DNA from: Gemmatimonadota bacterium | GTDB taxonomy: Bacteria > Gemmatimonadota > Gemmatimonadetes > Gemmatimonadales > GWC2-71-9 | Length of the DNA: 64,000 nucleotides | Assembly: GCA_039591655.1 (NCBI GenBank) | Contig: JBDHDE010000005.1 | Span: forward strand, 1-64,000 | Direction of reading: 5' to 3' | Shown: positions 1 to 64,000 of the stretch, in pieces | How the letters are laid out: each line of letters begins with the position of its first letter | Numbering within the stretch: position 1 is the stretch's first letter | Notes under the pieces: model-generated | Database searches by the model: none | What the model was told of the DNA's origin: nothing | What the model saw: the letters and a program-made list of their open reading frames with translations, nothing else | Position numbers and translations under genes: made by a program

Positions 1-2211
1 TCGGCAGGTGAAGCCGTTGTGGCGGACTTTGGCATTGCCAGGGCCATCTCCGAAGCCGGTGGAGAACACCTCACCGAGACGGGCATCAGTATCGGCACCC
101 CGGCCTACATGAGTCCTGAACAAGTAAGCGGGGAGCACAAGCTCGACGGACGGAGTGACATCTACTCGTTGGGCTGCGTGTTGTATGAGATGCTGGCAGG
201 CGAGCCGCCCCATACCGGACCGACGGCGCAGGCGATCATTGCCAAGCGGATCACGGAGCCCGCCCCTCGCGTCACGACGGTGCGGGAAACGGTGCCGGGC
301 CCCGTGGCGGACGCGCTGGAGCGAGCGCTCGCCAGACTCCCGGCGGATCGTTTTTCGACCGCGGACCGCTTCTCCGAAGCCGTCACCGGACCCGCAGCGG
401 CACCGGCCGCCGAGGTGTCTACCGCCAGGAGACCGGCGGTGCGGCGCAGCGTGATTGCGTACGGCGCCATCGCCATCCTCGCAATCATTGGAGCCTACAC
501 TGTAATCTCTCGCACTGTCAGCCCGCCCGAGCCTGTAGCGGCGGCCGAGCTGCCCAGGCTCGCGGTGCTCCCGTTCGACAACCTCGGCAGTCCCGAGGAC
601 GACTACTTCGCAGACGGAATCACCGAGGAGATCACCAGCAGGATCGCGGAGATCAGCGGGCTGCGAGTCATCTCACGTCAGAGCGCTATCCAATACAAGA
701 GTTCCGAGAAGGCGCTTCGGGATATCGGCGAAGAACTGAGCGTTGATTACGTGTTGGAGGGCACGATACGCACTGACCGAGCACCGGATGGTTCTGGTCA
801 GGTTCGGGTGACACCCCAGCTAATACGGGTTTCCGACGACGCCCATCTGTGGACGGATCGTTACACCGCCGATCTGATTCCCGGCGAGATCTTCCGCATT
901 CAGGAGCAGATCGCTAACCAGATCGCAGGGGCGTTGGACGTCACGCTGCTCGAGCCTGAACGCCGACGCCTGGCGGCAACGCCAACGGACAACCTGGAGG
1001 CGTACGAGTACTACCTGCGGGGCAATGACTACTTCGGTCGAAGCTATGAAGAACAGGACTTGCAGATTCCCATCCAAATGTACCAAAAGGCAATCGATCT
1101 GGACCCGGATTTCGCGTTGGGCTACGCTCGACTCTCGAGGGTTCATTCGAGGATGTGGTGGTTCTTCTATGACCGCACCCAAGAGCGTCTGGCCATGGCA
1201 AGGGAAGCGGTGGACCAGGCACTGAGGCTCGATCCCGATCTGCCCGAAGCACATGAGGCCATGGGCTTGTACTACTACCACGGTCATCTGGATTATGACC
1301 GTGCCCTGGCCGAGTTTGCCATCGCACGGAAAAGCCAGCCCAACAGCAGCGACCTCTTTGCGGCTACTGGCTATGTGCAGCGGCGGCAGGGGAGAATGGT
1401 CCAAGCACTGGCTAATCTTGAGAAGGCTGCAGAGCTTGATCCGCGCTCTGCAATGATGGCCCACGAGGTCGCCAGTACTCACTTCCTCTTGCGCGACCCT
1501 GTGGAGGCGGGGCGGGCCTTTGACCGCGCAATCTCCCTGAGTCCCGATTGGGCCCCTCCCTATGCCGGCAAGGCGGGGTGGCTACACCTCCGTCTGGAAG
1601 GCAGCACGGAAAGGGCGCGGGCGGTGCTGGAGGAGGCCCGAAGCGTTGGCCTCGCAGAGGCCCCCAGGATCGCATATCGGTCGGTCTTGCTCGAGATATG
1701 GGATGGAGACTATCAGCAGGCGTTGGAGCGGCTTGCTTTGGTTTCGTCAGAAGTTCTCTATGAAGAGCAAATGCTCTACCTGCCCAAGGCCCAACTACAT
1801 GCCCAGACTTATGGTCTCATGGGGAACCGGCAGCTCGAGCAAGCCTATTATGACTCGACGCGTAGCATTGTGGAGACCAGGATTCGGCAGCATCCCGATG
1901 ATTCTCGGTATCGGAGTGCGCTGGGCATTGCCTACGCTGGTCTCGGTCGCAAGGAAGAGGCGATCCGCGAAGGGGAGTTGGCCGTAGAGCTGCTTCCCAT
2001 GAGCAAGGAAGCCTGGCGAGGTGCTCATAGGTTGGAAGACCTGGCGCGTATCTACACGATGGTGGGCGAGTACGACGCCGCTATCGACCAACTGGAGGCC
2101 CTGTTGGCCGTTCCCTCGCCCATGTCCGTTCCAATGCTCAGGATCGATCCCACCTGGAATCCCCTGCGCGACCACCCGCGGTTTCAGCGGCTGCTGGCGG
2201 GCGACAGATAG
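1..2211 (+). CDS. Ser/Thr protein kinase, 5'-truncated at window edge (kinase subdomain VII onward), followed by TM helix, TolB-N-like region and TPR repeats
   Basis: Frame continues upstream of the ORF-track start at 19 (SAGEAV|VADFGIAR = DFG motif; GTPAYMSPEQ activation segment). After a TM segment comes the LPFDNLGSPEDDYFADGITEEI motif seen in TolB-N-like domains of membrane kinases/cyclases, then TPR-like repeats. Paralogous to the CDS at 7185-9464. Confidence 0.8.
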   Translation, partial: SAGEAVVADFGIARAISEAGGEHLTETGISIGTPAYMSPEQVSGEHKLDGRSDIYSLGCVLYEMLAGEPPHTGPTAQAIIAKRITEPAPRVTTVRETVPGPVADALERALARLPADRFSTADRFSEAVTGPAAAPAAEVSTARRPAVRRSVIAYGAIAILAIIGAYTVISRTVSPPEPVAAAELPRLAVLPFDNLGSPEDDYFADGITEEITSRIAEISGLRVISRQSAIQYKSSEKALRDIGEELSVDYVLEGTIRTDRAPDGSGQVRVTPQLIRVSDDAHLWTDRYTADLIPGEIFRIQEQIANQIAGALDVTLLEPERRRLAATPTDNLEAYEYYLRGNDYFGRSYEEQDLQIPIQMYQKAIDLDPDFALGYARLSRVHSRMWWFFYDRTQERLAMAREAVDQALRLDPDLPEAHEAMGLYYYHGHLDYDRALAEFAIARKSQPNSSDLFAATGYVQRRQGRMVQALANLEKAAELDPRSAMMAHEVASTHFLLRDPVEAGRAFDRAISLSPDWAPPYAGKAGWLHLRLEGSTERARAVLEEARSVGLAEAPRIAYRSVLLEIWDGDYQQALERLALVSSEVLYEEQMLYLPKAQLHAQTYGLMGNRQLEQAYYDSTRSIVETRIRQHPDDSRYRSALGIAYAGLGRKEEAIREGELAVELLPMSKEAWRGAHRLEDLARIYTMVGEYDAAIDQLEALLAVPSPMSVPMLRIDPTWNPLRDHPRFQRLLAGDR

Positions 2212-2307
2212 CGAGACAGCGGCGCGACTACCCGCTGTTCGGGAGTTGATGCGGTCGAGGGAAGAGGGCGCGCATCTTGAGGTAAGACGGAAGAGTCTGC
2301 GACAGGC

Positions 2308-2502
2308 CCTGACTGAGACCCACCGAAGATTGGCCGATCCGTAACTGGCTTGCGTGACGGGGCTTGCGAGGGGTGTGGCGGATCATCTTGCCAGCACCAA
2401 AGGCTGGCGTGTCCACCAGTTGCGCCACGGCCGCGGGTTGGTCAAAACTAAGGTCTAAGCCGTTGGGAGCATAGGGATTCCGCCCGGAGGACGGGGCTTC
2501 TC
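2308..2502. repeat. Partial copy (5' ~195 bp) of a ~570-bp repeat family (block CTGACTGAGACCCACCGAAGATTGGCCGATCCGTAA...GGACGGGGCTTCT)
   Basis: Matches the 5' part of the full copies at 5299-5864 and 16367-16933 block-by-block (e.g. CCGCCACGGCCGCGGGWTGGTCAAAA, GGTCTAAGCCGTTGGGAGCATAGGGATTCCGCCCGGAGGACGGGGCT). Confidence 0.75.
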
Positions 2503-2532
2503 AGACCATTCCGATGCCGACCCGCTCGTGTC

Positions 2533-3864
2533 TCAGGCCGCCACCGTGCGCCGTATGAACTCGAAGCCCAAGGTGGCCAACTCCTCGAGCAGCGGCCTGT
2601 ACAGTTCCGGCAGGGTCGGCGGCATCCTCGCTCCTGAGGCCTGAATCTCACCCTCCAGCACCAGCCGCGCGGCGATGGCCGCCGGCAGGGCGACGGCACG
2701 GGACATCGCGGTCGCGCCATCGGGAATCCCCTCGACGTGCATGGTGGCCAGCCGTCGTTCCTTGCGGCCGCCGGGGAACTCCGCCAGGACGTCGACGTGG
2801 AGGAGGATCATGTCCCGCTCGCCGGGCGCGTAGGACATTCTCGCCAGCATCCGGTCCAGCAGCACATCGAGACAGGTCCCCTTCGAGACGGCGACCGGCC
2901 GGTCCTCGAACAGCCCCAGCCACTTCAGGCGATGGATGATGTCTGCCAGCCTGTCGAGCCCCAGGTACCGCGCCACCGCCGACTCGACGTCGTCGGTCGG
3001 GCCGGCCTCGACGAGCGAGGCCATGAACTGGCGGTAGCTCATCCCCTCGAAGCTCCGCTCGCGCTCCGAGTCGATCAGTCCCAGGGCCAGCATGTTGCGC
3101 ATGTTGTTGCAGTAGCCGGAAAAGCGCAGGAGTCCGCGGTAGAACGAGACCTTCTCCCTGTCGAGTCCGAAGGGCTCGACGTACTTCTCAACGTCCTTGT
3201 TGGGGTAGGACTCGAAGGTCCCCAGCCCCTCGATGTCCAGCAGCCAGAAGTTCTCGAACAGCTTGTCCCCCGGTACCTCGATCTTCTTCCCCTCCTCGAG
3301 GTATGCACCGGGCGTCTGGGCGGCCACGAACACCGTCCTCGGGTCCCAGGAGAACTTGTATCCCATGGGATTGCGATTGGACTCGAACGCCGGCAGTCCG
3401 CTGCCGTACGAGTTCAGGCGGATCACGCGTCCTCCCTCCTGCCGGATCTCGTCGAGCACCAGCTGGGTTCCCATGTGGTCCATTCCCGGTACCTCGCCCA
3501 GCTCGTTGAGAATCAGGACACCCTTCTGCCGGGCCTCCTCGTCCAGGGCCATGAGCTCGGGGATCTCGTAGGCGGTGGTCAACATGTGCGTGCCGTGCCG
3601 CAGGCACGCCCGCGCGACGTGAATGTGGACCGGCTTCGGCACCATGCTGATGGCCAAATCTGCTTCGCGGATTACCTCGTCGAGGATATCGGGCTCGTCC
3701 GTCGACCATCGAACCGCCTTGCCACCCGCCCGGTCCGCGATGACGTCCTCCGCCTTGGAGAGCGTTCGGTTCGCCACCGTCACGAAGTAACCGCACGTCT
3801 CCATGAGGTAGTCGACGAGCGGCCTCGTCATCCAACCCGCGCCGATGATCGCAACTTTCTTCAT
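2533..3864 (-). CDS. Saccharopine dehydrogenase family protein (Lys9/carboxynorspermidine-dehydrogenase-like), NAD(P)-binding
   Basis: N-terminus MKKVAIIGAGWMTRP (Rossmann GxGxxG) and the overall sequence resemble saccharopine dehydrogenase family proteins. Start chosen at ATG 3864 with SD GGAGGAG 5 nt upstream; the ORF-track start at 4011 is rejected as an N-terminal extension. Confidence 0.6.
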   Translation of the reverse strand: MKKVAIIGAGWMTRPLVDYLMETCGYFVTVANRTLSKAEDVIADRAGGKAVRWSTDEPDILDEVIREADLAISMVPKPVHIHVARACLRHGTHMLTTAYEIPELMALDEEARQKGVLILNELGEVPGMDHMGTQLVLDEIRQEGGRVIRLNSYGSGLPAFESNRNPMGYKFSWDPRTVFVAAQTPGAYLEEGKKIEVPGDKLFENFWLLDIEGLGTFESYPNKDVEKYVEPFGLDREKVSFYRGLLRFSGYCNNMRNMLALGLIDSERERSFEGMSYRQFMASLVEAGPTDDVESAVARYLGLDRLADIIHRLKWLGLFEDRPVAVSKGTCLDVLLDRMLARMSYAPGERDMILLHVDVLAEFPGGRKERRLATMHVEGIPDGATAMSRAVALPAAIAARLVLEGEIQASGARMPPTLPELYRPLLEELATLGFEFIRRTVAA

Positions 3865-4065
3865 GCTGCTCCTCCGGTTCTCTCGCTCCGGGGGCCGCTG
3901 GAGCCTCTGTGCGTTCGACATAGTGATCTTCAGCCGCCGACTTGGTCCTTGATCATATCGACGCTCCGCGCCCCCGGACGCTCTGTAAGAATACGGCTGG
4001 TAGGCCAACACGGCCAGAAGGCGTCATCGCCCGTGCAGGACGACGCGCGGTGCTGGGATCCGACG

Positions 4066-4104
4066 GACCCAGACTGAGACCCACCGAAGATTGGCCGATC
4101 CGTG
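4066..4104. repeat. Short fragment (5' conserved block only) of the repeat family: CCCAGACTGAGACCCACCGAAGATTGGCCGATCCGT
   Basis: Near-identical to the 5' blocks at 2308, 5314, 12806 and 16384. Confidence 0.7.
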
Positions 4105-4109
4105 AGCGT

Positions 4110-4128
4110 GGCGAGCGAAGCTCGCCAT
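4110..4128 (-). terminator. GC-rich hairpin (GGCGAGC-gaa-GCTCGCC) just downstream of the minus-strand regulator gene
   Basis: Perfect 7-bp stem with 3-nt loop 20 nt after the stop of CDS 4148-4474. No clear U-tract, so only a putative terminator. Confidence 0.25.
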
Positions 4129-4147
4129 TGAGCCTCGGCTCCCGTTG

Positions 4148-4474
4148 TCACTCCGGCAGATCTGCTAGCGCCTGTTGGATGTTCGCTCGGTATTGTCGGA
4201 ACGCCGTGCGGCCCTCGCTCGTGAGGCGGATCATCGTGCAGGGTTTCTTCCCCCGGAAGCTTTTCTCGACGGCCACGTAGCCGCTCTCCTCCAGCTTGCT
4301 CAGATGGGTGGAGAGGTTGCCCCACGTGAGGCCCGTCTGCCCGACCAGGAACGTGGCATCGGCTGCCTCGACGACATACAGCAGAGTCAACACCATCAGC
4401 CTCGCTGGGGCGTGGACCACTGGGTCGATCTTGCTCAGCGGATGCGGCTGTGAGTCGCCGGAGCGATCAGCCAT
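4148..4474 (-). CDS. Winged-helix transcriptional regulator (MarR/PadR/ArsR-like small wHTH), co-transcribed with the upstream membrane protein
   Basis: PARLMVLTLLYVVEAADATFLVGQTGLTWGNLSTHLSKLEESGYVAVEK is a typical wHTH recognition-helix/wing. Start placed at MADRS (4474), 4 nt after the stop of the upstream gene. Confidence 0.5.
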   Translation of the reverse strand: MADRSGDSQPHPLSKIDPVVHAPARLMVLTLLYVVEAADATFLVGQTGLTWGNLSTHLSKLEESGYVAVEKSFRGKKPCTMIRLTSEGRTAFRQYRANIQQALADLPE

Positions 4475-5117
4475 CGCGTGCGGCCGGTGACGGCCCATCA
4501 CCGACAGGGCCATGGCTCCGGACGAGAAGGGCAAACTTGATCAGACCGACGGCGGCGATCACCCCAGCCGTGATCCCAGCCACGACGGGGTAGCCGTGGT
4601 GGGAGACGTAGCCGCGGCGGAATAGCCACTCGCCGATCAACGATCCAGCGGCGAGCAAGATTCCGTAGAGGAAGAGACGCGGGATTTCCAGGAAGTACGC
4701 CGCTAGCGAGAAACCCACGAGAACGATCAGTGAGAACACGATCGGGATGAACGGTTCTCCCATTCCCCGTTCCACGGCGATGAACGCGATGATGCCCAGC
4801 AGCGCCGCGACCACGTTGAAGATCAGCATCACCACGGTGAATCCTCGCAGCCGCCTCTTGCGATACGGGCCAAACCGCACCAGCCCGACGCGAGGAACGA
4901 CGACGCGCTCTCTGATGAGTCGGATCGCCAGATAGACGCCTCCGTAGACGGGAAGGAAGATGGCCGAACTCCAGAAATCGCCCATCGTCCCGCTCAACAG
5001 CGGTGCGATAGCCAACATCGCCACCACACTTGCGAGGAACACGTCCCATAGCCCGTGATCGACTGCGGTTCTGAAGGCGCGACGTTCCGCCGCCTTCAAG
5101 TCGTCGCTTATCATCAT
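4467..5117 (-). CDS. Hypothetical polytopic membrane protein (about 6 TM)
   Basis: Hydrophobic helices throughout. Start reassigned to ATGATG at 5117 because a strong SD (AAGGAGGG) lies immediately upstream; the ORF-track start at 5132 (MSKEG) lacks an SD. Confidence 0.5.
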   Translation of the reverse strand: MMISDDLKAAERRAFRTAVDHGLWDVFLASVVAMLAIAPLLSGTMGDFWSSAIFLPVYGGVYLAIRLIRERVVVPRVGLVRFGPYRKRRLRGFTVVMLIFNVVAALLGIIAFIAVERGMGEPFIPIVFSLIVLVGFSLAAYFLEIPRLFLYGILLAAGSLIGEWLFRRGYVSHHGYPVVAGITAGVIAAVGLIKFALLVRSHGPVGDGPSPAARDG

Positions 5118-5125
5118 GCCCTCCT

Positions 5126-5204
5126 TTGACAAGCCTGCACACTCTCCATAAGAGTCCTTTGCTTGTCAAAGAACACTCTAAGGGAGAGTCCGCAGTTTGT
5201 CAAG
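5126..5204 (-). promoter_or_regulatory. Operator/promoter region with three TTGACAAG / CTTGTCAA half-sites and two ~33-bp direct repeats upstream of the membrane-protein/wHTH operon
   Basis: TTGACAAG at 5126-5133, CTTGTCAA at 5162-5169, TTGTCAAG at 5197-5204. Direct repeats TTTGACAAGCCTGCACACTCTCCATAAGAGTCC and TTTGCTTGTCAAAGAACACTCTAAGGGAGAGTCC. Likely binding sites for the co-encoded wHTH regulator (autoregulation). Confidence 0.4.
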
Positions 5205-5298
5205 ACATCGACCATTCGACTCGCATAACTATATGGTCTACAACGGCTTGCGGCGCGCGGCTTGTGGGGCCGGTCCTGTGACAAGAGTTGTTGTACCA

Positions 5299-5864
5299 GG
5301 GGACAGAAGCAGGCCCAGACTGAGACCCACCGAACATTAGCCGATCCGTAAGTGGCTTGCGTGACGGGGCTTATGAGGGGTGTGTCGGGTTATCTTACCA
5401 GCTCCTAAGGCTGGCGCGTCTACCAGTTCCGCCACGGCCGCGGGATGGTCAAAACTCAGGTCTAAGCCGTTGGGAGCATAGGGATTCCGCCCGGAGGACG
5501 GGGCTCCTCGGGGTTCTGGGGCGGGTCCAGGTCGACCTTCAGATGTGGTGTTTTCCCGCACGGTCGGCGGTTTGGTGGGGCATTCTCCTGTATCTCCGCG
5601 GGTCCAGATGCGGGTCCACCTCTACCGAATGTCCCACAACGACACTCGATGCCCCCGAACAGTCCTGGCCGCGCGGCTCTCTGAATTGCAGATTGGCAGG
5701 ACAAAGATCCTCAGGGCCACTCCCCGTCCGCCCAGCGTTTGGGCGGATTAGGCTGCGTGCACGGTATGCGTCCGCTTTCCAGCCTAATCCCAGGGTAGGG
5801 TCGTGTTGTGCTGCGAACCACGCGGCGTTGGGGTGTGGACGATGCAGTCTACTACTAGTTAGGC
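5299..5864 (+). repeat. Full-length copy 1 of the ~570-bp repeat family (5' block GGACAGAAGCAGGCCCAGACTGAGACCCACCGAA ... 3' module GGGCGGATTAGGCTG...CAGCCTAATC...GATGCAGTCTACTACTAGTTAGGC)
   Basis: Aligns block-wise with 16367-16933 (~75-80% identity, conserved blocks separated by variable stretches). The 3' module contains the hairpin GATTAGGCTG/CAGCCTAATC and ends in the attC-like core GTTAGGC (5858-5864). Confidence 0.8.
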
Positions 5865-5925
5865 AGCGGGCGACCGGCCGGCGAGGATCAAGAGTACGTC
5901 ACCCTATCCTTGGAGGACTCCGAAC

Positions 5926-6285
5926 ATGGCTAGACACGTGTCGTGGATCCTCGAACTCAACATTCAGCCGGGTCGCGAGAAGGACTTTCGCGGCCTGATG
6001 GAGGAAATGGTCAGCGCGACGAGAGCGAATGAGCCTGGAACTCTCGCCTACGAGTGGAGCACCAATGCGGACGGCACGGTCTGTCACATCTCTGAGCGAT
6101 ACGTCGACTCGGCCGCCGTGCTGCCCCATCTGGGGACGTTTGGCGAGAAGTTTGCGAGCCGCTTCCTAGACATCCTCAAGCCCGTGCGCTTCGTGGTGTA
6201 CGGCTCGCCAAGCGCGGCGGTCCAGGATGCCCTAGCTGGCTTCAACCCTGTGTATATGGAGCCTGTGGGCGGTTTCAGCCGATAG
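5926..6285 (+). CDS. ABM (antibiotic biosynthesis monooxygenase)-fold protein; putative gene cassette
   Basis: 119-aa ferredoxin-like ABM pattern (ILELNIQPGREKDFRGLMEEMVSATRANEPGTLAYEWS...). SD GGAGGA 8 nt upstream of ATG. Followed by an attC-like site. Confidence 0.5.
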   Translation: MARHVSWILELNIQPGREKDFRGLMEEMVSATRANEPGTLAYEWSTNADGTVCHISERYVDSAAVLPHLGTFGEKFASRFLDILKPVRFVVYGSPSAAVQDALAGFNPVYMEPVGGFSR

Positions 6286-6323
6286 GCGCGCAGCTCGCCG
6301 TTCGCGTGTTTGCGAGCCCGCTG

Positions 6324-6464
6324 CCTAGCACGCGCATGCAGCTGCGGAGGCGCGTGGGATCTAAAGGAAGTTGTGATTGTGCGCCAGGTGAGATCCAGAA
6401 CAGATGGCTTTCCCTGCAGCTGCCGGCCCATCGCGCCCGCAGCTCATGCGCGAAGTCGTTAGGC
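6324..6464 (+). other. attC-like recombination site (141 bp): GCCTAGCacGCGCATGCAGCTGCGG ... CCCGCAGCTCATGCGCgaagtcGTTAGGC
   Basis: The ends are inverted repeats of each other with asymmetric bulges. The 5' core GCCTAGC is near RYYYAAC and the 3' core GTTAGGC is exact GTTRRRY. Lies immediately after the ABM ORF and immediately before the next ORF (ATG 6480). Confidence 0.55.
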
Positions 6465-6479
6465 TGCGACGGGCGTAAG

Positions 6480-7163
6480 ATGGCGCACCACGGCACGCTT
6501 TCCCATGACGAGGCCCGGGCCTTCTACGACCACTTCGGTTCGAAGCAGGATTGGCAGCGCTTCTACGAGGGGCCGGCGCTAGTCGAGCTCATTCGGCACG
6601 GGTCCTTCGCAGAGGCGAGTGCCGTCGTGGAGTTCGGCTGCGGCACAGGGCGGCTGGCCGAGCTGTTGTTACAGAATCATCTGCCGGATAGCGCGACGTA
6701 TCTCGCGCTCGATATCAGCTCTACTATGGTCTCCCTCAGCCGGAACCGGCTCGCCCGCTTCGGCAACCGGGTCCGGGTTGCGCAAACCGGTGGGAGTCCG
6801 CTATTGGGCGAGCCATCCGCATCGTGCGACCGATTCATATCCAGCTATGTGGTGGATCTGCTGGCGGTTGATGATATCACGACGCTGATCGCAGAGGCGC
6901 ATCGACTGCTCCGTTGGAGTGGGCGGATTGGGTTCGTAGGGCTCACGCACGGTGCGACAGCTGCGGCGCGGCTCGTTGAGCACCTGTGGGTAGCCGTACA
7001 CCGCATACGCCCATCCTGGGTGGGCGGCTGTCGACCCGTGTCTCTAACTGATTTCGTAGGCTCGGAGTGGCAGGTGACTCATCATGGCGTGGTGACCAGC
7101 TTTGCGATATCGTCGGAGGTCATCGTGGCACAGAAGGTACCTCGAGTCACAGCGCGCGAGTAG
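6480..7163 (+). CDS. Class I SAM-dependent methyltransferase
   Basis: Motif I VVEFGCGTGRLAELL and overall Rossmann MTase layout. Start at ATG 6480 just after the attC core; the ORF-track start at 6306 would overlap the attC site. Confidence 0.65.
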   Translation: MAHHGTLSHDEARAFYDHFGSKQDWQRFYEGPALVELIRHGSFAEASAVVEFGCGTGRLAELLLQNHLPDSATYLALDISSTMVSLSRNRLARFGNRVRVAQTGGSPLLGEPSASCDRFISSYVVDLLAVDDITTLIAEAHRLLRWSGRIGFVGLTHGATAAARLVEHLWVAVHRIRPSWVGGCRPVSLTDFVGSEWQVTHHGVVTSFAISSEVIVAQKVPRVTARE

Positions 7164-7184
7164 CCTCCCCCTACCCCTGAGCCG

Positions 7185-9464
7185 ATGCCCCGCGCACATT
7201 GGGTGGGCATGGCAGACTTTGTGGAACTCCTGCGGGCCGCGCTACGCGGTCGCTACTCGATCGGACGCAAGCTTGGCGAGGGCGGCATGGCTGTCGTCTT
7301 TCTCGCGAAGGACGAGCGGCATGACCGGAGCGTCGCACTCAAGGTGCTCCGGCCGGATCTGGCCTCCGAGGTCGGCGCGGAGCGATTCTTGAGGGAGATC
7401 AAGATCGCGGCCAAGCTGACCCACCCGCACATCCTCCCCCTGTATGACTCCGGCGAGGCCGACGGCTTCCTGTTCTACGTGATGCCCCTCATGGAGGGAC
7501 GGTCGTTACGGGAGCGCGTTGACAAGGAACGGCAGCTTCCACTGGATGAAGCAGTTCGCATCACGCAGGAGGTCGCGTCGGCGCTCGACTACGCGCATCG
7601 CCATGGTGTCATTCACCGGGACATCAAGCCAGCGAACATCTTGCTCCACGAAGGGGCGGCCATGGTGGCCGACTTCGGGATTGGCAAGCTGGTGAGCGCA
7701 GCCGAGGGCAAGATCACACAGACCGGGATGGCAATCGGCACGCCAGCGTACATGAGTCCGGAACAGGCATCTGCGGATTTCGAAGTGGATGGCCGCAGCG
7801 ATCTCTACAGCCTCGGATGCGTCCTGTACGAGATGCTGTCCGGTGAGCCGCCATACACTGGACCCACCGCGCAGGCGGTGATCGCCAAGCGGCTCGGCGC
7901 GCCGGTTCCGCACGTCAAAGTGGTTCGTGACGTCGCCGATCCGGTGGACGCGGTCGTCACGAGGGCGCTCGCGCGCACGCCGGTCGACCGATTTGCCTCA
8001 GCAGCCGAGTTTGCCGCGGCGCTGCGGGATGCACAGAGCGGAACGTTGCATACTCCGGAGGCTGTGCTGGCCGTCGGACAGGCCGGTAGCGATATCAAAT
8101 CCGTTGCGGTGCTGCCGTTCGCCAACTTGAGCGCGGATCCCGAGAACGAGTACTTCAGCGACGGCATGACTGAGGAGATCATCAACGTTCTCGGCAAGGT
8201 ACCGGGCATCCAGGTTGCGTCACGCACGTCGAGTTTCGCCTTCAAGGGTAAGGACGTCGACGTGCGACAGATCGGAGAGAAACTGGGTGTTGGGATCGTG
8301 CTCGAGGGAAGCGTACGCAAGGTGGGCCAGCGGATCCGCATTACCACGCAGCTCACCGATGTCACCAACGGCTACAACCTCTGGAACGAGACGTACGACC
8401 GGCAACTGGAGGACGTGTTCGCCATTCAGGACGAGATCTCCCGAGCGATCGCGGACGCCCTCAAGGTCAAGCTCGTCGGCGATATGGGGAGACGGATGGC
8501 CCCCGCGCCGGAGAACCTCGAAGCGTACAACCTCTACCTAAAAGGACGCTTCTTCTACAACAAGTTCACCGAGGTCGATCTCCGGCGAGGCGTCGAGCTG
8601 TTTGAGCACGCCTTGAAGGAGGCCCCGAAGTATGCTCGTGCCCACGCCGGTATCGCGGACTGTTGGGCCTATCTCGCGGACGATTGGGTGGCCCCAGACG
8701 AGGCGTACCCCAAGGCGAAAGCATCCGCGATGCGCGCGCTCGACCTCGAACCGTCCCTCGGAGACGCGTTCACCGCGCTGGGCAAGGTGCTGTGCTGGTA
8801 CGAGTGGGATTTCGCGGGTGCCGAACGGGAGCTGACGAGTGCGGTGAACCTGAACCCGAACTCGGCCGAAGCGCGCTTTGTCTTGGGCAGCGCGTTGCCG
8901 TGCGTCGGCAAGCTCGACAGGGGACTCGAGGAGCTGCGGCAGGCGCTCGTACTCGATCCGCTCGCCCCGCTGTTCAGTCGGTGGGTGGGCCGCTACCTGC
9001 TCTTCTCGGGCGACTACGACGGCACGATCGAGCAGAGCGAGAAGACGCTGGAGCTGGACCCCAACTACTTCCACTCGTTCCTTGATATCGGCTCCGCCTA
9101 CCTCGGCAAGGGCGCTCCCGAACACGCCCTCGAGTGGTACCGGAAGGGCCAGTCACTGCCGTCCAGCGTCCGCTCGTATGATGCACACCTGGTTCGTGCA
9201 CTTGCGGCCACGGGCCAGCAGGAAGAAGCACAAGCGATCCTCGAGCGGCTCGAAAAGGAGGCTCAGGAGCACTACCTCAGATCTGAAGTGCTCGCGATGG
9301 GCTATGCCGCCGTGGGGGACTTCGATGGGGCGTTCGCCGGCCTCGAGCAGGCAGTTCGGTCGCGCTCGGGAGGGCTCATCTTCATCCACCTGGATCCTGG
9401 CTACGAACCGCTGCGGACGGATGCGCGGTTCGCCAGGATCGTCGAGCAGGTGGGGGTCAGGTAG
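7185..9464 (+). CDS. Ser/Thr protein kinase with C-terminal TM, TolB-N-like region and TPR repeats (complete paralogue of the kinase at 1-2211)
   Basis: Gly-rich loop LGEGGMAVVF, VALK Lys, HRDIKPANILL catalytic loop, DFG, APE (GTPAYMSPEQ). Then LPFANLSADPENEYFSDGMTEEI motif and TPR-like repeats. Confidence 0.85.
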   Translation: MPRAHWVGMADFVELLRAALRGRYSIGRKLGEGGMAVVFLAKDERHDRSVALKVLRPDLASEVGAERFLREIKIAAKLTHPHILPLYDSGEADGFLFYVMPLMEGRSLRERVDKERQLPLDEAVRITQEVASALDYAHRHGVIHRDIKPANILLHEGAAMVADFGIGKLVSAAEGKITQTGMAIGTPAYMSPEQASADFEVDGRSDLYSLGCVLYEMLSGEPPYTGPTAQAVIAKRLGAPVPHVKVVRDVADPVDAVVTRALARTPVDRFASAAEFAAALRDAQSGTLHTPEAVLAVGQAGSDIKSVAVLPFANLSADPENEYFSDGMTEEIINVLGKVPGIQVASRTSSFAFKGKDVDVRQIGEKLGVGIVLEGSVRKVGQRIRITTQLTDVTNGYNLWNETYDRQLEDVFAIQDEISRAIADALKVKLVGDMGRRMAPAPENLEAYNLYLKGRFFYNKFTEVDLRRGVELFEHALKEAPKYARAHAGIADCWAYLADDWVAPDEAYPKAKASAMRALDLEPSLGDAFTALGKVLCWYEWDFAGAERELTSAVNLNPNSAEARFVLGSALPCVGKLDRGLEELRQALVLDPLAPLFSRWVGRYLLFSGDYDGTIEQSEKTLELDPNYFHSFLDIGSAYLGKGAPEHALEWYRKGQSLPSSVRSYDAHLVRALAATGQQEEAQAILERLEKEAQEHYLRSEVLAMGYAAVGDFDGAFAGLEQAVRSRSGGLIFIHLDPGYEPLRTDARFARIVEQVGVR

Positions 9465-9554
9465 CGGTCACCGCACCCGTGTTGCCCCAACCAGCACTGC
9501 CTCGCCAAGCCAGTACCCCCCGAGCTGCTCGAGTCTGAGCGACGCTGCTAACGT

Positions 9555-9716
9555 ATGTCGAGACTCTTGGCGGTGATCGGCGCGACCGTTGGGTGCACCC
9601 TAGGGTGGTGGCTGGGTGCGCAGGTTGGCTTCATGACCGCATTCCTGGTAGGCGTCGTCGGAACGGCGCTCGGCGTCTACATAGGCCGCCGTATTGCGCG
9701 AGATTACCTAGAGTGA
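9555..9716 (+). CDS. Small (53 aa) glycine-zipper membrane protein, not in ORF track
   Basis: Hand translation: MSRLLAVIGATVGCTLGWWLGAQVGFMTAFLVGVVGTALGVYIGRRIARDYLE. Paralogous to the 43-aa protein at 20420-20551 (shared GW..G...G zipper and C-terminal R-E/D-Y-L-E/D). Confidence 0.4.
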   Translation: MSRLLAVIGATVGCTLGWWLGAQVGFMTAFLVGVVGTALGVYIGRRIARDYLE

Positions 9717-9744
9717 ACGGGCCGATGGCTCCGGTTGCCGTGCC

Positions 9745-9804
9745 GCCTAACCCACGCCCGCAGCTGATGCGCGAAGTTGTCAGGCAGAACACAGACCGTT
9801 AGGC
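9745..9804 (+). other. attC-like site (60 bp): GCCTAACccacgCCCGCAGCTGATGCGCGAAGTtgtcaggcagaacacagaccGTTAGGC
   Basis: Exact RYYYAAC (GCCTAAC) and GTTRRRY (GTTAGGC) cores, mutually complementary, at the classic 59-be length. Shares the CCCGCAGCTSATGCGCGAAGT motif with the site at 6324-6464. Confidence 0.6.
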
Positions 9805-9933
9805 GGCGGCGGTCGTCCACCTTGGTATCGCGTGTGAACCTATTTCGATTGCAGGAAGAGGCTTTTCAGGTTCATCAGGAACGTTGGTTCTAGCGCATCA
9901 GATTCGTTGATTTCGATTGTTAAGGAGCAGATT

Positions 9934-10305
9934 ATGGACCTCGGTGCATTCTCGATCAGCTTGGCAGTGAAGGACATCGGAGCATCGAAGGAGTTTTACG
10001 AGAAGCTCGGTTTCGAAGTCTTCGGCGGCGATGCCTCGCAGAACTGGCTGATCATGAAGAATGGCGATCACGCGATCGGGCTCTTTCAGGGAATGTTCGA
10101 GAAGAACACCCTGACATTCAATCCTGGCTGGGACAGTAACGCCCATGAGCTCGATACCTACACAGATGTCCGCGAGCTACAGCGTCATCTGAAGGAGCAG
10201 GGAGTAGAGCTGATCAGCGAGGCGGACGAGAGCACCTCCGGACCCGCGAGTTTTATCGCAGTGGATCCTGATGGAAACCCGATCCTCGTCGATCAGCATG
10301 TCTGA
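9934..10305 (+). CDS. VOC (glyoxalase/bleomycin-resistance/dioxygenase) family protein; putative cassette
   Basis: [29 protein letters not shown] is a VOC beta-alpha-beta-beta-beta module. Start at ATG 9934 with SD AAGGAG 6 nt upstream; ORF-track start at 9907 rejected. Confidence 0.6.
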
Positions 10306-10327
10306 GCCATTGCACGCGCCCCTGGGC

Positions 10328-10449
10328 GGATTAGGCTGCACGCACGTTATGGGCGACAGCTCGCAGCCTGTTGCCGAGGTATGTTTGGTGTTAGACGGAG
10401 TATTCGGCAGGGCGGCAGTACAGATGACTCAGTCTAATACTAGTTAGGC
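10328..10449 (+). repeat. Stand-alone copy of the repeat family's 3' module (GATTAGGCTGC...GCAGCCT hairpin ... GATGACTCAGTCTAATACTAGTTAGGC), attC-like
   Basis: Matches 5746-5864 and 16813-16933. Ends in GTTAGGC (10443-10449); an additional GTTAGAC at 10391-10397. Confidence 0.6.
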
Positions 10450-10507
10450 GGATGCCCGTGCCACTCCGGAGCAGCGCCGACTTCGCTCCCATGCAACCGG
10501 GGCACCT

Positions 10508-10852
10508 GTGATTAACGGCATCCACGCGCTCATCTATGCCCAGCAGGCCGAAGAGGTCCGTGCTTTTTTTCGCGACACGCTCGGCTTGCCATCAGTCGAT
10601 GCCGGCAAGGGCTGGCTGATCTTCGCCCTGCCGCCGGCCGAACTAGCGGTCCATCCTGCCGACGAGGGGGCCTACGAGCTGTATCTCATGTGCGACGACC
10701 TCCACGCCACTATGGCGGATCTAGAGCGGCGAGGAGTCACGTTCTCTCAACCGGTCACCGAGCAGTCATGGGGGCTGGTCACCTCCATCCGCCTGCCGGG
10801 TGGCACGGAAATGCGGCTTTACGAACCACGCCATCCCTCACCGCTGACGTAG
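10508..10852 (+). CDS. VOC (glyoxalase-like) family protein, GTG start; putative cassette
   Basis: 114 aa; HALIYAQQAEEVRAFFRDTLGLPSVDAGKGWLIFALPPAELAVHP is the VOC fold. Second VOC in consecutive units. Confidence 0.5.
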   Translation: MINGIHALIYAQQAEEVRAFFRDTLGLPSVDAGKGWLIFALPPAELAVHPADEGAYELYLMCDDLHATMADLERRGVTFSQPVTEQSWGLVTSIRLPGGTEMRLYEPRHPSPLT

Positions 10853-10933
10853 CAGGCGGGCCCCGGAGTCATCTGACTCTGGATCACTGGACCCGCTCCG
10901 CACTCTCCATGTTGCCTACCCAAAGGCCCGCCC

Positions 10934-10989
10934 TTGACACCCCACTCACCATATTGTACTATATGACCATAACACTAGTATTATAGTAC
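10934..10989 (+). promoter_or_regulatory. Sigma70-like promoter (TTGACA-17-TACTAT) overlapped by palindromic operator GTACTATA-N18-TATAGTAC upstream of the GntR gene
   Basis: -35 TTGACA at 10934-10939, 17-bp spacer, -10 TACTAT at 10957-10962. Inverted repeat GTACTATA (10956-10963) / TATAGTAC (10982-10989), the GT..AC-type palindrome typical of GntR operators. Confidence 0.5.
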
Positions 10990-11006
10990 GCAAGGGATAC
11001 GGAACC

Positions 11007-11381
11007 TTGGAATTCTCCATCGACCCGAAGAGCGGCGTCCCCTTTTACCGGCAGATCATCGAGCGGGTCAAGTTCGGCATCGCCCGGGGTCTTCTCACGC
11101 CGGGGGACCAACTCCCCACGGTCCGGCAGCTCGCCACGGACTGTTCGGTCAATCCCAACACCGTCATCCGCGCCTACCGACAAATGGAGATCGAGGGCGT
11201 GCTGGACACGCAGCAGGGTTCCGGGACTTTCGTCAGCGACCGCCGGCCGGAGATCGACGATCTCGAGCGCCGCCGGATGCTCGACCAGATCCTCACCGAA
11301 ATGCTGGCCCGCGCCTCTGGGTATGGGTTCACGGTCGACGAGGTGTTCGAGGGGCTGCACCAGCGAAGGGAGGAGTCATGA
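11007..11381 (+). CDS. GntR-family transcriptional regulator (small, YhcF/YtrA-like), TTG start
   Basis: N-terminal wHTH: GDQLPTVRQLATDCSVNPNTVIRAYRQMEIEGVLDTQQGSGTFV (GntR signature). Stop overlaps the next gene's start (ATGA). Confidence 0.7.
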   Translation: MEFSIDPKSGVPFYRQIIERVKFGIARGLLTPGDQLPTVRQLATDCSVNPNTVIRAYRQMEIEGVLDTQQGSGTFVSDRRPEIDDLERRRMLDQILTEMLARASGYGFTVDEVFEGLHQRREES

Positions 11382-12487
11382 TCCACCGAACCTCCAAACA
11401 CCACCGTCCCGGGAAGTCGCAATTTGGGATCTCCCTTGAGAGATTCGCCACTTCGAGCCGGGCCGACTTTCGATTCGCACCCCTCAACGCCCTGTTGCTG
11501 GTGGCAATGTTCGTGATCGGGCTGACGGTGCACCTGAACGTACACGAGTTCACGATAAAGGCTGTCTACCTCTCCCTTGGATCGGCGCTGGGCCTCACTA
11601 TCCTCATTCGTTGGACCCAGGTGTGGGAAGCCGTCGTCATCCTCGGCACCGCCGTCTGCCTGACGATCTTCCTCGAGCTGCGTCCGAACAGCGAGATCCT
11701 GCTGGCGACCGCCATCGTGGCGCTGCTCGTGTCTCCCGCTGTCCAGATCGCCTACCAGTGGGAGCGGGCCGTGCTGCTCCGCTTCGGCAAGTTTTGTGGA
11801 TTGCGCAAGTCGGGTCTGTTTCCCGTCGTGCCGGTGATCGACAAGGTGGCCCAGTTCGTGGACCAGCGAATCCGGGTAACCGACTTCAGCGCCGAGACGA
11901 CCCTCACCGCCGATACGGTCCCGGTCAACGTGGACGCCATCGCGTTCTGGATGGTGTGGGACGCGGAGAAGGCGGTCCTGGAGGTGGAGCAGTTCGACGA
12001 CGCGGTGATCATGTCGGCACAGACGGCCCTGCGGAACGCCATCGGGAAGAATGACCTGGCAGTGCTGCTTTCCGAGCGTGACCGGTTGGGCAGCGAGATT
12101 CAGAAGCTGCTCGACTCGAAGACCAACGCCTGGGGCATCACCACCGAGGCAGTGGAGATCCGCGACATCATCATTCCCGAGGCTCTCGAAGATGCCATGT
12201 CGCGCCAGGCCCAGGCGGAGCGGGAGCGCCAGAGCCGCATCATCCTCGGCACTGCCGAGACCGAGATTGCGGAGAAGTTCGCCAAAGCGTCGGAGCATTA
12301 CCAGGACAACAGCGTCGCCCTGCATCTGCGGGCGATGAACATGGTCTACGAGGGATTGCGGCAGAAAGGCTCGATGGTCATCGTGCCCTCCACCGCAGTG
12401 GAGAGCATGGGCCTGGGAGCCCTCGGCGGGTTGACCGCCCTTGGCCGTGACGTGACTCCGCAAGACGCAGACCACGCCGAACCATGA
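11378..12487 (+). CDS. SPFH/band-7 (stomatin/prohibitin/HflKC-like) domain membrane protein
   Basis: N-terminal TM helices, then an SPFH core (PVIDKVAQFVDQRIRVTDF...TADTVPVNVDAIAFWMV...EIRDIIIPEALEDAMSRQAQAERERQSRI). SD GGGAGGAG; translationally coupled to the GntR gene. Confidence 0.7.
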   Translation: MIHRTSKHHRPGKSQFGISLERFATSSRADFRFAPLNALLLVAMFVIGLTVHLNVHEFTIKAVYLSLGSALGLTILIRWTQVWEAVVILGTAVCLTIFLELRPNSEILLATAIVALLVSPAVQIAYQWERAVLLRFGKFCGLRKSGLFPVVPVIDKVAQFVDQRIRVTDFSAETTLTADTVPVNVDAIAFWMVWDAEKAVLEVEQFDDAVIMSAQTALRNAIGKNDLAVLLSERDRLGSEIQKLLDSKTNAWGITTEAVEIRDIIIPEALEDAMSRQAQAERERQSRIILGTAETEIAEKFAKASEHYQDNSVALHLRAMNMVYEGLRQKGSMVIVPSTAVESMGLGALGGLTALGRDVTPQDADHAEP

Positions 12488-12542
12488 GCACGCAGACAGT
12501 TAGGTGCCCGGTTAGGCACGGCAACACGAAAGGGGGATCAAC

Positions 12543-12746
12543 ATGAAGCCGGCTGCAACGGTAGCCATCGTATTCCTTCTCCTGGTCGCGCTCGTGCATT
12601 TGCTCCGCCTGCTCTTCGGCGTTGCGATCACCGTGAGTGATACGACCATTCCAATGTGGGCGAGTGTCCTGGCCGTCATGGGCCCTGGAGCTCTGGCAGT
12701 GTGGTTGTGGCGCGAACAGTCCGCACCCCGCACGCCGACCGCCTAA
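12543..12746 (+). CDS. Small (67 aa) two-TM membrane protein
   Basis: MKPAATVAIVFLLLVALVHLLRLLFGVAITV... is hydrophobic. Its TAA stop lies inside the GCCTAAC core of the following attC-like site. Confidence 0.4.
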   Translation: MKPAATVAIVFLLLVALVHLLRLLFGVAITVSDTTIPMWASVLAVMGPGALAVWLWREQSAPRTPTA

Positions 12747-12795
12747 CGCGCGGCGGGCACGCGGGCGTTTCAGACGGAATGTCATGACGTTGGGC
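12741..12795 (+). other. attC-like site (55 bp): GCCTAAC ... GTTGGGC
   Basis: Exact RYYYAAC and GTTRRRY cores. The stop codon of the upstream ORF is embedded in the 5' core, as is common in integron cassettes. Confidence 0.45.
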
Positions 12796-12838
12796 AGAAA
12801 GCGGGCCCAGACTGAGACCCACCGAAGATTGGCCGATC
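12792..12838. repeat. Fragment (5' conserved block) of the repeat family, starting inside/right after the attC-like 3' core: GGGCAGAAAGCGGGCCCAGACTGAGACCCACCGAAGATTGGCCGATC
   Basis: Near-identical to the 5' blocks at 5299, 16367, 4066 and 2308. Confidence 0.7.
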
Positions 12839-12994
12839 ACCCGGGCTCTCTTTCTGAAGGGAGCTGCGGTACTGAAGCTCAAGGTGGCACAGCGCCCGGC
12901 CCCATGCCGGGCGCTGTTGTTTCCGGTCCAAGAATCCCGACGAGTGCTCGCCTTCACACACCAGTCGGCGCGGGCAAACCTCGCCTCTCGCGCT

Positions 12995-13960
12995 TCAGTT
13001 CGTGATCGTCGCCGTTCCGGTCGGCAAGGGACTCAAGGCGGTGATCGTCCGCTGGTCCGTCGGCCCACCATCGCCAAATGGATTCCCAAACGGCTTGAGT
13101 TGAAACGGTACGGCCGCGAGCGTCGCCTCGCCTTCGTCGAACGTGGGTTCGATCGAGATTACGTGCATCCACTCGCTGTCGCCGGTCACCTGGTCGTCCC
13201 CATTGAAGTCGAAGGGAAGCGCAATACCCCCGGGCACTGTATTTCCGTTGTCCATCACGAAGTCTCCGCCGGGGAAGGGTGGGCCGGCGCCCAAATCACC
13301 GGGCGCACCCGACAACGGCCCGGCGGCGTCACTGTCCCGTGTGCTCACCGTGCCGCCCGCCTGAGGCTCGTACTTACCGTAGGAGATGGCAGTCTGCATG
13401 GCGGTACCCGGCCTGTGAACGACCCAACCCTCGTAGACCCAACCGTCGGTGAGCGGTGGAAGCGTGACTGATGGGTCGGGTGCGCCGGAGGGATCGAGCA
13501 GCCAGATGCCCCCGTCGTCATCGCTGCCGGTCGTGGTAGTCGGCGTCAGCAGCACGTGGGTGCCCGGGGTCGTCGCGAAGTCGGCCGAACTGCTCACAGT
13601 GACGAACCCGAGGGCCGAAAGCGTCGCCATCCCGCTGGAGAACGCTCCGCCCAGGAGCTTCTGATCGGATGGGATGTCGTCAGTGTCGCCAGGCGGTTCG
13701 ACAGTGAGCACGAACATCATGGGCTCGGCGATCGGACTGGTGAACGTGTGCTGCCCGGAGGCTTCGAGATCGAACTTGCCCGTCGAGAACGGCGATCCAC
13801 TCGCGTCGATGACCCAACCTTCGTACGTACCCTCGGTCGCCGCGTCGAGGGCTGCGAGATCTTGGAACGCGACGTCGAGCGTCGCCATCTCTGGTCCTTC
13901 GTCTCCGCAGGCGACGAGTGCCGCGATCGCGAGGACGCCGACGTATCGCTTGAGCAACAT
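12995..13960 (-). CDS. Hypothetical lipoprotein (lipobox LVAC), Gly/Asp/Thr-rich secreted protein
   Basis: Signal peptide MLLKRYVGVLAIAALVACGDEG. SD GGAGGT 6 nt upstream of ATG. Confidence 0.5.
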   Translation of the reverse strand: MLLKRYVGVLAIAALVACGDEGPEMATLDVAFQDLAALDAATEGTYEGWVIDASGSPFSTGKFDLEASGQHTFTSPIAEPMMFVLTVEPPGDTDDIPSDQKLLGGAFSSGMATLSALGFVTVSSSADFATTPGTHVLLTPTTTTGSDDDGGIWLLDPSGAPDPSVTLPPLTDGWVYEGWVVHRPGTAMQTAISYGKYEPQAGGTVSTRDSDAAGPLSGAPGDLGAGPPFPGGDFVMDNGNTVPGGIALPFDFNGDDQVTGDSEWMHVISIEPTFDEGEATLAAVPFQLKPFGNPFGDGGPTDQRTITALSPLPTGTATITN

Positions 13961-14040
13961 GGGTTACCTCCGCACGAGATGAGAGTGTACGGAGGAAGCT
14001 GGTTTGGGCGCGACAGTGTTTGAAGGGAAGACTCCGAAGG

Positions 14041-14054
14041 TTAGAGCTTTCTAA
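14041..14054. promoter_or_regulatory. Palindromic box TTAGAGCTTTCTAA (copy 1), ~85 bp upstream of the lipoprotein gene and just downstream of the HK stop
   Basis: Exact 14-mer also at 16191-16204 upstream of the response-regulator gene. Extended here to GGTTAGAGCTTTCTAACC (7-bp arms). Confidence 0.45.
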
Positions 14055-14061
14055 CCTGCCT

Positions 14062-15465
14062 TTAATCTCCGGCCGGAAGCCAAAGCACGAAACGACTGCC
14101 TTTGTTCGGCGTGCTCTCCACCGATATGCTTCCGGCTTGGAGCTGTGCGAGCATGCGGGCGATGGTGAGACCCAAGCCCGCACCTCCGTGGGCACGACTG
14201 CGCGATCCCTCCACCCGTTCGAAGCGGTCGAAGACTCGGTCGAGGTCGTTCTCCGCAATCCCTACACCGGTGTCCGTGACGGAGACTCCGACCATGCCGT
14301 CCCTCCGCTGGAGCTCGAATAGGATGCTCCCCCTTGAGGTGTAGCGGACTGCGTTGGACGCCAGGTTCAAGAGGATTTGCCGCGTGCGATCGGCGTCACC
14401 GAGCGCCTCCGCGGAGTCTGTGAGGTCGGCCTTCACATCGATGTCGCGCCCCGATGCCATCGCTTGGGTTACTTCCTCCACATCCCGCGCGACTTCGGCG
14501 AGATCGAACGGCTGCAGCGCGAGCTCGAGCTGCTGGTTCTCACCACGAGCGATGAGGAGCAGGTCCTCGATCATCTTCGTTGTCTGATCGACCTCGCGCG
14601 CAATCTCCCCAAGTGCCTCACGCATCTCTTCGAGCGACCGGTGCTCAGCTAGCGCCCACTGGGCTTGCGCACGCAGATGTGTGAGTGGCGTTCGCAGTTC
14701 GTGACTCGCGTCTGCGGTGAATGCCTCGAGGGCAGCATTGGCTCGCTCCACGCGGGCGATCAGACGATTGATCTCGTCGGCCAGCTGGGTGACCTCGGTC
14801 AGACCCGTAGGGCTGGTGACTCGCTCAGAGAGATCCCGCGGATCGATCTGTTGCGTCTCTTCGACTGTCCGCGCGAATGGGATGAGCGCCGCGAGGATCG
14901 TGCGGCGCGTTGCGCGCTGTGCGACTAACGCTGCCGCTGGCAGGAGTGCGAGGGCCACGATACCCAGGCCGAGCATCGCAACCAGGTATGGGACTCGACT
15001 GCCGGCGACGAAGATGTCGAAGTCGCCCGCACGCCGATGGCCGACCCGGTAACGCCATCGACCGCGCTCGGCGATCACGGTCACCAGCTGCCGCCGCACC
15101 TGGTTGTGTGACGCATCCGGTGCCACTCGGACCTCTTTAGCCGGCATCGTCGGCGACAGGAAGTACACGGTGCGGTCGCCTCCCTCGGTCGCTATGGCGC
15201 GAGTGATCAGAAAGGGTTCGCTCATCTCCAAGAGCTGATCCGCCAGCATAGCCGGGGCGACGGACGTGCGCTCCCCGCCGGGATCCGCGTACAGCCCCAG
15301 GAGCGACTGAACGACGTCGGCGGAGTGATCGAGCGCCCGGCGGAGCGAGAGTTCACTCACCAATGCCGAGGCGCCGATCACGATGACTGCGTACACGATG
15401 AGGGTGTGCCAGAGGACGCGGCTCAAGCTCGCAGCCAGCCGTTGACGGAGGCGAGGTTCCATCAT
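14062..15465 (-). CDS. Sensor histidine kinase (HAMP + HisKA + HATPase_c), 2 TM
   Basis: H-box FTADASHELRTPLT, N/G boxes (LNLASNAVRYT, DTGVGI, GGAGLGL). Start at ATGATG overlapping the RR stop (ATGATGA). Confidence 0.8.
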   Translation of the reverse strand: MMEPRLRQRLAASLSRVLWHTLIVYAVIVIGASALVSELSLRRALDHSADVVQSLLGLYADPGGERTSVAPAMLADQLLEMSEPFLITRAIATEGGDRTVYFLSPTMPAKEVRVAPDASHNQVRRQLVTVIAERGRWRYRVGHRRAGDFDIFVAGSRVPYLVAMLGLGIVALALLPAAALVAQRATRRTILAALIPFARTVEETQQIDPRDLSERVTSPTGLTEVTQLADEINRLIARVERANAALEAFTADASHELRTPLTHLRAQAQWALAEHRSLEEMREALGEIAREVDQTTKMIEDLLLIARGENQQLELALQPFDLAEVARDVEEVTQAMASGRDIDVKADLTDSAEALGDADRTRQILLNLASNAVRYTSRGSILFELQRRDGMVGVSVTDTGVGIAENDLDRVFDRFERVEGSRSRAHGGAGLGLTIARMLAQLQAGSISVESTPNKGSRFVLWLPAGD

Positions 15466-16136
15466 GTCGCCTCCAGCCGATAGCCCACCCCGCGCACGGT
15501 GCGGATTCTCGCTCCCGCCGTGTGGAGATCGAGTTTCTTTCTCAAGTAGTTGATGTACACGTCCACCACGTTCGTCTCCGGGTCGAAGTGGTAGTCCCAC
15601 ACGGCTTCGGCGATGCGCGATCGGGAGACCGTGCGGCCGGCGTTTCGCATCAAGAACTCGAGGAGCGCCAACTCGCGGGGGCTCAAGTCGACGGTGCGGT
15701 CGGCGCTCGAGACACGCCGCTGTAACGTATCCACTCGTAGCTGTCCGACTTCGAGTGTCGTGTCCCGATGCCGTAGCTTGGCGCGCCGAATCAGGGCAAC
15801 GATGCGAGCCATGAGTTCGGGAAGATCGAACGGCTTGGTCAGGTAATCATCCGCACCGCCTTCCAGGCCGCGGACCCGATCGTCGAGATCGTGGCGTGCA
15901 GTGAGGAGCAGAATCGGCGTCGTCACGCCTCGCTGCCGCAGCTCGGCCACGACGCTGAACCCGTCGCGCCCCGGCAGCATCACATCAAGCACGATGCAGG
16001 CGTAGTCGCCTTTCAACGCGCGGTCGAGCCCCCGGTCACCGGATTCCGCGTAATCAACGGCGTAACCCTCTTCACGCAACGCCTTGCGCAGAAACGCGCG
16101 CAGGTTTCGGTCGTCTTCCACCAACAGAATCTTCAT
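15462..16136 (-). CDS. OmpR-family response regulator (REC + winged-helix)
   Basis: MKILLVEDD...DVMLPGRDG receiver, with C-terminal trans_reg_C (LSPRELALLEFLMRNAGRTVSRSRIAEAVW...GVGYRL). Confidence 0.85.
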   Translation of the reverse strand: MKILLVEDDRNLRAFLRKALREEGYAVDYAESGDRGLDRALKGDYACIVLDVMLPGRDGFSVVAELRQRGVTTPILLLTARHDLDDRVRGLEGGADDYLTKPFDLPELMARIVALIRRAKLRHRDTTLEVGQLRVDTLQRRVSSADRTVDLSPRELALLEFLMRNAGRTVSRSRIAEAVWDYHFDPETNVVDVYINYLRKKLDLHTAGARIRTVRGVGYRLEAT

Positions 16137-16190
16137 GAGTAAGGAAGGTAGGACTCTGCTCGGGGCCAGGGCAACGGCGAGAGCCCTCGA

Positions 16191-16204
16191 TTAGAGCTTT
16201 CTAA
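16191..16204. promoter_or_regulatory. Palindromic box TTAGAGCTTTCTAA (copy 2), ~60 bp upstream of the RR-HK operon
   Basis: Exact 14-bp match to 14041-14054. Both copies sit in promoter-proximal positions of minus-strand genes. Confidence 0.45.
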
Positions 16205-16366
16205 TGACTGGAAGCGGAAGGGAGCTGTGGTGCTCTCAACCGTCCGTCGCAACCCGCACCAACAACTGGTAATCGGGAAGCCCGCTATGTTGGCCCGAGT
16301 CTGCGTCTCATAAGCGCCAGCGCTAGCTACCGGTCATGGGGTGCCGTAGCGGGAGCTATCCTGCCG

Positions 16367-16933
16367 GGGGACAGAAGCGGGCCCAGACTGAGACCCACCG
16401 AAGATTCCCCAATTCGTAAGTCGCCTTCCTGAAGGGGTTTGCGAGGGCTTGGGCGGCTCTGCAGACCAGCTCCTAAGGCTGGCGCGTCTACCAGTTTCGC
16501 CATGGCCGCGGGATGGTCAAAAGTAATGTCTAAGTCGTTGTGGCCATAGTGGTTCTGCCCAAAGGACGGGGCTTCTGGGGGTCCTGGGGCGGGTCGTCGA
16601 TCCGCAGATGTGCTGTCTTCCCGTACGGTCGGCGGTTTTGCAGGGCATTCTCCCGTATCTCCGCGGGTCCAGATGGCGGGTCCACTGCGTCGAAGGTCCC
16701 AGATCAGGCACACGGTGCCCCCGAACAGTCCTGGCCACGCGGGTTTCCGAATCGCAGATTGGCAGGACGGAGATCTCCACGATCGCTCCCTGTCCACGTA
16801 GCGCATGGGCGGATTAGGCTGCAAGCGGAATGGGCTGGGGTGCTCGCAGCCTTATCCCGGCGGAGGTTCACGTTAGGCTGCGCGCGGTGCGCCAGTGGGG
16901 GAGGGAAAGATGCAGTCTACTACGAGTTGGGCG
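16367..16933 (+). repeat. Full-length copy 2 of the ~570-bp repeat family, ending in attC-like cores (GTTAGGC at 16873-16879, GTTGGGC at 16927-16933)
   Basis: Block-wise alignment to 5299-5864: GGGACAGAAGCGGGCCCAGACTGAGACCCACCGAAGATT, CCAGCTCCTAAGGCTGGCGCGTCTACCAGTT, GCATTCTCCYGTATCTCCGCGGGTCCAGATG, CCCCCGAACAGTCCTGGCC, GCAGATTGGCAGGAC, GGGCGGATTAGGCTGC, GATGCAGTCTACTAC. Confidence 0.8.
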
Positions 16934-16944
16934 GCGGGGGTCAG

Positions 16945-17463
16945 TTGAGCGGTACCGCACATCTCAAGGAGCCGATCGCCTGCACTGAGGGGGAGCGCCG
17001 GGAGTTCGCGCGTCTTGTTCGCCAAGGTTTTGAGACCGCGGCTGAGGACTTGGATGGCCGCATTCGTGATGCGGAATGGCTTGCGTTCCATTACGCGGAA
17101 GGCAACACGCTCGCGGCGGTCGCCGCCCTAAAGGCGCCCAACGTACGGTATCGGGACAACGTCTTCAAGAAGGCGGACGCACCCGTCAGCCCTGCTGCTT
17201 ACAAGCTCGAACTTGGCTGGGTCTTCGTCATTCCTGCCCACCGAGGGAACCGGATTGCCGAGAGTCTTTGCCAGCTGCTTTTGGCGCGCGTGCCTACGTC
17301 CTGTGTTTTTGCGACGACCCGCCCGAACAACATCTCCATGATTAGCATCCTTCTCGCCCTCGGCTTTGCGCGAGTCGGCAAGCCGTATCCCCACCGCAAC
17401 GAAGAGCTTGTACTATTCTTGCGGTCGTGGCCGCTCTTCGTGGCGCCAGGCCCCGCCGCCTAA
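16945..17463 (+). CDS. GNAT-family N-acetyltransferase (non-ATG start; 5' end uncertain); putative cassette
   Basis: C-terminal GNAT core LGWVFVIPAHRGNRIAESLCQLLLARVPTSCVFATTRPNNISMISILLALGF (motif A region). There is no in-frame ATG, so the start is probably the TTG near 16945. The ORF-track start at 16540 runs through the repeat and is rejected. TAA stop is embedded in GCCTAAC. Confidence 0.45.
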   Translation: MSGTAHLKEPIACTEGERREFARLVRQGFETAAEDLDGRIRDAEWLAFHYAEGNTLAAVAALKAPNVRYRDNVFKKADAPVSPAAYKLELGWVFVIPAHRGNRIAESLCQLLLARVPTSCVFATTRPNNISMISILLALGFARVGKPYPHRNEELVLFLRSWPLFVAPGPAA

Positions 17464-17492
17464 CCCGCAGCTGATGCGCAGAGCCATTAGGC
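17458..17492 (+). other. Short attC-like palindrome GCCGCCTAACccgcagctgatgcgcagagccATTAGGCGGC (degenerate)
   Basis: GCCTAAC core overlapping the GNAT stop; arms GCCGCCTAA/TTAGGCGGC. Shares the CCGCAGCTGATGCGC motif with other sites. The 3' core is ATTAGGC (one mismatch) and the site is shorter than a typical attC. Confidence 0.35.
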
Positions 17493-17537
17493 GGCTAACC
17501 ATGAACACTCTTCCTCACTGAGTGCGGAACGTCCAAG

Positions 17538-18434
17538 ATGCCGAGTATAAGAAGCCGGATTGTCCGTCTGTTTCTCAGGTATCAGATCTGGAAGGCTGAC
17601 AAGAACGCCACTTTGCAGCAACGACGGGCGACCCTTGAAGATGCCGCACGGCGTCTGCCAATGCCACGTCGCGTAGATGTGCAGCAGACTACTGTTGGAG
17701 AGACCCCTGCCGAGTGGCTTCGGCCTGCCGACACCACTGACAACCGGGCGATTCTGTACTTGCATGGTGGTGCCTACACGATGGGGTCGTGCACAACCCA
17801 TCGGGCCCTGGCATCTCGTATTGCTGTCGCTAGCAAGGCTCCTGCACTGCAACCCGAGTATCGCCTTGCGCCTGAGCATCCATTCCCGGCTGCTCTTCAG
17901 GATTGTGTGGCTGCTTATCGCTGGCTGCTCGACTACGGAATTCCACCACAGAAGACAGTTGTCGCGGGCGACTCGGCTGGAGGTGGTCTGGCTCTAGCCC
18001 TGGCTGTCACGCTTCGCGACGACTATGTCCCACTCCCGGCCGCAATCGTTTGCATGTCGCCGTGGGCCGATCTTGAGCTGACAGGCCAATCGCTTAGGAC
18101 CCGCGCGAATGTCGATCCCGTCTGTAGCCTGGAGGAAAGCCAGTTTCATGCGGGCCAATATGTTGGGAAGAACGATCCCCGGGCGGCACTCATTTCACCC
18201 ATCTATGCGGACCTACGTGGCCTGCCGCCAGTACTCATCCATGTCGGCGACAGAGAGATTCTGTTGAGTGATGCGATGCGACTGGCAGAACGTGCTCGTG
18301 AAGATGGGGTTGATGTAGAGCTGAAGATCTGGGAGGGCATGTGGCATGTTTGGCATCTGCTCGCCGGGTACGTGCCGGAAGGTCGACAAGCGGTTGACGA
18401 AATCGGTGCTTTCATCAGCAAATACACAGACTGA
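17538..18434 (+). CDS. Alpha/beta hydrolase fold-3 esterase/lipase (HSL family); putative cassette
   Basis: HGGAY oxyanion motif and GDSAGG nucleophile elbow. C-terminal Asp/His consistent with the catalytic triad. Confidence 0.75.
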   Translation: MPSIRSRIVRLFLRYQIWKADKNATLQQRRATLEDAARRLPMPRRVDVQQTTVGETPAEWLRPADTTDNRAILYLHGGAYTMGSCTTHRALASRIAVASKAPALQPEYRLAPEHPFPAALQDCVAAYRWLLDYGIPPQKTVVAGDSAGGGLALALAVTLRDDYVPLPAAIVCMSPWADLELTGQSLRTRANVDPVCSLEESQFHAGQYVGKNDPRAALISPIYADLRGLPPVLIHVGDREILLSDAMRLAERAREDGVDVELKIWEGMWHVWHLLAGYVPEGRQAVDEIGAFISKYTD

Positions 18435-18450
18435 GGCGGCCGTGGCAGCC

Positions 18451-18478
18451 GCCCAACAGGCGCATGAAGCTGCGGGGA
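18451..18478 (+). other. Truncated attC-like half-site GCCCAACaGGCGCATGAAGCTGCGGGG (R''/L'' arm only)
   Basis: RYYYAAC core plus the family motif (reverse complement of CCCGCAGCTCATGCGC). No matching 3' arm is seen, which could mark the distal end of the array. Confidence 0.3.
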
Positions 18479-18609
18479 CTTGAAACTTCCATGCCGGATC
18501 GCTCGTCTTTCCTATTAATTAGCAGAGACCCGTTAACTGGTAGAGGTCCGGCTCCCGAGAGTTCCGGGCCCGCCATACTCCAAGCTGAAACACCACTGGA
18601 GGCAGACGG

Positions 18610-20376
18610 ATGAAGTCCCATTTCGGGCTCGTGATGCTCGCCCTGGTTTCCACGCCGGCGGCGGCACAGACCGATACCCTGGTTGGCATCCAGGACCTCT
18701 CGGCGCGAGAGCATAGGATGCAGTCTTTCGTGCTTCCCCGCGCGCAGCAGCTGCAGGTAGAGGCCGTGGGAGGCGAGCCGCGGGGCATGAGCGCCTTCGA
18801 GCGGTTCCTGAAGCACGGCATCTTCATGAACAGGCACCGAGAGGACTTGGGGGACGTGTGGCCGGCGAACGCCTGGATTCTGGATGCCGGGACGCGGCGG
18901 GTGGTGTGGGAGCTGCGCACCGCGCCGACGCGGGAGAAAGGAGGCGGACTCCGCATGTTCGAGGGGACGCTCCAGCTGCAGGCTGGGGCGTACGAGGTGC
19001 ACTACGCGGCCCTCTACCCGGTCGCGGGGTTCGCTGGCGATGGGGATGACTGGCGCGCGCGAGGCTGGGACACGGTTTCCGACCTCGAGGGGCCGTATCT
19101 GGACGACGACCGCTATCGCGAATTCGGGATCGTGATCCGCGGGATGGGGTCGCGCGGCGCCGAGGGGGTGGCTGCGGAGGAGGGCGCTGCCGGGCCGCTC
19201 GTGGCGCTCAAGGGAGCGCAGGGCGAGGCGCGGGAACGGGTGGGCTTCGCGCTGGCGCGCACTACCGCGGTCGAGATCCGGGCGCTGGGTGAGGAGGTGG
19301 GCGATGAGTGGTTCGACTACGGTTGGATCGACGACGCGGCCTCCGGAGAGACGGTGTGGACCTTTGGCGACGGAGCAGTGAGCCACGCTGGTGGGGCGAA
19401 GAAGAACCGGGTGGTGACGGACCGGGTCACCCTGCCTGCGGGGCGCTACCTCGCCCATTATGTCACCGACGATTCTCACCAGGCGGGAGGTTGGAGCCAG
19501 GCCCCGCCCTACGACCCCTCGGCCTGGGGCCTCACGATTCGCGCGATCGACGCCGCCGCGGCCGCGCACGTCACGACGTTCCAGCACCAGCCCTTCCCCG
19601 CCGCCGCCGCCGTGATTGCGCTCACGGCTCTGGGTGACCGTGAGCTCGAGGCCCAACCATTCGTCGTCGAACGCCCGCTGGAGATCCGAATCTTCGCGCT
19701 GGGCGAAGGAACAGGTGAGATGCACGATTACGGCTGGATCGTGGACGGTGCGGGACGTGCGATCTGGCGGATGGAGTACAGCGAGACGCGAAGCGCGGGA
19801 GGCGCCACCAAGAACCGCCTGTTCGATGGCACCATGCGCCTCGAGCCCGGCAGTTACACCGCCTATTTCATGACCGACGGCTCCCACTCGTTCGGGGGCG
19901 GCTTCAACGCATCCAGGCCGTTCGACGCAGAGCACTGGGGCATGACCATCCTCCCGGCAAACGGCGCCACGAAGCAGGACTTCGTTTTGGAGCAAGCGGA
20001 CAAGCCCGACCCATCCGTCCTCGCCCGGATCGTCAAGGTGGGCGATGGGCGGCGGGAGGAGGCGCGGTTCCGCCTCACGCGGGACGGGAGCGTTCGGGTC
20101 CTGGCCATCGGCGAGGGGAGCGGCGAGATGTACGACTACGCCTGGATCGAGAACGCCGCGGGCAGCGTGGTGTGGCGCATGACGTACGAAGGGACCGAAC
20201 ACGCCGGCGGCGCTACCAAGAACCGGCGGGTGGACGAGGTGATCAGCCTCCCGGCGGGCGAGTACACAGTGCGTTACCGGAGCGACGGCTCGTACTCGTT
20301 CCGGGATTGGGACGCGGATCCGCCGGACGATCCGTTGAGTTGGGGGGTGACGGTGTCCAGGGTAGGAGGAGGCTAG
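18610..20376 (+). CDS. Secreted protein made of four tandem ~125-aa repeats of unknown function
   Basis: Signal peptide MKSHFGLVMLALVSTPAAAQ. Four repeats share A(L/I)GEG.GEM(Y/H)DYGWI..A.G..VW.M.Y..T..AGGA(K/T)KNR......L.AG.Y...Y.(T/S)DGS.S...W....P.D...WG.T(I/V). Confidence 0.6.
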   Translation: MKSHFGLVMLALVSTPAAAQTDTLVGIQDLSAREHRMQSFVLPRAQQLQVEAVGGEPRGMSAFERFLKHGIFMNRHREDLGDVWPANAWILDAGTRRVVWELRTAPTREKGGGLRMFEGTLQLQAGAYEVHYAALYPVAGFAGDGDDWRARGWDTVSDLEGPYLDDDRYREFGIVIRGMGSRGAEGVAAEEGAAGPLVALKGAQGEARERVGFALARTTAVEIRALGEEVGDEWFDYGWIDDAASGETVWTFGDGAVSHAGGAKKNRVVTDRVTLPAGRYLAHYVTDDSHQAGGWSQAPPYDPSAWGLTIRAIDAAAAAHVTTFQHQPFPAAAAVIALTALGDRELEAQPFVVERPLEIRIFALGEGTGEMHDYGWIVDGAGRAIWRMEYSETRSAGGATKNRLFDGTMRLEPGSYTAYFMTDGSHSFGGGFNASRPFDAEHWGMTILPANGATKQDFVLEQADKPDPSVLARIVKVGDGRREEARFRLTRDGSVRVLAIGEGSGEMYDYAWIENAAGSVVWRMTYEGTEHAGGATKNRRVDEVISLPAGEYTVRYRSDGSYSFRDWDADPPDDPLSWGVTVSRVGGG

Positions 20377-20419
20377 AGCCCCACAGGCGGAGACACCTGT
20401 TGTGAGCTGGAAGTGGCGC

Positions 20420-20551
20420 ATGGCCCCGGCGCTGGCAATTGCCGGATGGTTCGTTACCGGATTGGTCGGAACTCCACTGTGGGGCTCTGCGATTGGCGCT
20501 GTCTGCGGCTGGCTGGTTGGCTGGTACCTGGGGCGGGAATACCTGGATTGA
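20420..20551 (+). CDS. Small (43 aa) glycine-zipper membrane protein, paralogue of 9555-9716
   Basis: Hand translation: MAPALAIAGWFVTGLVGTPLWGSAIGAVCGWLVGWYLGREYLD. Confidence 0.35.
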   Translation: MAPALAIAGWFVTGLVGTPLWGSAIGAVCGWLVGWYLGREYLD

Positions 20552-20598
20552 CGCCTTCTGAGGGCGACGCGGAGCATCTACCACAGGGAGGTTCCCAA

Positions 20599-20766
20599 GT
20601 GCGGGATATCATCGCGGGTGTGGTTCTGATCGCGATCGGTCTATTCTTTGGCGGGTCCGTCTTCTTGGGTGATTTCAGCCTATTCAACCTCATCTTCGAC
20701 GGCCTCGGGACGTTCTTCATCATCAAGGGTCTTATTGCTGTCTACAAGAGCAAACAGGCGTCCTGA
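20599..20766 (+). CDS. Small (55 aa) two-TM membrane protein, GTG start with SD GGGAGG
   Basis: VRDIIAGVVLIAIGLFFGGSVFLGDFSLFNLIFDGLGTFFIIKGLIAVYKSKQAS. SD GGGAGG 8 nt upstream. The ORF-track start at 20413 is rejected because it overlaps the preceding small ORF in another frame. Confidence 0.4.
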   Translation: MRDIIAGVVLIAIGLFFGGSVFLGDFSLFNLIFDGLGTFFIIKGLIAVYKSKQAS

Positions 20767-20772
20767 CCGCAG

Positions 20773-21984
20773 ATGACCGGATCTTCAGCAACCGAGTTGC
20801 CGTTAAGCGGGTACCGGGTGCTCGATCTTTCCCGGATACTCGCCGGCCCATACTGCACCATGATTCTCGGGGATCAGGGCGCCGAGGTGATCAAGGTGGA
20901 GCGGCCTGACTCCGGCGACGACACGCGGAGCTGGGGACCTCCCTTCGCCGGCGGCGAGAGCGCTTACTACCTCTGCTGCAACCGAAACAAGAAGTCCATT
21001 GCCGTCGACCTCAAGCACCCCTCGGGCGCTGAGCTGGTGCGCGAGCTGGCCAAGGTCTCCGACGTCCTGGTCGAGAATTTCACCCCGGGACTCACGCAGC
21101 GCTTCGGGCTGGACTACGAGACGCTCCGGGGCATTAATCCCCGGCTCGTGTACGCGTCCATCACCGCGTACGGGCAAGACGGCCCCTACCGGGATAGGCC
21201 GGGCTACGACATGGTGCTCTCCGCCGTCGGAGGGCTCATGTGGATCACCGGCGAGCGGGACGGGAACCCGTGCAAGGTGGGTGTGGCGATCACCGACGTG
21301 CTCACCGGCATCTATGCGTCGGGGGCGATCACCGCAGCGCTGCTGTGGCGGGAGCGCTCCGGCCGGGGCCAATACCTCGACATCAGTCTGCTCGACGCCC
21401 AGGTCTCCGCGCTCGCCAACATCGCCAGCAATTACCTAGTCGCGGGTCAGGAAGCGACGCGCTGGGGCACGGCCCACGAATCCATCATTCCCTATCAGGT
21501 GTTTCGCACCAAGGACCGGCCGATCGCCATCGCCGTGGCGAATCAGAAGCTGTGGGTCAACTTCTGCAAACTGGTCGGCAGGCCGCAGTGGCTGGAGGAT
21601 CCGCGGTTCGAGTCCAACCCCAAGCGGGTCGAGCACCGCGAGGTGCTCCTTCCGCTCATCGACGAGCTGATGGCCCAGCGGACGTGTGACGAGTGGATGG
21701 AAGTGTTCGTGGAAGCGGCGATCCCGTGCGGTCCAGTCAACGACATGGAACATCTCTTCGCTGACCCGCAGGTGCTGCACCGGGCCATGATCGCCGAAGT
21801 GCCGCACCCGACGATCGGGTCCCTCCGTCTCACTGGGACGCCGATCAAGTACTCAGAGACACCCGCAACCATCCGCCGCCATCCACCGCTCCTCGGCGAG
21901 CACACCGACGAGGTCTTGGCCGAGGTGCTGGAGTATCAGCCCGAGAGAATCGAGGCCCTCAGACAACAGCGCGCCATTCTGTAG
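20773..21984 (+). CDS. CoA-transferase family III (CaiB/BaiF/Frc-like) protein
   Basis: N-terminal LSGYRVLDLSRILAGPYCTMILGDQGAEVIKVERP...RNKKSIAVDLK is the family III CoA-transferase signature. Confidence 0.8.
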   Translation: MTGSSATELPLSGYRVLDLSRILAGPYCTMILGDQGAEVIKVERPDSGDDTRSWGPPFAGGESAYYLCCNRNKKSIAVDLKHPSGAELVRELAKVSDVLVENFTPGLTQRFGLDYETLRGINPRLVYASITAYGQDGPYRDRPGYDMVLSAVGGLMWITGERDGNPCKVGVAITDVLTGIYASGAITAALLWRERSGRGQYLDISLLDAQVSALANIASNYLVAGQEATRWGTAHESIIPYQVFRTKDRPIAIAVANQKLWVNFCKLVGRPQWLEDPRFESNPKRVEHREVLLPLIDELMAQRTCDEWMEVFVEAAIPCGPVNDMEHLFADPQVLHRAMIAEVPHPTIGSLRLTGTPIKYSETPATIRRHPPLLGEHTDEVLAEVLEYQPERIEALRQQRAIL

Positions 21985-21991
21985 CTCGGCA

Positions 21992-22969
21992 TCACTGTGG
22001 CGGGAGCATGCCAATACCGGGCTTTGGCTCCTTGGGACGGGCGATGCGCCGGAACTGGAAGCCAGCGATGTTGAGAGTCGGTAGGGCTCCGCACACCAGC
22101 ACGGCCTGCCGCAGAATCAATCCGCCGATCAGACCCAGTACGGCGCCGACGGCCACCACGAGCAGGTCGCTACCGGCACCGGGCCGGGCCATGGAGCGAT
22201 ACACGATCAACATCAGCATCAGGGGCGCGGCCAATCCCAGGATGAAGTAGCCGACGACGAACGAGCGCCTCCGCAAGATGCGCTCCGCCGACTCCCGCGA
22301 GTCGGGCAGCTTGTACGCCGCCTGAAGGAAGAAGACGATGGCAAGCACCTCCAGGGCCACCAACACGGCCGCTTCCAGGGCCATCGTCCGCAGTGACTCC
22401 GCAGTGGCGGCGGCCTCGTTGAAGAGCGTCATGCCCAGCATGATCGTGAAGTGACCCGTGACCAGCGCTGAGATCACGAAGACCACCGGAACCACCCCGG
22501 AACGCCAGAAGGGTATGCCCTTCGAGGCACCGAGCAGGATACCGGTATATGCCATCGTCATCACGGCAAACACGATTCCGGTGACGGCGATGACGGTCAC
22601 GACCGTTCTGCCGCCAGAGGTCTGGCCGACGTCGGTGTACAAGTGCAGGATGAAGTGCAGCAACGCCAGGATCATGAAGATGCCGATGATCCAGAACCCC
22701 CGTGCGATCCACGACGACCCCGGTTTCATGCCGGACAGGAAGGCGCGGGTCGGTGAGCCGAGATCCGCAAGCAGGCAGATGCTGCCGATGAGGAGCGCCG
22801 GGAAGGCGATCCAGAGGCCCACCGTCGTCGACGGTTCCGCACCATCACCGAGGAAGCCGTTGATGGCTGCGATGGTGTAGGCACCGGCTCCGACGCCGCC
22901 GAGAAAGAGATAGATCGCTACGAGCCAACCCCACTCCGTCTGCAGCTGACCATCGACTTTCGGATCCAT
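21992..22969 (-). CDS. NrfD/PsrC-type polytopic membrane anchor subunit of a molybdopterin oxidoreductase complex
   Basis: 8+ TM helices (WGWLVAIYLFLGGVGAGAY...). Start at ATG 22969 (MDPKVDG), 4 nt after the FeS gene stop; the ORF-track N-terminal extension is rejected. Confidence 0.7.
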   Translation of the reverse strand: MDPKVDGQLQTEWGWLVAIYLFLGGVGAGAYTIAAINGFLGDGAEPSTTVGLWIAFPALLIGSICLLADLGSPTRAFLSGMKPGSSWIARGFWIIGIFMILALLHFILHLYTDVGQTSGGRTVVTVIAVTGIVFAVMTMAYTGILLGASKGIPFWRSGVVPVVFVISALVTGHFTIMLGMTLFNEAAATAESLRTMALEAAVLVALEVLAIVFFLQAAYKLPDSRESAERILRRRSFVVGYFILGLAAPLMLMLIVYRSMARPGAGSDLLVVAVGAVLGLIGGLILRQAVLVCGALPTLNIAGFQFRRIARPKEPKPGIGMLPPQ

Positions 22970-22973
22970 AGGC

Positions 22974-23600
22974 CTATCTCGGCGCGAGGTAGTAAACCTT
23001 GGGTTTGTTGCCGAGCTCCGGATGCAGCACTTCACCCCGGTGCCTCTTGATCAGGATGGAGACCTCGCTGTCCGGATCATCGAGATCGCCGAAGGTGCGC
23101 GCGACGGCCGGGCATGCCTCGACGCACGCCGGCTGCCTGCCGTCGGTGATTCTGTCCTTGCAGAAATCACACTTCGTCGCGACCCCACATCCGGACCGCT
23201 CCTCCCAGGCCTGCTTGGCGAATTCCTCATAGGGCGAGAGCGGCAGCCCTTCCGGGAAGTAGCTCTCCCACTTCGGGACCGTGTAACGCGCGCCGTAGGG
23301 ACATGCCATGATGCAATACTTGCAGCCCATGCACTTATCCTTCTCCACAATCACGATGCCGTCGTCACGCTTGACGGTGGCGCCGGTGGGACACACCTCG
23401 AGGCATGACGGCTCGTCGCACTGCATGCAGAGGACCGGCAAGGCCTGGCGGACGACATTGGGAAAGGTTCCCGTCTCGCCCTTGAGGAGCCGACACCAGA
23501 AGACCCCGGGCGGGGTGTGATTCGCCACCTTGCACGCCATGACGCAAGCGTAGCAGCCGTAACACCTCTTGAGGTCAATGACCATTCCCCAGCGCGGCAT
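22974..23600 (-). CDS. 4Fe-4S ferredoxin-type iron-sulfur subunit (DmsB/PsrB/SoeB-like)
   Basis: Four Cys clusters (CYGCYACVMAC, CMQCDEPSCLEVCP, CMGCKYCIMACP, CDFC...C..ACP). Confidence 0.85.
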   Translation of the reverse strand: MPRWGMVIDLKRCYGCYACVMACKVANHTPPGVFWCRLLKGETGTFPNVVRQALPVLCMQCDEPSCLEVCPTGATVKRDDGIVIVEKDKCMGCKYCIMACPYGARYTVPKWESYFPEGLPLSPYEEFAKQAWEERSGCGVATKCDFCKDRITDGRQPACVEACPAVARTFGDLDDPDSEVSILIKRHRGEVLHPELGNKPKVYYLAPR

Positions 23601-23611
23601 GGCTGTCTCCC

Positions 23612-26302
23612 CTAGCGACTTTTTGCTGGCTCCGCCCTATAGATCTTCACGCGGACGCATATGTCCTGGTTGAACGTGAGAGGATCGGTATGGGGCAGGT
23701 CCATCTCGACGAGGTCGTTGAAGAACGTGCCCTTCCCCTTGGCGATGGGCATATAGTTGCCCCAGTGACCCGCCACGGCCGCGATGGCGAGATGGTGGGG
23801 CTCGATCCCGTCCGTCGTGGCCACCCACCCTTTCACGCGGTGGCCCTTCGGGTTCTCCAGCCAGACGAAGTCGCCGTCCCCGATGCCCTTCGCAGCGGCA
23901 GTGTCCTTGTGCATCTGGATCGAGTACACGTGCGGGTCTTCCTGGGAGCACTCGTCGAGGTATGGATTCTGCTGCGTCATCGAGTTGCAGTGCATGACCG
24001 CACGCCAGTAGAAGGCGTGCAGGTCGTACTCGGGGTCTGTCTCGGTGTGTGTCGGACAAGGATACCAGTCCGCCAGGGCCTTGAATCGTGACCAGTCCAG
24101 GTCGAAGAAATCCTGGCCGCCGAACTCGTTCCATAGTCTGTCGATCTGCTCCCCCGAGTCGATGAAGTACTCGAAGTAGATCGGCACCCTCGAAGGGTTG
24201 AACCACTTCCAGTAGACGTCTTCCTTCTTCTTCGGCCAGGTGAAGACACCCTTTTGCCTCACGTGCTCGAGGCCGTGCTCCTCGCCGAAGCGATCCTTGA
24301 GAAGGCGGTCGCAGACCTCTTCCCAGGTGTGTTCCACGCTGCCGTCTTCCACGAGCTTGTACTTCTCGTCCATCTCGCCGCCGTAGCGTACGCCGATCGA
24401 GTCATTCAGTCCCTTGTAGTACTTGCCCAGGATGCCGAGTCGCTTGCAGATGTCCAGCATCACCTCGTTGAAGTCACGCCGCTCGTATAACGGCTCGATG
24501 ACCGGCTGCCGGATCGACCAGCCCCAGTCATCCTCACCCTGCGGATGGGAGAACGTCGACGGGAAACTGACAGCCGGGGTGTAGCGTTCGAGGAAGCAGG
24601 TGTCAGGAAGCACGATGTCCGCGACCGCCTCCTCGAACTCCGTCACAAACAACTGGAACGAGAAAATGAAGTTGAACTTCTTCAGGAAATTCTCGGTCAC
24701 CGCCTCAGCGTTCCCCATGGTCATCACCGAGTTGGAGCCGAAGTTGATCATGACGTCGGGCCTGTAGGGGATCTTGAAGCGCTCCAGCATCTCGAACCAC
24801 CGTGGGCTCGTGATGGTGAACGCGTTGTAGATCGATGTCGGGAACATGTCGTGCAGGTCCAGCCGGGTCGGGGGCTTCGGCACCCGCATCGGGTAGGGGA
24901 CGTGATCGTAGACCCACGTCTTGACCACCATCAGGCCGTCGGGGCAGGGGTAGGGTACCTGGTCGGGCTTGCCGGTCTTCTCGTACCCGCTCCCGACCGC
25001 GGCCCCCAGACCGAACGCTCCCCCGTACGTATCGGCTGCGCCGACGATGTGGTTGACCATGTCGATGGCGAGGCAGGTCCAGCCGGAGTTGACGTGCCCC
25101 TGGCTGCCGCGGAAGAAGTGTGTCGCCACCGGACGCTTGGGGATCCTCTTCGGGCCCTTGCTCGTCTCGATGGTGACCGTGGCGCCGATTTCGGCGGCCT
25201 CGCCGAACTCCTTGGCGATTCGGCTCACGGTAGCCGCCGGCACCCACGTGACCTCCTCGACGTACTCCGGGGTGTACTGCCTGACGTGCTCCTTTAGCAG
25301 CTCGAAGGCCGGGCGGCACTGCACACCGTCTACCGTGTAGGTGCCCAAGAGCGCGACCTCGTTCGCCTCGTCCTCGCATTCCACTCGGGTCACCGACGCA
25401 TCGTTGTGCACCTTGGGACAGTTGTCGACCGAGTCCCAGACTAGAGGCTTGTTGGTCTCCTTGTCCCGCATGTAACGCCCGTCCGAGGGCCGGATCAGGT
25501 ACGGGGCGTTCGTCTTGTACATCAGGTATTCGGCGTCGTAGATGCCGTGTTCGTTGAGCAGGGAGTTGATCAGGCCCAGTGCCAGAGCGCCGTCGGTTCC
25601 GACCCGAACGGGCACCCACTCGTGAGCCTTGGAGGCCTGGGCACTCTGAAACGGATCGAAGACGATGTTCTTGAAGCCGCGGAACCGGGCGTCGGCGGCC
25701 TGGGTGGCGTTCTGCACAGCCACGTGCCCGGCACCGTGACCCTTGGAGCAACCGAAGTTCAGCGCGTAGTTGCAGTGCGCGAAGTCGGGGATGATCGACC
25801 ACGCGGCGTGCATGATCCCGTTCATGAAGTGCGCGCCGTTGCCGCAATGCAGCCCGCCGCCGGAAACCCAGTAGTTGGGCGTTCCAAAGGCCTTCATGAA
25901 CCCGATCACCCCAAACCGGATCTCCGAAGCCTGGGTCGTGGTCGCCTGGAAATAGGCCCCTCGAGGGTCCTGCTCGCGGCACTCTTCCAGCTTCTTGACG
26001 ATGATGTCGAGCGCCTCGTCCCAGGAGATACGCTGCCACTTCGGGTCGACGCCGAGGCCTTTGGCGGGATTGGTTCGCTTCAGGGGGTAGTTCACCCGAT
26101 AGGGATCGTAGAGCAGGTGAGACGACGCGAGGCCCTTAACGCAGATCCGACCCCGCCCGCTCGGGGCATCGAGGTTTCCCGCGACTTCCGTCACGACACC
26201 GTTCTGCCGCCGGACCTTGATGCCGCACATGCAGTAGCACTGCCCGCAACTAGTCGGGATCCAAACATCCTCCTTGAGCGGCTTCTGCGCGGTTACGGCC
26301 AT
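23612..26302 (-). CDS. Molybdopterin-dependent oxidoreductase catalytic subunit (DMSO-reductase/CISM family), no Tat signal
   Basis: 896 aa. N-terminal FeS0 Cys motif SCGQCYCMCG...C after only ~17 residues (MAVTAQKPLKEDVWIPTSCGQC), with no RR twin-arginine leader. SD AGGAG 7 nt upstream of ATG. Gene order A-B-C. Confidence 0.8.
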   Translation of the reverse strand: MAVTAQKPLKEDVWIPTSCGQCYCMCGIKVRRQNGVVTEVAGNLDAPSGRGRICVKGLASSHLLYDPYRVNYPLKRTNPAKGLGVDPKWQRISWDEALDIIVKKLEECREQDPRGAYFQATTTQASEIRFGVIGFMKAFGTPNYWVSGGGLHCGNGAHFMNGIMHAAWSIIPDFAHCNYALNFGCSKGHGAGHVAVQNATQAADARFRGFKNIVFDPFQSAQASKAHEWVPVRVGTDGALALGLINSLLNEHGIYDAEYLMYKTNAPYLIRPSDGRYMRDKETNKPLVWDSVDNCPKVHNDASVTRVECEDEANEVALLGTYTVDGVQCRPAFELLKEHVRQYTPEYVEEVTWVPAATVSRIAKEFGEAAEIGATVTIETSKGPKRIPKRPVATHFFRGSQGHVNSGWTCLAIDMVNHIVGAADTYGGAFGLGAAVGSGYEKTGKPDQVPYPCPDGLMVVKTWVYDHVPYPMRVPKPPTRLDLHDMFPTSIYNAFTITSPRWFEMLERFKIPYRPDVMINFGSNSVMTMGNAEAVTENFLKKFNFIFSFQLFVTEFEEAVADIVLPDTCFLERYTPAVSFPSTFSHPQGEDDWGWSIRQPVIEPLYERRDFNEVMLDICKRLGILGKYYKGLNDSIGVRYGGEMDEKYKLVEDGSVEHTWEEVCDRLLKDRFGEEHGLEHVRQKGVFTWPKKKEDVYWKWFNPSRVPIYFEYFIDSGEQIDRLWNEFGGQDFFDLDWSRFKALADWYPCPTHTETDPEYDLHAFYWRAVMHCNSMTQQNPYLDECSQEDPHVYSIQMHKDTAAAKGIGDGDFVWLENPKGHRVKGWVATTDGIEPHHLAIAAVAGHWGNYMPIAKGKGTFFNDLVEMDLPHTDPLTFNQDICVRVKIYRAEPAKSR

Positions 26303-26599
26303 GGGTCAACTCCTACCTGTCTCCTGCGAGGACGCTATGATGGATGTTCGGGAGGCTCAGGGACACACCTCCAAGAACGTATAGGAGCCCACACATGAAG
26401 ACCGCGTGAAACCTGGCTGAACGGGCGTGAGGTGGCGGGGTCGGGCTCACCAGGATGGTAAGTTGAGGTCCCTCAGTCACTTAGATGGCTGTGGGGCCGG
26501 GGGCTCCGGAGCGCTGCCAACACTCGCCGTTGGTTATCTTCAGAACGCTGAGGAGTAGATGTTCTCCGAGGAGCATGCGCACACGGTCGGGCGGCTGCC

Positions 26600-28252
26600 A
26601 TGGATCTGTGGACTGCGTTACTCGACATCCTGATCCTCCTGGGGGCCGCTATGCTCCTGGGGGCGTTGTGCGAGCGGCTCAAGCAGAGCGCCCTGCTCGG
26701 CTACCTGCTCGCCGGCACCCTGCTCGGCCCCAATGCTCTCAACGTCCTGCCCAGCTACGAGGCGGTGTCCACCATCGCCGAGCTAGGGATTGCCCTGCTC
26801 CTGTTCAGCATCGGTCTGGAGTTCTCGTGGCGACGGCTGCGCAGCGTGGGCGCCATCGCGGCCGGGGGCGGCACGCTGCAGATCCTGCTCACGGGTGCCG
26901 CCACCGTGCTGCTGTGCCGACTGCTCGGCCTGGACGGTCCCGCCGCGCTGGCCATCGGTGCGGTCGTCGCTATGAGCAGCACGGCTGCCACGCTGCGGGT
27001 GCTGGCCGCCCGCCAGGAGATCGATGCCGTGCACGGCCGCAACGCGCTCGGCATTCTCCTGCTGCAGGATGTGGCCGTCGTGCCGGCGGCACTGTTCGTG
27101 GCTGCGCTGGGGCTGGGCGGCGGGATCGCTCAGGTGGCGTGGGCCGTGGTGCAGGCGCTGGGGCTGGCCACGGTGCTGGCCGGCGCGCTCTACGTGGTGG
27201 TGAGTCACGTGCTCCCGAGGCTGCTGGGTGCGGCGCTCGTGGCCGCGAACCGCGACCTGTCCATCCTGCTCGCCATCGTGACGGTCACGGGGGCCGCGTG
27301 GCTGTCGCACGCGCTGGGGTTCTCACCCGTGCTGGGCACGTTCGTGGCGGGCATGGTGCTGGCGGAGTCGCCGTTCGCCGTGCAGATCCGCGCCGACATT
27401 GTGCCGCTTCACACCCTGTTCGTGACGCTCTTCTTCAGCGCGATCGGCATGCTGGCCAACCCGGGCTGGGCCGCTGAGCACTGGGCGCTGCTGGGCGGGG
27501 TCGTGCTGCTCATCGTGGTCGGCAAGACGGTCGCCACGGCCGGTGTGGTGCGCCTGTTCCGCATTCCCCCGGGGCAGTCGCTGGCCACGGGACTGGTCCT
27601 GGCGCAGCTGGGGGAGTTCTCGCTCGTACTCGCCATTCTGGCACGCGACAGCCAGATCATCAGCTTGAGCCTGTTCGACCTGCTGGTCGCCGCCATGATC
27701 GTGACCCTGTTCCTCACTCCCTACCTGGCAGCGCTCGCCCCGCGGCTGGCGATGGTGGTAGGACGGATCAAGACGCAGGAACATGGGGTGCTGACCGCGG
27801 CCGAGGCGGTGGCCGGGCACGGCGAGGGCCTGAGCGGACACCTCGTCATCGTAGGGTTTGGGCCCGCGGGGCAGCGCGTGGCCGTGACGCTGATGGGGAG
27901 GGGTGACCTTGGGATCGTGGTCACCGACCTGAGTGCGAGCACGCTGGACCTGGCTCGCTCCTACGGTCTGCGGACGGTCGTGGGCGATGCAACGCGGGAG
28001 AGCGTGCTCGCGCGGCTGTACATTCGCACCGCGGCGGCCGTCGCCATCACCCTGCCAGACCCTCGCGCCGCGCGTCAGGTGGTCCAGATGGTTCGTGCGC
28101 TGGCCCCCGACACGCGGATCGTTGTGAGGTCACGCTACCACGTGCACCGGTGGCAGCTCGACGTGGCGGGCGCGCACACGGTCGTGGACGAGGAGGACGA
28201 GGTGGGCGTGCGCATCGCGGCCGAGATCGGGGCGCTGCTGCCGGCGGGCTGA
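26600..28252 (+). CDS. Monovalent cation:proton antiporter-2 (Kef-type K+/H+ antiporter) with C-terminal TrkA-N/RCK domain
   Basis: N-terminal CPA2 Na_H_Exchanger TM domain. C-terminal HLVIVGFGPAGQRVA Rossmann (RCK). Confidence 0.8.
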   Translation: MDLWTALLDILILLGAAMLLGALCERLKQSALLGYLLAGTLLGPNALNVLPSYEAVSTIAELGIALLLFSIGLEFSWRRLRSVGAIAAGGGTLQILLTGAATVLLCRLLGLDGPAALAIGAVVAMSSTAATLRVLAARQEIDAVHGRNALGILLLQDVAVVPAALFVAALGLGGGIAQVAWAVVQALGLATVLAGALYVVVSHVLPRLLGAALVAANRDLSILLAIVTVTGAAWLSHALGFSPVLGTFVAGMVLAESPFAVQIRADIVPLHTLFVTLFFSAIGMLANPGWAAEHWALLGGVVLLIVVGKTVATAGVVRLFRIPPGQSLATGLVLAQLGEFSLVLAILARDSQIISLSLFDLLVAAMIVTLFLTPYLAALAPRLAMVVGRIKTQEHGVLTAAEAVAGHGEGLSGHLVIVGFGPAGQRVAVTLMGRGDLGIVVTDLSASTLDLARSYGLRTVVGDATRESVLARLYIRTAAAVAITLPDPRAARQVVQMVRALAPDTRIVVRSRYHVHRWQLDVAGAHTVVDEEDEVGVRIAAEIGALLPAG

Positions 28253-28297
28253 GCGCCGCGACGCGTATTCTTCTGGCGTCCTGACCGCTGCCGCCTA

Positions 28298-28696
28298 TCA
28301 GTCGGGCAGCGCGAGCGCGGCGTCTCCCAACACCAGGAGCTGGCGCCTGAGGTCGTTCACCAGCGGGTCCAGGCGGTCTGCCAGATCGTGGCGGACGGGG
28401 CCGTAGGCGCGTAGCTGCTTGGCCCCGAGCTCGTGGACCCGGGTGGCCCACACGTTGGCGGCTGCCTGGATGTGTTGCCTCGCGCCGTGGACCCGGCGCG
28501 GCGGCAGGTCGAGCTTTTCCACCATCCGTTGGGCGCCGGCTTCCACCTCGTCCAGCGCCGCGCACAGTCGCTGAAACGACGCCTCGGGACGGCTCAACTC
28601 CGCCAACTGGCGCAACTGCGCGATGTCGTCCAGCAGGAGATGCACGTGAGTCGCCACGTGCCGCTTCTGGTTCTCGTTGAGCAGGCTCTGGGACAT
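28298..28696 (-). CDS. Hypothetical protein (132 aa, helical, no recognised domain)
   Basis: ORF only; coding-like codon usage. Confidence 0.35.
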   Translation of the reverse strand: MSQSLLNENQKRHVATHVHLLLDDIAQLRQLAELSRPEASFQRLCAALDEVEAGAQRMVEKLDLPPRRVHGARQHIQAAANVWATRVHELGAKQLRAYGPVRHDLADRLDPLVNDLRRQLLVLGDAALALPD

Positions 28697-28896
28697 GCCG
28701 GGAATGATAGCGGGCGACCGCGAGCCCCGTCACCGGCGGAGACTCCGGGGGGTGGCGGGCGTCGCTCCCGGCCCCCAAGATATCAGGCGTCCGCGGCCCG
28801 GCGATCCGCACCGCGATGCCGAAAAGCCGATCACGCGAGTCGCAGTAGGCAGTCTTCCGTGCGTCCCGCCGCACTGATCCGAAAGGACACCGCACC

Positions 28897-30645
<1,749 letters not shown>

Positions 30646-30649
30646 GGAG

Positions 30650-31195
30650 ATGAAATACACCGGCTATCTGCTGATCACCGCCGGCTTCCTGCTCGGGGCG
30701 CTGGCTAGCGTGCTGGACGAGGAGCTGGTACGCTGGAGCCTGTACGGTGGCGCCCTGGGCGCGGGCATCCTGGGCATCATCATCGTGCGAGCCATGGCCC
30801 GCCAGCACGCCCGTGCCGAGGGTACGCTGGCGCGCGGCATGCAGGACATCGATGCGAGCCTGCAGGGCATCGTGCGCAACATCGGGCAGCTGAACGCGGA
30901 GAAGGAGGGGCTGCATCCGTACGACGTGCGGCAGCGTATCGATGAGCTGTTCCCCGACGATATCAACGTGTTCGTGGAGGCGCGCCAGAGCATCACGCAC
31001 GTGTACGGGCTCCAGGCCTATGCCGAGGTGATGAACTACTTCACGGCGGGGGAGCGCTACCTCAACCGGGTGTGGTCGGCGTCGGCCGACGGGTACGTGG
31101 ACGAAGTGAACGAGTATTTGGAGCGATCCCAGGTCCAGTTCGAGGAAGCGTTGCAGCAGTTGCGGCTGCTGGAGGAGGGGGGCACGCCGGCCTGA
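30650..31195 (+). CDS. Hypothetical membrane protein (2 N-terminal TM, helical C-terminal domain)
   Basis: ORF immediately downstream of the OPT gene (4-nt gap). Confidence 0.4.
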   Translation: MKYTGYLLITAGFLLGALASVLDEELVRWSLYGGALGAGILGIIIVRAMARQHARAEGTLARGMQDIDASLQGIVRNIGQLNAEKEGLHPYDVRQRIDELFPDDINVFVEARQSITHVYGLQAYAEVMNYFTAGERYLNRVWSASADGYVDEVNEYLERSQVQFEEALQQLRLLEEGGTPA

Positions 31196-31208
31196 GGCTC
31201 GAGATGAC

Positions 31209-32507
31209 ATGCTAGCGAACGCAAAGCTCGTACAAGATCAAGCTGCCTCCGACAGCACGGGGGTGCTGCGCTCCGTGCTCACGTGGCTGACTGATCAGCC
31301 CACCCTGGCCTCCCAAGCGGTGAGCGCAGGGCTCGTGCTGGTCGCGGCCTGGCTGGCCGGCCTTGTGGCACGCCGCGTTATCGCCACGGCAGTCGGCCGG
31401 GTAGCGCGGCGCACCGCTACCGGGTGGGATGACGCATTGATGCGGCGCAAGGTGTTCCACCGACTGGCTCATCTCGTGCCGGCCCTGGTGATCTACTACG
31501 GCGTCCAGCTGGCCTCGGTCTCCGACTACCTGACCGCGCTGGTCGTGCGGGCCACTGCGGCCGCGATGGTGCTGATCGCCGTGTCGGCGGCGACGGCTTT
31601 TCTGTCGTCCGTGAACGACATCTACGAGCGGCGCCCCGAGGCGCGAAACCGCCCCATCAAGGGGTTCATCCAGGTCGTCCAGATAGCGCTGTTCGTCACC
31701 GGCGGCATCGTGGTCCTCGCCACGCTGCTGGACCGCTCGCCATTGGTGTTCTTGAGCGGCATTGGCGCCATGACCGCCGTGCTGCTGCTGATCTTCCGCG
31801 ACACGATCCTGTCTTTCGTGGCCTCCCTCCAGATGGGGAGCTATGATCTGGTGAGGGTGGGGGACTGGATCGAGGCGCCCCAGTACGGCGCCGACGGCGA
31901 TGTGGTGGACGTTGCGCTGCACACGGTGAAGGTGCAGAACTGGGACAAGACTATCACCACCATTCCCACCCACAAGCTCATCGACGGCTCCTTCAAGAAC
32001 TGGCGTGCGATGCCCGAGTCCGGTGGGCGGCGCATCAAGCGGGCCGTGTTCATCGACATGAACACGGTGCGGTTCCTCGAGGAGGCAGACGTGGAACGGT
32101 TCGAGCGGTTTGCCCTGCTGACGGACTACATCCGGGACAAGCGAGCCGAGCTGGCAGCGGACGCGGAGGCACGACCAGTCGCTGAGGACCTGATCGTCAA
32201 CGCGCGCCGCCTCACCAACCTCGGGACCTTCCGCGCGTACCTCGCACGGTACCTGAAGCAGCATCCGAAGGTGCACGAGGGCATGACCCTGATGGTGCGG
32301 CAGCGGGATCCAACGCCTGACGGACTGCCGCTGGAGGTCTACGCGTTCTCCAACGACACCGACTGGGTTAGCTACGAGGGGATCCAGTCCGACATCTTTG
32401 ACCACATTCTCGCGGTCGCTCCCGAGTTCGGCCTGCGGGTGTTCCAGCACCCGGCCGGAAGGGACTTCGAGGCGGCCATCGGAGCCACCCGCGGGACAGG
32501 AGTATAG
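31209..32507 (+). CDS. Mechanosensitive ion channel, MscS family
   Basis: TM3 pore helix plus beta-domain: LLLIFRDTILSFVASLQMGSYDLVRVGDWIEAPQYGADGDVVDVALHTVKVQNWDKTITTIPT. Confidence 0.8.
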   Translation: MLANAKLVQDQAASDSTGVLRSVLTWLTDQPTLASQAVSAGLVLVAAWLAGLVARRVIATAVGRVARRTATGWDDALMRRKVFHRLAHLVPALVIYYGVQLASVSDYLTALVVRATAAAMVLIAVSAATAFLSSVNDIYERRPEARNRPIKGFIQVVQIALFVTGGIVVLATLLDRSPLVFLSGIGAMTAVLLLIFRDTILSFVASLQMGSYDLVRVGDWIEAPQYGADGDVVDVALHTVKVQNWDKTITTIPTHKLIDGSFKNWRAMPESGGRRIKRAVFIDMNTVRFLEEADVERFERFALLTDYIRDKRAELAADAEARPVAEDLIVNARRLTNLGTFRAYLARYLKQHPKVHEGMTLMVRQRDPTPDGLPLEVYAFSNDTDWVSYEGIQSDIFDHILAVAPEFGLRVFQHPAGRDFEAAIGATRGTGV

Positions 32508-32512
32508 GATTG

Positions 32513-33676
32513 ATGATGCGTCCACGTTCCACTCTCTGGCTTGTCGCGGCCGTCGCGGCCTGCAGCTCCGCGAACCCGCCCCCCGTGACGCCGCCGGCGC
32601 CGGTCCCGGGCGCCGACGAGATCGAGACCAGCCTGTTCCTCATCGGCGATGCGGGTGCGCCGCTGCCGGGCGATCAGGTGCTCGCGGCATTACGTGCCCA
32701 GATGGAGCAGCAGCCCGAGCGCAGCGTCGCGGTCTTCCTGGGCGACAACATCTATCCCTTGGGATTGCCGGACACTGCCGCCGATGACCGGGCTGAGATG
32801 GAGCGGCGGCTGATGGAGCAGATAGACGCTGTGCTCGAGAGCGGCGGGCGCGGCATCTTCGTGCCGGGCAACCACGACTGGATCCGCGGCCGTGAGGGCG
32901 GCTGGGAGGCGATCCTGCGGCAGGAGCGCTTCGTGATTGAGCGGGGCGCGCCGGACGTGGTGTGGCTTCCCAGTGGCGGGTGTCCCGGGCCGGTGTCTGT
33001 GGACCTCGGAGAGCGGGTGCGCGTGGTGGCGATCGACACCCAGTGGTGGCTCAACAAGCACGCGAAGCCAAAGCACCCCTACTCATCCTGCTCAGCGGAT
33101 GCGAAGTGGGAGTTCACCGATTCGCTCCGCGCAGAGGTGCGCCGCGCCGGTGACCGCCACGTGGTGGTCGCGGCGCATCACCCCTTGGCCACCGGCGGTA
33201 CGCACGGCGGGAACTTCACCGTGAAGGACCACATCTTCCCGCTCACTGTGGCAGTGAAGTGGCTGTACCTGCCGCTTCCCATCATCGGATCGGCCTACCC
33301 CATCGCCCGGCAGTCCGGGATCTCCGACCAGGACATGTCCGGAAAGCTGAACCGGCAGATGCGGGACTCCATCGAGACGGCCCTCGCCGTGCACCCCGCA
33401 CTGGTCTACGCGGCGGGGCACGAGCACAACCTGCAGGTGATCGACGGGCGGGACGAGCAGCACGCGAAGCACATCGTGGTGAGCGGCGCGGGGTACTTCG
33501 CCCACACGGACCGCGCCCCCTACATTGACGGAACCCGCTACGCCGCTGCGGCGAGCGGCTTCGTACGGGTTGATTTCTTGCGTGACGGCCGGGCCCGGCT
33601 CGGCGTCACGACGGTGGATGAGGAGGGGAGGACCACGGAAGCGTTCTCGATGTGGCTAGATACCGGCGGAGGCTGA
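32513..33676 (+). CDS. Metallophosphoesterase (calcineurin-like) lipoprotein
   Basis: Lipobox VAAC. Metal-binding motifs GDAG, GDNIYPLG, GNHDW, GHEH. Confidence 0.75.
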   Translation: MMRPRSTLWLVAAVAACSSANPPPVTPPAPVPGADEIETSLFLIGDAGAPLPGDQVLAALRAQMEQQPERSVAVFLGDNIYPLGLPDTAADDRAEMERRLMEQIDAVLESGGRGIFVPGNHDWIRGREGGWEAILRQERFVIERGAPDVVWLPSGGCPGPVSVDLGERVRVVAIDTQWWLNKHAKPKHPYSSCSADAKWEFTDSLRAEVRRAGDRHVVVAAHHPLATGGTHGGNFTVKDHIFPLTVAVKWLYLPLPIIGSAYPIARQSGISDQDMSGKLNRQMRDSIETALAVHPALVYAAGHEHNLQVIDGRDEQHAKHIVVSGAGYFAHTDRAPYIDGTRYAAAASGFVRVDFLRDGRARLGVTTVDEEGRTTEAFSMWLDTGGG

Positions 33677-33678
33677 CC

Positions 33679-36246
33679 ATGCCCACCTCCCGCGGCGCGC
33701 GCGCGTGTGTCTCCGGCGCGTTGCTGATTGTTCTCTCCGTGACATTCGGCGCACTGCCTGCCGGCGCCCAGCAGCGCGATACCACGGTCGTGGCGGGCCC
33801 GCAGTACAGCAAAGGCGGGCTCTACCGCCTGTACTTCGGGAACGACTACCGCGATCTCTGGACCGCACCGGTTCGCGTACAGCTGCTCGACCTGCGAACG
33901 TTCGCCGGCGGTCTCACACCCACCACCGCCGGCGGTGGTTTCCAGACCAAGTCGCTGCGGTTCCGCGGCGCCGACGGCTTCCAGTACAGCTTCCGCTCGG
34001 TGGACAAGGACATGGATGTTCTGCCACCGGAGTGGGAGGGGTCGGTGGTGGAGGACATCGTGCAGGACCAGACCTCTGCGGCGCACCCAGGGGCCCCGCC
34101 GGTGGTGGCCGCGCTCATGGAAGCGGCCGGGATCCCGCACACCGAGCCCCGGCTCGTCGTGTTGCCCGATGATGCTGCGCTCGGTGAGCACCGGGAGCGC
34201 TTCGCTGGCACCGTTGGGTACATCGAGCGACGCGCCATCACGGAGCCAGGGGTGCCCGGCTTTGCCGGTGCGGATGAGATCATCGACGGGGACGACGTCA
34301 TGGAGCGGGTGCAGCGAAGCGCCCGGGATCGCGTCGCCGCGCGGGCCCTGCTCGACGCGCGTCTCCTCGATCTGCTGATCGGCGACTGGGACCGCCACCG
34401 GGGGCAGTGGGGGTGGGCGCGCTTCGGGGAGGAGCCCGTCACCCACTGGGTGCCCATTCCGGAGGACCGGGACCAGGCCCTGGTGCGGTTCGACGGTGTG
34501 GGGCTCTGGTTGGGGCGGAACTACGCGCCGCAACTCGTGAAGTTCGGCCCCAAATACTCGAGCACGCTCGGTCTCAGCTTCAACGCCCGCGAGTTGGACC
34601 GGCGGTTTCTCGTCGGACTCGAGAGACCCGCGTGGGACTCCGCGGCCGCGCAGCTCAAGTGGCGCCTCACCGACTCGGTAATCGAGGATGCGGTGAGCCG
34701 GATGGCGCCGGAGTACGTAGCGATTGGCGGCGAGTGGCTGGCTCAGGCCCTCAAGCAGCGCCGGGACGAGCTGCCCCAAGCGGCCGATCGCCTATACCGG
34801 CTGCTCGCGGGTGACGTGGACATCCAGGGAACAGACGAGGCGGAAGAGATCCTGATCCAGCGGCATGCCAACGATACGGTGGAGGTCACAATCCAGAGCG
34901 GTCGGCAGCGGTTGCCCTACCTCCACCGCCGGTTCGACACCCGCGAGACCAGTGAGCTCCGGTTCTACCTGCACGGCGGTGAGGATCGCGTGATCGTGAC
35001 GGGACCGGGGCGGGGCGTCACGCTACGGGTGATCGGGAGTGGCAACGACGTGGTGATTGACTCCTCCGATGCGGGCGGTGTGCGGTTCTACGCTACGGGC
35101 GATGATGAGGCCAGTGGGCCCACGAATGTGAAGGTGGACCGCAGGCCCTACACTCCCCCGCCGCTGGGACCACGGGATAGGATGCATCCGCCCGACTGGG
35201 GGCACAGGTGGCAGGGCTTGGGCTGGATCGGGGCCGGGCCCGACCTCGGGTTCTTCTTCGGGGGCGGCGCCTTCGTCACCACTAACGGATTCCGCCGGCA
35301 CCCCTACGCCTCCAAGGTCCAGTTCCGGGCGGGGTTCTCCACGGGGGCCACCACGGGCCGCTTCGACTTCCAGAGCGATATCACCTGGACCAACTCTAAC
35401 GTGCACATGGAGCTGTACGGGTTGCTGAGCGGCATCGAGACGCTGCGGTTTTACGGCTTCGGCAACGACTTCGCGATCAACGATTCGCTGGACGATGCCA
35501 ACTTCTACCGTGTGAACCAGCGCCAGATCACGGTGGCGCCCGTGCTCTTCCTCCCCTTTGGCAGCCGGAATGTCGAGCTGGGCGTCGGGCCGATCATGAA
35601 CTACTTCGATACCAAGGAGGACACCACCCGGATCATCAGGAGTGACACGCTGTACGGCTCGGGGACGCTCGGGGAGGTGGGAGTGATCGGGGGGCTGCGG
35701 ATCGATACGCGGGATCTACCATCCTGGCCCACGCGGGGATTCCACGTGTTGCTCACGGGTGAGCTGTATCCGGAGGTGTGGGATGTGGCGACGATCTACG
35801 GGGTGCTCGAGGGCGTCGCATCCACCTACCTCACCGCCCGTTCGCTGCCGTTCAGGCCCACCCTGGCGCTGCGGGCCGGCGCCAGGAAGGTGTTCGGCGA
35901 CTCGATCCCGTTCCAACACGCCGCCTACATCGGCGACGACCGGACGGTGCGGCTGGGCCGGCAGAATCGCTTCGGGGGTGACGCGGCGGTGTGGGGCAAC
36001 GCCGAGCTCCGCTTCAACGCCCAGCGCTTCATGCTTCTCCTACCCGGCCAGTTCGGGCTGTTCGCACTGGGCGATCTGGGGAGGGTGTTCCTCGATGGGG
36101 AGGAATCCGACACCGACACATGGCACTGGGCGGCGGGCGGCGGCGTGTGGCTCTCGTTCGTCGCGCAGCGGATGACGCTGAGCGTCGCCGTCGCCGCGAG
36201 CGACGAGCGAACGGCCGTCTATTTCCGGACGGGCTTCGCGTACTAG
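33679..36246 (+). CDS. Outer-membrane beta-barrel protein, Omp85/BamA-TamA-like (putative)
   Basis: Signal peptide MPTSRGARACVSGALLIVLSVTFGALPAGAQQ. Long soluble region followed by a C-terminal barrel ending ...AVYFRTGFAY (aromatic terminus). Start set at ATG 33679, right after the upstream stop. Confidence 0.45.
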   Translation: MPTSRGARACVSGALLIVLSVTFGALPAGAQQRDTTVVAGPQYSKGGLYRLYFGNDYRDLWTAPVRVQLLDLRTFAGGLTPTTAGGGFQTKSLRFRGADGFQYSFRSVDKDMDVLPPEWEGSVVEDIVQDQTSAAHPGAPPVVAALMEAAGIPHTEPRLVVLPDDAALGEHRERFAGTVGYIERRAITEPGVPGFAGADEIIDGDDVMERVQRSARDRVAARALLDARLLDLLIGDWDRHRGQWGWARFGEEPVTHWVPIPEDRDQALVRFDGVGLWLGRNYAPQLVKFGPKYSSTLGLSFNARELDRRFLVGLERPAWDSAAAQLKWRLTDSVIEDAVSRMAPEYVAIGGEWLAQALKQRRDELPQAADRLYRLLAGDVDIQGTDEAEEILIQRHANDTVEVTIQSGRQRLPYLHRRFDTRETSELRFYLHGGEDRVIVTGPGRGVTLRVIGSGNDVVIDSSDAGGVRFYATGDDEASGPTNVKVDRRPYTPPPLGPRDRMHPPDWGHRWQGLGWIGAGPDLGFFFGGGAFVTTNGFRRHPYASKVQFRAGFSTGATTGRFDFQSDITWTNSNVHMELYGLLSGIETLRFYGFGNDFAINDSLDDANFYRVNQRQITVAPVLFLPFGSRNVELGVGPIMNYFDTKEDTTRIIRSDTLYGSGTLGEVGVIGGLRIDTRDLPSWPTRGFHVLLTGELYPEVWDVATIYGVLEGVASTYLTARSLPFRPTLALRAGARKVFGDSIPFQHAAYIGDDRTVRLGRQNRFGGDAAVWGNAELRFNAQRFMLLLPGQFGLFALGDLGRVFLDGEESDTDTWHWAAGGGVWLSFVAQRMTLSVAVAASDERTAVYFRTGFAY

Positions 36247-36329
36247 CGATCCCGCGTCTCGAGAGCGGGCGGCCCATGTCCGGGCCGCCCGCTATCTTTC
36301 CTAGAACCACCCACGGGATCACGGTAAAC

Positions 36330-39074
36330 ATGGTGCGTAGAGCAGTGGTGCTGATCGTCGGGCTGGCGGCAGTCCTCGTGGCGCTCACCGGCCTGCCGGC
36401 TTTGGTCGACCTGATGGCGGACTGGTACTGGTTCGAGGCCCTGGGATATCAGTCGGTCTTTCTCGCCGCCCTCAAGGCGAAACTGGGCCTGGGAGTGGTG
36501 GTGGGCGTGCTGGCCTTCCTGTTCATCTGGGTCAACCTGCGGCTGGCCCAGCGGGGCCTCGTGCCGGACCCGATGGTGGTGGATCTGCGCTCGGGGTTGC
36601 CCAAGCTCAACCTCACCCGCCTGGTCCGCGTCGTGAGCCTCCCCATCGCCGCGCTCTTCGCGCTGCTGATCGGCGCGGCCGCCTCCAGCGCGTGGCTCAC
36701 TCTCTTGCGGTTCCGCCACCGCACAGCGTTCGACGTCGTGGATCCGGTGTTCGGCAGGGATGTGGGCTACTACGTGTTCACGCTGCCTGCACTCTCTGTG
36801 GTGATCGGTTTGGTGGTGACTGTCATCGTGCTAACACTCGCCATGACGGCCGGTCTCTACCTGTTTCGGGGCGACCTGCTCATCCGTCGCCGCCAGGTCA
36901 CGATCGAGCGGTCGGCCGAGCTGCACCTCGCCCTGCTCATCGCACTGCTGTTCGTGACGACGGCGCTCACCGTGTTCCTGGTGCGCATCCCGGCGTTGCT
37001 ATACTCCACCACCGGGCCCATGCTGGGGGCCAGCTACACCGATCTCTCGATTCAGGTGCCGGCGCTTCGCATCGCGGGCGTGGTGGCCCTGCTCGGGGCG
37101 GGCTTCGTGCTGTTCGGCCTGCGCACCCGCCGCCTCGTGCGCCACACGGTCGTGGCCGCGGTGGCGTACATTGTCATCGGTCTGCTGGGGACCCTGACCG
37201 CGGCGGCGGTCCAGCGTCTGGTGGTCGTGCCCAACGAGCTCGTCAGGGAGTCGCCGCAGCTCCAGCACCACATCACCGCGACGCGCCTCGCTTGGGGCCT
37301 GGACGGAGTCGTCACCCGAGACCTCAGCGGCGAGTCACGGCTCGCGCTCGCCGACATCGAGGCCAACGGCGCGACGATCAGCAACGTCCGGTTGTGGGAT
37401 CGGGAGCCTCTGCTGCAGACCTTCGGGCAGCTGCAGGAGATCCGCACCTACTACGACTTCATCTCGGTAGACGACGATCGCTACTGGATCGATGGGGAGT
37501 ACCGGCAGGTGCTGCTCTCCCCCCGGGAGCTGAACAGCATGTCGCTGCCCGCCAGGACCTTCATCAACGAGCGACTGAGGTTCACTCACGGGATGGGACT
37601 TACACTGGGACCGGTGAACCAGGTCACGGAAGAGGGCCTTCCGGTACTCTTCATCAAGGACCTTCCCCCAGCCTCCTCGGTGTCGCTCGGCGTGACCCGC
37701 CCCGGGATCTACTACGGCGAGCTCTCCCGCAGCTACGTGTTCGTGAACACGCAACAGGAGGAGTTCGACTTCCCCTCCGACGCGGGCGACGTCGTGGCGG
37801 AATATGAAGGCACGGGTGGCGTCCCGACATCGTCGTTGCTCCGGCGGCTGCTGTTCAGCATGCACTTCGGCTCGATGAAAATCCTGCTGTCACACGACAT
37901 CACGTCCGACAGCCGAGTCATGTATCACCGCAGCGTGCGAGAGCGGGCGGCGAAGGCGCTACCGTTTCTCCGGTGGGACAGCGACCCCTATCTAGTGATT
38001 ACCGAGGCCGGCAAGCTCAAGTGGATCCTCGACGCCTACACGGTGAGCGGCCGCTACCCCTATGCCCAGCGCGCGAGCGATGGGACCAACTACATGCGCA
38101 ACAGCGTGAAGGTCGTGATCGACGCCTACGACGGCGACGTTCAAGCGTACGTCGCCGAACCGGACGATCCGTTGATCCGCACCTACGCCGAGATCTTCAC
38201 CGGGATCTTCCAGCCGCTGGATGCCATGCCCCCCGACCTCCGGGCCCACATCCGCTATCCGGAGGATCTCTTCCGCATCCAGACGGCGCTCCACACGACT
38301 TATCACATGAGCGAGCCGACCATCTTCTACCACCGGGAGGATCAGTGGCAGATCCCGGTGCTGGCGCGCGGAGAGGACGCCCGGGATCCCTTCCTGCGAC
38401 ACATCATCATGAAGCTGCCCGGCGAGTCCCAGGCAGAGTTCATCATGATGGCGCCGTTCACGCCGCGACAGAAAGACAACCTCTCGGCCTGGATGGTCGT
38501 CCGCAGCGACGGCGAGCACTACGGCCAGCTCGTGGTGTACCGGTTTCCGCGCCAGAGCCTGGTCTTCGGCCCAGCGCAGATCGTGAACCGCATCAATCAG
38601 GACACCGAGATCTCACGCCAGGTCTCCCTGTGGGATCAACGGGGCTCCGAGGTGATTCGGGGGAACCTGCTGGTGATCCCCATCGAGGAGTCGCTGATCT
38701 TCGTCCAGGCGCTGTACCTGCGTGCCGAGGGGGGCCGCATCCCCGAGCTGAAGCGGGTGATCGTGGCTTACGAGAACCAGGTGGTGATGGAGGAGACGCT
38801 GGAGGAGGGCCTGGCACGGCTATTCGGGGCCATGGCTCCTGCGGAGGTCCGTCCCATCGCTGCGGCCGCAGCGGCTGCGGCCGCAGCTCCGGAGGCGGCG
38901 CTGCCCGCCGCGGACGTCGCCGATCTGGTACAACAGGCCGCCGAGCACTACGAGCGGGCGACGGCGGCGCAGCGGGTCGGCGACTGGGCGCGCTACGGTG
39001 AGGAGATGCGCCAGGTGGGGGCGCTGCTTGGGCGGCTACGCCAGCTCACCGAGGGAGCGCCACCCCGGGAGTAG
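36330..39074 (+). CDS. UPF0182-family large membrane protein
   Basis: Family N-terminal motif DLMADWYWFEALGYQSVF, 7 N-terminal TM helices, ~900-aa length, poly-Ala/Glu C-tail. ORF-track start at 35991 rejected (it overlaps the OMP gene); ATG 36330 used. Confidence 0.7.
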   Translation: MVRRAVVLIVGLAAVLVALTGLPALVDLMADWYWFEALGYQSVFLAALKAKLGLGVVVGVLAFLFIWVNLRLAQRGLVPDPMVVDLRSGLPKLNLTRLVRVVSLPIAALFALLIGAAASSAWLTLLRFRHRTAFDVVDPVFGRDVGYYVFTLPALSVVIGLVVTVIVLTLAMTAGLYLFRGDLLIRRRQVTIERSAELHLALLIALLFVTTALTVFLVRIPALLYSTTGPMLGASYTDLSIQVPALRIAGVVALLGAGFVLFGLRTRRLVRHTVVAAVAYIVIGLLGTLTAAAVQRLVVVPNELVRESPQLQHHITATRLAWGLDGVVTRDLSGESRLALADIEANGATISNVRLWDREPLLQTFGQLQEIRTYYDFISVDDDRYWIDGEYRQVLLSPRELNSMSLPARTFINERLRFTHGMGLTLGPVNQVTEEGLPVLFIKDLPPASSVSLGVTRPGIYYGELSRSYVFVNTQQEEFDFPSDAGDVVAEYEGTGGVPTSSLLRRLLFSMHFGSMKILLSHDITSDSRVMYHRSVRERAAKALPFLRWDSDPYLVITEAGKLKWILDAYTVSGRYPYAQRASDGTNYMRNSVKVVIDAYDGDVQAYVAEPDDPLIRTYAEIFTGIFQPLDAMPPDLRAHIRYPEDLFRIQTALHTTYHMSEPTIFYHREDQWQIPVLARGEDARDPFLRHIIMKLPGESQAEFIMMAPFTPRQKDNLSAWMVVRSDGEHYGQLVVYRFPRQSLVFGPAQIVNRINQDTEISRQVSLWDQRGSEVIRGNLLVIPIEESLIFVQALYLRAEGGRIPELKRVIVAYENQVVMEETLEEGLARLFGAMAPAEVRPIAAAAAAAAAAPEAALPAADVADLVQQAAEHYERATAAQRVGDWARYGEEMRQVGALLGRLRQLTEGAPPRE

Positions 39075-39096
39075 CACGCCGCCCGCCTGCCGGGCC

Positions 39097-39936
39097 TCAG
39101 GAGAATCGCGCCACGACGACCGTGACGTTGTCGCGTCCTCCCGCGTCCAGGGCGGCGACAACCAAGTCCTCACATGCCTCCTGGGCAGTGGCCGCGGCAC
39201 GCAACTTCCCGGCGATCTCCTCATCGGACAGATGCCTGGTCAGGCCGTCGGTACAGAGCATGAGGGTGTCGCCCGTCGCCAGGTCCACCTTGGAGATCTC
39301 GGGTTCCACCTCGGGCGCGCCCCCGCCAATGGCCTGCGACAGCACACTGCTGTACGGGGACTGCTGGGCGTCGCTCGGGGAGAGGGCGCCCTCCTCGACC
39401 AGCAACTGCACCACGGTCTGGTCCCGGGTTACCTGGCTGAAGGCGTCGCCCCGCAGGTGGTAGCACCGGCTGTCGCCGATCTGCACCGTATAGACCCTGG
39501 GCCACAGCACGTGCGCCATCGTCAGGGTAGTGGCCATGCCGGAGCGCTCGGGATCTTCCTGCGCGCGGTCGAGCACTGCGGCGTGACTGCGCTGGACGGA
39601 CGAGGCGAGCTCCTGTAGCAGGTCCGACGGAAGTTGATCGTCCAGCTTGTAGAAGCATCGCATGGAGTTCGTCACGTAGCTCGTCACGGCGTCGAGGGTG
39701 ACGCTGGAAGCCTCCTCGCCACCGGCGTGGCCGCCGACGCCGTCCGCCACCATGAGGAGCAGGGCGCGAGCCCCGCTGTCGAACCGCTTGCGATAGGAAC
39801 CGGGAATACTGGTTCCCTGGATCTCGACCACCTTGTGAAGCGCCGCGATGAGGAATTGGTCCTGGTTCTCCTTCCGCACCTTCCCCACGTCCGTGCTGCC
39901 GTAGGAGTCGACCTCCACGCCGTCGGACATCAGCAT
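39097..39936 (-). CDS. PP2C-family Ser/Thr protein phosphatase
   Basis: DSYGSTDVGKVRKENQD, LLMVADGVGGHAGGEEAS, LCTDGLT, GGRDNVTVVVARF motifs. Start at MLMSDG. Confidence 0.8.
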   Translation of the reverse strand: MLMSDGVEVDSYGSTDVGKVRKENQDQFLIAALHKVVEIQGTSIPGSYRKRFDSGARALLLMVADGVGGHAGGEEASSVTLDAVTSYVTNSMRCFYKLDDQLPSDLLQELASSVQRSHAAVLDRAQEDPERSGMATTLTMAHVLWPRVYTVQIGDSRCYHLRGDAFSQVTRDQTVVQLLVEEGALSPSDAQQSPYSSVLSQAIGGGAPEVEPEISKVDLATGDTLMLCTDGLTRHLSDEEIAGKLRAAATAQEACEDLVVAALDAGGRDNVTVVVARFS

Positions 39937-40146
39937 AGGGCACCTCGGCGGGGTTGCCGCAGGTTGACGGATGCGGTGCCGCGACTGGGCGCCGCGCAGG
40001 GGCGGCCTCGCTGCCGCCCTGAGCATAGAATAGCCCGCCGGCGCACCCACGGCCAAGGGCGCTCATCGGTTGCCGGGGGGCGTGCCCGGGAATTGACCTT
40101 CCCGTGACGAGGCGGTAGGAATGATGAGGGCCCAGCGGAGGACGGG

Positions 40147-41151
40147 ATGATGACGCGGTACTCGCGTATGGCAAGTGTCGGTCACTTCGTGCCGGATCGG
40201 GTGGTGACCAACCACGATCTGGAGCAGGTGATGGATACCTCCGACGAGTGGATTCGTGAGCGGAGCGGCATTGCCGAGCGTCGCTTCGCAGACGACGGCG
40301 TTGGTTGCACGGACCTCGGGATCCGAGCGGCGCAGGTGGCGATGGATAAGGCGGGCTGGAAGCCCGAGGACGTCGATTTCGTGCTGTTCGCGACCCTCTC
40401 GCCGGACATGTACTTCCCTGGAAACGGCGTGCTGCTGCAGCGAGAGCTGGGGCTGCGGGACGTAGGGGCGATGGACGTTCGGAACCAATGCACGGGTTTC
40501 GTATACGCCATCTCAGCCGCCGACGCCTTCATCCGGATGGGGATGTTCGACCGAGTGTTGGTGGTGGGGGCCGAAAAGCACTCGGCCGGGCTCCGCATGG
40601 ACTCCGACGGACGCGATACGGCGGTGCTGTTCGGGGACGGCGGGGGCGCGGCGTGCCTAGAGGTCACCGACGGGTCCGACGGTAGCCGGTTCCTCTGGCA
40701 CCACCTTCACTCGGACGGCCGCTACGCCACGGAGCTTTGCATCGCGAAGCCCGGCGCCGGGAACACGCCGTGGATCAGCGCCGAGATGATCGAGGAGGGA
40801 TCGGTCCATCCGTACATGAACGGCCGGGAGGTGTTCAAGCACGCCGTAACCAAGTTTCCCGCGGTGATCCAGGAGGTTCTTGCCACGGAGGGCTTCAAGC
40901 CTGAGGATGTCGACCTCGTGATCCCGCACCAGGCAAACGAGCGCATCACCGAGGTCGTGCGCAAGCGGCTTGGGGTGCCGGACGAGAAGGTCTACTCCAA
41001 CATCGCCAGGTACGGCAACACCACGGCGGCGAGCATCCCCATCGCGTTGAGCGAAGCGGTGGCCGAGGGACTCGTGAAGCGGGGGAGCCTGGTCTGTCTC
41101 GCGGCTTTCGGCTCGGGCTTCACGTGGGCCGCGAACCTGCTGCGCTACTGA
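40147..41151 (+). CDS. fabH: 3-oxoacyl-[ACP] synthase III
   Basis: Active-site NQCTGFVYAISAAD (Cys), His/Asn regions (HQANERI, GNTTAASIP). SD GGAGGA. The start could be 40147/40150 or the internal Met at 40168. Confidence 0.85.
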   Translation: MMTRYSRMASVGHFVPDRVVTNHDLEQVMDTSDEWIRERSGIAERRFADDGVGCTDLGIRAAQVAMDKAGWKPEDVDFVLFATLSPDMYFPGNGVLLQRELGLRDVGAMDVRNQCTGFVYAISAADAFIRMGMFDRVLVVGAEKHSAGLRMDSDGRDTAVLFGDGGGAACLEVTDGSDGSRFLWHHLHSDGRYATELCIAKPGAGNTPWISAEMIEEGSVHPYMNGREVFKHAVTKFPAVIQEVLATEGFKPEDVDLVIPHQANERITEVVRKRLGVPDEKVYSNIARYGNTTAASIPIALSEAVAEGLVKRGSLVCLAAFGSGFTWAANLLRY

Positions 41152-41175
41152 GCGGCGCTTGGCACCGATCGCCGA

Positions 41176-44079
41176 TCAGTTCACTGACTCGAGGCGCGAC
41201 CGGACCGCATCGACTCGCGGGGCGAGGGCCGCATCCGCCCCGATCCAGTGGCGCAGGAACTCGACGTAGGCTTCGGCGGCGCCGGTGATGTCCCCCTCCG
41301 CGTCCAAAGTCCGTCCCAGGGCCTCGAGACCCGGGGGTACGAACTCCTGGTCGTCGGGGCGAATCCCGTAGCGTAGGCGACGGAGCCCCTCCTCGCGCGT
41401 TGCTCCCCGCGCCGCCAGGGTGAGCGCCAGCCGGAAGCGAAGCGGCGCCGCCTCCTCGGTGACCCACGGCCAGTATCCCGCATCCTCCAAACCGGCGCGC
41501 AGGCGAGCCACCCCCAGCGTCGTGTCCCCCGCGATCAAGTCGGCCCAGCCCTGCACCGCGGTGAAGAGCCCGCGGTAGGGGAGGGTGTTGCCCGTGGTGT
41601 CGCCGGCCAGCCCGGCGGCGGCGCGGAGGCGGGCGGTGTCGCCATGGCCCTGGCCCAGTGCCCCGAGGGCACGCCAGTAGTCCGTCTCCGGATCACCGCG
41701 GGTGGTGAGCGACTGAGCGTCGGCAAGTTGCCGCAAGGCACGCCCGGCGCTCGACGCGGGAGCGTACCCGGCGAGCACGGGCAGCAGGCTGACCGTCCTC
41801 GCCAGAACCGGTGTGGTCTCAAACAGCGCCGTCAGCTGTGCGCCGGCGTCCTCCAGTCGGCCGGCGGCGTTGAGCGTCCGCACCTTGGTGGCAATGAGCT
41901 CGGCGCGCCGCGCGTCGTTCGGCGGCGTGGCGGCCAGGATGGTGTCGACGGCGGCCACCAGCGTTGCCGAGCTCCAGCCGGTTGGGAGCCGGGCGACGCC
42001 GATCATTAGACGCAGCAGGCGCATCGCCTCACGCACCGGGTCGAAGCCCGGTCCGAAGGCGACAGTCCCGATCAGCGCCACCGCCGAATCCGGTGGACTC
42101 CAGAGAAGGCGGCGCGCCAGCTCGAAGCGCTCGACCTGCCGTGCGCTCGTGCTCTGCGCAAGTGAGCCGAAGTAGCGCGCAAAGCGTGTGCTGTCCCCTT
42201 CGAGGAGACTCAGCTCCAGCGGGTCGAGCAAGGCCGGCGCCAGCGTCGAGTCCAGCTCGTACCCGCGATCGAAGGGCGCATAGAGCTCCTCTGGCGGCAT
42301 CGCGATGACAGACCGCGCCCGGTACTGCACGTCGCCGTATTGGTGCCACCCTTCCGCGTCGTTGGGGTAGCGCGTCACGTAGGCGCGCAGGGTGTCCAGC
42401 GCCGCCAGGCGCCCCGCCTGGAACAGCTGGTTCGCCCGCACCAGGGTGCGCTCCCGCGGCGGGAGTCGCTCGGCGAACTCCGCCGCTGCCTGACCCAGGC
42501 GCACGGCCTGGGGCGATCCGTGCCCCCGCAGCCAGCTGATCGCCTGGCCCATGCGGTACAGGGCAAGGGCGAACGTGGGGTCCTCACCTATCGCCGTGCC
42601 GAACGCAGCCGCCGCCGAGTCCCAATGTGAGCGCCTGTAGTACTGCTCTCCCTGCAGGTACGCCCGGGTTGCGTTGAGGGAGCCCGTCGTGATGGCACTG
42701 ACGCGGAGATCTGGCAGGGGTTGGCGGGAGCGCCAGATCTCCCGCAGCAGCCTCAGGCTCAAGCTGTCCACCAGGGCGAGTACGCTGTCCGCCGGTCCGT
42801 CGGCCGTGGCCTGCGCCAGACGCTCCCCCCGAACGGTGCGCAGCTCCGCCGAGAGCCGTACCTCCGGCCCGGCCTCGACGATGCTGCCCAGGAGGACGGA
42901 GCCGGCACTCACCTCCCGCCCCACGGCGAGCGAGCCCTCCAGGTCCACGCCGTCCTCATCCGCACGCTGTCGCCAGCGGTGCAGCACCGTGCGGGTGTCC
43001 ACCGTCCGGATGCCGCCGACGGCGTCCAGGTTGGTGGAAAGGAGGTCCACCATCCCCTCTCCTAGGACCGCCACGTTCGGACCGGACGTCGTGAACGGAA
43101 CGACGGCGATGACTTGGGCATCGGAGGCGACCGCGCTCTCCAGGCTCCGCGGCCGCAGCCACCACGCGACGGCCAGCACCGCCAACAGGCCTGCTGCGCC
43201 CAGCACGACTCCCCGTCGCCGGCGGCCGGGACGCCAGTCCACCTGGCCCGATTGCAGCGCGGCCGCGAACTCGGCTCCGGTGGCGAACCGCTGTCCCGGC
43301 GACTTCGCCAGGGCCTTTGCCGTGACATCGGCCACGTGCTTGGGCGTGTCGGGCCGAGCCTGGCGCAGTTCGGGCGTGGCTCCGGCGAGGACCTTCGCGA
43401 AGATGGCCTCGAGGGTGGGTCCCTGGTACGGCGGGCGCCCGGCGAGCATCTCGTACAGCACGCACCCAAGGCTGTAGATGTCCGTCCGCGCGTCGATCTC
43501 ACCGGTGTCCGCCGCCGCTTGTTCGGGGCTCATGTACGACGGTGTGCCGATGGGACTGCCCTCCTGCGTGATCTGGGTCGCGGCCGCAGCGCTCACCGCA
43601 CGGGCGATCCCGAAATCGGTTACCACCGCGTGGCCACCCGAGAGCAGGATGTTGGCCGGCTTGATATCCCGGTGCACGACCCCCTGCCGGTGGGCGTAGT
43701 CGAGGGCGCTCGCAACCTCCGAGGCGATGGCCACCGCGTTGTCGACCTGCAGCGGACCCTCGCGCTCGAGGCGGATCGCCAGCGACTCTCCCTCGACGAA
43801 CGGCATGACGTAGTAGAGGATCCCGTCCGCGGTGCCGGAGTCGTGGAGCGGCAGGATATGAGGATGCTGCAGGCGGGCTACGATCTGGATCTCGCGCAGA
43901 AAGCGCTCCGTGCCCAGCGAGGCGGCGAGCTCCGGGCGGAAGACCTTGATGGCCACCGGCCGGTCGTGCTTGAGGTCCCGGGCCAGGTAGACGATGGCCA
44001 TGCCGCCGCGACCGATCTCACGGTCCACGGCATAGCGCTCGGCGAGCGCGTAGCGCACCTGCCCGATGATATTGCTCAC
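41176..44079 (-). CDS. Ser/Thr protein kinase with TM and very large C-terminal TPR/helical-repeat region (start uncertain, GTG proposed)
   Basis: IGRGGMAIVYLARD, AIKVF, HRDIKPANILL, DFGIAR, GTPSYMSPEQ. There is no in-frame ATG near the kinase N-terminus, so a GTG at 44079 is proposed. Confidence 0.75.
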   Translation of the reverse strand: MSNIIGQVRYALAERYAVDREIGRGGMAIVYLARDLKHDRPVAIKVFRPELAASLGTERFLREIQIVARLQHPHILPLHDSGTADGILYYVMPFVEGESLAIRLEREGPLQVDNAVAIASEVASALDYAHRQGVVHRDIKPANILLSGGHAVVTDFGIARAVSAAAATQITQEGSPIGTPSYMSPEQAAADTGEIDARTDIYSLGCVLYEMLAGRPPYQGPTLEAIFAKVLAGATPELRQARPDTPKHVADVTAKALAKSPGQRFATGAEFAAALQSGQVDWRPGRRRRGVVLGAAGLLAVLAVAWWLRPRSLESAVASDAQVIAVVPFTTSGPNVAVLGEGMVDLLSTNLDAVGGIRTVDTRTVLHRWRQRADEDGVDLEGSLAVGREVSAGSVLLGSIVEAGPEVRLSAELRTVRGERLAQATADGPADSVLALVDSLSLRLLREIWRSRQPLPDLRVSAITTGSLNATRAYLQGEQYYRRSHWDSAAAAFGTAIGEDPTFALALYRMGQAISWLRGHGSPQAVRLGQAAAEFAERLPPRERTLVRANQLFQAGRLAALDTLRAYVTRYPNDAEGWHQYGDVQYRARSVIAMPPEELYAPFDRGYELDSTLAPALLDPLELSLLEGDSTRFARYFGSLAQSTSARQVERFELARRLLWSPPDSAVALIGTVAFGPGFDPVREAMRLLRLMIGVARLPTGWSSATLVAAVDTILAATPPNDARRAELIATKVRTLNAAGRLEDAGAQLTALFETTPVLARTVSLLPVLAGYAPASSAGRALRQLADAQSLTTRGDPETDYWRALGALGQGHGDTARLRAAAGLAGDTTGNTLPYRGLFTAVQGWADLIAGDTTLGVARLRAGLEDAGYWPWVTEEAAPLRFRLALTLAARGATREEGLRRLRYGIRPDDQEFVPPGLEALGRTLDAEGDITGAAEAYVEFLRHWIGADAALAPRVDAVRSRLESVN

Positions 44080-44223
44080 AGCATGGCGTCGTGTGGCTGC
44101 TTGTGGATGATAGGCCCGAGCCGTGCCCCCGGCCAGATGCCCCGGCTGGAGAGCGGTTGGCCGCGGGAACCTTCCTGTCGGCCCGATGTTTGAGAGGGGT
44201 AGCCACGCTAGCCTTGCACCGCC

Positions 44224-44928
44224 GTGACCGCATTTCGCTCCCGCCTCGCTCTCGTCCTGGGGTTCGCCGCGCTGCCGGCGCCTGGGGAGCCACTCGTGCA
44301 TCCTGGCGCGGCCGGCGGAGCCGTCCACTTCGTCGAGACCTTCGAGGGCGACTGGCGTGACCGGTGGCGGGAGCGGCGCCTCGCTAACCGTACGACGCGC
44401 TATAAGGTCGTCGAGGACGGCGGCGGGACGGTGCTGCAGGCCGATAGTCGCGCGGGGGCCTCCGGGGTGTGGCGCCCCGTGACGGCGGAGGAGCCCGTGG
44501 CCGGACGCCTGGCGTGGCGCTGGAAGGTGGAGCACACGATCGCGGACAACGACCGCGAGCGGGAGCGCCGGGGCGACGACTACGCCGCGCGTGTGTTCGT
44601 GGTGTTCGACGGGGATTTCGCCAGTCGAAGGGCCAAGGCCGTGTGCTACGTGTGGGCAGCACGGGAGTCCGTGGGCAGTGTTTTCCCGAGCCCCTACACG
44701 GCGAACGTCGCCATGGTCGTGTTGGCGAGTGGGGACGACGAGGCCGGCGCATGGCGCCGCGAGGAGCGGGACGTCCTCGCCGACTACCGTGCCTTCTTCG
44801 GCGAGGACGCCGATGACGTCTCGGCGGTGGCGATCATGGTGGACACGGACAACACCGGGTCACGGGCGCGGTCGTACTTCGACGACGTGGAGCTGGAAAT
44901 CCGGACCGCCGTCGCGGACGCCCGGTAG
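44224..44928 (+). CDS. DUF3047-like secreted protein
   Basis: Signal peptide, then HFVETFEGDWRDRW...YKVVEDGGGTVLQADS...LAWRWKVE...DDYAARVFVVFDG, which resembles the DUF3047 family. Confidence 0.45.
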   Translation: MTAFRSRLALVLGFAALPAPGEPLVHPGAAGGAVHFVETFEGDWRDRWRERRLANRTTRYKVVEDGGGTVLQADSRAGASGVWRPVTAEEPVAGRLAWRWKVEHTIADNDRERERRGDDYAARVFVVFDGDFASRRAKAVCYVWAARESVGSVFPSPYTANVAMVVLASGDDEAGAWRREERDVLADYRAFFGEDADDVSAVAIMVDTDNTGSRARSYFDDVELEIRTAVADAR

Positions 44929-44960
44929 CCCGGCACCGGACCCACCGGTATCTTCGCTTC

Positions 44961-45242
44961 ATGGTTTCAGCCATCGTTCTTCTGAGCGTCGAGCGCGAAG
45001 GGATCAACGAGGTCGCGGAGCGTCTGGCGGGGCTGGACGGGGTGTCCGAGGTCTACTCGGTCGCCGGACGGTACGACCTAGTCGCGATCCTCCGGGTGAG
45101 CACGAACGAGCAGCTCGCTGACCTCGTGACCGGGAAAATGCTCAAGCTCGACGGGATCAGGGACACCGAGACGCTAATCGCGTTTCGGGCCTACTCCCGC
45201 CACGATCTCGAAGCCGCCTTCACACTGGGCCCCCCGAAGTAA
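44961..45242 (+). CDS. Stand-alone Lrp/AsnC-type ligand-binding (RAM) domain protein
   Basis: 93 aa; VSEVYSVAGRYDLVAILRVSTNEQLADLV..KMLKLDGIRDTETLIAF matches the AsnC C-terminal domain fold. Confidence 0.5.
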   Translation: MVSAIVLLSVEREGINEVAERLAGLDGVSEVYSVAGRYDLVAILRVSTNEQLADLVTGKMLKLDGIRDTETLIAFRAYSRHDLEAAFTLGPPK

Positions 45243-45258
45243 CCCTGGGAGCGGGGCC

Positions 45259-45492
45259 TCAGGGCTGCCGCGCGATCGAATCCTCCCGGGCGCGCCGGGC
45301 GGCCGCCGAGTCTGCGGCCCGCACGGCGCCGCGAACACCGCCGGCGCCGGGGAGCCTGGACTCACCGATGGCGCTGTCGATCTGCCGTGTCGTCATCGTG
45401 TCCAGCGCCTCGGCCTGTCGCTCCTCCTCACTCTTCTCGGCACAGGACGCGAGGAACAAGAGACCAACGAGGAGAAGGCATCGCATCGTCAC
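45259..45492 (-). CDS. Small lipoprotein, hypothetical
   Basis: MTMRCLLLVGLLFLASCAEK lipobox. Confidence 0.35.
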   Translation of the reverse strand: MTMRCLLLVGLLFLASCAEKSEEERQAEALDTMTTRQIDSAIGESRLPGAGGVRGAVRAADSAAARRAREDSIARQP

Positions 45493-45515
45493 CTCCTGGC
45501 GCTTGGCGCCTTCAG

Positions 45516-47966
45516 TTACCAGGTGCGTAGCCTGACGGCCTCGCTCCGCACCCGCTCCCAGATATGGCTCCGCACCTGCTCGACTCCTCGGGCGAATGCC
45601 GGGTCATGGCGCACGCCGTCGAAGAGCCGCGATTGCAGCACCCGAATCTCGATCCCGCTGGGCGACAGCTCGTAGGCCGTGGTCAGCCAACGCAGCGCTG
45701 CTTCGGCGTCCCCCGTCCACGCGTAGTACGACGCGAGGTCCTCGGCGCGGGTAACGTCGGTGAACGTCGGGTCTCCCGCCGTGCCCTGGGCCACTGCCGC
45801 TTCCACCGAGTCGATGATTGCAGCGGCCTCGTCCACCCGGCCCAGCGTGTGCAGGCACGTGGCGCGAATGGCCGCGTGGGGGCCCAGCCGCATGGACGCG
45901 CAGCGTTCCGCGTCGCCGTTGAGCAGATGGGCGCGGGCCTCGATGGCACGGGGAAGGACTAGCTCGGGCTCGAGAGCCCCCGCGATTTGCGCCTCTCGAA
46001 TGGCGACCGCGTAGCGTCCGTTGCCGAGTGCCTCGTACGCGAGGGCGAGGCGACGTCCGGGCGACTGCGGGTCCAACGCCACGGCCCGCTCCGACTCGGC
46101 GAACGCGGAGTCGATCCGCCCCGCCGCGGCCAGCGGCCGGCTGCACCAACTCGGGCCGTCGGGGTCGCTGGGCTCGAGCTCGAGGATGCGCTCGCAATCC
46201 GCGGAGACGTCTGCTAGGGGCGCGCCGGAGCGGCTCGCGATGTAGGCCCGCGACGCATAACCGTCGGCGAGCTCGGGATCGAGCTCGGTTGCCCGATCGG
46301 CCAGGGCGAGTGCCATGCCCGCGGCCAGGTACCCTTGCAGGTTGACGCGGTACCTGTATGCCAGTGAGAGCGCGTATGCCTGGGAGAGGCCGGCGTACGC
46401 CGGGGCGAAGCCGGAGTCGTTGGCGATCGCCTGGCTGTAGGCCGCGATCGCCCGGGCAACGGCCGGCGCCGTGCGGCGCGGCAGCCAATGGTGCCCGATG
46501 AGGTAGGCATCGCGCCCGGCGCTCGGTTGTGCCGGCGCCGCCTCCGGCCGCGGCGCGATCCCACCAATGTTCTCGGCCACCGCCGCGCCGATCCAGCGGG
46601 CGATCTCCTGGTCGGCCACGGTGATGTCGGCGACCTCACGCGTCTCGTTCCACAGGTGCGCGTCCGACTGGGCGTCCACGAGCCAGGCGTTCACGACCGT
46701 GTGATCGGCCCGCCGGCGCAGCTGGGCCTCGACGATCAGCCGGACCTTGAGGGTGTCGGCGAGTTGGGGCGTGGTGAGCCTCGCGTCGGCGAGGGCCTCG
46801 ACCGAGTGGAGGGAGATCACCTTGAGCCGGTCGATGCGTGTGAGGTAAGCGATGATGTCGTGGGTGATCGCGTGGGACACCTGCTGGAGCGCGGTGTCAC
46901 CGGTCAGATTCTCGACCACCGTCACCGCCAGCGAGTCGACGTAGCCTGTGCCGGCGCTCGCCGCAGTGCCACCGCTGCGCCAGGGCTGCCACCAGAACAC
47001 CAGAATCACGCCCAGCACGGCGGCGACCGCGCCGGTGAACCAGCGTCTGGTGTGGGCGAAGCGGATCCGCCGGTGTGGCCTGGCCGGCAGCAGGTCGCCG
47101 GTCTGGGGCGTCGTCCAGAGTGTCGCGCCGCCGTACGCCTGCGCCAGCGCCTCAGCGAAGGCCCGGGCGCTCTGGTACCGGTCCGTGCGGCTCTTCTGCA
47201 AGGCTCGTCCGATGACCTGCTCTACCTCCACCGGCGTTGAGCGGCGCAGCGCGCGGAGCGATGGCACGGGATCCACCAGGTGGCGGGCCAGAGTGCCTTG
47301 GGTCGATTGGGCCTGAAACGGGGGCTCGCCGCCGATCATCTCGTACAGCACGCAGGCCAGCGCGTAGATATCGGTGCGGCCGTCCAGATCCCCGTCCCCG
47401 GAGGCCTGCTCCGGGCTCATGTAGGCCGGCGTGCCCAGCGTCGTTCCCGCCTCGGTGATCGGCTCCACCCCCGCCGCGGTGATGGCGCGCGCGATGCCGA
47501 AGTCGGCCACCAGCGCGTGCTCGTCGTGCAGCAGGATGTTCTCTGGCTTGATGTCCCGGTGCACCACGTTGTGCTGATGGGCATAGTCCAGTGCGCGGGC
47601 GACCTGATGGGCGATCCCTACGGCCTCCTCCAGGGGAAGCTGCTTCCCGCGCCGCAGCCGCCGCCGCAGTGATTCGCCCGCCACGTACGGCATCACGTAG
47701 TACAGCAGGCCTCCGGCTTCCCCCGCGGCGAAGATGGGGACCACGTGCGGGTGGGTGAGGCTGGATGCGACGTCGACTTCCCGAAGGAACCGCTCTCGCC
47801 CGATACGCGCCGTGAGCCCGGGGTCGAGCACCTTGATCGCCACTTGTCGGGAGGGATGGCTCTCCCGCGCCAGATAGACTGTGGCGGCGCCCCCACGGCC
47901 GATGAGGCCTTCGATGGTATAGCGCTCGGGCAGCGCCTCTTGCAGGCGATCGCGCAGGTCGTTCAC
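45516..47966 (-). CDS. Ser/Thr protein kinase with TM and C-terminal TPR-like region (GTG start proposed at 47966)
   Basis: IGRGGAATVYLARE, AIKVL, HRDIKPENILL, DFGIAR, GTPAYMSPEQ. The ORF-track N-terminal extension up to 48707 overlaps the upstream gene and is rejected. Confidence 0.75.
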   Translation of the reverse strand: MNDLRDRLQEALPERYTIEGLIGRGGAATVYLARESHPSRQVAIKVLDPGLTARIGRERFLREVDVASSLTHPHVVPIFAAGEAGGLLYYVMPYVAGESLRRRLRRGKQLPLEEAVGIAHQVARALDYAHQHNVVHRDIKPENILLHDEHALVADFGIARAITAAGVEPITEAGTTLGTPAYMSPEQASGDGDLDGRTDIYALACVLYEMIGGEPPFQAQSTQGTLARHLVDPVPSLRALRRSTPVEVEQVIGRALQKSRTDRYQSARAFAEALAQAYGGATLWTTPQTGDLLPARPHRRIRFAHTRRWFTGAVAAVLGVILVFWWQPWRSGGTAASAGTGYVDSLAVTVVENLTGDTALQQVSHAITHDIIAYLTRIDRLKVISLHSVEALADARLTTPQLADTLKVRLIVEAQLRRRADHTVVNAWLVDAQSDAHLWNETREVADITVADQEIARWIGAAVAENIGGIAPRPEAAPAQPSAGRDAYLIGHHWLPRRTAPAVARAIAAYSQAIANDSGFAPAYAGLSQAYALSLAYRYRVNLQGYLAAGMALALADRATELDPELADGYASRAYIASRSGAPLADVSADCERILELEPSDPDGPSWCSRPLAAAGRIDSAFAESERAVALDPQSPGRRLALAYEALGNGRYAVAIREAQIAGALEPELVLPRAIEARAHLLNGDAERCASMRLGPHAAIRATCLHTLGRVDEAAAIIDSVEAAVAQGTAGDPTFTDVTRAEDLASYYAWTGDAEAALRWLTTAYELSPSGIEIRVLQSRLFDGVRHDPAFARGVEQVRSHIWERVRSEAVRLRTW

Positions 47967-48037
47967 GGTCGTAACGATAGGTTCCGGTGCGGCAGGGGTC
48001 CAGATGCCCGATAGGCGGGCAGGCGGAGGCGACGCGG

Positions 48038-50386
48038 CTATGCCGGTGGCACCCGGGCCGGTGGAGCGGCACGGTACAGCGCGACCGCTGCGCCGTATGC
48101 GACCGCCGCCACCAGCCAAAGCGTCCGCGCCCCGGCCTGGAGAGCGATGAGGGCTGCGAGCGGCGCGGCGACCACCGACGCGAAGCCGTTCGCCGCCCAG
48201 GCCCACGCCAGTCGCACGGTATCGTCTCCGGCGAGACGTCTCAGCCCCAGCGCGAAAGGCATGCCCATGACGAACGCCAGCGGTGCGAGAACCACGGCGG
48301 CCACGGCGCACCGGGCCGCTAGCGGTGCGCCCTGGAAGCGGTGCACGAGGGGGAGCACGGTGACCGCGCACATCGAGAGGAGCAGGGCGAGCGCCGCGGC
48401 GGCGCGCCAGCCCAGGCCCGCCGGGACGCGATCCGACCACATACTGCCCAGGCCGGAGCCGATGAGGAGGGCGGTCAGGACTGCCACTACCGCGTAGACG
48501 GGGTGGCCGAGGAGTAGGCTCAGCTGTTGGATGGCGACGATCTCGGCCGCGAGGTACGCCACACCGAGAGCACCGAAGTAGGCGATGACGGGCAGCAGCT
48601 GCAGGCCGACCCTCGACCGGGTGCGCACGACGGTCGGCAGCAATAGACAGAGGCCGGCGAGGACGACGCTCTGGACCATGGTGGCGACGAGGGCGACGTA
48701 CCCCCACTCGGCGAACGGGAGCCAGTCACCCTGATCGCTCGTCATGAACGACCGCAAAGAGCCGCCTCGCAGGAAGTGGTGCGGGTACGGTCGGTCATCG
48801 GTGGCTGGTGCCACCCAGAACGGATAGGCGGCGGCGAATCGAGTCGCGGCTTGCCGCCCGGCGACCGCCGCTTGCGCCGCGCGGAACAGGGTGGGCTCGT
48901 CGAGCCGATGAAACGCGCTCTCGGGAGCGTCCAGGCCCGGCGCCCAGTCGAGATCGAACCGGCGGTCGACGGCCCACTGACGCAGCGCGGCCACGTCCCC
49001 CGGTGTGAATCCGGCGGGCTTGATGAGCGTCGTGGCGGTGCCCCACGAGCGCACCACCAACAGGCCCTGCGTGACGCCTCCGGGGGACACCCGTCGCAGC
49101 GCCTCGGCCGCGGTGAGGATCACCCGCACATTGGCGCGGGGGGGGACCGAGAGCCAGCGGGTCACGGCCAACACGCCCCCGTCGGTGAGGATCTGCAGGT
49201 AGCGGACGTAAGCCTCCACGGTGTGTGCGAAGTCCTCGCCGAGAGCGTGCACGCCAGCCACGGCGGAGCCCGGCCCCCCGGCGGGGCCGATGCTCACCAC
49301 ATCGAACGACTCAGGGACCCGTGCCACGAGGGAGCGTGCGTCGGCCACCGCCCAGGACACACGCCTGCCGGCGGTCGAGGAGAACGGCGCATACGCCTGC
49401 GTCAGCTCCACCACATGGGGAACGAGCTCGACCGCAGTCACCCGGCCGGCGCCGTGGGCCAGGGCGTTCCATGCCTCCGTTCCGCCTCCGTCGTTCAGGA
49501 CCAGCACGCGCCTCGGCGGTCCGAGGGCGTAGGGAAGGGCCGAGGGCAGCCAGTCCGTGAGAGCGAGCGCGGCGCTGTCGCTCTCGAATCGGGAGGCCGC
49601 GCCCACGATGTCGCCGTCCACCATCAGGGCGAGTTGCGGGGGGAATTCCCCGCGGTAGGAGAGCGAGAGTCCCGGGGCGTGGCGGAACGCTGGGGCCTCC
49701 ACGGCCACCGTCCATCCCAGCGGCGCCGAGCGTTCGGCGAGCCGCACTGCATCGGGAAACGCCTCCACCTGCGGCAGTGCCTTGTACGGGGTGATATCCA
49801 ATCGCCACGGGGGCCACACGGCCGCTGCGAGCCCCACGAGCATCGCCACCGCTGCGAGAGCCGTAACTCCGGGGGTGCGGGGCGGGGCACGACCGGCGGC
49901 CACGGCTCCCGCTCCGGCGAGCACTGCCGGAATCGCGAGAGCCTCGAGCGGGGGCATCTGCCAGAGGACGCCCGTGGCGAGCAGCGCTCCCGCCCCGGAG
50001 CCGAGGAAACTCGCGCCGTAGATGCGGCCCGGCCGCCGCCCGGCGAGCCCGAGCCCCAGCAGTACGGGGAGAGCGCCGACGCCGAACGGCAGGGCCAGCA
50101 GAAGATAGACGAGCCCCAGGCGGGGCCACTGCGCGAAGTTCCAGGCGAGCTGCGTAGGATCGACCCCGATGCGGTCGGCCACCGCTGGCGCCGCGATCAA
50201 CGCGAAGGCGGTCAAGGCAGCGGAGCGCCCGAACCACCGGTCGGCGCGCGCGGTCTCGAGCCGCCCCACCAGCGTGAGCAGAGTGCCGGCTGCCCCGAAG
50301 CCGAGCATGGCCACCCCGATGGCCATGTAGGCGAAGTGGTAGAACTGCTCGATGGCGAAGACCCGAACCAGGAGGATCTCGTACAT
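48038..50386 (-). CDS. Fused polytopic membrane domain + spermidine synthase-like (PABS) aminopropyltransferase domain protein
   Basis: About 12 TM N-terminal half, then LNDGGGTEAWNAL...VTAVELVPHVVELTQ...FDVVSIG (PABS/SAM fold). Start set at ATG 50386; the ORF-track start at 50674 would overlap the upstream PCMT gene. Confidence 0.55.
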   Translation of the reverse strand: MYEILLVRVFAIEQFYHFAYMAIGVAMLGFGAAGTLLTLVGRLETARADRWFGRSAALTAFALIAAPAVADRIGVDPTQLAWNFAQWPRLGLVYLLLALPFGVGALPVLLGLGLAGRRPGRIYGASFLGSGAGALLATGVLWQMPPLEALAIPAVLAGAGAVAAGRAPPRTPGVTALAAVAMLVGLAAAVWPPWRLDITPYKALPQVEAFPDAVRLAERSAPLGWTVAVEAPAFRHAPGLSLSYRGEFPPQLALMVDGDIVGAASRFESDSAALALTDWLPSALPYALGPPRRVLVLNDGGGTEAWNALAHGAGRVTAVELVPHVVELTQAYAPFSSTAGRRVSWAVADARSLVARVPESFDVVSIGPAGGPGSAVAGVHALGEDFAHTVEAYVRYLQILTDGGVLAVTRWLSVPPRANVRVILTAAEALRRVSPGGVTQGLLVVRSWGTATTLIKPAGFTPGDVAALRQWAVDRRFDLDWAPGLDAPESAFHRLDEPTLFRAAQAAVAGRQAATRFAAAYPFWVAPATDDRPYPHHFLRGGSLRSFMTSDQGDWLPFAEWGYVALVATMVQSVVLAGLCLLLPTVVRTRSRVGLQLLPVIAYFGALGVAYLAAEIVAIQQLSLLLGHPVYAVVAVLTALLIGSGLGSMWSDRVPAGLGWRAAAALALLLSMCAVTVLPLVHRFQGAPLAARCAVAAVVLAPLAFVMGMPFALGLRRLAGDDTVRLAWAWAANGFASVVAAPLAALIALQAGARTLWLVAAVAYGAAVALYRAAPPARVPPA

Positions 50387-50445
50387 CAGCGTGCCGGCCG
50401 CCACGAGGCCGACCGCCAACGCTCGGGACGTGCCGCTTGAGTGGC

Positions 50446-51225
50446 TCAGCGCAGGCCCTGCAACATGGGGACGAACCGTACGGGGAGGAGATTCCGGGTC
50501 GTGACCTCGCCGGCCGCGTCCTTCTCCACGAGGATCAGGTTTTGCACCCCGTAGACGCTTCCCACCGGGATCACCATTCGCCCGCCGGGCTTGAGTTGCT
50601 CCACCAGCGCCGGCGGGATGTAGCCGGCGGCTGCAGTGACGATCACGGCGTCGAAGGGCGCTGCCTCCGGCCAACCGAAATGCCCGTCGGCGTGGCGCAC
50701 AGTGGCGTTGGCGTAGCCGAGCCGCGCGAGGCGCTCCCGGGCGCTGGTGGCCAGCGCGCCGTAGATCTCCATGGTGTGGACCGCGACATCCAGCGCAGCC
50801 AGGACGGCCGCCTGGTATCCCGAGCCGGTGCCCACTTCGAGCACACGCATGCCGGCGCGGACCCGAAGCGCCTCGGTCATGTAGGCGACGATGTAGGGCT
50901 GAGAGATCGTCTGGCCGTGTCCGATGGGCAGTGGATGGTCGCCGTAGGCGCGATGGCGGTGCTGCTGGGGGACGAACTCGTGACGCGGGACGGCGCGCAT
51001 CGCCCGGAGCGTCGCCGTGTCGCGCACGCCGTACGAGGCGATGAGCGATACCATGTTCTCGCGCTGCTCGCGGTACCGCTCGGTGGGCTCCTGGGCGGAG
51101 ACCGGGACGGCACCCGCAAGAGCCAGCAGCACGAAAAGCTGGCGGAGCAGCGCCTTGAGGGAGATGGTGCCGCTACGACCCGGCCAGCGATCTGAGCACC
51201 CGCTTGTCCAGTCGGTGTCCTCCAT
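50446..51225 (-). CDS. pcm: Protein-L-isoaspartate O-methyltransferase with N-terminal signal peptide (start uncertain)
   Basis: GHGQTISQPYIVAYMTE, VLEVGTGSGYQAAVLA, FDAVIVTAAA (PCMT signature). N-terminal LLALAGAVPVSAQEP. Confidence 0.75.
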   Translation of the reverse strand: MEDTDWTSGCSDRWPGRSGTISLKALLRQLFVLLALAGAVPVSAQEPTERYREQRENMVSLIASYGVRDTATLRAMRAVPRHEFVPQQHRHRAYGDHPLPIGHGQTISQPYIVAYMTEALRVRAGMRVLEVGTGSGYQAAVLAALDVAVHTMEIYGALATSARERLARLGYANATVRHADGHFGWPEAAPFDAVIVTAAAGYIPPALVEQLKPGGRMVIPVGSVYGVQNLILVEKDAAGEVTTRNLLPVRFVPMLQGLR

Positions 51226-51820
51226 TGAATTGGACCGTCTCGAAGGGGATGTCTTTTTCCAACAGCCACGTCTCCAGCTCCTCGAGCTTGCCGGTGTCGA
51301 GCTGCGGATCTCTGGTGCCCACCACGAACGTGAGTCGCGAGTCCTCGAGCTTGCCCCATGCCATCCCGAGGTCGAGGTCGGGTGGCAACATGCCGCACCA
51401 CAGTATCAAGCGGTCGGCGACGACCGATCCATGTGTGACCCAGCGTACTGCTGTGGCGACGCCCTGAGAGAATCCCAGCACGTGAACGGTGACCGCACTG
51501 CGATCGATTGCGCCGAGCACATGCCGATACAACCCGTCCAGGTAGGTCACGTAATCGGAGATCTCGGCGAGCCGGTCTTCTCGGGTCATCCAGCTCGCCC
51601 CCACCACCCGCTCCGTGTGGTCCGTGTAGTAGCGGGAGAGGCCCTCCGGCGCCACGATGAGTCGGCGGCCGTCATCCAGCGGGGCGAAGTGCGCCAGGAA
51701 CTCCTGGGCCAACTGTCCGTATCCGTGGCACACGAACCAGACCTGGCGCACGTCGTGGTTCGGAGTGCCCAGCGTGAAGTAGCGGGCGGTGCGCGACACC
51801 GGGAAGTGGTGTTGCTGCAT
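51173..51820 (-). CDS. Alpha/beta hydrolase, phospholipase/carboxylesterase family (predicted esterase)
   Basis: VWFVCHGYGQLAQEF...VHVLGFSQGVATA (GFSQG nucleophile elbow) ...GGHRLD. Confidence 0.6.
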   Translation of the reverse strand: MQQHHFPVSRTARYFTLGTPNHDVRQVWFVCHGYGQLAQEFLAHFAPLDDGRRLIVAPEGLSRYYTDHTERVVGASWMTREDRLAEISDYVTYLDGLYRHVLGAIDRSAVTVHVLGFSQGVATAVRWVTHGSVVADRLILWCGMLPPDLDLGMAWGKLEDSRLTFVVGTRDPQLDTGKLEELETWLLEKDIPFETVQFNGGHRLDKRVLRSLAGS

Positions 51821-51896
51821 GAGGCCAACTTACGGCCAGGGCCCGGGTTGGGCGAGAGGCTGCGGGGGCATCAGGGCTCCAGCCGGAGCGCGCAGC

Positions 51897-52516
51897 TCAC
51901 GGCGCGCACTGCACCAGCACCGTTGCGATCTCGTAAGGACTCAGTGACACGCGGAGCGTCCGGCCGTTCACCGGCAGTGATTCCTCCGCATCCTCCAGGA
52001 GATTCGCCGCGTGCGCCTCGGCGACGTCGCAGTGCACTGTCACCCGGACATCGGCGCTCGCACCGTGCCACTCCACGAGCCGCAGCACGAGGCGCTCCGT
52101 CCGCTGCCCAAGCCCCGTGCCACGACGTTCGCCCACACCCGCTGACCGTTCACCAAGGCCACCAGGTCGTCGTCGCTGTCCATGACCAGGAGCACCGTGC
52201 GCTCCTTCGGCGCGTAGACATAGGTGTGGGCGTAGGCCACGTTCCAGTCGGCGGCCGTGGCGAAGACGTCGTTGAGGTTCAGCCCGCCCAGAGAGTCGGC
52301 GGTCCACCGCACGAACCCCCCTGCGGCGACTGTGTCCTCCACATCCGGCAGGATGGTCGCCTCGCCGGAGAGATAGTCCGTGAGCACTCCCGTCCGACCG
52401 GTGTCGGCGGGAATGGGGCCGCGGATCAGCCACTCGTGAACGATGAGGTCCTGTGCCGCTCCCGGACGGGCAAGCGCCAGGAGCGAGACTAGCAGCAGCG
52501 GTAGATGGCGTCGCAC
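51897..52516 (-). pseudogene. Secreted hypothetical protein disrupted by a single-base frameshift near 52105-52125 (or sequencing error)
   Basis: Two overlapping ORFs (52040-52891 and 51897-52577) in adjacent frames. Frame 1 is protein-like up to ...VNGQRVWANVVARGLG; frame 2 is protein-like only after GLGQRTERLVLRLVEWHG.... Signal peptide RRHLPLLLVSLLALARPGAAQD with a putative GTG start at 52516. Confidence 0.45.
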
Positions 52517-52631
52517 CGTCGCCTCGCCGGCTGAGAGGTTGCTCGGGCGGCGTCGGACATCGACGCCGCCCAAGCATGTCTGGGCGCCTTGGGGAGAAGT
52601 TACCGTGCGGCGCGGCTCACTGTGAGAGCAG

Positions 52632-53780
52632 TTAGAACCGGGCGCTGAGCAACGTGAACTGCGCCGCCGGCCGCGTGCGAATCGCGCCCTGCCGGTCGAT
52701 GACCTGGACGGTTGCAGGCCTGGGCATCGGGAAATCCAACTCGAGGCCCCGGTCCCAGTTGAGGAGCGAGCCGTGGAGCGTGCCGCGGCTCGCCTCGCTG
52801 CGGGACGGCTCCCCGGGAGCCGTGACCACGACACCGGCGGCCAGTCCCACCGTGGCCCCGAGGGTCGGCAGCAGCACGGCGGTCTGGTCATCGTCCACGG
52901 AGAGCAGCAGATCGAGGCCGAAGCCCCCCAACAGCCCGGCCAGACCCGCGATGCTCACCAGGCGGACCCTCCCAGGGCTGGGATTCCACGATCGCGCCAG
53001 GGGGATGCCGGCCACCAGAGCCACGTCCCCGCCGATCAGCGTCCAGGTGAGAAGGGCGTCATCTTCCGCCTCGGCCAGGATCCCCCCGGCGAGCCCGTAC
53101 CAGGTGCCCCACAGGGCGGCGTGGTTCACCAACTCGATGTGGCTCTCCGGAATGTCGGTGAGCCGGGTGATGACGAGGCCGGTGCCCAGCCCGGCGAGCC
53201 CCCCGACGAGGGCCGCAGCGAAAGGCGCCGTCTCGGAGGTGATGCAGCCGAACTCGGTGCAGTCGTCCCCGATGTCGAGGACCTGCTGCCATCCCACCCC
53301 CTGCCAGGTGCCCCACATCTCGGCGAAGTTGATCACCCCCGCCTGGCCCTTGCTCATGGGGTTGTTGCGGGCGTAGACGCTGGACCAGAAGAACCCGGTG
53401 GGTCCGCCGAGCAGCAGGCCCAGGCCAAACGGCTCGGGGTCCTCCGCCCCGAAAGCGGCTGGAACCGCTACCCCCAGCCATGCCCCGAACAGGGTTTGGA
53501 AGACGATGAAACGGGTGCGTCCCTCGGTCGCCGTGCGGGTTCTGCGCAGCTCGGCCAGCCAATCCTCAGCATCGGTGGCTGCGGGAGTCCCGGGATAGTG
53601 CCGCACGATGAAGAGCAGCAGCTCCTCGAGCGTCTCCCAGGCGCGCTCCTGCTCGAGAACGCGTGCGACGTCGATGAGGACCGCGGCGGTGTCGGCGGGT
53701 GTTTCCTGGGCAGCGGCCGGTGCCGCACTGGCCACACATACGGCGAGCCCCAGGCCGGCCAGAAGATGTCGCATCTTCAT
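52632..53780 (-). CDS. Hypothetical secreted/outer-membrane protein (signal peptide, Gly/Trp-rich, C-terminal Phe)
   Basis: MKMRHLLAGLGLAVCVASAAPAAAQE signal; ends ...FTLLSARF. Confidence 0.4.
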   Translation of the reverse strand: MKMRHLLAGLGLAVCVASAAPAAAQETPADTAAVLIDVARVLEQERAWETLEELLLFIVRHYPGTPAATDAEDWLAELRRTRTATEGRTRFIVFQTLFGAWLGVAVPAAFGAEDPEPFGLGLLLGGPTGFFWSSVYARNNPMSKGQAGVINFAEMWGTWQGVGWQQVLDIGDDCTEFGCITSETAPFAAALVGGLAGLGTGLVITRLTDIPESHIELVNHAALWGTWYGLAGGILAEAEDDALLTWTLIGGDVALVAGIPLARSWNPSPGRVRLVSIAGLAGLLGGFGLDLLLSVDDDQTAVLLPTLGATVGLAAGVVVTAPGEPSRSEASRGTLHGSLLNWDRGLELDFPMPRPATVQVIDRQGAIRTRPAAQFTLLSARF

Positions 53781-53978
53781 GGTCTCTCCTCCGCCGGCTG
53801 GGAGGGTGCCGGCTGTTTGTCACCGGCGAGCCAATCTGGGCGCCGGTGGCAAGCAGGCGTCAAGCAGCCGTGCTGCCGGCCCCGTGTCGGGTCGGCAGCG
53901 CGTATGGAAATACCCTTGCTGTTGGGAGCGGTTCCGGAGCCGCGGCTATGAGGCCGGCGGAGGAGCTCCCCCCGGCCT

Positions 53979-54389
53979 CTAGGAGGCTGTTCCTTGGAGC
54001 ACCCGCTCCATGCGGGAGCGCACTTCCTGGGCCACGGGCTCCATGGCCTCGATCCCCGCGATGCCCAGCTGCTTCACCGGATCGAGCGCGGCCACCACGC
54101 ACTTGTTGGGGTCGTCTGCGGCGTACACGATGACGTTGCAGGGAAGGAGCAGCCCGATGTCCCGCTCCGTGGAGAGGGCCTGGTGCGCCAGCGGCGGGTT
54201 GCACGCTCCCAGGATCACGTAGGGCCGGAAGTCCACGTCCAGCTTCTTCTTGAGTGTTGCCTTGACGTTGATCTCGGTCAGGACGCCGAAGCCCTCCTTG
54301 CTCAGCTCCTCGCGGACCCGCTCCACTGCCTCGTCGTACGGCAGGTCCACTGTGACGCTCAGTCCATACTCGGTCGTCTGCTGCACCAT
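53979..54389 (-). CDS. DUF302 domain protein
   Basis: MVQQTTEYGLSVTVDLPYDEAVERVREELSKEGFGVLTEINVKATLKKKLDVDFRPYVILGACNP matches DUF302. Start at ATG 54389; the upstream extension is rejected. Confidence 0.65.
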   Translation of the reverse strand: MVQQTTEYGLSVTVDLPYDEAVERVREELSKEGFGVLTEINVKATLKKKLDVDFRPYVILGACNPPLAHQALSTERDIGLLLPCNVIVYAADDPNKCVVAALDPVKQLGIAGIEAMEPVAQEVRSRMERVLQGTAS

Positions 54390-54598
54390 GGTCTCCTGGT
54401 CTGGCCGCTGGGGCCTCACCCGCGAGGGGCCCGCGGTGATTCCGACGAGCAACTGTTGCTGACGGTTATTAAAGGTAAAGAGACTCCGCTGCGGTGGGAG
54501 TCGCGGAATGTTGACCTGTTGGGTCGGGGACTGTAGAATACCCCGCCGGCTCCGTCGAACGACGGGGCCGGTTGGTTTCTGGGAGACCCTCGACGCAC

Positions 54599-55630
54599 AT
54601 GGACGCACACCAGACCCAACGAGCAGGCCCGTCGCGAATCCTGGTGGGAGCGGCGCTGATCGCCCTCGTGGCCGTGATCTCCGCCTGCTCCGGGGAGTAT
54701 CCCCAATCCACGCTCCACCCGACGGCGGACTTCGGCAGCGAGATCGACCGCCTGTACCGGACCATCGTATGGTGGGCGCTGGGCGTGTTCGTGGTGGTGG
54801 AGACGGCGCTCTTCGTGGCGATCCTCAAGTTCCGCGATAGGCCGGGCGCCGGCGATCCCAAGCAGGTGCACGGCAGCACGCTGCTGGAGATCTCCTGGAC
54901 CCTGGCACCCGCGGTGGTGCTCATCTTCATCGCCGTCCCGACGATCCGCACCATCTTCCGCACCGACGGCACCCCGGCGGCGGACGCGATGGAGGTCGAG
55001 GTCATCGGGCACCAGTGGTGGTGGGAGTTCCACTACCCCGAGCTTGGCATCACCACGGCCAACGAGCTCCACATGCCGGCGGGTCGACCGGTGTCGCTGG
55101 TGATGACCTCCGAGGACGTGATCCACAGTTTCTGGGTGCCGAAGCTCGGTGGTAAGCGGGACGTGATGCCCGGCCGCACGACCCGGATCGCGTTCACCCC
55201 CGACTCGGTTGGTGCCTTCTTCGGGCAGTGCGCCGAGTTCTGCGGCGTGTCGCACGCGAACATGCGTATGCGGCTCGTGGTGGACGACTCGGCGGGTTTC
55301 GCGGCCTGGGTGGCGCAGGAGCAGACGCCGCCGCCGGGTGTCGAGGCCCTCGGCGCGGTGGAGCAGCAGGGTTATGAGGTGTTCCGCACCAAGGGCTGCA
55401 TGGCCTGCCATACCATCGATGGTGTCGCTGCCGGCGTGTTGGGACCCGATCTCACGCACGTGGGTAGCAGGACGACCATTGCCGCCGGCATTCTGCCCAA
55501 CACGGCGGAGGGGCTCGCGCGGTGGTTGCGGAACCCGGTAGCCGAGAAGCCCGGGAGCCTGATGCCCCGGATGCCGCTGACCGAGGAAGAGATCGCGGCC
55601 CTCGCCGCGTATCTCAAGAGCTTGAAATGA
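54599..55630 (+). CDS. coxB: Cytochrome c oxidase subunit II with C-terminal cytochrome c domain (caa3-type)
   Basis: CuA site H..CAEFCGVSHANM; C-terminal heme-c CMACH. Signal/lipoprotein-like N-terminus. Confidence 0.85.
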   Translation: MDAHQTQRAGPSRILVGAALIALVAVISACSGEYPQSTLHPTADFGSEIDRLYRTIVWWALGVFVVVETALFVAILKFRDRPGAGDPKQVHGSTLLEISWTLAPAVVLIFIAVPTIRTIFRTDGTPAADAMEVEVIGHQWWWEFHYPELGITTANELHMPAGRPVSLVMTSEDVIHSFWVPKLGGKRDVMPGRTTRIAFTPDSVGAFFGQCAEFCGVSHANMRMRLVVDDSAGFAAWVAQEQTPPPGVEALGAVEQQGYEVFRTKGCMACHTIDGVAAGVLGPDLTHVGSRTTIAAGILPNTAEGLARWLRNPVAEKPGSLMPRMPLTEEEIAALAAYLKSLK

Positions 55631-57393
55631 AGGTCTGGAGCTGGATCACGACCACCGACCACAAGCGGATCGGGATTCTCTACGGGGTGAGCGCCTTCGC
55701 GTTCTTCCTCCTCGGGGGTCTCGAGGCGCTCGTCATGCGCGTGCAGTTGTCGTCGCCGAACAACACGGTCGTGAGCGCCGAGACGTTCAACGAGTTGTTC
55801 ACGATGCACGGCACGACCATGGTGTTCTTGGCGATCATGCCGCTGTCGGCTGCGTTCTTCAACTTCATCGTGCCGCTGCAGATCGGCGCCCGGGACGTGG
55901 CGTTCCCCAGGCTGAACGCGTTCAGCTACTGGGTCTTCCTGGTGGGCGGCCTCTTCATGAACGTCAGCTTCCTCGTGGGCGCCGCTCCCAACGCCGGATG
56001 GTTCGGCTACGCCAACCTCACGAACACCCAATACTCCCCCGGGCTGCACGTCGACTTCTGGGTGCTGGGTCTCCAGATCCTCGGTATCGCGTCCATCGCC
56101 GCCGGCATCAACTTCATCGTTACCATAGTGAACCTGCGGGCGCCGGGCATGCGGTTCATGCGGATGCCCGTGTTCACCTGGATGACGCTCGTGACACAGT
56201 TCATCATCGTCACGGCCTTCCCGGTGATCACGGTCGCGCTGGTGTTCCTGATGTTCGACCGCTTCTTCGGCACGAATTTCTACTCGGTGGCGGCCGGCGG
56301 TGACGTGCTGCTGTGGCAGCACCTGTTCTGGTTGTTCGGCCACCCCGAGGTCTACATCCTAATCCTCCCGGCCATGGGCGTGGTCTCCGAGGTGATCCCC
56401 ACCTTCTCCCGGAAGCCGCTGTTCGGATACGCCGTGGTGGTCTACTCGGGTTTGCTCATCGGGATCCTCGGTTGGGGCGTGTGGGCGCACCACATGTTCC
56501 AGGTCGGGCTGGGTCCCATCGCCGACTCCGTGTTCTCGGCCACGACCATGCTCATCGCCATCCCCACGGGCGTGAAGATCTTCAACTGGATCGCGACGAT
56601 GTGGGGCGGGAGGCTGCAGTTCAAGACGTCGTTCCTGTTCGCCGTCGGCTTCATCGCTATGTTCATCGTCGGCGGACTCTCGGGCGTGATGCACTCCTCG
56701 CCACCGGCCGACCTACAGCAGACCGACACGTACTTCGTGGTGGCTCACTTCCACTACGTGCTGGTGGGCGGCTCCGTCATGGGGTTGTTCGCCGGCATCT
56801 ACTATTGGTGGCCCAAGATCTTCGGCGGGATGCTGAGCGAGGCCATTGGGAAGTGGCACTTCTGGCTCACCATCATCGGCGCGAACCTCGCATTCTTTCC
56901 GATGCACTTCATCGGGCTGCTAGGTATGCCCAGGCGGGTGTACACCTACGATGCCGCCCTGGGCCTGGACACGATGAACCTGGTGGCCACGGTTGGCGCA
57001 TTCACCATGGGGCTGGGCAGCCTCGTCTTTCTGGTGAACGTCGTGTGGTCCGCGCGGCGCGGGCGGCGTGCCGACGCGAACCCGTGGGGTGGAGCGACGC
57101 TCGAGTGGGCGATTCCCTCGCCGCCGCCGGCGTACAATTTCTCGGTCACGCCGAAGGTGATGAGCCGGCTGCCGCTCTGGTCGGAGAAGGGCTACGAGCC
57201 CAAGCCGCTTCCGGCTACGCCGCCCGAAGCGGTCCACCTGCCGGGTGGCTCGTTCTGGCCGCTGGTCTCGGCCATTGGAATCGTGACGATGGCAAGCGGC
57301 GCCGTGCTCCACTCCCTGTGGGTGGCGCTCGCCGGTGCCGCCGTTCTGGTGGTGAGCATCTACGCGTGGGCCTTCGAGCCCTTCGAGGTCTGA
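55627..57393 (+). CDS. coxA: Cytochrome c oxidase subunit I
   Basis: WITTTDHKRIGILY..., 12-TM heme-copper oxidase signature. ATGA overlap with coxB. Confidence 0.9.
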   Translation: MKVWSWITTTDHKRIGILYGVSAFAFFLLGGLEALVMRVQLSSPNNTVVSAETFNELFTMHGTTMVFLAIMPLSAAFFNFIVPLQIGARDVAFPRLNAFSYWVFLVGGLFMNVSFLVGAAPNAGWFGYANLTNTQYSPGLHVDFWVLGLQILGIASIAAGINFIVTIVNLRAPGMRFMRMPVFTWMTLVTQFIIVTAFPVITVALVFLMFDRFFGTNFYSVAAGGDVLLWQHLFWLFGHPEVYILILPAMGVVSEVIPTFSRKPLFGYAVVVYSGLLIGILGWGVWAHHMFQVGLGPIADSVFSATTMLIAIPTGVKIFNWIATMWGGRLQFKTSFLFAVGFIAMFIVGGLSGVMHSSPPADLQQTDTYFVVAHFHYVLVGGSVMGLFAGIYYWWPKIFGGMLSEAIGKWHFWLTIIGANLAFFPMHFIGLLGMPRRVYTYDAALGLDTMNLVATVGAFTMGLGSLVFLVNVVWSARRGRRADANPWGGATLEWAIPSPPPAYNFSVTPKVMSRLPLWSEKGYEPKPLPATPPEAVHLPGGSFWPLVSAIGIVTMASGAVLHSLWVALAGAAVLVVSIYAWAFEPFEV

Positions 57394-57394
57394 G

Positions 57395-57985
57395 ATGACG
57401 CACGCCGCGACCGCCCACGCGCATCATACGAGCACCGGGCTCGACAGCCGGAAGATCGGCTTCTGGACGTTCATCGGGTCAGAGTGTCTGCTCTTCGGCT
57501 CGCTGATCTCCACCTACCTCGTGTACAAGGGTCGAAGCGTGGTGGGGCCGATGCCCGAGGAGATCCTCAACATCCCGGTGACCTCCGTGAGCACCTTCGA
57601 CCTGCTGATGTCCAGCCTGGCGATGGTGCTGGCGCTGGCGGCCGTCACCCGGGGCGATCGGGTCTGGTCGAGGGTTTGGCTCGGAACGACGGCGCTGCTA
57701 GGGCTGGTGTTCCTCGGATTCCAGGCGTACGAGTTCACCTCGTTCGTGCATGAGGGGCTCACCCTGCAGACCAACCTCTTCGGCTCTACGTTCTTCGTGC
57801 TGACCGGCACTCACGGGGCCCACGTCGCGGTTGGGGTGATCTGGCTGCTGACACTGTTGGTGCGTTCGTTCCAGGGTAAGCTCGGACCCGAGAAGGCCAT
57901 GAACGTGGAGCTCGCAGGCCTTTACTGGCACTTCGTCGATGTTGTCTGGATCGTGATCTTCACCGTGGTGTACCTGCTTCGGTAA
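57395..57985 (+). CDS. coxC: Cytochrome c oxidase subunit III
   Basis: GFWTFIGSECLLFGSLI...GTHGAHVAVGVIWL...YWHFVDVVWIVIF. Confidence 0.85.
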   Translation: MTHAATAHAHHTSTGLDSRKIGFWTFIGSECLLFGSLISTYLVYKGRSVVGPMPEEILNIPVTSVSTFDLLMSSLAMVLALAAVTRGDRVWSRVWLGTTALLGLVFLGFQAYEFTSFVHEGLTLQTNLFGSTFFVLTGTHGAHVAVGVIWLLTLLVRSFQGKLGPEKAMNVELAGLYWHFVDVVWIVIFTVVYLLR

Positions 57986-57996
57986 CGGGTGGCAAG

Positions 57997-58314
57997 ATGA
58001 GCGAGCAGCACGGACACGAGGAACACGCACACCCTGGCGTCGGCACGTACCTCACGGTTGCCGCCGTCCTCACCATCATCACGCTCGTCGAGGTCGGCGT
58101 CTTCTACGTTCCCGCCTTCCAGGGGGTGCTGGCCCCGATTCTCCTCACCCTCTCGGCGGTGAAGTTCGTGCTGGTGGTGGGATTCTACATGCATCTGAAG
58201 ACCGACCACCGTCTCTTCGCGGCGATCTTCACGGTGCCACTGCTCATCGCCGTCGCGGTGGTCGTAGCGCTGCTCTTCCTGTTCGGGGTGGTTGCCCTTC
58301 CCGCTGCGTCCTGA
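57997..58314 (+). CDS. Cytochrome c oxidase subunit IV (caa3-type small subunit)
   Basis: 105 aa, 3 TM, YLTVAAVLTIITLVEV...VKFVLVVGFYMHLK, as in prokaryotic COX IV. Confidence 0.7.
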   Translation: MSEQHGHEEHAHPGVGTYLTVAAVLTIITLVEVGVFYVPAFQGVLAPILLTLSAVKFVLVVGFYMHLKTDHRLFAAIFTVPLLIAVAVVVALLFLFGVVALPAAS

Positions 58315-58344
58315 GCCGACGGGACGGCGGTTGCCACCGCCCGA

Positions 58345-58878
58345 TCACACAGGCCGAATGCTGTCAGAGGACTCGTCGATGGGTGCGCCCAGCGGGTGCT
58401 TGGCGAGCTGCTCCCGCAGCTTGGGGTGCTGGTGCCACAGATAGTACCCCATGCCTGCCGCCGCGATGGCGTTGCCGACGGCCACGCTCCACCACGCCAG
58501 CGCGCCGAGGAGAGGTTGGGCCAGGACTGCCACCACGATGTAGAAGCCGAACTCGAAGGCGGCGAACAGCACGACCACGATGAACAGCGTGGATGGTGCC
58601 CGCTCCACTTGGCAGGCGAGTGCGGCGGCGGTCATTCCCACGAGGACGAAGGTGAGCGCGTGCACCACCGTGTAGCCGACCACGGCCTGGAAAGAGATCT
58701 GCACCGCGCCGGGATCCCGCAGTCCCCAGAACAACGCCGAGCCGAGCATGGCCGGTGTGAAGAAGGGCTCGCGGGCGATACTGTCCACGATCAGGAACCA
58801 GGTCGCGATGGCTGCGGCACCGATCATACCGGCGACGAGCCCTTCGCGAGAGACGCGCTTGAGGTTCATGCTGCCCAT
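58345..58878 (-). CDS. Hypothetical 4-5 TM membrane protein
   Basis: Hydrophobic ORF; no recognised motif. Confidence 0.4.
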   Translation of the reverse strand: MGSMNLKRVSREGLVAGMIGAAAIATWFLIVDSIAREPFFTPAMLGSALFWGLRDPGAVQISFQAVVGYTVVHALTFVLVGMTAAALACQVERAPSTLFIVVVLFAAFEFGFYIVVAVLAQPLLGALAWWSVAVGNAIAAAGMGYYLWHQHPKLREQLAKHPLGAPIDESSDSIRPV

Positions 58879-59117
58879 CCTGCCTCGCAGTTGGAACGCC
58901 TACGTAAAGCCGACAACATTGGTCGGTCAAGGGGCCGTGCGTGTGACGCGTTCGGCACCCATGCTAACGTGCCCGTGCCGGTCTCCAGTTCCCCGTGCGC
59001 CTTGACGGGGGAGGTTGTGGCCGGCATGCTCGCTTGCGTTCAGGCGGGAGACGAGGCTTACCCCATGCAACGAGTCGGACGGGGCGCCATGGCGCGACGT
59101 GGCCGAGGGAGGGCGGC

Positions 59118-59996
59118 GTGAGCATATCACTGGTGGCGCCCCGCGGCCGCGCAGCGGATTACCTGGAGCTCACGAAGCCCAACATCGTGGCCATGATCCT
59201 GGTCACGGTGGCGGCGGGCTTCTATCTCGGTGCTGAGGGAGCGCTGGACGTCGTCCTGCTGGTGCATACGCTCGTCGGCTCTGCGCTGGTCGCCGGCGGG
59301 AGCAACGCCCTCAATCAGATCCTCGAGCGTAAGATCGACGCCCGCATGCGGCGCACCGAGAACCGGCCCCTCCCTGCCGGACGCCTCGGCGTGTCTCGGG
59401 CGACTGTCTTCGCGTGGGGCTTGGGCCTGAGCGGCGTCGCGTACCTGGCGGCCATGACCAACCCCACGGTGACGTTCCTGGCGGCGGCGACGCTGGGCTC
59501 CTACGTGTTCGTCTACACTCCGCTCAAGCGCAAGACATCGCTGTGCACGCTGGTTGGCGCGGTGCCCGGCGCCCTGCCGATCGTGGGGGGCTGGGCGGCT
59601 GCCCGCGGCACGGTGGGCCTCGAGGCGTGGGTGCTGTTCGTGCTGCTCTACCTCTGGCAGCTGCCCCACTTCCTCGCCCTCGCCTGGCTGTGCCGCGAGG
59701 ACTACGCCCGGGCGGGCCTCCGGATGCTGAGCGTTACAGCAGGGGCTGACGCGACGTTCCGCCAGGCGCTGCTCTACGCCGTGGCGATCCTGCCGGTGAG
59801 CCTCATGCCGACCGTGCTGGGGACGACGGGGCCGGTGACGTTCTTCGGTGCGATGACCTGCTCGCTGTGGCTCATCTGGGCCACCGCCTCGGCGGCCCGG
59901 GATCGCTCGCGCAACAAGGCCCGCCGACTGTTTCTGGTGACGGTGATCTACCTGCCGGCGGTGTTGCTGCTGATGATCGTCGACAAGGCCATCTGA
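59118..59996 (+). CDS. ctaB: Protoheme IX farnesyltransferase (heme O synthase)
   Basis: UbiA-family motifs NALNQILERKIDARMRRTENRPLPAGR and YLWQLPHFLALAW. GTG start at 59118 with SD GAGGGAGGG. Confidence 0.85.
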   Translation: MSISLVAPRGRAADYLELTKPNIVAMILVTVAAGFYLGAEGALDVVLLVHTLVGSALVAGGSNALNQILERKIDARMRRTENRPLPAGRLGVSRATVFAWGLGLSGVAYLAAMTNPTVTFLAAATLGSYVFVYTPLKRKTSLCTLVGAVPGALPIVGGWAAARGTVGLEAWVLFVLLYLWQLPHFLALAWLCREDYARAGLRMLSVTAGADATFRQALLYAVAILPVSLMPTVLGTTGPVTFFGAMTCSLWLIWATASAARDRSRNKARRLFLVTVIYLPAVLLLMIVDKAI

Positions 59997-60110
59997 GCGG
60001 CCGCAGCCAATCAGCGCTCACCCTCACGCGTCGCAATGAGACGGGCGCCCCGTCCGCATCAGGACCGGGGCGCCCGCTGGGTTCAGGGAGCCGGCCGGCC
60101 CCCGCGACGG

Positions 60111-61682
60111 CTACTCGCCCGCCGTGCGCAGACGAATGATCCGCGCGCCCAGGCCGACCTGGAAGACCCGGAGGGATACGATGGTTCCGGGCTCCACCTC
60201 GGCCAGCGCCGCTCCCAGCTCGTCCACGTTCCGCACCCGTTGGCCCTCGACGTGTGTGATGATGTCCAGCACGCCCTGCCGGGCGTTGGCCTCTCGCAGG
60301 GGCTTGTCCCGGGCTGGGCCGTCGGGATCGACCTGCATGATGACGGGGCCCTGGTTCTCCCGCCCGATGCGTGAATCCGAGGTCATCCGTGTGGGGAGCG
60401 TCTCCACCTCCAGGCCGAGCTTCTCCTCGAACGAGGCTGTCTCGCCCTCGTCGTCGCTGTCGGCCCTGGCGACCTGGGGCCGCGCCTCTGTGTCGGCCTC
60501 CCCCAGTTCCACGCTGACCTCCCGGCGGTCGCCGCCCTTCCGCATCACGGTCACGACGATCACGTCGCCGGGCTGCTTGAAGCCGACCATCTGCTGGAGC
60601 TGCGCGACGTAGTCGATCTGCTCGCCGTCCACGGCGACGATCACGTCTCCGGGCTGGAGGCCGGCGCGCTCAGCCGGGCTGGCGTCACCGTTGAAGTCGT
60701 TGATCCGGACGCCCCGAATCTCGTCGAGGCCCACGTACGCTGCGTCATCCACGTCGGCGTTTTGGATGGTGACCCCGAGGGCCGCGCGGGTGACCTTGCC
60801 GTGCTCCACCAGCTGATCGGCCACCATCCTGGCGAGGTTGATGGGAATGGCAAAGCTGTAGCCCGAGTAATAGCCGGTCCGGCTGGCGATGGCGGAGTTC
60901 ACACCCACGACCTGGCCGTTGACGTTGACCAGGGGGCCGCCGGAGTTCCCCGGGTTGATGGCAGCGTCCGTCTGGATGAAGTCCTGGATCGACCAACGCT
61001 GCGACGGGTCCAGGAGGCCCGGCAGGCCCCGACCTCGGCCGCTCACGATGCCCGCGGTGACCGTGAAGGAGAAGTCCCTGCCCAGCGGGTTCCCAATGGC
61101 CAGCACCCACTCGCCGACCCTCAGGGCATCGGAGTCGCCGAAGGAGGCGGTCGGCAGGTCGTTGGCGTCGATCTTGATCACCGCCACGTCGGTGTTCGGG
61201 TCCCGGCCGACGACCCGCGCCGAGAACAGGCGGTCGTCGAACAAGCGCACCTCGAAGCGGTCGAACCCCTCGACCACGTGATTGTTGGTGAGGATGTACC
61301 CGTTGGGCGCGATTATGAAGCCGCTGCCGGTCCCGCGGCGCGGCTGATCGGGCGCCTCGAAGTACCGATCGAACGGCGCCGGCACTTCGGGGTGCTCCTG
61401 GCGCTCGCCGCGAGCCTCGATGAAGACCACGGCCGGGCGCACCGCGTCGGCCACCTGGACGAAGGCGTTGCCCAGGTCCTGGACGGGCTCGGCACCCTCG
61501 ACCGGCGCCGGCCGGTCCGGGAAGACGCTGGCGGGGGCGTAGCCCGCCGGCGTCGACGTGAAACTCGATGCCTGCGCCAGCGACCGGCTCGGGAAGTCCA
61601 CTACCGAGACGAACGCCACGGCCAGCGCCAGTGCAACCGCCACCAGCGATCCAAACTTGATCCACTCTCGGGTACGTGACAT
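60111..61682 (-). CDS. degP: DegP/HtrA-family periplasmic serine endoprotease with two PDZ domains
   Basis: Signal/TM anchor; catalytic TNNHVV (His), D, GNSGGPL (Ser). PDZ regions follow. Confidence 0.85.
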   Translation of the reverse strand: MSRTREWIKFGSLVAVALALAVAFVSVVDFPSRSLAQASSFTSTPAGYAPASVFPDRPAPVEGAEPVQDLGNAFVQVADAVRPAVVFIEARGERQEHPEVPAPFDRYFEAPDQPRRGTGSGFIIAPNGYILTNNHVVEGFDRFEVRLFDDRLFSARVVGRDPNTDVAVIKIDANDLPTASFGDSDALRVGEWVLAIGNPLGRDFSFTVTAGIVSGRGRGLPGLLDPSQRWSIQDFIQTDAAINPGNSGGPLVNVNGQVVGVNSAIASRTGYYSGYSFAIPINLARMVADQLVEHGKVTRAALGVTIQNADVDDAAYVGLDEIRGVRINDFNGDASPAERAGLQPGDVIVAVDGEQIDYVAQLQQMVGFKQPGDVIVVTVMRKGGDRREVSVELGEADTEARPQVARADSDDEGETASFEEKLGLEVETLPTRMTSDSRIGRENQGPVIMQVDPDGPARDKPLREANARQGVLDIITHVEGQRVRNVDELGAALAEVEPGTIVSLRVFQVGLGARIIRLRTAGE

Positions 61683-61782
61683 CGCTATGACTCACCTACT
61701 TGTGAAACGTGAGCTTGTGGTTGCGTTCCGATTGTCGACCGGCGCAACTGGTTGGGTCGTTCCGGCCGCCGTCCTAAATGTA

Positions 61783-61822
61783 ACCCGGACCGGAGCGGGG
61801 GTTTCCCGCCGCCCCGGTCCGC
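61783..61822 (-). terminator. GC-rich hairpin downstream of dnaK (putative intrinsic terminator)
   Basis: CGGACCGG...CCGGTCCG stem about 20 nt after the dnaK stop. T-tract weak. Confidence 0.25.
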
Positions 61823-61841
61823 GTGTGGCCCCCGGCGACGC

Positions 61842-63758
<1,917 letters not shown>

Positions 63759-64000
63759 GGGGATGCTCCTCAGATGCGGGTATAGATGCGTACTTCAGCC
63801 AGAAGGTCGCTGGTGCAAGGCGCATACCGCCCAAATGCGCCAAACTGGCAGATCACGGTGGCGCGGGTCTCTACTGTCTATTTCCGCATCATGCAACAAC
63901 TTACGCTGTACGGACCGGCCGGCCGCCGAGCGTCGTGCGTGGGGCCCCCTCTCCGCCGGTGGCGATGACCCAGGGGCCACGTTAGATACATACTTCCGCG

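Follow-up and report, generated by a model that had tools for sequence, protein, structure and literature searches.

The window analysed here, a 64-kb stretch of a Gemmatimonadota contig, carries a repeat of approximately 570 bp in two full copies (A and B) and four partial ones, where chance would be expected to give none, in a region that also holds HTH/membrane and antisigma/HK/RR gene modules and ABM, glyoxalase and GNAT cassettes (Table 1). The full copies are 78.5% identical over 581 nt, as compared with the roughly 75-80% proposed by an earlier sequence-only reading of this DNA, which had also placed the repeats correctly to within a few bases. The conserved blocks and diverged spacers that it described are real, with A and B sharing 8 perfectly matched stretches of 15 nt or longer against 2.6 in shuffled sequences (P ~0.0002). 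The 20-mer CCNGACTGAGACCCACCGAA was observed five times for an expectation of 0.01, and the block of about 40 nt occurs five times within 15 kb and not at all in the other 48 kb of the window. The absence of real ORFs from the unit, also claimed in that reading, agrees with the lack of any Pfam match on the inner ORFs and with the single-base indels by which A and B differ.

Structurally the unit is mosaic and combines three independent modules: M5 (~210 bp), Mid (~210 bp, present in the two full copies only) and M3 (~150 bp). The modularity first suggested from the sequence is genuine; the 5' module, the 40-nt block and the 3' module each recur alone. M5 occurs without M3 (copy J1, and L003 beside malQ) and M3 without M5 (the copy at 10296, and L018-L021), so the full unit does not constitute a single mobile entity. 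The partial inverted repeats that had been proposed at its two ends come down to 6-8 nt in common, and no terminal inverted repeats joining the unit ends were found at a seed of 7.

Table 1. Repeat modules and neighbouring recombination sites, with their positions in the window
Feature	Position	Strand	Description and evidence
M5 copy J1	2292..2504	+	block, tail, relic, upstream homology; ~90 nt past the stop of a kinase/TPR gene
tRNA relic of J1	2391-2434	-	anticodon UUG
Block-only copy J2	4061..4106	+	left-hand direct repeat of HTH/membrane module
Full copy A (M5 + Mid + M3)	5296..5863 (alignment to 5870)	+	ends ACTAG/TTAGGC, start of ABM cassette
M5 of copy A	5297..5511	+	block, tail, antisense tRNA-Leu 5' half, promoter-proximal homology; nhmmer, alignments
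Block in copy A	5307..5349	+	right-hand direct repeat of HTH/membrane module
tRNA-Leu(UAG) relic, copy A	5398..5441	-	Rfam RF00005, 19.3 bits (gathering score 29)
tRNA-Leu upstream-region copy (~50 nt, promoter-proximal), copy A	5442..5492	-	alignment; z = 16.9 against shuffles
Mid of copy A	5512..5712	+	non-coding spacer, three direct GCGGGTCCA 9-mers
M3 of copy A	5713..5863	+	attC/attI-type site: predicted long-range stem; RTTRGRC core-like sites, three in direct orientation; GGATTAGGCTG/CAGCCTAATCC as inner hairpin; terminal GTTAGGC
Long canonical attC, ABM cassette	6323..6464	+	context
Lone M3 copy	10296..10449 (also delimited as 10320-10454)	+	3' recombination site of glyoxalase cassette; outer stem overlaps stop codon
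Short canonical attC	12742..12796	+	GTTGGGC core precedes the 12797 block
Block + ~30 nt of tail	12797..12868	+	left-hand direct repeat, antisigma/HK/RR module
Full copy B (M5 + Mid + M3)	16364..16933 (alignment to 16938)	+	ends ACGAG/TTGGGC, start of GNAT cassette
Block in copy B	16375..16417	+	right-hand direct repeat, antisigma/HK/RR module
tRNA-Leu(UAG) relic, copy B	16466..16509	-	Rfam, 19.5 bits, E = 0.27
Mid of copy B	16580..16785	+	two GCGGGTCCA 9-mers
M3 of copy B	16786..16933	+	attC/attI-type site

A tRNA-Leu relic and its 40-nt block

Read on the minus strand, M5 holds the promoter-proximal stretch (about 50 nt) and the initial 44 nt of the host tRNA-Leu(UAG) gene, joined to an unrelated tail of about 100 nt whose last ~40 nt are the block. 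An intact tRNA-Leu(UAG) gene was located in the related genome L034, about 3 kb off and beyond a kinase gene, and alignment of M5 to it gave z = 21-29 for the 5' half and 5.5-17 for the upstream 50 nt. No homology links the tail to the 3' half or downstream sequence of the L034 gene (z -1.8 to 1.9), nor is the block tRNA-derived by alignment to that gene. The relic region is also ~90% identical to annotated tRNA-Leu genes in the phage collection, and J1 (2303-2502) is 91% identical to the M5 of copy A.

The relic holds the acceptor 5' strand, the D arm and the anticodon arm, without the T arm or the 3' acceptor strand. ARAGORN found no tRNA in the window, and no T-arm motif was found in the window or related loci. 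The relic fails as a complete tRNA, scoring below the RF00005 gathering score with an incomplete cloverleaf, and its homology to the intact gene and flank identifies it as a tRNA-Leu gene fragment (a pseudogene). A permuted, split or intron-bearing tRNA was considered and rejected, there being no T arm or 3' acceptor strand nearby and a tail unlike the 3' half of a tRNA. Among the M5 copies the tRNA half is 88% conserved, the block 86%, the upstream part 77% and the tail 76%. The anticodon loop varies (UAG, UAA or UUG).

The tRNA origin is absent from the sequence-only reading; the best-conserved block, CCAGCTCCTAAGGCTGGCGCGTCTACCAG, is the antisense 5' half of the host tRNA-Leu gene. That the copies might be fragments of a known att-type region, a possibility which that reading had set against its own proposal, is borne out in part by this relic.

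The block recurs as direct repeats around gene modules. Two such pairs lie in the window, 4061/5307 around the HTH and membrane genes and 12799/16375 around the antisigma/HK/RR genes, and a third, 9738/12488, surrounds an amidohydrolase with an HTH/membrane module in L034. In each of these three modules, from two genomes, a block-only copy is paired with a full M5 and the genes all lie on the minus strand; the distal block is absent from two other modules (L038 and L001), so that direct repeats of the kind found around inserted island DNA are present at three modules and missing at two. The sequences to the left of the block are of two classes, which sort imperfectly into attL and attR, the exceptions being the 12797 and L002 copies, and the 12797 block begins 0-13 nt 3' of the attC core GTTGGGC. 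The only symmetry within the block is a mirror repeat (CCCAGA-CTG-AGACCC). No GTT triplet occurs on either strand of it, so the block has no attC cleavage triplet or palindromic architecture.

The family is restricted to a few Gemmatimonadota MAGs and to one variable locus. In a collection of 185,579 species genomes the block was found in only 3 species-representative MAGs, all Gemmatimonadota, each with 1-2 copies at one locus (1-5 copies per genome overall). A metagenome scan and two viral scans returned chance 17-19-mers or nothing. Neighbour-gene look-ups gave the same population at >98% identity or homologous operons without M5. Breakpoints between related genomes coincide with module edges: homology of the window to L002 (97.7% identical) starts exactly at 4068, in the block core, and homology to L003 stops at 5501, at the M5 edge. 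When malQ was used to look for the locus in an empty or ancestral state, L038 proved an informative variant, and synteny was lost in L041 and L042 at 83-85% protein identity. In L038 the same antisigma/HK/RR module is followed by block and tail, to which an attC half-site and cassettes are directly joined. Because block and tail there run straight into the half-site, the junction between tail and tRNA is itself a breakpoint.

The integron-type site M3

The array around the repeat is integron-type, because the canonical long attC of the ABM cassette is present, and M3 is itself a site of attC/attI type. Its terminal cores (GTTAGGC or GTTGGGC, at 5857, 10443 and 16927) conform to GTTRRRY, and the next cassette begins at each of them; M3 both closes cassettes and heads cassette runs (A, B and L018). 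The tie to attC sites noticed from the sequence holds, because the 3' module is of attC/attI type and an attC core adjoins one of the 5' blocks. An attC scan recovered the canonical sites only, not M3. The 5' end of M3 lacks a complementary R'' box (RYYYAAC), no AAC partner lies upstream of the outer stem, and the terminal core is unpaired in the predicted folds. In A and B the pairing energies are -18.8 and -17.2 kcal/mol for the cognate stem arms and -8.4 to -14.4 kcal/mol for non-cognate arms, whereas at 10296 the non-cognate arm is the more stable (-16.5 against -13.4 kcal/mol). In L018 the cognate arm is best by a small margin, and overall the M3 stems have z = -1.1 to -2.4. The whole unit as one giant attC, with the block pairing the M3 end, was rejected, the complementarity amounting to 6-8 nt and the R'' box being absent.

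No tyrosine or serine recombinase or IntI was detectable in the 64-kb window or in any fetched locus. With an approximate IntI1 query, tblastn against the window and all fetched loci gave no match at E ≤ 0.1. The search of the window alone produced one weak alignment inside an SPFH gene (E = 0.02, 27% over 75 residues), which was judged to be chance. A degraded intI inside the unit was also discarded, the IntI1 alignments there having E ≥ 0.08 and stop codons, with no Pfam match.

Explanations and comparison with known systems

Because the unit is pieced together from a broken copy of the host tRNA-Leu gene, a junction sequence of 40 bp that flanks inserted gene modules and an integron-type site, it is most likely the scar tissue of a gene-shuffling hotspot, and neither a new RNA gene nor a transposon. 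We give about an even chance to the more specific explanation that the repeat is a composite, non-coding, DNA-level junction module of a Gemmatimonadota chromosomal hotspot of gene shuffling. In this reading M5 is a pseudo-tRNA, a minus-strand copy of the host tRNA-Leu(UAG) gene from about -50 to +44, fused to an unrelated tail, and the block would be a joining site for small gene modules without a recombinase of their own, each insertion leaving one block within M5 and a second, unaccompanied block at the module's distal end. M3 would be the integron-type (attC/attI-like) site that closes the unit and from which the plus-strand cassettes start. The full copies, because they combine the M5 block with the M3 site, would represent junctions of both types placed back to back. 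The anatomy, the tRNA origin, the pairing of blocks as direct repeats and the position of breakpoints on module edges are shown by the sequences; for the block we infer a role as crossover segment of a site-specific recombinase whose gene lies elsewhere in the genome.

Several observations count against this junction-module explanation: the failure to find a recombinase or IntI in the window and fetched loci, a relic made of the 5' half and promoter side with a block that is not tRNA sequence, paired blocks that are ~80-93% identical, two modules without a distal block, and the imperfect sorting into attL and attR. Since there are only about six independent copies, we also retain homologous recombination between old duplicates as a possibility. 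Such passive duplication is a minor but real prospect. An ancestral intergenic tRNA relic with tail and attC would have been copied within the array, through homologous recombination or segmental duplication; the block-only copies would be what deletions left behind, and the block would have no specific use. This view would agree with the 9-22% divergence and indels among copies, the 7-nt internal deletion in the L038 block, a degenerate second flank-like sequence 3' of the 12797 block, the missing recombinase and the modules lacking a distal block. However, it does not readily account for the pairing of a block-only copy with a full M5 three times in two genomes, for breakpoints at the block edge between near-identical genomes, or for a 19-nt block core that is invariant in 10/10 copies next to a tail conserved at 76%.

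It is unlikely that IntI moved the full unit as an integron cassette without an ORF, one that would begin at a degenerate core (GGGGAC, cf. TTGGGC at 12791) and finish at the M3 attC, partial copies then arising through recombination at attC x attC or secondary sites. The size is typical for a cassette, a GTTRRRY core stands at the end where the next cassette starts, the 12797 copy lies right after an attC core with a flank (GGGCAGAAAGC) resembling GGGGACAGAAGC of A and B, and cassettes with attI-type ends are known in mobile integrons (PMC12901181). The separate occurrence of M5 and M3 is contrary to this idea, as are the 5' ends of A and B, which have no GTT core, the absence of a GTT triplet from both strands of the block and the failure to find intI.

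A functional RNA or promoter module seems to us quite improbable. The retained upstream region and 5' half of tRNA-Leu would here drive a minus-strand transcript, either a tRNA-like sRNA of ~150 nt or a leader into the co-oriented modules. This would fit the tRNA half being the best-conserved part, the anticodon stem intact in 5/5 copies, the next downstream gene co-oriented with M5 in 4/5, and a possible block hairpin, which forms on the minus strand only because it needs 4 G-U pairs. The sequence-only reading had itself offered a cassette-associated ncRNA as one option, and had proposed searching Rfam with the unit and testing an alignment of its copies for covariation. Neither search favours an RNA. 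The unit is absent from Rfam except for the sub-threshold partial tRNA match, even at E ≤ 10 over the full copies, and 1/44 predicted pairs is compensatory (covariation term +2.48 kcal/mol), in a test that has low power because it rests on 5 sequences; as to conservation, copies do exist in a few related MAGs, confined to the one locus. Fold stability of the unit relative to shuffles gives no signal (z +1.1 to -1.25). Furthermore, no sigma-70-like promoter or terminator is predicted inside the unit, homology to the intact gene begins only ~50 nt upstream, some copies carry changes at universally conserved positions of the tRNA (U8 to G in L003; D-stem mismatches), and the operons downstream are served by a promoter and operator of their own. 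Promoter capture by the relic was set aside on the lack of a consensus promoter and the ~50-nt extent of upstream homology, and is kept as a minor rival.

A long shot is that the 570-bp unit may be a two-faced, integrase-less cassette platform, with a GTT-less 40-bp site on the tRNA-Leu side catching co-oriented multi-gene modules and an attI/attC-like site catching integron cassettes, the block then being a second, undescribed capture system beside the integron array. A MITE targeting attC, also put forward in the sequence-only reading, or an IS or group IIC-attC intron fragment with that target, is very improbable: one block copy does abut an attC core and the block has 6-8 nt of complementarity to the M3 end, but the unit lacks terminal inverted repeats, its flanks show no target-site duplication, the few copies per genome are not dispersed, Rfam gave no group II intron domain or other such match at E ≤ 10 in either full copy, and the plasmid collection gave no match to the repeat and the phage collection tRNA-Leu matches only.

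If the block is a true recombination site, this lineage assembles multi-gene modules of regulators, two-component systems and enzymes at a tRNA-derived locus, through a site unrelated to attC and beside a classical cassette array, which would widen the view of how sedentary arrays grow outside Proteobacteria. If it reflects only decaying duplication, the locus is an ordinary mosaic of pseudo-tRNA and attC. Under either reading, the 'novel motif' with the highest conservation is part of a tRNA gene.

Compared with the borders (attL/attR) of tRNA-targeting islands, the locus is similar in having a partial host tRNA copy that borders variable DNA, ~40-bp direct repeats around gene sets, and insertions stacked at one place. 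Classical tRNA-targeting elements duplicate the 3' end of the tRNA, whereas here the promoter side and 5' half make up the relic, the segment that repeats lies ~60 nt past it and is not of tRNA origin, the modules have no integrase and the intact tRNA-Leu gene of L034 stands at a distance. As a tRNA-targeting att site, the block has the direct repeats, but it is not a tRNA 3' end and has no integrase. The pdif modules of Acinetobacter are recombinase-less modules between short sites for host recombinases, and they offer a possible analogy in their 1-3 genes without a recombinase of their own and short conserved bounding sites; they would differ in that the block has no dif-like XerC/XerD arms and its repeats are direct, not inverted.

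Likeness to integron attC sites and to CALINs, clusters of cassettes that lack intI, is seen in the GTTRRRY core of M3 at which the next cassette starts, in a site following an ORF at 10296-10449, in a predicted long-range imperfect stem whose sequence varies among copies, and in a canonical attC array of small promoterless cassettes with no intI within 64 kb. Unlike attC, M3 has no R'' box, carries three direct core-like sites and has an inner hairpin of inverted polarity, and M5 and the block have neither attC features nor a GTT triplet. Cassette ends of attI type (delta-attI) have been documented in mobile integrons (PMC12901181), and M3 is comparable to them in heading cassette runs (A, B and L018) with repeated direct core-like motifs and in one copy that closes a cassette inside the array, a likeness of layout and not of sequence similarity. 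In contrast to those ends, M3 has no adjacent intI and is present in several copies per array.

Modular anatomy of the repeat

Self-comparison of 1-20000 confirmed the repeat family where the sequence-only reading had placed it, with a 256-nt family of three members (2265, 5272 and 16340), a 43-nt family of five (2300, 4061, 5307, 12799 and 16375) and 3'-end families common to 5827, 10412 and 16895. The core 20-mer of the 5' block was counted five times in the window, with 0.01 expected by chance. By BLAST, the full units at 5296-5870 and 16364-16938 (copies A and B) align over 581 nt with 78.5% identity, and 2303-2502 aligns with the 5299 copy over 200 nt with 91% identity. Mismatches between A and B are clustered and the two copies are identical over eight uninterrupted stretches of 15 nt or more, where shuffles give 2.6 (P ~0.0002), so the pattern of conserved blocks and diverged spacers described earlier stands. 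Single-base indels separate A and B, and the inner open reading frames matched no Pfam family; the unit is therefore non-coding, as had been proposed. The partial inverted repeats reported at its termini were not sustained, since the two ends have only 6-8 nt in common and no inverted repeat links them at seed 7.

At the level of sequence, the ~570-bp unit resolves into three separable modules, M5, Mid and M3, with boundaries taken from profile searches and comparison with related genomes. M5 is found without the rest of the unit, including in L001 and in L003/L034, where the copy directly adjoins malQ. Mid holds five of the eight window copies of the 9-mer GCGGGTCCA, for which 1.4 are expected across the whole window, and this may be a protein-binding motif.

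Features of the repeat and its locus (L numbers are loci from related genomes, L034 being a 207-kb contig of the L003 genome; other positions are those of the window)
Feature	Position	Length or strand	Remarks
M5	5297-5511, 16365-16579, 2292-2504	~210 nt	by profile search
Block alone	4061-4106; 12797-12868; L002; L034 9733-9775		first 40 nt of M5
Mid		~210 nt	confined to full copies A and B
GCGGGTCCA 9-mers in Mid	5521, 5598, 5610 (A); 16663, 16676 (B)		direct
M3	standalone at 10296-10449 and in L018-L021	~150 nt	
Genuine tRNA-Leu(UAG)	L034 6727-6809	minus	adjoins tig-clpP-clpX
Block pair	left 4061, right 5307 (in M5)		encloses HTH regulator and membrane protein
Block pair	left 12799, right 16375 (in M5)		encloses anti-sigma, histidine kinase and response regulator
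Block pair	left L034 9738, right L034 12488 (in M5)		encloses amidohydrolase and HTH/membrane pair as at 4061-5307
Block with tail	L038 8653-8790		block with 7-nt internal deletion (CCCAGTCCCACC); tail abuts attC 3' half (…GAAGTCGTCAGGC)
Small cassettes	5864-18540	plus	ABM, two glyoxalase, GNAT, alpha/beta hydrolase
Canonical attC (examples)	6323-6464, 12742-12796, 17452-17492		

A tRNA-Leu relic and a junction block in M5

At a permissive threshold, each full copy gave one Rfam match, a tRNA on the minus strand (19.3 and 19.5 bits, both below the tRNA gathering score of 29). This match spans only the acceptor 5' strand, D arm and anticodon arm; ARAGORN found no tRNA, and no T arm was found near M5. 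The segment 5396-5442 is ~90% identical to annotated tRNA-Leu genes (BLAST, phage records). M5 also matches the first 44 nt of the genuine tRNA-Leu(UAG) of L034 (z 21-29) and the 50 nt upstream of it (z 5.5-17), which establishes its tRNA origin. The tail, the ~100-nt non-tRNA stretch of M5 that holds the block, resembles neither the 3' half of the tRNA nor the flank beyond it (z -1.8 to 1.9). M5 is a pseudo-tRNA-Leu joined to foreign sequence and, from its homology to the tRNA-Leu gene, the best-conserved block of the sequence-only reading, CCAGCTCCTAAGGCTGGCGCGTCTACCAG, is therefore antisense to part of a tRNA gene. Universal tRNA positions are lost in some copies, and the anticodon loop has drifted, reading UAG in A, B and L001, UUG in J1 (the M5 copy at 2292-2504) and UAA in L003. 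Conservation across M5 is 86% in the block, 88% in the tRNA half, 76% in the tail and 77% in the upstream part. The L034 tRNA gene is divergent from a Ser/Thr kinase gene, past whose stop codon the variable region begins; the same kinase-then-block layout is present at window 2211-2300. The tRNA-Leu(UAG) locus of the window genome itself is predicted to sit immediately past the contig end, left of the kinase gene at 19-2211.

Each of three gene sets has a block-only copy on one side and a full M5 on the other, in direct orientation. The two window sets are encoded on the minus strand, and L034 has the amidohydrolase on one strand and the HTH/membrane pair on the other. Breakpoints between related genomes coincide with module edges. 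L002 (97.7% identical) and the window diverge precisely at 4068, the block core, and the homology of L003 with the window ends at 5501, the M5 edge. In L038, a two-component module 92% identical to that of the window is followed by block and tail and then directly by an attC half-site, so that the tail/tRNA junction is also a breakpoint; beyond the attC 3' half come two cassettes (GNAT and membrane protein) and malQ. All ten copies have an identical 19-nt block core, and the block is not an IntI-type core because the GTT triplet is absent from both its strands.

The left flanks of the block (window 2290-2310, 4055-4068, 5296-5314, 12790-12806 and 16364-16382; L003, L002, L001 and L038) fall into two classes. 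The first, CCAGGGGRCMGAAGCRGG, is found in A, B, L003 and L038, with the 12797 and L002 copies similar; the second, GACGGRYCC, is found in J2 (the block-only copy at 4061-4106), L034-9738, J1 and L001. These could be attP-side and attB-side arms, the sorting being imperfect. Past the 12797 block, window 12845-12875 carries GGGAGCTGCGGTACTGAAGC, resembling the extended left flank that precedes the block in B and L002, and this may be the scar of a further rearrangement.

The M3 site and the surrounding array

M3 is an integron-type site, not a textbook attC. Its terminus, GTTAGGC or GTTGGGC, is the exact start of the next cassette. A glyoxalase cassette has the M3 at 10296-10449 as its 3' site, and the outer stem of this M3 overlaps the stop codon; in L018, M3 has a divergent operon on one side and the first cassette on the other. 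A long-range imperfect stem is present in every copy, with a sequence that varies from copy to copy. Cognate arms of A and B pair at -18.8 and -17.2 kcal/mol against -8.4 to -14.4 for non-cognate arms, a preference less clear in the other two copies. Unlike attC, M3 has no R'' box complementary to its terminal core; it has three direct core-like motifs (RTTRGRC then TGC, spaced by ~55-60 nt) together with an inner hairpin whose polarity is inverted, and in these respects is closer to an attI-type site. Cassettes with attI-type ends have been documented in mobile integrons (PMC12901181).

The region ~5864-18540 is an integron-type array. It also contains unusually large multi-gene segments, a methyltransferase with a kinase (6480-9464) and GntR with SPFH (11007-12487). 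A tblastn search with an IntI1 query detected no integron integrase in the window or any fetched locus. The window belongs to a 71,852-nt contig of a Gemmatimonadota MAG, JBDHFM010000004.1 (GCA_039590415.1; JGI Ga0452215_000950), which extends 66 nt further to the left. The first 26 kb (1-26000) have a GC content of 0.61-0.65 and the remainder (26000-64000) a higher one, 0.66-0.72, as expected if the left part is acquired or flexible DNA.

The window has four Ser/Thr kinase genes that seem to be paralogous (19-2211, 7185-9464, and 41176-44535 and 45516-48707 on the minus strand), one of them inside the cassette array; the first two, which were scanned against Pfam, have TPR repeats. Further kinase genes lie at variable-region edges in L001 and L034. 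AT-rich, repeat-bearing intergenic sequences at 5120-5215 and 10930-10990, upstream of the HTH/membrane operon and the GntR gene respectively, may be operators, the former beside a minus-strand TTGACA-17-TAGAGT promoter match. Identity between L001 and the window (94%) is limited to the final 230 nt of the gene at 18610-20376; just past its stop codon (window 20381 / L001 3427) L001 continues instead with a kinase gene and a copy of M5, suggesting that the lineage has a second variable junction.

Probable recombination-junction DNA and its alternatives

The 570-bp repeat is best interpreted as recombination-junction DNA. The tail attached to the tRNA-Leu relic would supply a 40-bp site at which gene modules lacking a recombinase are joined, and the integron-type site M3, combined with the relic module, would head plus-strand cassettes. 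Module anatomy, tRNA origin, direct-repeat pairing and breakpoint positions are demonstrated; site-specific recombination at the block is what we infer. The interpretation is weakened by the lack of any visible recombinase, by repeats that are only 80-93% identical, and by two modules that have no distal block. A further weakness is that the relic is a tRNA 5' half, the segment duplicated by classical tRNA-targeting elements being the 3' end.

That the copies duplicated passively and then decayed is a live rival reading, and so is the possibility that the unit is an ORF-less cassette mobilised by IntI. That a second cassette-capture site operates beside the integron array seems quite improbable. 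A role as RNA or promoter is a lesser alternative. Minus-strand fold z-scores of five M5 copies range from +1.1 to -1.25, which gives no support to the structured RNA suggested earlier; in the consensus fold (five sequences, with low power) one of 44 pairs is compensatory and the covariation term is positive, and no sigma-70-type promoter or intrinsic terminator was predicted inside the unit. The MITE-like element also suggested earlier is essentially excluded, and an IS is argued against, by the lack of terminal inverted repeats and of any target duplication at the unit and by a rare, local distribution: the block is in only three Gemmatimonadota MAGs of the genome collection (one or two copies each, at one locus), with only chance matches in metagenome and viral scans and no match in the plasmid collection.

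Compared with known systems, the components of the repeat are of familiar kinds: a pseudo-tRNA and att-type repeats, as found at variable loci, and integron sites within an array that has no intI. It is the arrangement that is unusual, with a 5'-half relic, a non-attC 40-bp junction bracketing multi-gene modules, and the fusion of that junction to an attI/attC-like site, all confined to one Gemmatimonadota lineage.

Follow-up and report, generated by a model that had tools for sequence, protein, structure and literature searches.

The question raised by this locus is whether positions 5299-18478 of the window (the whole 64-kb stretch of DNA analyzed here) form the gene-cassette array of an integron whose integrase gene is missing. 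A cluster of integron attC sites without an integrase is known as a CALIN, with at least two attC sites passing the attC covariance model as the operational criterion (Cury et al. 2016, PMC4889954; IntegronFinder 2.0, PMC9024848). The initial annotation assigned the region to this class, describing six single-gene units each followed by an attC-type palindrome. The locus, a ~16-kb patchwork of exchanged genes connected by short repeats, looks instead like a decayed or variant array, not a textbook one. The chances are about even that this Gemmatimonadota chromosome has, at 2.3-18.5 kb of the window, a mosaic island of variable content, one part of which is a cassette array related to integrons, now without its integrase and for the most part decayed. 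The verdict is that of an integron-related cassette mosaic, mostly fossil, with non-canonical sites.

The repeats and their polarity are directly observed. The heptamer GCCTAAC/GTTAGGC is present in nine copies in the 64-kb window, compared to 2.9 expected, and none of 100 shuffles reached nine. All nine copies are located inside 5858-17464. The core heptamers are consistent in polarity, with stop codons within the R'' box, and the sites are placed at gene ends in a single orientation. The end boxes are found at the coordinates claimed for them (the start of site 1 is corrected to 6323, and its box is GCCTAGC), as are the two ORF stop codons TAA within GCCTAAC, at 12744-12746 and 17461-17463. 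The shared internal motif is also present, as the 15-mer CCGCAGCTSATGCGC with exact matches at 6437, 9758 and 17465 and with its complement arm at 6332 and 18460. These observations support one related family of sites with integron-type core heptamers. As in CALINs, small co-oriented accessory genes are located between imperfect palindromes bounded by RYYYAAC and GTTRRRY, with no intI nearby, and as in sedentary chromosomal integrons, the sites within the array resemble one another.

The six gene families named on the plus strand are all supported by Pfam. They are ABM (5926-6285, between a type-B and a type-A site), SAM-MTase (6480-7163), two VOC proteins (9934-10305 and 10508-10852), GNAT (16927-17463), and an esterase of the Abhydrolase_3 family (17538-18434), which has a right arm on one side and a left arm on the other. 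ABM, the first VOC, GNAT and the esterase are cassette-like ORFs. The segment with the first VOC gene has a G+C content of 54%, and the island as a whole 54-64%, as compared to 67% in core DNA. The best plasmid homologues of this VOC protein are in Bacillota and Bacteroidota (58-68% identity).

The description of single-gene units holds for some of the units. Two others contain several genes, and a further block (12796-16364) has its three genes on the minus strand. The unit at 6465-9744 contains a 53-aa ORF and a 759-aa Ser/Thr kinase besides the MTase; the one at 10450-12740 contains VOC, GntR, SPFH and a 67-aa ORF, and has a promoter-like site of its own (10934-10962). These two units are operons, and such an arrangement, together with a promoter-like site in one and a 759-aa kinase in the other, is atypical for cassettes; multi-gene operons with promoters and genes on the opposite strand also set the locus apart from CALINs. 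The next ORF was described as starting 15-60 bp past the 3' core, but the measured distances are 15, 129, 58 and 45 nt, and site 4 has no plus-strand ORF following it.

The junctions between the units appear to be of two kinds, an attC-like hairpin family (type-A) and a composite of 130 nt (type-B). Six attC-like palindromes had been proposed, and a full two-armed hairpin is found only in site 1 (6323-6464, plus strand), 3' of the ABM gene; four of the six sites miss an arm. Site 1 has the layout GCCTAGC-AC-GCGCATG[C]AGCTGCGG, a variable center, and CCGCAGCT-CATGCGC-GAAGTC-GTTAGGC. Its bottom strand folds with -37.2 kcal/mol (z = -2.5), with bulges of 1 nt and 2 nt on the 3' arm. Compared to its homologue in the related contig L014, the R and L arms are kept and the center has diverged; in both sites the internal loop is asymmetric and one arm has two bulges. 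True attCs likewise have their bulges on the same arm.

The other type-A sites, all on the plus strand, are reduced. Only R'', the right arm and R' are present in sites 2 and 5. In site 2 (9745-9804), the R'' box GCCTAAC is followed by the right arm (CCGCAGCTGATGCGC GAAGTT GTCAGGC), 12 nt and GTTAGGC. A degenerate remnant resembling a left arm, TTCTAGC GCATCAGATTCG, is located at 9886-9906 and complements 9759-9772 as an inverted repeat. Site 5 (17458-17492) is a mini-palindrome of 35 nt (z = -2.8), with GCCTAAC, CCGCAGCTGATGCGC AGAGCC and ATTAGGC, and the GNAT stop codon lies within its first box. Site 6 (18451-18476) has only R'' and the left arm, GCCCAAC AG GCGCATGAAGCTGCGG, and marks the right edge of the island. 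Site 4 (12741-12795), GCCTAAC ... GTTGGGC, has an unrelated interior and shares with the family its end boxes alone; it directly abuts the 43-nt motif described below (motif43). The folds of sites 4 and 6 are not better than those of shuffles (z = -1.05 and 0.06, respectively), nor is that of the third proposed site (z = 0.13). A long imperfect hairpin, with bulges on one arm, is formed by site 1 alone.

The attC label itself fails the covariance test, as run with a substitute model built from 14 true attCs (class-1 sites). With this model true attCs score 22-81 bits, including four held-out attCs (40-60 bits) and two attCs of an unrelated Diaphorobacter integron (48 and 22 bits). No match was obtained at any of the claimed sites (<5 bits, site 1 included), nor in the related contigs L014, L007 and L003. 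One difference is in the spacing between the R and L boxes, which is R''-2 nt-7 bp-bulge-8 bp here and R''-5 nt-3 bp-bulge-6 bp in true attCs. With no site passing the model, both arms retained in one site only, and an off-canonical spacing, the locus differs from a CALIN. Because the repeats carry the integron core and yet fail the attC model, the array is read as worn-out or variant.

The failure of the canonical model is also what would be expected if the junctions were lineage-specific palindromic repeats unrelated to integrons, either inverted pairs of REPs (REPIN-like) or small MITE-like elements with inverted ends, piled up in a recombination hotspot. The core match would then be a coincidence, with the right arm inserting just 3' of a GCCTAAC-like target. 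Several features fit this explanation. Like a RAYT-mobilized REPIN, site 1 is an extragenic hairpin of ~140 nt with two inverted units (~26 nt each, 87 nt apart), and decayed single units are nearby, at 17465-17492 and 18451-18476. The segment 9758-9906, with a right arm and, ~100 nt on, a degenerate left arm, resembles an empty element. The right arm begins 1-6 nt past GCCTAAC at sites 2 and 5, and the related contig L033 has a native GCCTGAC with no arm. The esterase gene is bounded by a right and a left arm, the latter ending at the junction with core DNA. On the other hand, REPs are normally dispersed, whereas the type-A and type-B motifs are confined to the one island in the DNA examined; the remaining 46 kb of the window and the contigs L018, L019 and L022 of three relatives lack them. 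The window has no RAYT or other transposase gene, and no target-site duplications were seen. Moreover, the type-B sites are a misfit, and an exact integron core with correct polarity at both ends of a conserved unit is hard to credit to chance. This explanation is possible but rather doubtful. That the palindromes are ordinary intrinsic terminators, as their position downstream of ORFs and some G+C-rich stems might suggest, is highly improbable. A terminator scan found none at these sites and no T-run is present at any of them. Real terminator-like hairpins are found elsewhere (for example at 12889-12917), and terminators would not predict the common 28-nt conserved arms, the core heptamers or the confinement to the island.

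The third proposed attC (10323-10449), between the two VOC genes, has no R'' box and belongs to the type-B family, where it stands alone. The other two copies are at 5740-5864 (copy A, with ABM next) and 16806-16932 (copy B, with GNAT next), all on the plus strand. Type-B has several GTTAGGC-type boxes, arranged in copy A as ATTAGGCTGC .. GCAGCCTAAT .. GCTGC .. GCAGTCTAC-TACTAG-TTAGGC, and its 3' end is an inverted pair of boxes spaced 6 bp apart (GTCTAA-TACTAG-TTAGGC). By analogy with attI1, this 3' end looks like a double-stranded simple site of the attI type (L-spacer-R, with integrase-binding repeats upstream). As in attI, the inverted pair is imperfect, G|TT is at the junction with the first cassette, and two to three more GTTAGGC-like boxes are found upstream within ~130 nt. 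In three cases (ABM, GNAT and the lipoprotein ORF of L014), type-B is followed by a single small ORF ending in a type-A site. An integron has one attI, next to intI. In comparison, type-B occurs three times in one array and twice in tandem in L007, no functional intI adjoins it, and the copy at 10323-10449 takes the place of an attC within the array.

No integrase gene is present in the 64-kb window, as had been noted. A possible, faint relic of one is located at 5503-5745, judged from sequence similarity. The minus-strand segment 5515-5735 matches NCBIfam NF011946 (integron integrase) with E = 0.083 and 12 bits, over profile positions 213-278, and this is the sole match among 18,950 families searched. 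A tblastn search with IntI1 gives 30 bits, compared to a noise level of ~23 bits, and Pfam and phmmer searches with the candidate found nothing. The putative relic lies beside type-B, in the orientation that an intI gene would have.

This segment is also the second, non-coding half of a ~590-nt repeat that was overlooked at the start of the annotated interval. Its equivalent in copy B is at 16581-16805, where the integrase match is absent. The first half, the T-element, is derived from a tRNA-Leu gene and forms a second layer of the locus. Copy A (5299-5514, minus strand) consists of 70 nt, the 5' two-thirds of tRNA-Leu (5441->5396), a variable segment of ~60 nt, and motif43 (5349->5307) as its 43-nt end. 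It is 90% identical over 40 nt to annotated phage tRNA-Leu genes by blastn, and ARAGORN and Rfam gave no match. Minus-strand copies are also found at 16365-16580 (copy B) and 2292-2510 (copy 0); the latter terminates at the breakpoint GGAGGACGGGGCTYCT, as does the copy in the related contig L032, where the piece seen in copy A is located upstream of the GGDEF gene.

Motif43 marks synteny breakpoints and flanks minus-strand modules. Solitary plus-strand copies at 4061-4103 and 12799-12841 are direct-repeat partners of 5307-5349 and 16375-16417. The first pair encloses an HTH_34 and membrane-protein module and the second a lipoprotein, histidine kinase and response regulator module; a further pair (2300/4061) flanks SDH. 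Such an arrangement would fit small integrative islets, arrayed in tandem, that targeted a tRNA-Leu-derived gene; motif43 would then be the att core, copied with every insertion, while the GCCTAAC sites would be incidental. In agreement with this, motif43 is present five times as direct repeats and forms the 3' terminus of an element with a tRNA-Leu fragment, the sequence to the left of 4061-4103 is wholly different in L007, T-element fragments are found at rearrangement junctions in L032, and the locus is a rearrangement hotspot in several relatives, as with islands at tRNA genes. Unlike such islands, it lacks an intact tRNA as well as an integrase. The tRNA part usual at such insertions is the 3' part, while the part repeated here is the 5' two-thirds plus upstream DNA, and motif43 is not tRNA-like. 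Furthermore, the HTH/membrane module of L014 has neither motif43 nor the T-element, and the islets would account for the minus-strand modules but leave the plus-strand units and both types of site (type-A and type-B) unexplained. As an account of the whole locus, they are improbable.

Related genomes differ in their cargo, as is the case for CALINs, and this was observed directly, with different genes between the same sites in L014 and L007. Beside the same membrane/HTH operon, type-B and type-A enclose ABM in the window and a lipoprotein ORF in L014, and type-A is then followed by the MTase and by a beta-lactamase-family gene, respectively. Homology between the two ends at the end boxes. In L007, two type-B sites and half of a type-A site flank two unrelated ORFs. 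The island boundary is likewise observed. Relatives carry a GGDEF gene directly upstream of the 588-aa gene, and the island is in its place in the window. Homology with L032 and L033, which have this GGDEF arrangement, begins at window positions 18473-18475, and the right boundary of the island falls within the left arm of site 6. Against the cassette reading, synteny with relatives is in several cases broken away from G|TT, and L003 diverges from the window at 9536. The R'' box of site 2 plus CC is carried along with the 53-aa ORF upstream of it; in L033 it is native DNA (there GCCTGAC) without any partner arm.

For the integron-related reading, the recombinase and the crossover point are the inferred parts of the explanation. 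Small, mostly promoterless plus-strand genes (ABM, VOC, GNAT and esterase) are located between junction repeats starting with GCCTAAC and ending with G|TTAGGC. An integron-integrase-type tyrosine recombinase, either lost or with its gene elsewhere, may have swapped modules at the GTT of the cores, and the gene that comes first behind a type-B site would in each case be the product of an insertion between attI- and attC-type sites. Arm deletions and capture of native DNA would have followed, the minus-strand modules being inserted at the 43-nt end of the tRNA-Leu-derived element, and the present arrangement is fixed in the sampled population. The gene order is the same in all contigs of this population, and this absence of variation counts against a cassette array. 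Integrons had been called poorly described in this lineage, which is overstated. Within the phylum, IntegronFinder 2.0 records a complete integron for Gemmatimonas aurantiaca, while Gemmatirosa kalamazoonesis is listed with both a CALIN (8 attC sites) and a complete integron (79 attC sites) (PMC9024848, supplement).

The window matches contigs of a single Gemmatimonadota population (JGI metagenomes 3300041074-87; contig JBDHFM010000004.1 of MAG GCA_039590415.1). From about 18.5 kb on, it carries ordinary core genes, including those for a CoA-transferase, a molybdopterin oxidoreductase, FabH, a cytochrome oxidase, HtrA and DnaK, among others. The G+C content of the island to the left of these genes is 54-64%, compared to 67% for the core DNA, and the nearest plasmid homologues of its VOC protein are from other phyla. 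In two related loci (L032 and L033), a GGDEF gene is located directly upstream of a gene for a 588-aa protein, and the homology of both loci to the window starts at 18473-18475, the end of the last of six candidate attC sites (site 6, a half site). Together with differences in cargo among relatives (see below), these features show that the island was assembled by horizontal transfer, with exchangeable cargo set between conserved junction repeats.

The initial annotation described six attC-type palindromes, each following a single-gene unit. The six gene families that it named are confirmed, and the end boxes are located at the positions assigned to them. The heptamers GCCTAAC and GTTAGGC are found in nine copies, compared to 2.9 expected. 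This enrichment is significant, and all the copies are within 5858-17464. Moreover, an internal 15-mer is present exactly at three sites and its complement arm at two. In view of this enrichment, confinement and recurrence, the repeat family is real and non-random.

The outer cores are inverted relative to each other, as in attC sites. The proposed consensus for these cores (RYYYAAC for R'' and GTTRRRY for R') is matched in full by sites 2 and 4, whereas the other four sites deviate from it. R'' is GCCTAGC in site 1, R' is ATTAGGC in site 5, R'' is missing from site 3, and R' is missing from site 6. A complete hairpin with two arms is formed by site 1 alone (6323-6464; -37 kcal/mol, z = -2.5). 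It has two bulges, one of 1 nt and one of 2 nt, and both are on the arm located 3' in the bottom strand. The imperfect inverted repeat of the L'' and L' boxes, with extrahelical bases on the arm expected for an attC, is observed in site 1 and in a homologue from a relative (L014, see below), and is absent from the other five sites. In sites 2 (9745-9804) and 5 (17458-17492), the R'' box is joined only by the right arm and R', while site 6 (18451-18476) has R'' and the left arm only. Site 4 (12741-12795) has the boxes alone in common with the family, and the fold of site 3 (10328-10449) is no better than those of shuffled sequences. Several of the units are also multi-gene. One block contains the MTase, a 759-aa kinase and a small ORF, and another contains the VOC, GntR and SPFH genes and a small ORF, with its own promoter-like site. 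A 3.5-kb block on the minus strand encodes a lipoprotein, a histidine kinase and a response regulator. With one full hairpin and several multi-gene units, the description of six palindromes after single genes does not hold. A tandem GTTAGGT-GCCCG-GTTAGGC at 12497-12517, between the SPFH gene and a 67-aa ORF, may be the remnant of another junction site.

The attC-like hairpin repeats (to be referred to as type-A) were compared with known attCs using a substitute covariance model, based on an alignment of 14 attCs from class 1 plasmid integrons in which the R box, the spacer and the L box are paired. A second alignment of attCs was not made into a model, as the columns of its variable region were no cleaner. 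The training attCs score 40-81 bits, and four held-out attCs are recovered at 40-60 bits, without a single false positive in 150 kb. The control for an unrelated integron used as query a divergent IntI-like protein of Virus Rctr41k, which came from a phage search. Two attCs (48 and 22 bits) were found in a Diaphorobacter plasmid, and the integrase beside them is only 47% identical to this query. In another control, Raoultella plasmid NZ_CP038280.1, a group II intron reverse transcriptase gene (locus 4198-5547) is located in the cassette array beside an attC, an association that is already known.

With the filters turned off, the substitute model finds no match at any of the six sites in a search of the whole window. 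Site 1 searched by itself scores below 5 bits, and the homologous L014 site about 2 bits. The canonical attC geometry is therefore not recognized at these sites, as judged by a model of rough calibration. This failure is due to the spacing of the type-A repeat. True attCs have the arrangement R''-5 nt-3 bp-bulge-6 bp-bulge, while type-A has R''-2 nt-7 bp-bulge-8 bp-bulge, and the spacer of its other arm is 6 nt long. The result is a real negative, though not a final one, as it was obtained with a roughly calibrated substitute model.

In the main rival explanation, the sites are palindromic repeats specific to the lineage, of the REPIN or MITE type and with no relation to integrons, and the non-canonical geometry would be compatible with this view. 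REP elements are dispersed through extragenic space genome-wide in many copies and have a cognate RAYT gene. Outside the island, the remaining 46 kb of the window and three related loci (L018, L019 and L022) contain no copies of type-A or of the second repeat of the island (type-B, see below), and no RAYT-like gene was seen in the DNA searched. The type-A pattern is also absent from viral contigs. We consider this explanation unlikely, but a serious one. Intrinsic terminators were rejected since no site has a T-run, and no site is among the terminator-like matches.

The cargo between the repeats differs in relatives. The relative that L014 comes from has a membrane protein with 87% identity to that of the window. 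In L014, the membrane/HTH operon also seen in the window adjoins only a type-B repeat, a small lipoprotein ORF, a full type-A repeat and a beta-lactamase-family gene, in this order. The type-A hairpin here is GCCTAAC-CC-GCGCAT[G]CACCTGCGG ... CCGCAGCTGATGCGC-AGAGTC-GTTAGAA. The two junction elements are the only parts of L014 with homology to the window, which does not extend past their boxes, and the arms of type-A are conserved while its center has diverged. In L007, from a GTDB representative MAG, two type-B repeats and a half type-A repeat surround two unrelated ORFs. The ORFs between type-B and type-A in both loci are thus different from those in the window, with homology ending at the boxes, as the cassette proposal had predicted. 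This is the behavior of attC sites, which lie at the 3' end of promoterless cassettes that vary between homologous sites. The exceptions to the promoterless pattern are two units that are operons, one of them with the promoter-like site.

On the other hand, some breakpoints with relatives are not located at G|TT and do not fit an exchange there. In a strain with 98% nucleotide identity in the shared region (L003), the match to the window is lost at 9536, about 70 nt past the kinase gene, and there is no recognizable site at this point. In L033, a homologue of a 53-aa ORF of the array (89% identity over window 9556-9753) directly follows the 588-aa gene, and the homology ends right after GCCTGACCC, the counterpart of the R'' box of site 2. 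The R'' box of site 2 is thus part of DNA that is also found elsewhere, with no partner arm. At both short sites of the window, GCCTAAC is followed by the right arm at a distance of 1-6 nt. Three readings of this layout are loss of the left arm, insertion beside a core-like target, and the capture of a native gene. The 53-aa glycine-zipper ORF (9555-9716) has 89% nucleotide identity to L033 2525-2722, after the 588-aa gene, and the native position in the window (20413-20551) has a diverged small ORF of a similar kind. These two observations suggest that the array copy was captured from the core DNA of a relative.

The interval described in the initial annotation opens with a non-coding element of about 590 nt. 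It is present at 5272-5875 and 16340-16938 with about 80% identity, and a partial third copy is found at 2265-2510. The identity is patchy, with perfectly conserved blocks next to strongly diverged ones. The element contains no called gene, and a search with its conceptual ORF gave no matches. Rfam (at gathering thresholds and at E <= 5) and ARAGORN find nothing for the repeats or for this element. A structured RNA was considered, and the covariation in alignment folds of two or three copies was not convincing. The element consists of a tRNA-Leu-derived repeat (the T-element), a 220-nt middle part, and type-B as its last 130 nt (5740-5864 and 16806-16932). A solitary type-B copy at 10323-10449 corresponds to site 3. 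Type-B has several GTTAGGC-type boxes in alternating orientations, and ends with GCAGTCTAm-TACTAG-TTAGGC, whose outer parts form an imperfect inverted pair around a spacer of 6 bp.

The T-element (about 215 nt, minus strand; copy 0 at 2292-2510, copy A at 5299-5514, copy B at 16365-16580) consists of a 43-nt motif (motif43), a variable stretch, a tRNA-Leu fragment and another 70 nt. Its end point, GGAGGACGGGGCTYCT, is identical in the three copies and in L032, where the T-element is located 110 nt upstream of the GGDEF gene. The fragment covers the 5' two-thirds of a tRNA-Leu on the minus strand of the 590-nt element (5396-5441, 16464-16509 and 2389-2434, as well as 1-46 in L032), with 90% identity over 40 nt to annotated phage tRNA-Leu genes in blastn. 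The 5' strand of the acceptor, the D arm and the anticodon arm are kept, while the T arm and the 3' strand of the acceptor are absent. The anticodon loop is CTTTGGT in copy 0 as compared to CTTAGGA in the other copies. Short pieces of the T-element are found in L032 at the place of a 6-kb insertion in the window.

Motif43, with the core GACTGAGACCCACCGAASATT, forms the first 43 nt of the 590-nt element. It is found at 2300-2342, 4061-4103, 5307-5349, 12799-12841 and 16375-16417 in the window, of which the copies at 4061 and 12799 are solitary, and at 4150-4200 in L007. Pairs of the motif are direct repeats that flank each minus-strand module. The motif is also a synteny breakpoint between the window and L007, where it adjoins the HTH gene and the opposite flank is completely different. 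An exact 21-mer of the motif has a single occurrence in 185,579 species-representative genomes. Scans of the collections gave one true relative, L007, and the matches in metagenomes and viruses were all attributed to chance.

The arrangement of motif43 and the T-element resembles an att-type duplication at a docking site of tRNA origin. A tRNA-targeted genomic island would have an intact tRNA, a direct repeat of its 3' part and an integrase. Direct repeats are present here, but it is the 5' portion of tRNA-Leu that is repeated. ARAGORN detects no tRNA in either the window or eight related loci, and no integrase was found.

The proposed absence of intI from the 64-kb window is borne out. No Phage_integrase domain or tyrosine recombinase is found among the ORFs scanned in the window, and tblastn with IntI1 gave nothing significant there. 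The IntI1 query is 100% identical to annotated intI1 genes, and it has at least 5000 matching records. The absence of the gene from the window fits the definition of a CALIN, an attC cluster without an integrase.

Type-B is separated from the T-element by a non-coding stretch (5515-5735), on the strand expected for intI. When translated on this strand, with about 65 nt of the T-element included, the stretch has one match among 18,950 NCBIfam families, to positions 213-278 of the 'integron integrase' profile (E = 0.083, 12 bits). A tblastn search of the stretch with IntI1 gives 30 bits, compared to a noise level of about 23 bits. However, the second copy of the stretch (copy B) has no match to this profile, Pfam gives none, and phmmer against 1.8 billion proteins finds no recombinase, only three long multi-stretch proteins taken as spurious. 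An intI relic at this position is for these reasons treated only as a lead.

The most economical reading of the locus is an integron-related cassette array with no nearby integrase, whose sites are diverged and mostly degenerate and are part of a larger mosaic island. Our belief and our doubt in this reading are about balanced. Another reading is a working, non-canonical integron-like system in Gemmatimonadota, which we regard as improbable. Type-A, with its long hairpin and different R-L spacing, would pair with type-B as a repeatable, double-stranded, multi-box counterpart of attI, and the tRNA-Leu-derived element would provide another docking site. On this reading, the 53-aa ORF common to the window and L033, where homology breaks off precisely at a native GCCTGAC box, would be a chromosomal gene in the process of becoming a cassette.

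Integrons and CALINs have already been recorded in the phylum, with a complete integron in Gemmatimonas aurantiaca, and a CALIN with 8 attCs and an integron with 79 attCs in Gemmatirosa kalamazoonesis (PMC8618304, PMC9024848). For this reason, cassettes in Gemmatimonadota are not new, and the new features here are the non-canonical architecture of the sites and their link with type-B and the T-element. Queries with the VOC gene and site 1 gave no match to the Gemmatirosa plasmid with the 79-attC integron.

If derived from an integron, the locus shows the decay of a chromosomal cassette array, through loss of arms, capture of native DNA, insertion of operons and fusion with a tRNA-fragment hotspot. 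It would also mean that diverged sites outside Proteobacteria can escape covariance models that were trained on mobile integrons. The comparison with L033 bears on the origin of cassettes, as a native small gene ends at a core-like box equivalent to R'' of a site in the window. If the locus is not derived from an integron, exact GCCTAAC/GTTAGGC cores at the ends of genes are insufficient for assigning attCs.

Several other features were observed. Two Ser/Thr kinase genes with TPR repeats and identical architecture are located at the left edge of the contig (19-2211) and inside the array (7185-9464), and several assemblies break in or near the region of these genes. In L001, a locus of the same population, 48 nt are missing inside the first kinase gene (window 1497-1545) and 44 nt inside the 53-aa ORF (window 9613-9658). 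These gaps appear to reflect indel polymorphisms, or differences in assembly, within the population. L032 does not have the block of about 6 kb for the CoA-transferase, NrfD, Fe-S protein and molybdopterin oxidoreductase (window 20400-26560). Instead, 777 nt with two short T-element fragments (L032 3136-3913) are located between the 588-aa gene and a Na+/H+ exchanger gene. The saccharopine-dehydrogenase gene (window 2533-4011) is placed after this exchanger gene in L032.

Follow-up and report, generated by a model that had tools for sequence, protein, structure and literature searches.

A three-gene methyltransferase-kinase-membrane protein block in an integron-type cassette array of a Gemmatimonadota bacterium, probably a composite and not one large cassette

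Layout of the block

The DNA analysed here is a 64,000-nt stretch from a Gemmatimonadota bacterium, referred to as the window; coordinates are positions in the window, and L-numbers denote comparison loci or contigs. Between a core GTTAGGC at 6458-6464 and an inverse core GCCTAAC at 9745 lie a methyltransferase (MTase) gene, a kinase-TPR gene and a 53-aa ORF, all in the same orientation. The features are the following.

6323-6464, + strand: full-length attC (142 nt) of the preceding ABM cassette; left boundary of the block
6465-7145, + strand: body of the MTase cassette (Pfam), 87-88% nucleotide identity to L013 over 6432-7145 only
7141-7148, + strand: left copy of the 8-nt direct repeat CTCGAGTC, at the MTase/kinase junction, read from the sequence
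7163-9536, + strand: kinase unit, comprising a 45-nt leader, a Hanks-type Ser/Thr kinase-TPR ORF and a 3' tail in common with L010 to 9536
9528-9535, + strand: right copy of CTCGAGTC, also present downstream of the kinase in L010
9534-9758, + strand: small membrane-protein unit, the 53-aa ORF (9555-9716) with 21 nt upstream and 42 nt downstream
9745-9785, + strand: truncated attC with inverse core GCCTAAC, 3' arm CCCGCAGCTGATGCGCGAAG and degenerate core GTCAGGC; 5' arm and centre missing
9786-9804, + strand: 12-nt spacer and second core GTTAGGC (9798-9804), from the sequence, the core search and the fold

The first-pass annotation had described three co-oriented genes between two attC-like sites with no attC intervening, and both statements hold, with the MTase at 6480-7163, the kinase at 7185 or 7209 to 9464 and the small ORF at 9555-9716. 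With filters off, a covariance model built for the local attC family detected no site above noise in 6465-9744 (best match 8.3 bits, E 1.4, in the kinase ORF). The same search was negative for a degenerate attC between the MTase and the kinase, which the annotation had itself named as a finding that would count against its proposal.

The block begins as a cassette does, directly after the G|TTRRRY crossover of the preceding site (GTTAGGC, 6458-6464). A cassette usually carries one promoterless ORF in about 0.5-1 kb; this block has three ORFs in 3.3 kb, and the earlier remark that such an interval is unusual in a cassette array is supported. At its 3' end, 9745-9785 does not form the imperfect R''-L''...L'-R' hairpin of an attC, and the block as a whole did not recur in other array positions or genomes. 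The same internal junctions were found, at 99.6-100% identity, in at least five separately deposited MAG assemblies.

Scans of 5800-10500 gave no promoter-like site and a single terminator-like site, inside the kinase ORF, fewer than in shuffles. Transcription of the three genes probably runs together with that of the array, and may be supplemented by a promoter in the kinase leader. The GC3 of the kinase is 0.80 and that of the MTase and the small ORF 0.72, compared with 0.84-0.95 for core genes.

The cassette array and its recombination sites

From 5.7 to 18.5 kb this Gemmatimonadota chromosome carries a cassette array of the integron type, without a nearby integrase (a CALIN), in which many recombination sites are decaying. 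In the window, GTTAGGC or its complement was counted nine times, always within 5858-17464, where about three occurrences would be expected; none of 100 shuffles reached nine. The array is headed by a single attI-like site, and cassettes continue on either side of the block. Its gene content includes ABM, glyoxalase, GNAT, MTase and hydrolase genes, and a second host-like unit, GntR-SPFH (GC3 0.84-0.86), also has no internal attC.

The site at 6323-6464 consists of an inverse core GCCTAGC, an 18-bp bulged stem, a variable centre and the core GTTAGGC (6458-6464). When it was aligned with five sites from Gemmatimonadota MAGs, giving six full-length sites of 134-146 nt (one in the window, three in L020 and one each in L029 and L032), a common consensus hairpin emerged, in which the cores pair, the internal loop is asymmetric and the 18-bp stem bulges at one base. 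Of the 24 consensus pairs in this hairpin, 4 show compensatory changes. The features of an attC, namely the cores, covarying complementary arms, a bulged base and a variable centre, are thus all present (alignment A8 and RNAalifold). From this family we built a lineage-specific attC model, R1, which is distinct from that of IntegronFinder. Its matches in the window are 6323-6464 (128.9 bits, the site being itself a training sequence of R1), 9745-9785 and 17458-17492, with a weak one at 12741-12795. By this model the window has the close attC sites (at least two), with no intI nearby, that define a CALIN.

The family is associated with an integrase through L032, where a partial integron integrase is followed by a 272-aa cassette ORF and then by a full site (134.7 bits). 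The integrase reaches 265.8 bits for TIGR02249 (cut-off 265) with only its C-terminal half present; over 182 aa it shares 52.7% identity with IntI1. The attC family and its IntI link in a related MAG support the earlier description of the flanking sites as integron-type attC. Within the 64-kb window, tblastn with IntI1 and with the L032 IntI fragment detected neither an intI nor any other tyrosine recombinase. The attC cluster is therefore integrase-less, and a complete integron, with intI adjoining attI and the array, is not present in the window. To the left, no assembly reaches further than 5.7 kb from the first site; each ends inside the kinase gene at 1-2211. A 600-nt repeat considered as an intI remnant was dropped when its weak IntI1 match was not reproduced.

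A DoxX cassette occurs at 92-93% nucleotide identity in L013, L020 and L029, each time with different neighbours. When R1 was applied to five kinase-relative, four MTase-relative and four small-ORF-relative loci (L046 was left out), only L013, L020, L022, L029 and L032 gave matches. A pattern scan of species genomes returned 13 matches; eight of them lie inside genes and appear to be fortuitous, one in L030 and the other seven outside Gemmatimonadota. ARAGORN and Rfam at gathering thresholds returned nothing across the whole window, and with permissive settings Rfam showed nothing in 5150-5900 beyond a tRNA-like match below threshold.

The right-hand site, previously taken as a clean 60-bp attC at 9745-9804, is truncated. 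R1 aligns with 9745-9785 only (20.4 bits, E about 8e-4, 101 of 142 model positions deleted), ending at GTCAGGC; 12 nt follow before the GTTAGGC at 9798-9804. The aligned part falls into a repeat family, D8, with 6434-6464 and 17462-17492. Folding gave a 10-bp terminal stem only (z -0.9 and -1.1) and no arm pairing, the core at 9798-9804 pairing with GCCTAAC at 9745-9751 (10 bp including flanks). The segment 9786-9804 is probably the remnant of another site. Judged by its perfect cores and 10-bp stem, 9745-9804 may retain some residual recombination function. The glyoxalase unit begins after 9804.

The three units and their separate occurrence

The MTase ORF (6480-7163) scored above the cut-offs of Methyltransf_25, Methyltransf_11 and Methyltransf_12 in Pfam and carries the SAM motif VEFGCGTGR in translation, confirming it as a class I SAM-dependent MTase. 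Its family consists of small stand-alone genes spread across many phyla at about 55% identity. In L013 (87% aa identity) the MTase stands alone in a cassette of about 0.73 kb with a short attC on both sides, and its own site is followed by the DoxX cassette; this was the only stand-alone MTase cassette found with this attC family. Homology between L013 and the window starts in the preceding core, with TTAGGCTGCGACGGG in both, and stops at 7145, leaving the last four codons and the stop of the MTase (7149-7163) outside. The window lacks the attC found after the MTase in L013, because the kinase segment occupies its place. An empty-site allele of this array, in which the MTase would directly adjoin its attC or the small ORF, was not found in the MTase 90% cluster, whose members all end in ...KVPRVTARE; one allele has a 25-aa deletion in the MTase.

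The kinase had been described as a complete Ser/Thr kinase-TM-TolB-N-TPR protein. The Hanks-type kinase domain is secure (N-terminal Pkinase, 169.2 bits in Pfam; VALK, HRDIKPAN, DFG and SPE read in translation), and a central alpha/beta region and C-terminal TPRs follow it. The other two elements did not stand: no TM segment was predicted in the kinase (maximum Kyte-Doolittle 19-residue window 1.24), and TolB_N gave only a sub-threshold hint of 13.8 bits. The start at 7185, 21 bp after the MTase, is possible, but ATG 7209 (751 aa) is probably the true one, as in most relatives; the gap then widens to 45 nt and consists entirely of kinase leader. This leader (7164-7208) is conserved and contains the motif CCCTACCCCTG-N12-GCGCACATT and a G-rich RBS.

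At the nucleotide level the kinase unit has homologues in L011 (96%), L010 (94%, extending to 9536), L046 (94%), L004/5 (89%) and L012 (90%). Homology is confined to a segment from about 7154 or 7163 to between 9464 and 9536, and these five other contexts are mutually unrelated, with all flanks unrelated as well. Neither the MTase nor the small ORF was found in any of the five, and R1 detected no attC in L004, L010, L011 or L012; the flanks of L046 hold ordinary genes. The suggestion that the gene duplicates one of the other kinases of the window fails, the identity to these being only 33-42% at the amino acid level; the leader motif is absent upstream of them. More than 8000 relatives were found at E<=1e-30, mostly of about 750 aa, the few named ones being annotated as Gemmatimonadota or Gemmatimonadales.

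The small-ORF unit occurs alone in L033, with 91% nucleotide identity over exactly 9534-9758. The 53-aa ORF is real, with relatives at 54-91% identity in six metagenome loci; its designation as a glycine-zipper protein was not sustained, Gly-zipper scoring 16.3 bits against a cut-off of 25. In the MAG allele L039 the ORF carries a 44-nt frameshifting deletion.

The three genes thus each occur separately elsewhere, contrary to the proposal that the block is one cassette moving as a unit. In the synteny comparison that the first-pass annotation had called for, the intact block was confined to near-identical contigs of one population and its parts recurred apart.

Origin of the block and alternative explanations

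We favour, with a probability of about 70%, the view that the block is a secondary composite of three pieces in a decaying cassette array, and not one large cassette. The first piece, from 6465 to about 7145, would be a normal single-gene MTase cassette now without the attC at its 3' end. The second would be a 2.3-2.4-kb segment that stands in place of this attC and carries a self-contained chromosomal-type Ser/Thr kinase gene with its 45-nt leader. The third would be the small membrane-protein unit, abutting the kinase segment at 9534-9536 and followed by the truncated attC.

Neither internal junction (about 7146-7163 and 9534-9536) falls at an attC core. Because both lie away from a G|TT core, the insertion or fusion was probably not the work of the integron integrase. 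Illegitimate, microhomology-associated recombination may have been responsible, since the segment is bracketed by CTCGAGTC. A repeat of 8 nt near two points 2387 nt apart was obtained in 1.5% of random placements in the window, a frequency that is suggestive only. As the right copy is also present in the kinase tail of L010, microhomology is likelier than a target-site duplication. Eight nucleotides, 7146-7153, match none of the three donors. Read without the insert and one repeat copy, the sequence has an MTase ending in ...KVPRV-TGA, 16 nt before the ATG of the small ORF. The insert lacks the marks of a transposon or IS: the kinase is its only ORF, and visual inspection showed no terminal inverted repeats. 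With an intact left site, and a right site lacking one arm (the L-box side) and reading GTC for GTT at the aligned core, the block is most likely frozen, and is probably immobile.

Among the alternatives, an unlikely one is that the kinase lies at its ancestral chromosomal place and that the array grew around it by off-target integrase insertion of cassettes on either side. CALINs can arise through off-target cassette insertion (PMC8618304), which we counted in its favour; the composition of the kinase, nearer to that of host genes, and the GntR-SPFH unit point the same way. Such insertions, however, would have left the 3' attC of the MTase, which is missing, and a GTT core is found at neither junction. 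The cassettes on either side moreover belong to one array under a single attI-like site, and no relative of the kinase has any flank in common with the window.

Slightly less likely again is a genuine three-gene cassette that moved by recombination between attC sites, or attC and attI, with 9745-9804 as its attC. Two-ORF cassettes are known (PMC8618304), which we counted for this explanation. The block has no internal attC, its left boundary falls exactly at a core, and the right-hand site offers a perfect inverse core (9745-9751), a core at 9798-9804 and a 10-bp stem. Yet that site is without its second arm and has GTCAGGC as its family-aligned core, the MTase has its own attC in L013, the unit is limited to near-identical MAG contigs of one population, and its parts are found apart with sharp internal homology breaks.

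A functional module of MTase and kinase, plus the small membrane protein, kept as an operon by selection (for instance for methylation-coupled signalling), is quite improbable. It would account for the common orientation, the gap of 21-45 nt, the lack of a terminator-like site between the genes and the retention of the arrangement in all MAGs of this population. Against this, the pairing of MTase and kinase that the annotation had suggested was not borne out by co-occurrence: Pkinase was a neighbour in none of four MTase-relative contexts (63-87% aa; L013, L014-19, L042-44 and L045), and the MTase was present in none of six kinase-relative contexts (78-96% nt). The MTase family is widespread as stand-alone genes, and MTase and small-ORF alleles are disrupted while the kinase is intact. 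We found no evidence that the three proteins act together. Finally, a chimera of contigs mis-joined at a repeated kinase gene is the least probable explanation, since, although these assemblies are indeed interrupted at kinase paralogues (every contig terminates within the kinase at 1-2211, and several stop near the array), the junctions at about 7150 and about 9535 are spanned at 99.6-100% by contigs of at least five MAG assemblies, one spanning contig of 4.35 kb covers only this block, and this kinase copy is unique in sequence, its nearest relative being 96% identical.

The composite block and its array can be compared with known systems. Like a CALIN (2016, summarised in PMC8618304), the array has co-oriented small genes, attC-type hairpins with GCCTAAC...GTTAGGC cores, gene content typical of cassettes and no intI in the 64 kb of the window. 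It differs in that many sites are internally deleted to 35-41 nt, in a second type of site, present in three copies and similar to a related integron's putative attI, and in the host-like multi-gene units embedded in it.

Sedentary chromosomal integrons, such as that with the Vibrio cholerae repeats, have a lineage-specific, homogeneous attC family. The long attC family found here (134-146 nt), with conserved arms and present in several MAGs of one lineage, is similar, as is the shuffling of cassettes (DoxX, MTase) between arrays; in contrast, the integrase was seen only on another contig or MAG, L032, where it is co-oriented with the cassettes and not divergent. Such co-orientation is found in the 'inverted' integrons of the Treponema type.

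In class 1 integrons, gene cassettes are known to fuse through loss of the intervening attC. Here the MTase and the small ORF resemble such a fusion in that, the attC between them being gone, they now have one downstream site. Unlike those cases, a 2.4-kb non-cassette gene with its leader lies at the fusion point and the remaining site is truncated. The locus illustrates array decay, in which attC hairpins are internally deleted, cassettes are fused and ordinary host genes invade the array, and it carries a warning for annotation that the interval between two attC cores need not be one cassette. A literature search on Gemmatimonadetes integrons and attC found no paper; the array, the attC family and the associated integron integrase are documented here for uncultured Gemmatimonadota, in which integrons have merely been listed as present.

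As for the kinase unit, its occurrence in six unrelated contexts (89-96% nt), with homology that breaks off only a few bases from the same leader start and the stop codon, raises the doubtful possibility that the unit from leader to stop (about 2.3 kb) is a gene-sized mobile or repeatedly transferred module. In that case the window would show its recruitment into the integron array, a chromosomal gene becoming part of a unit that attC cores bracket. Such transcript-like boundaries would fit an RNA-mediated (retro-copy) or other gene-copying route; an ordinary explanation of the recurrence, and one just as possible, is gene conversion between paralogues. If the unit were independently mobile, the locus would bear on the long-standing question of how genes enter the cassette pool. 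The gene otherwise resembles the large Hanks-type kinase-TPR family of Gemmatimonadota in its N-terminal Pkinase, intact catalytic motifs and C-terminal TPRs, and differs in the position of this copy inside a cassette array and in the sharp limits, at leader and stop, of the subfamily (at least 89% nt) to which it belongs.

Composition of the methyltransferase-kinase interval

Three genes lie between two attC-like sites in the left part of the window, and the first-pass annotation had raised the possibility that they form one unusually large mobile cassette. We ran model R1, a covariance model of the local attC family with site 6323-6464 as a training sequence, across the whole window with filters off, and compared the genes with Pfam. 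L-numbers below denote other contigs or loci compared with the window.

6323-6464: full attC, 142 nt; inverse core GCCTAGC, complementary arms GCGCATGCAGCTGCGG and CCGCAGCTCATGCGC, core GTTAGGC; R1, 128.9 bits
6480-7163: class I SAM methyltransferase (MTase; Pfam)
7185-9464: Pkinase-TPR protein (Pfam)
9555-9716: small ORF, 53 aa; Gly-zipper match below threshold (Pfam)
9745-9785: R1 match, 20.4 bits
12741-12795: R1 match, 9 bits
17458-17492: R1 match, 19.9 bits

Model R1 detected nothing above noise at 6465-9744, confirming that no attC is hidden between the flanking sites. The right-hand site, described at first as a clean 60-bp attC, is aligned by R1 with 101 of the 142 model positions deleted. 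What is left at 9745-9785 is an inverse core, the 3' arm and a degenerate core GTCAGGC, with a second core, GTTAGGC, 12 nt beyond it (9798-9804); the fold has a 10-bp terminal stem only and is no better than that of shuffled sequences. The site at 17458-17492 is internally deleted in the same way, and L013 has three internally deleted sites that retain the opposite arm. Because the arms are quasi-palindromic, slippage between them is a plausible route to such deletions.

Pfam bore out the MTase and Pkinase-TPR calls. The VALK, HRDIKPAN, DFG and SPE motifs of the kinase are all intact, but the transmembrane segment once assigned to it corresponds to no hydrophobic segment in the protein, and both its TolB_N domain and the glycine-zipper assignment of the small ORF rest on sub-threshold matches. 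The likelier kinase start is ATG 7209, since relatives are mostly 750-751 aa long and homology 5' of this codon behaves like a non-coding leader. The small ORF, with relatives in six metagenome loci (54-91% identity), is a real gene.

Judged from sequence comparison, the interval appears to be a composite of three units. The MTase recurs in L013 with 87% protein identity. DNA homology (87-88%) begins inside the upstream core, where both sequences read TTAGGCTGCGACGGG, and ends at window 7145; from there the L013 ORF runs into its own short attC, with a DoxX cassette next. The MTase is thus an ordinary ~0.73-kb cassette that lacks its attC in the window.

The kinase has close relatives in L011 (96% nucleotide identity), L010 (94%), L046 (94%), L012 (90%) and L004/L005 (89%). 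These contigs match the window solely from ~7154/7163 to 9464-9477, L010 continuing to 9536, and their flanks, which include a tRNA gene and genes for GH9 glycosidase, adenine deaminase, MTTB and amidohydrolase, match neither the window nor one another. A scan covering L004, L010, L011 and L012 found no GTTAGGC, GCCTAAC or R1 match. The relatives share a 45-nt leader with a G-rich RBS, CCCTACCCCTG-N12-GCGCACATT, which occurs once in the window. Where kinase relatives have a source name, as a few do, the annotation is Gemmatimonadota or Gemmatimonadales. The window's other kinases, previously regarded as paralogous to this one, are just 33-42% identical to it.

Counting the window (7163-9477), the kinase with its leader is found in six unrelated genomic contexts at 89-96% nucleotide identity (L004, L010, L011, L012, L046). 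At the 5' end homology stops a few bases or less from the same leader start, and at the 3' end 0-72 nt past the stop codon. The unit may have spread by duplication or transfer at the scale of a gene, or by paralogue conversion; that it is a gene-sized mobile module caught entering the array seems improbable.

The third unit is delimited by L033, where the match (91%) covers 9534-9758 exactly and the preceding gene is a different one. From these limits, the kinase tail (L010, to 9536) and the small-ORF unit (L033, from 9534) abut within 3 nt.

Origin of the interval

Two copies of an 8-nt direct repeat, CTCGAGTC, occupy 7141-7148 and 9528-9535; when two points with the same 2387-nt separation are placed at random in the window, 1.5% of placements have a repeat of this length close to them. 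If one copy is removed together with the DNA between the two, the MTase ends in ...KVPRV-TGA, 16 nt before the small-ORF ATG, and the predicted pre-insertion junction is GGTACCTCGAGTCTGAGCGACGCTGCTAACG. The right copy also lies 3' of the kinase in L010, so that microhomology is a better reading of the repeat than target-site duplication. The 8 nt at 7146-7153 match no donor. A GTT core is absent from both junctions, which makes integrase-mediated capture unlikely.

We favour, with a probability of about 0.7, a reading in which the array is decaying, with its integrase not nearby, and the attC between the MTase cassette and the small-ORF cassette would have been lost. A self-contained, host-type kinase gene would now stand at that point, probably through illegitimate recombination, and the resulting 3.3-kb interval, with a good site at one end and a truncated one at the other, would probably be immobile. 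The sequence of events and its mechanism are inferred, as is the immobility. The interval resembles fused cassettes and differs from them by the inserted non-cassette gene.

A true three-gene cassette, with which the lack of an internal attC agrees, is less likely: the units recur separately, and the right-hand site is truncated. Growth of the array around a resident kinase is also a less likely account. The functional MTase-kinase pair suggested in the first-pass annotation fares no better: MTase relatives were read in four distinct contexts (L013, L014-19, L042-44, L045; 63-87% aa identity, three of them cassette-array-like), all lacking a kinase neighbour, and an MTase was likewise absent from all six contexts of kinase relatives. 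The MTase family, a small stand-alone gene, extends across many phyla. Misassembly is very unlikely given that contigs of at least five deposited assemblies, among them one of 4.35 kb spanning this interval only, cross both junctions at 99.6-100% identity.

Contigs of several MAGs from one study (GCA_039584735.1, GCA_039587675.1, GCA_039586605.1, GCA_039590415.1, GCA_039591055.1 and others) code for the identical kinase and MTase proteins. In one assembly (P0241) the MTase has lost 25 aa in frame, and in one MAG (L039) a 44-nt deletion shifts the frame of the small ORF, about window 9619-9662; the kinase is intact in all population assemblies. Together with the absent partners elsewhere, the deletion alleles speak against selection for a three-gene module and favour relaxed selection on cassette genes. 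In L002 the start of the neighbouring glyoxalase gene is shortened (about window 9936; 117 aa called versus 123), the divergence falling just after ATG 9934.

G+C content is ~0.62 at positions 1-18.5 kb versus 0.65-0.70 in the remaining window. The MTase and small ORF each have a GC3 of 0.72, compared with 0.80 in the kinase and a range of 0.84-0.95 among core genes.

The attC family and its integrase

The family to which the flanking sites belong is, taken as a whole, one of attC sites. GTTAGGC or its complement occurs nine times in the window, all within 5858-17464; ~3 occurrences are expected in the window, and none of 100 shuffles reached nine. A pattern scan of species-representative genomes located the same arm in the Gemmatimonadota MAG contigs L020, L022, L029 and L032. 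In the consensus hairpin obtained by aligning six full-length sites (134-146 nt), there are six core pairs and an asymmetric internal loop, the 18-bp stem has a single bulged base, and compensatory changes affect four pairs. Cassettes have been shuffled between arrays: the DoxX cassette is 92-93% identical among L013, L020 and L029 with different neighbours.

In L032 a partial integron integrase is followed directly by a 272-aa ORF and then by a site of the family. The contig carries no more than the C-terminal half of this integrase, yet the TIGR02249 score reaches 265.8 bits; identity to IntI1 is 52.7%, and the integron-specific insertion is present. The order on L032 (JBDGYO010000511.1, 233-2049, minus strand) is intI, putative attI, 272-aa ORF, attC. 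This intI, the sole integron integrase found for the family, lies upstream of the cassettes and co-oriented with them. Such a layout is the 'inverted' arrangement of Treponema-type integrons.

Within the 64-kb window, tblastn with IntI1 and with the L032 fragment gave only noise. As the integrase is absent from the window, all assemblies stopping 5.7 kb left of the first site, the array is classed as a CALIN, with an attC family of chromosomal-integron type. Integrons have been reported in Gemmatimonadota, and CALINs (attC clusters without integrase) are a recognised class (PMC8618304). All MAG assemblies of the locus break in or beside the first kinase gene (window 1-2211; contig ends checked in L001, L039, L040 and L041) or at array repeats, so the left-hand array context is absent from every available assembly.

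In most full-length sites of the family the centre holds a conserved motif resembling an RBS and, after it, a start codon, AAAGGAAGTCGTTGATATGAG (window 6362-6385; L020 3681-3708 and 5167-5190; L029; L022), which may mark a short reading frame or a translation signal within the recombination site. The last cassette, abhydrolase_3 (17538-18434), carries only the left half of an attC, GCCCAAC AGGCGCATGAAGCTGCGGGG (18450-18476), the right arm and core being absent. The array apparently ends here on the right, and G+C increases past 18.6 kb.

Other repeats and intervals

A second type of site, ~125 nt long, has the hairpin GGATTAGGCTGC...GCAGCCTAATCC and ends in ...CAGTCTAATACTAGTTAGGC (window 5740-5864, 10323-10449, 16806-16931; L022 555-715; L032 1215-1375, minus). 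Because it aligns full-length with the L032 DNA that separates the intI stop from the first cassette, it may be an attI-type site, which would give three array heads in the window.

A ~470-nt non-coding repeat has three copies (2265-2520, 5272-5739, 16340-16805), 76-80% identical with frameshifting indels between them, two of the three immediately preceding an array head. Read on the minus strand, 5381-5441 resembles the 5' two-thirds of a tRNA-Leu (Rfam tRNA, 19.3 bits, sub-threshold); the anticodon loop differs in copy 1, and ARAGORN called no tRNA in the repeat. A 43-nt direct repeat with core GGCCCAGACTGAGACCCACCGAAGATTGGCCGATC occurs five times (2300-2342, 4061-4103, 5307-5349, 12799-12841, 16375-16417), with no further copy in the 64 kb. 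It separates saccharopine dehydrogenase, an HTH and unknown gene, cassette array 1, anti-sigma/HK/RR genes and cassette array 2; an att-like core and a local intergenic repeat are both possible identities.

One second-type copy directly follows the glyoxalase gene at 9934-10305, which has no attC. Beyond it, 10450-12517 is a second multi-gene interval without internal attC, in the same pattern as the kinase interval. It holds a glyoxalase-like ORF (GC3 0.74), after which comes a GntR-SPFH operon whose GC3 is host-like (0.84-0.86) and which has its own promoter-like and palindromic operator-like sequence (10935-11000); the interval terminates in a double core, GTTAGGTGCCCGGTTAGGC, at 12503-12517.
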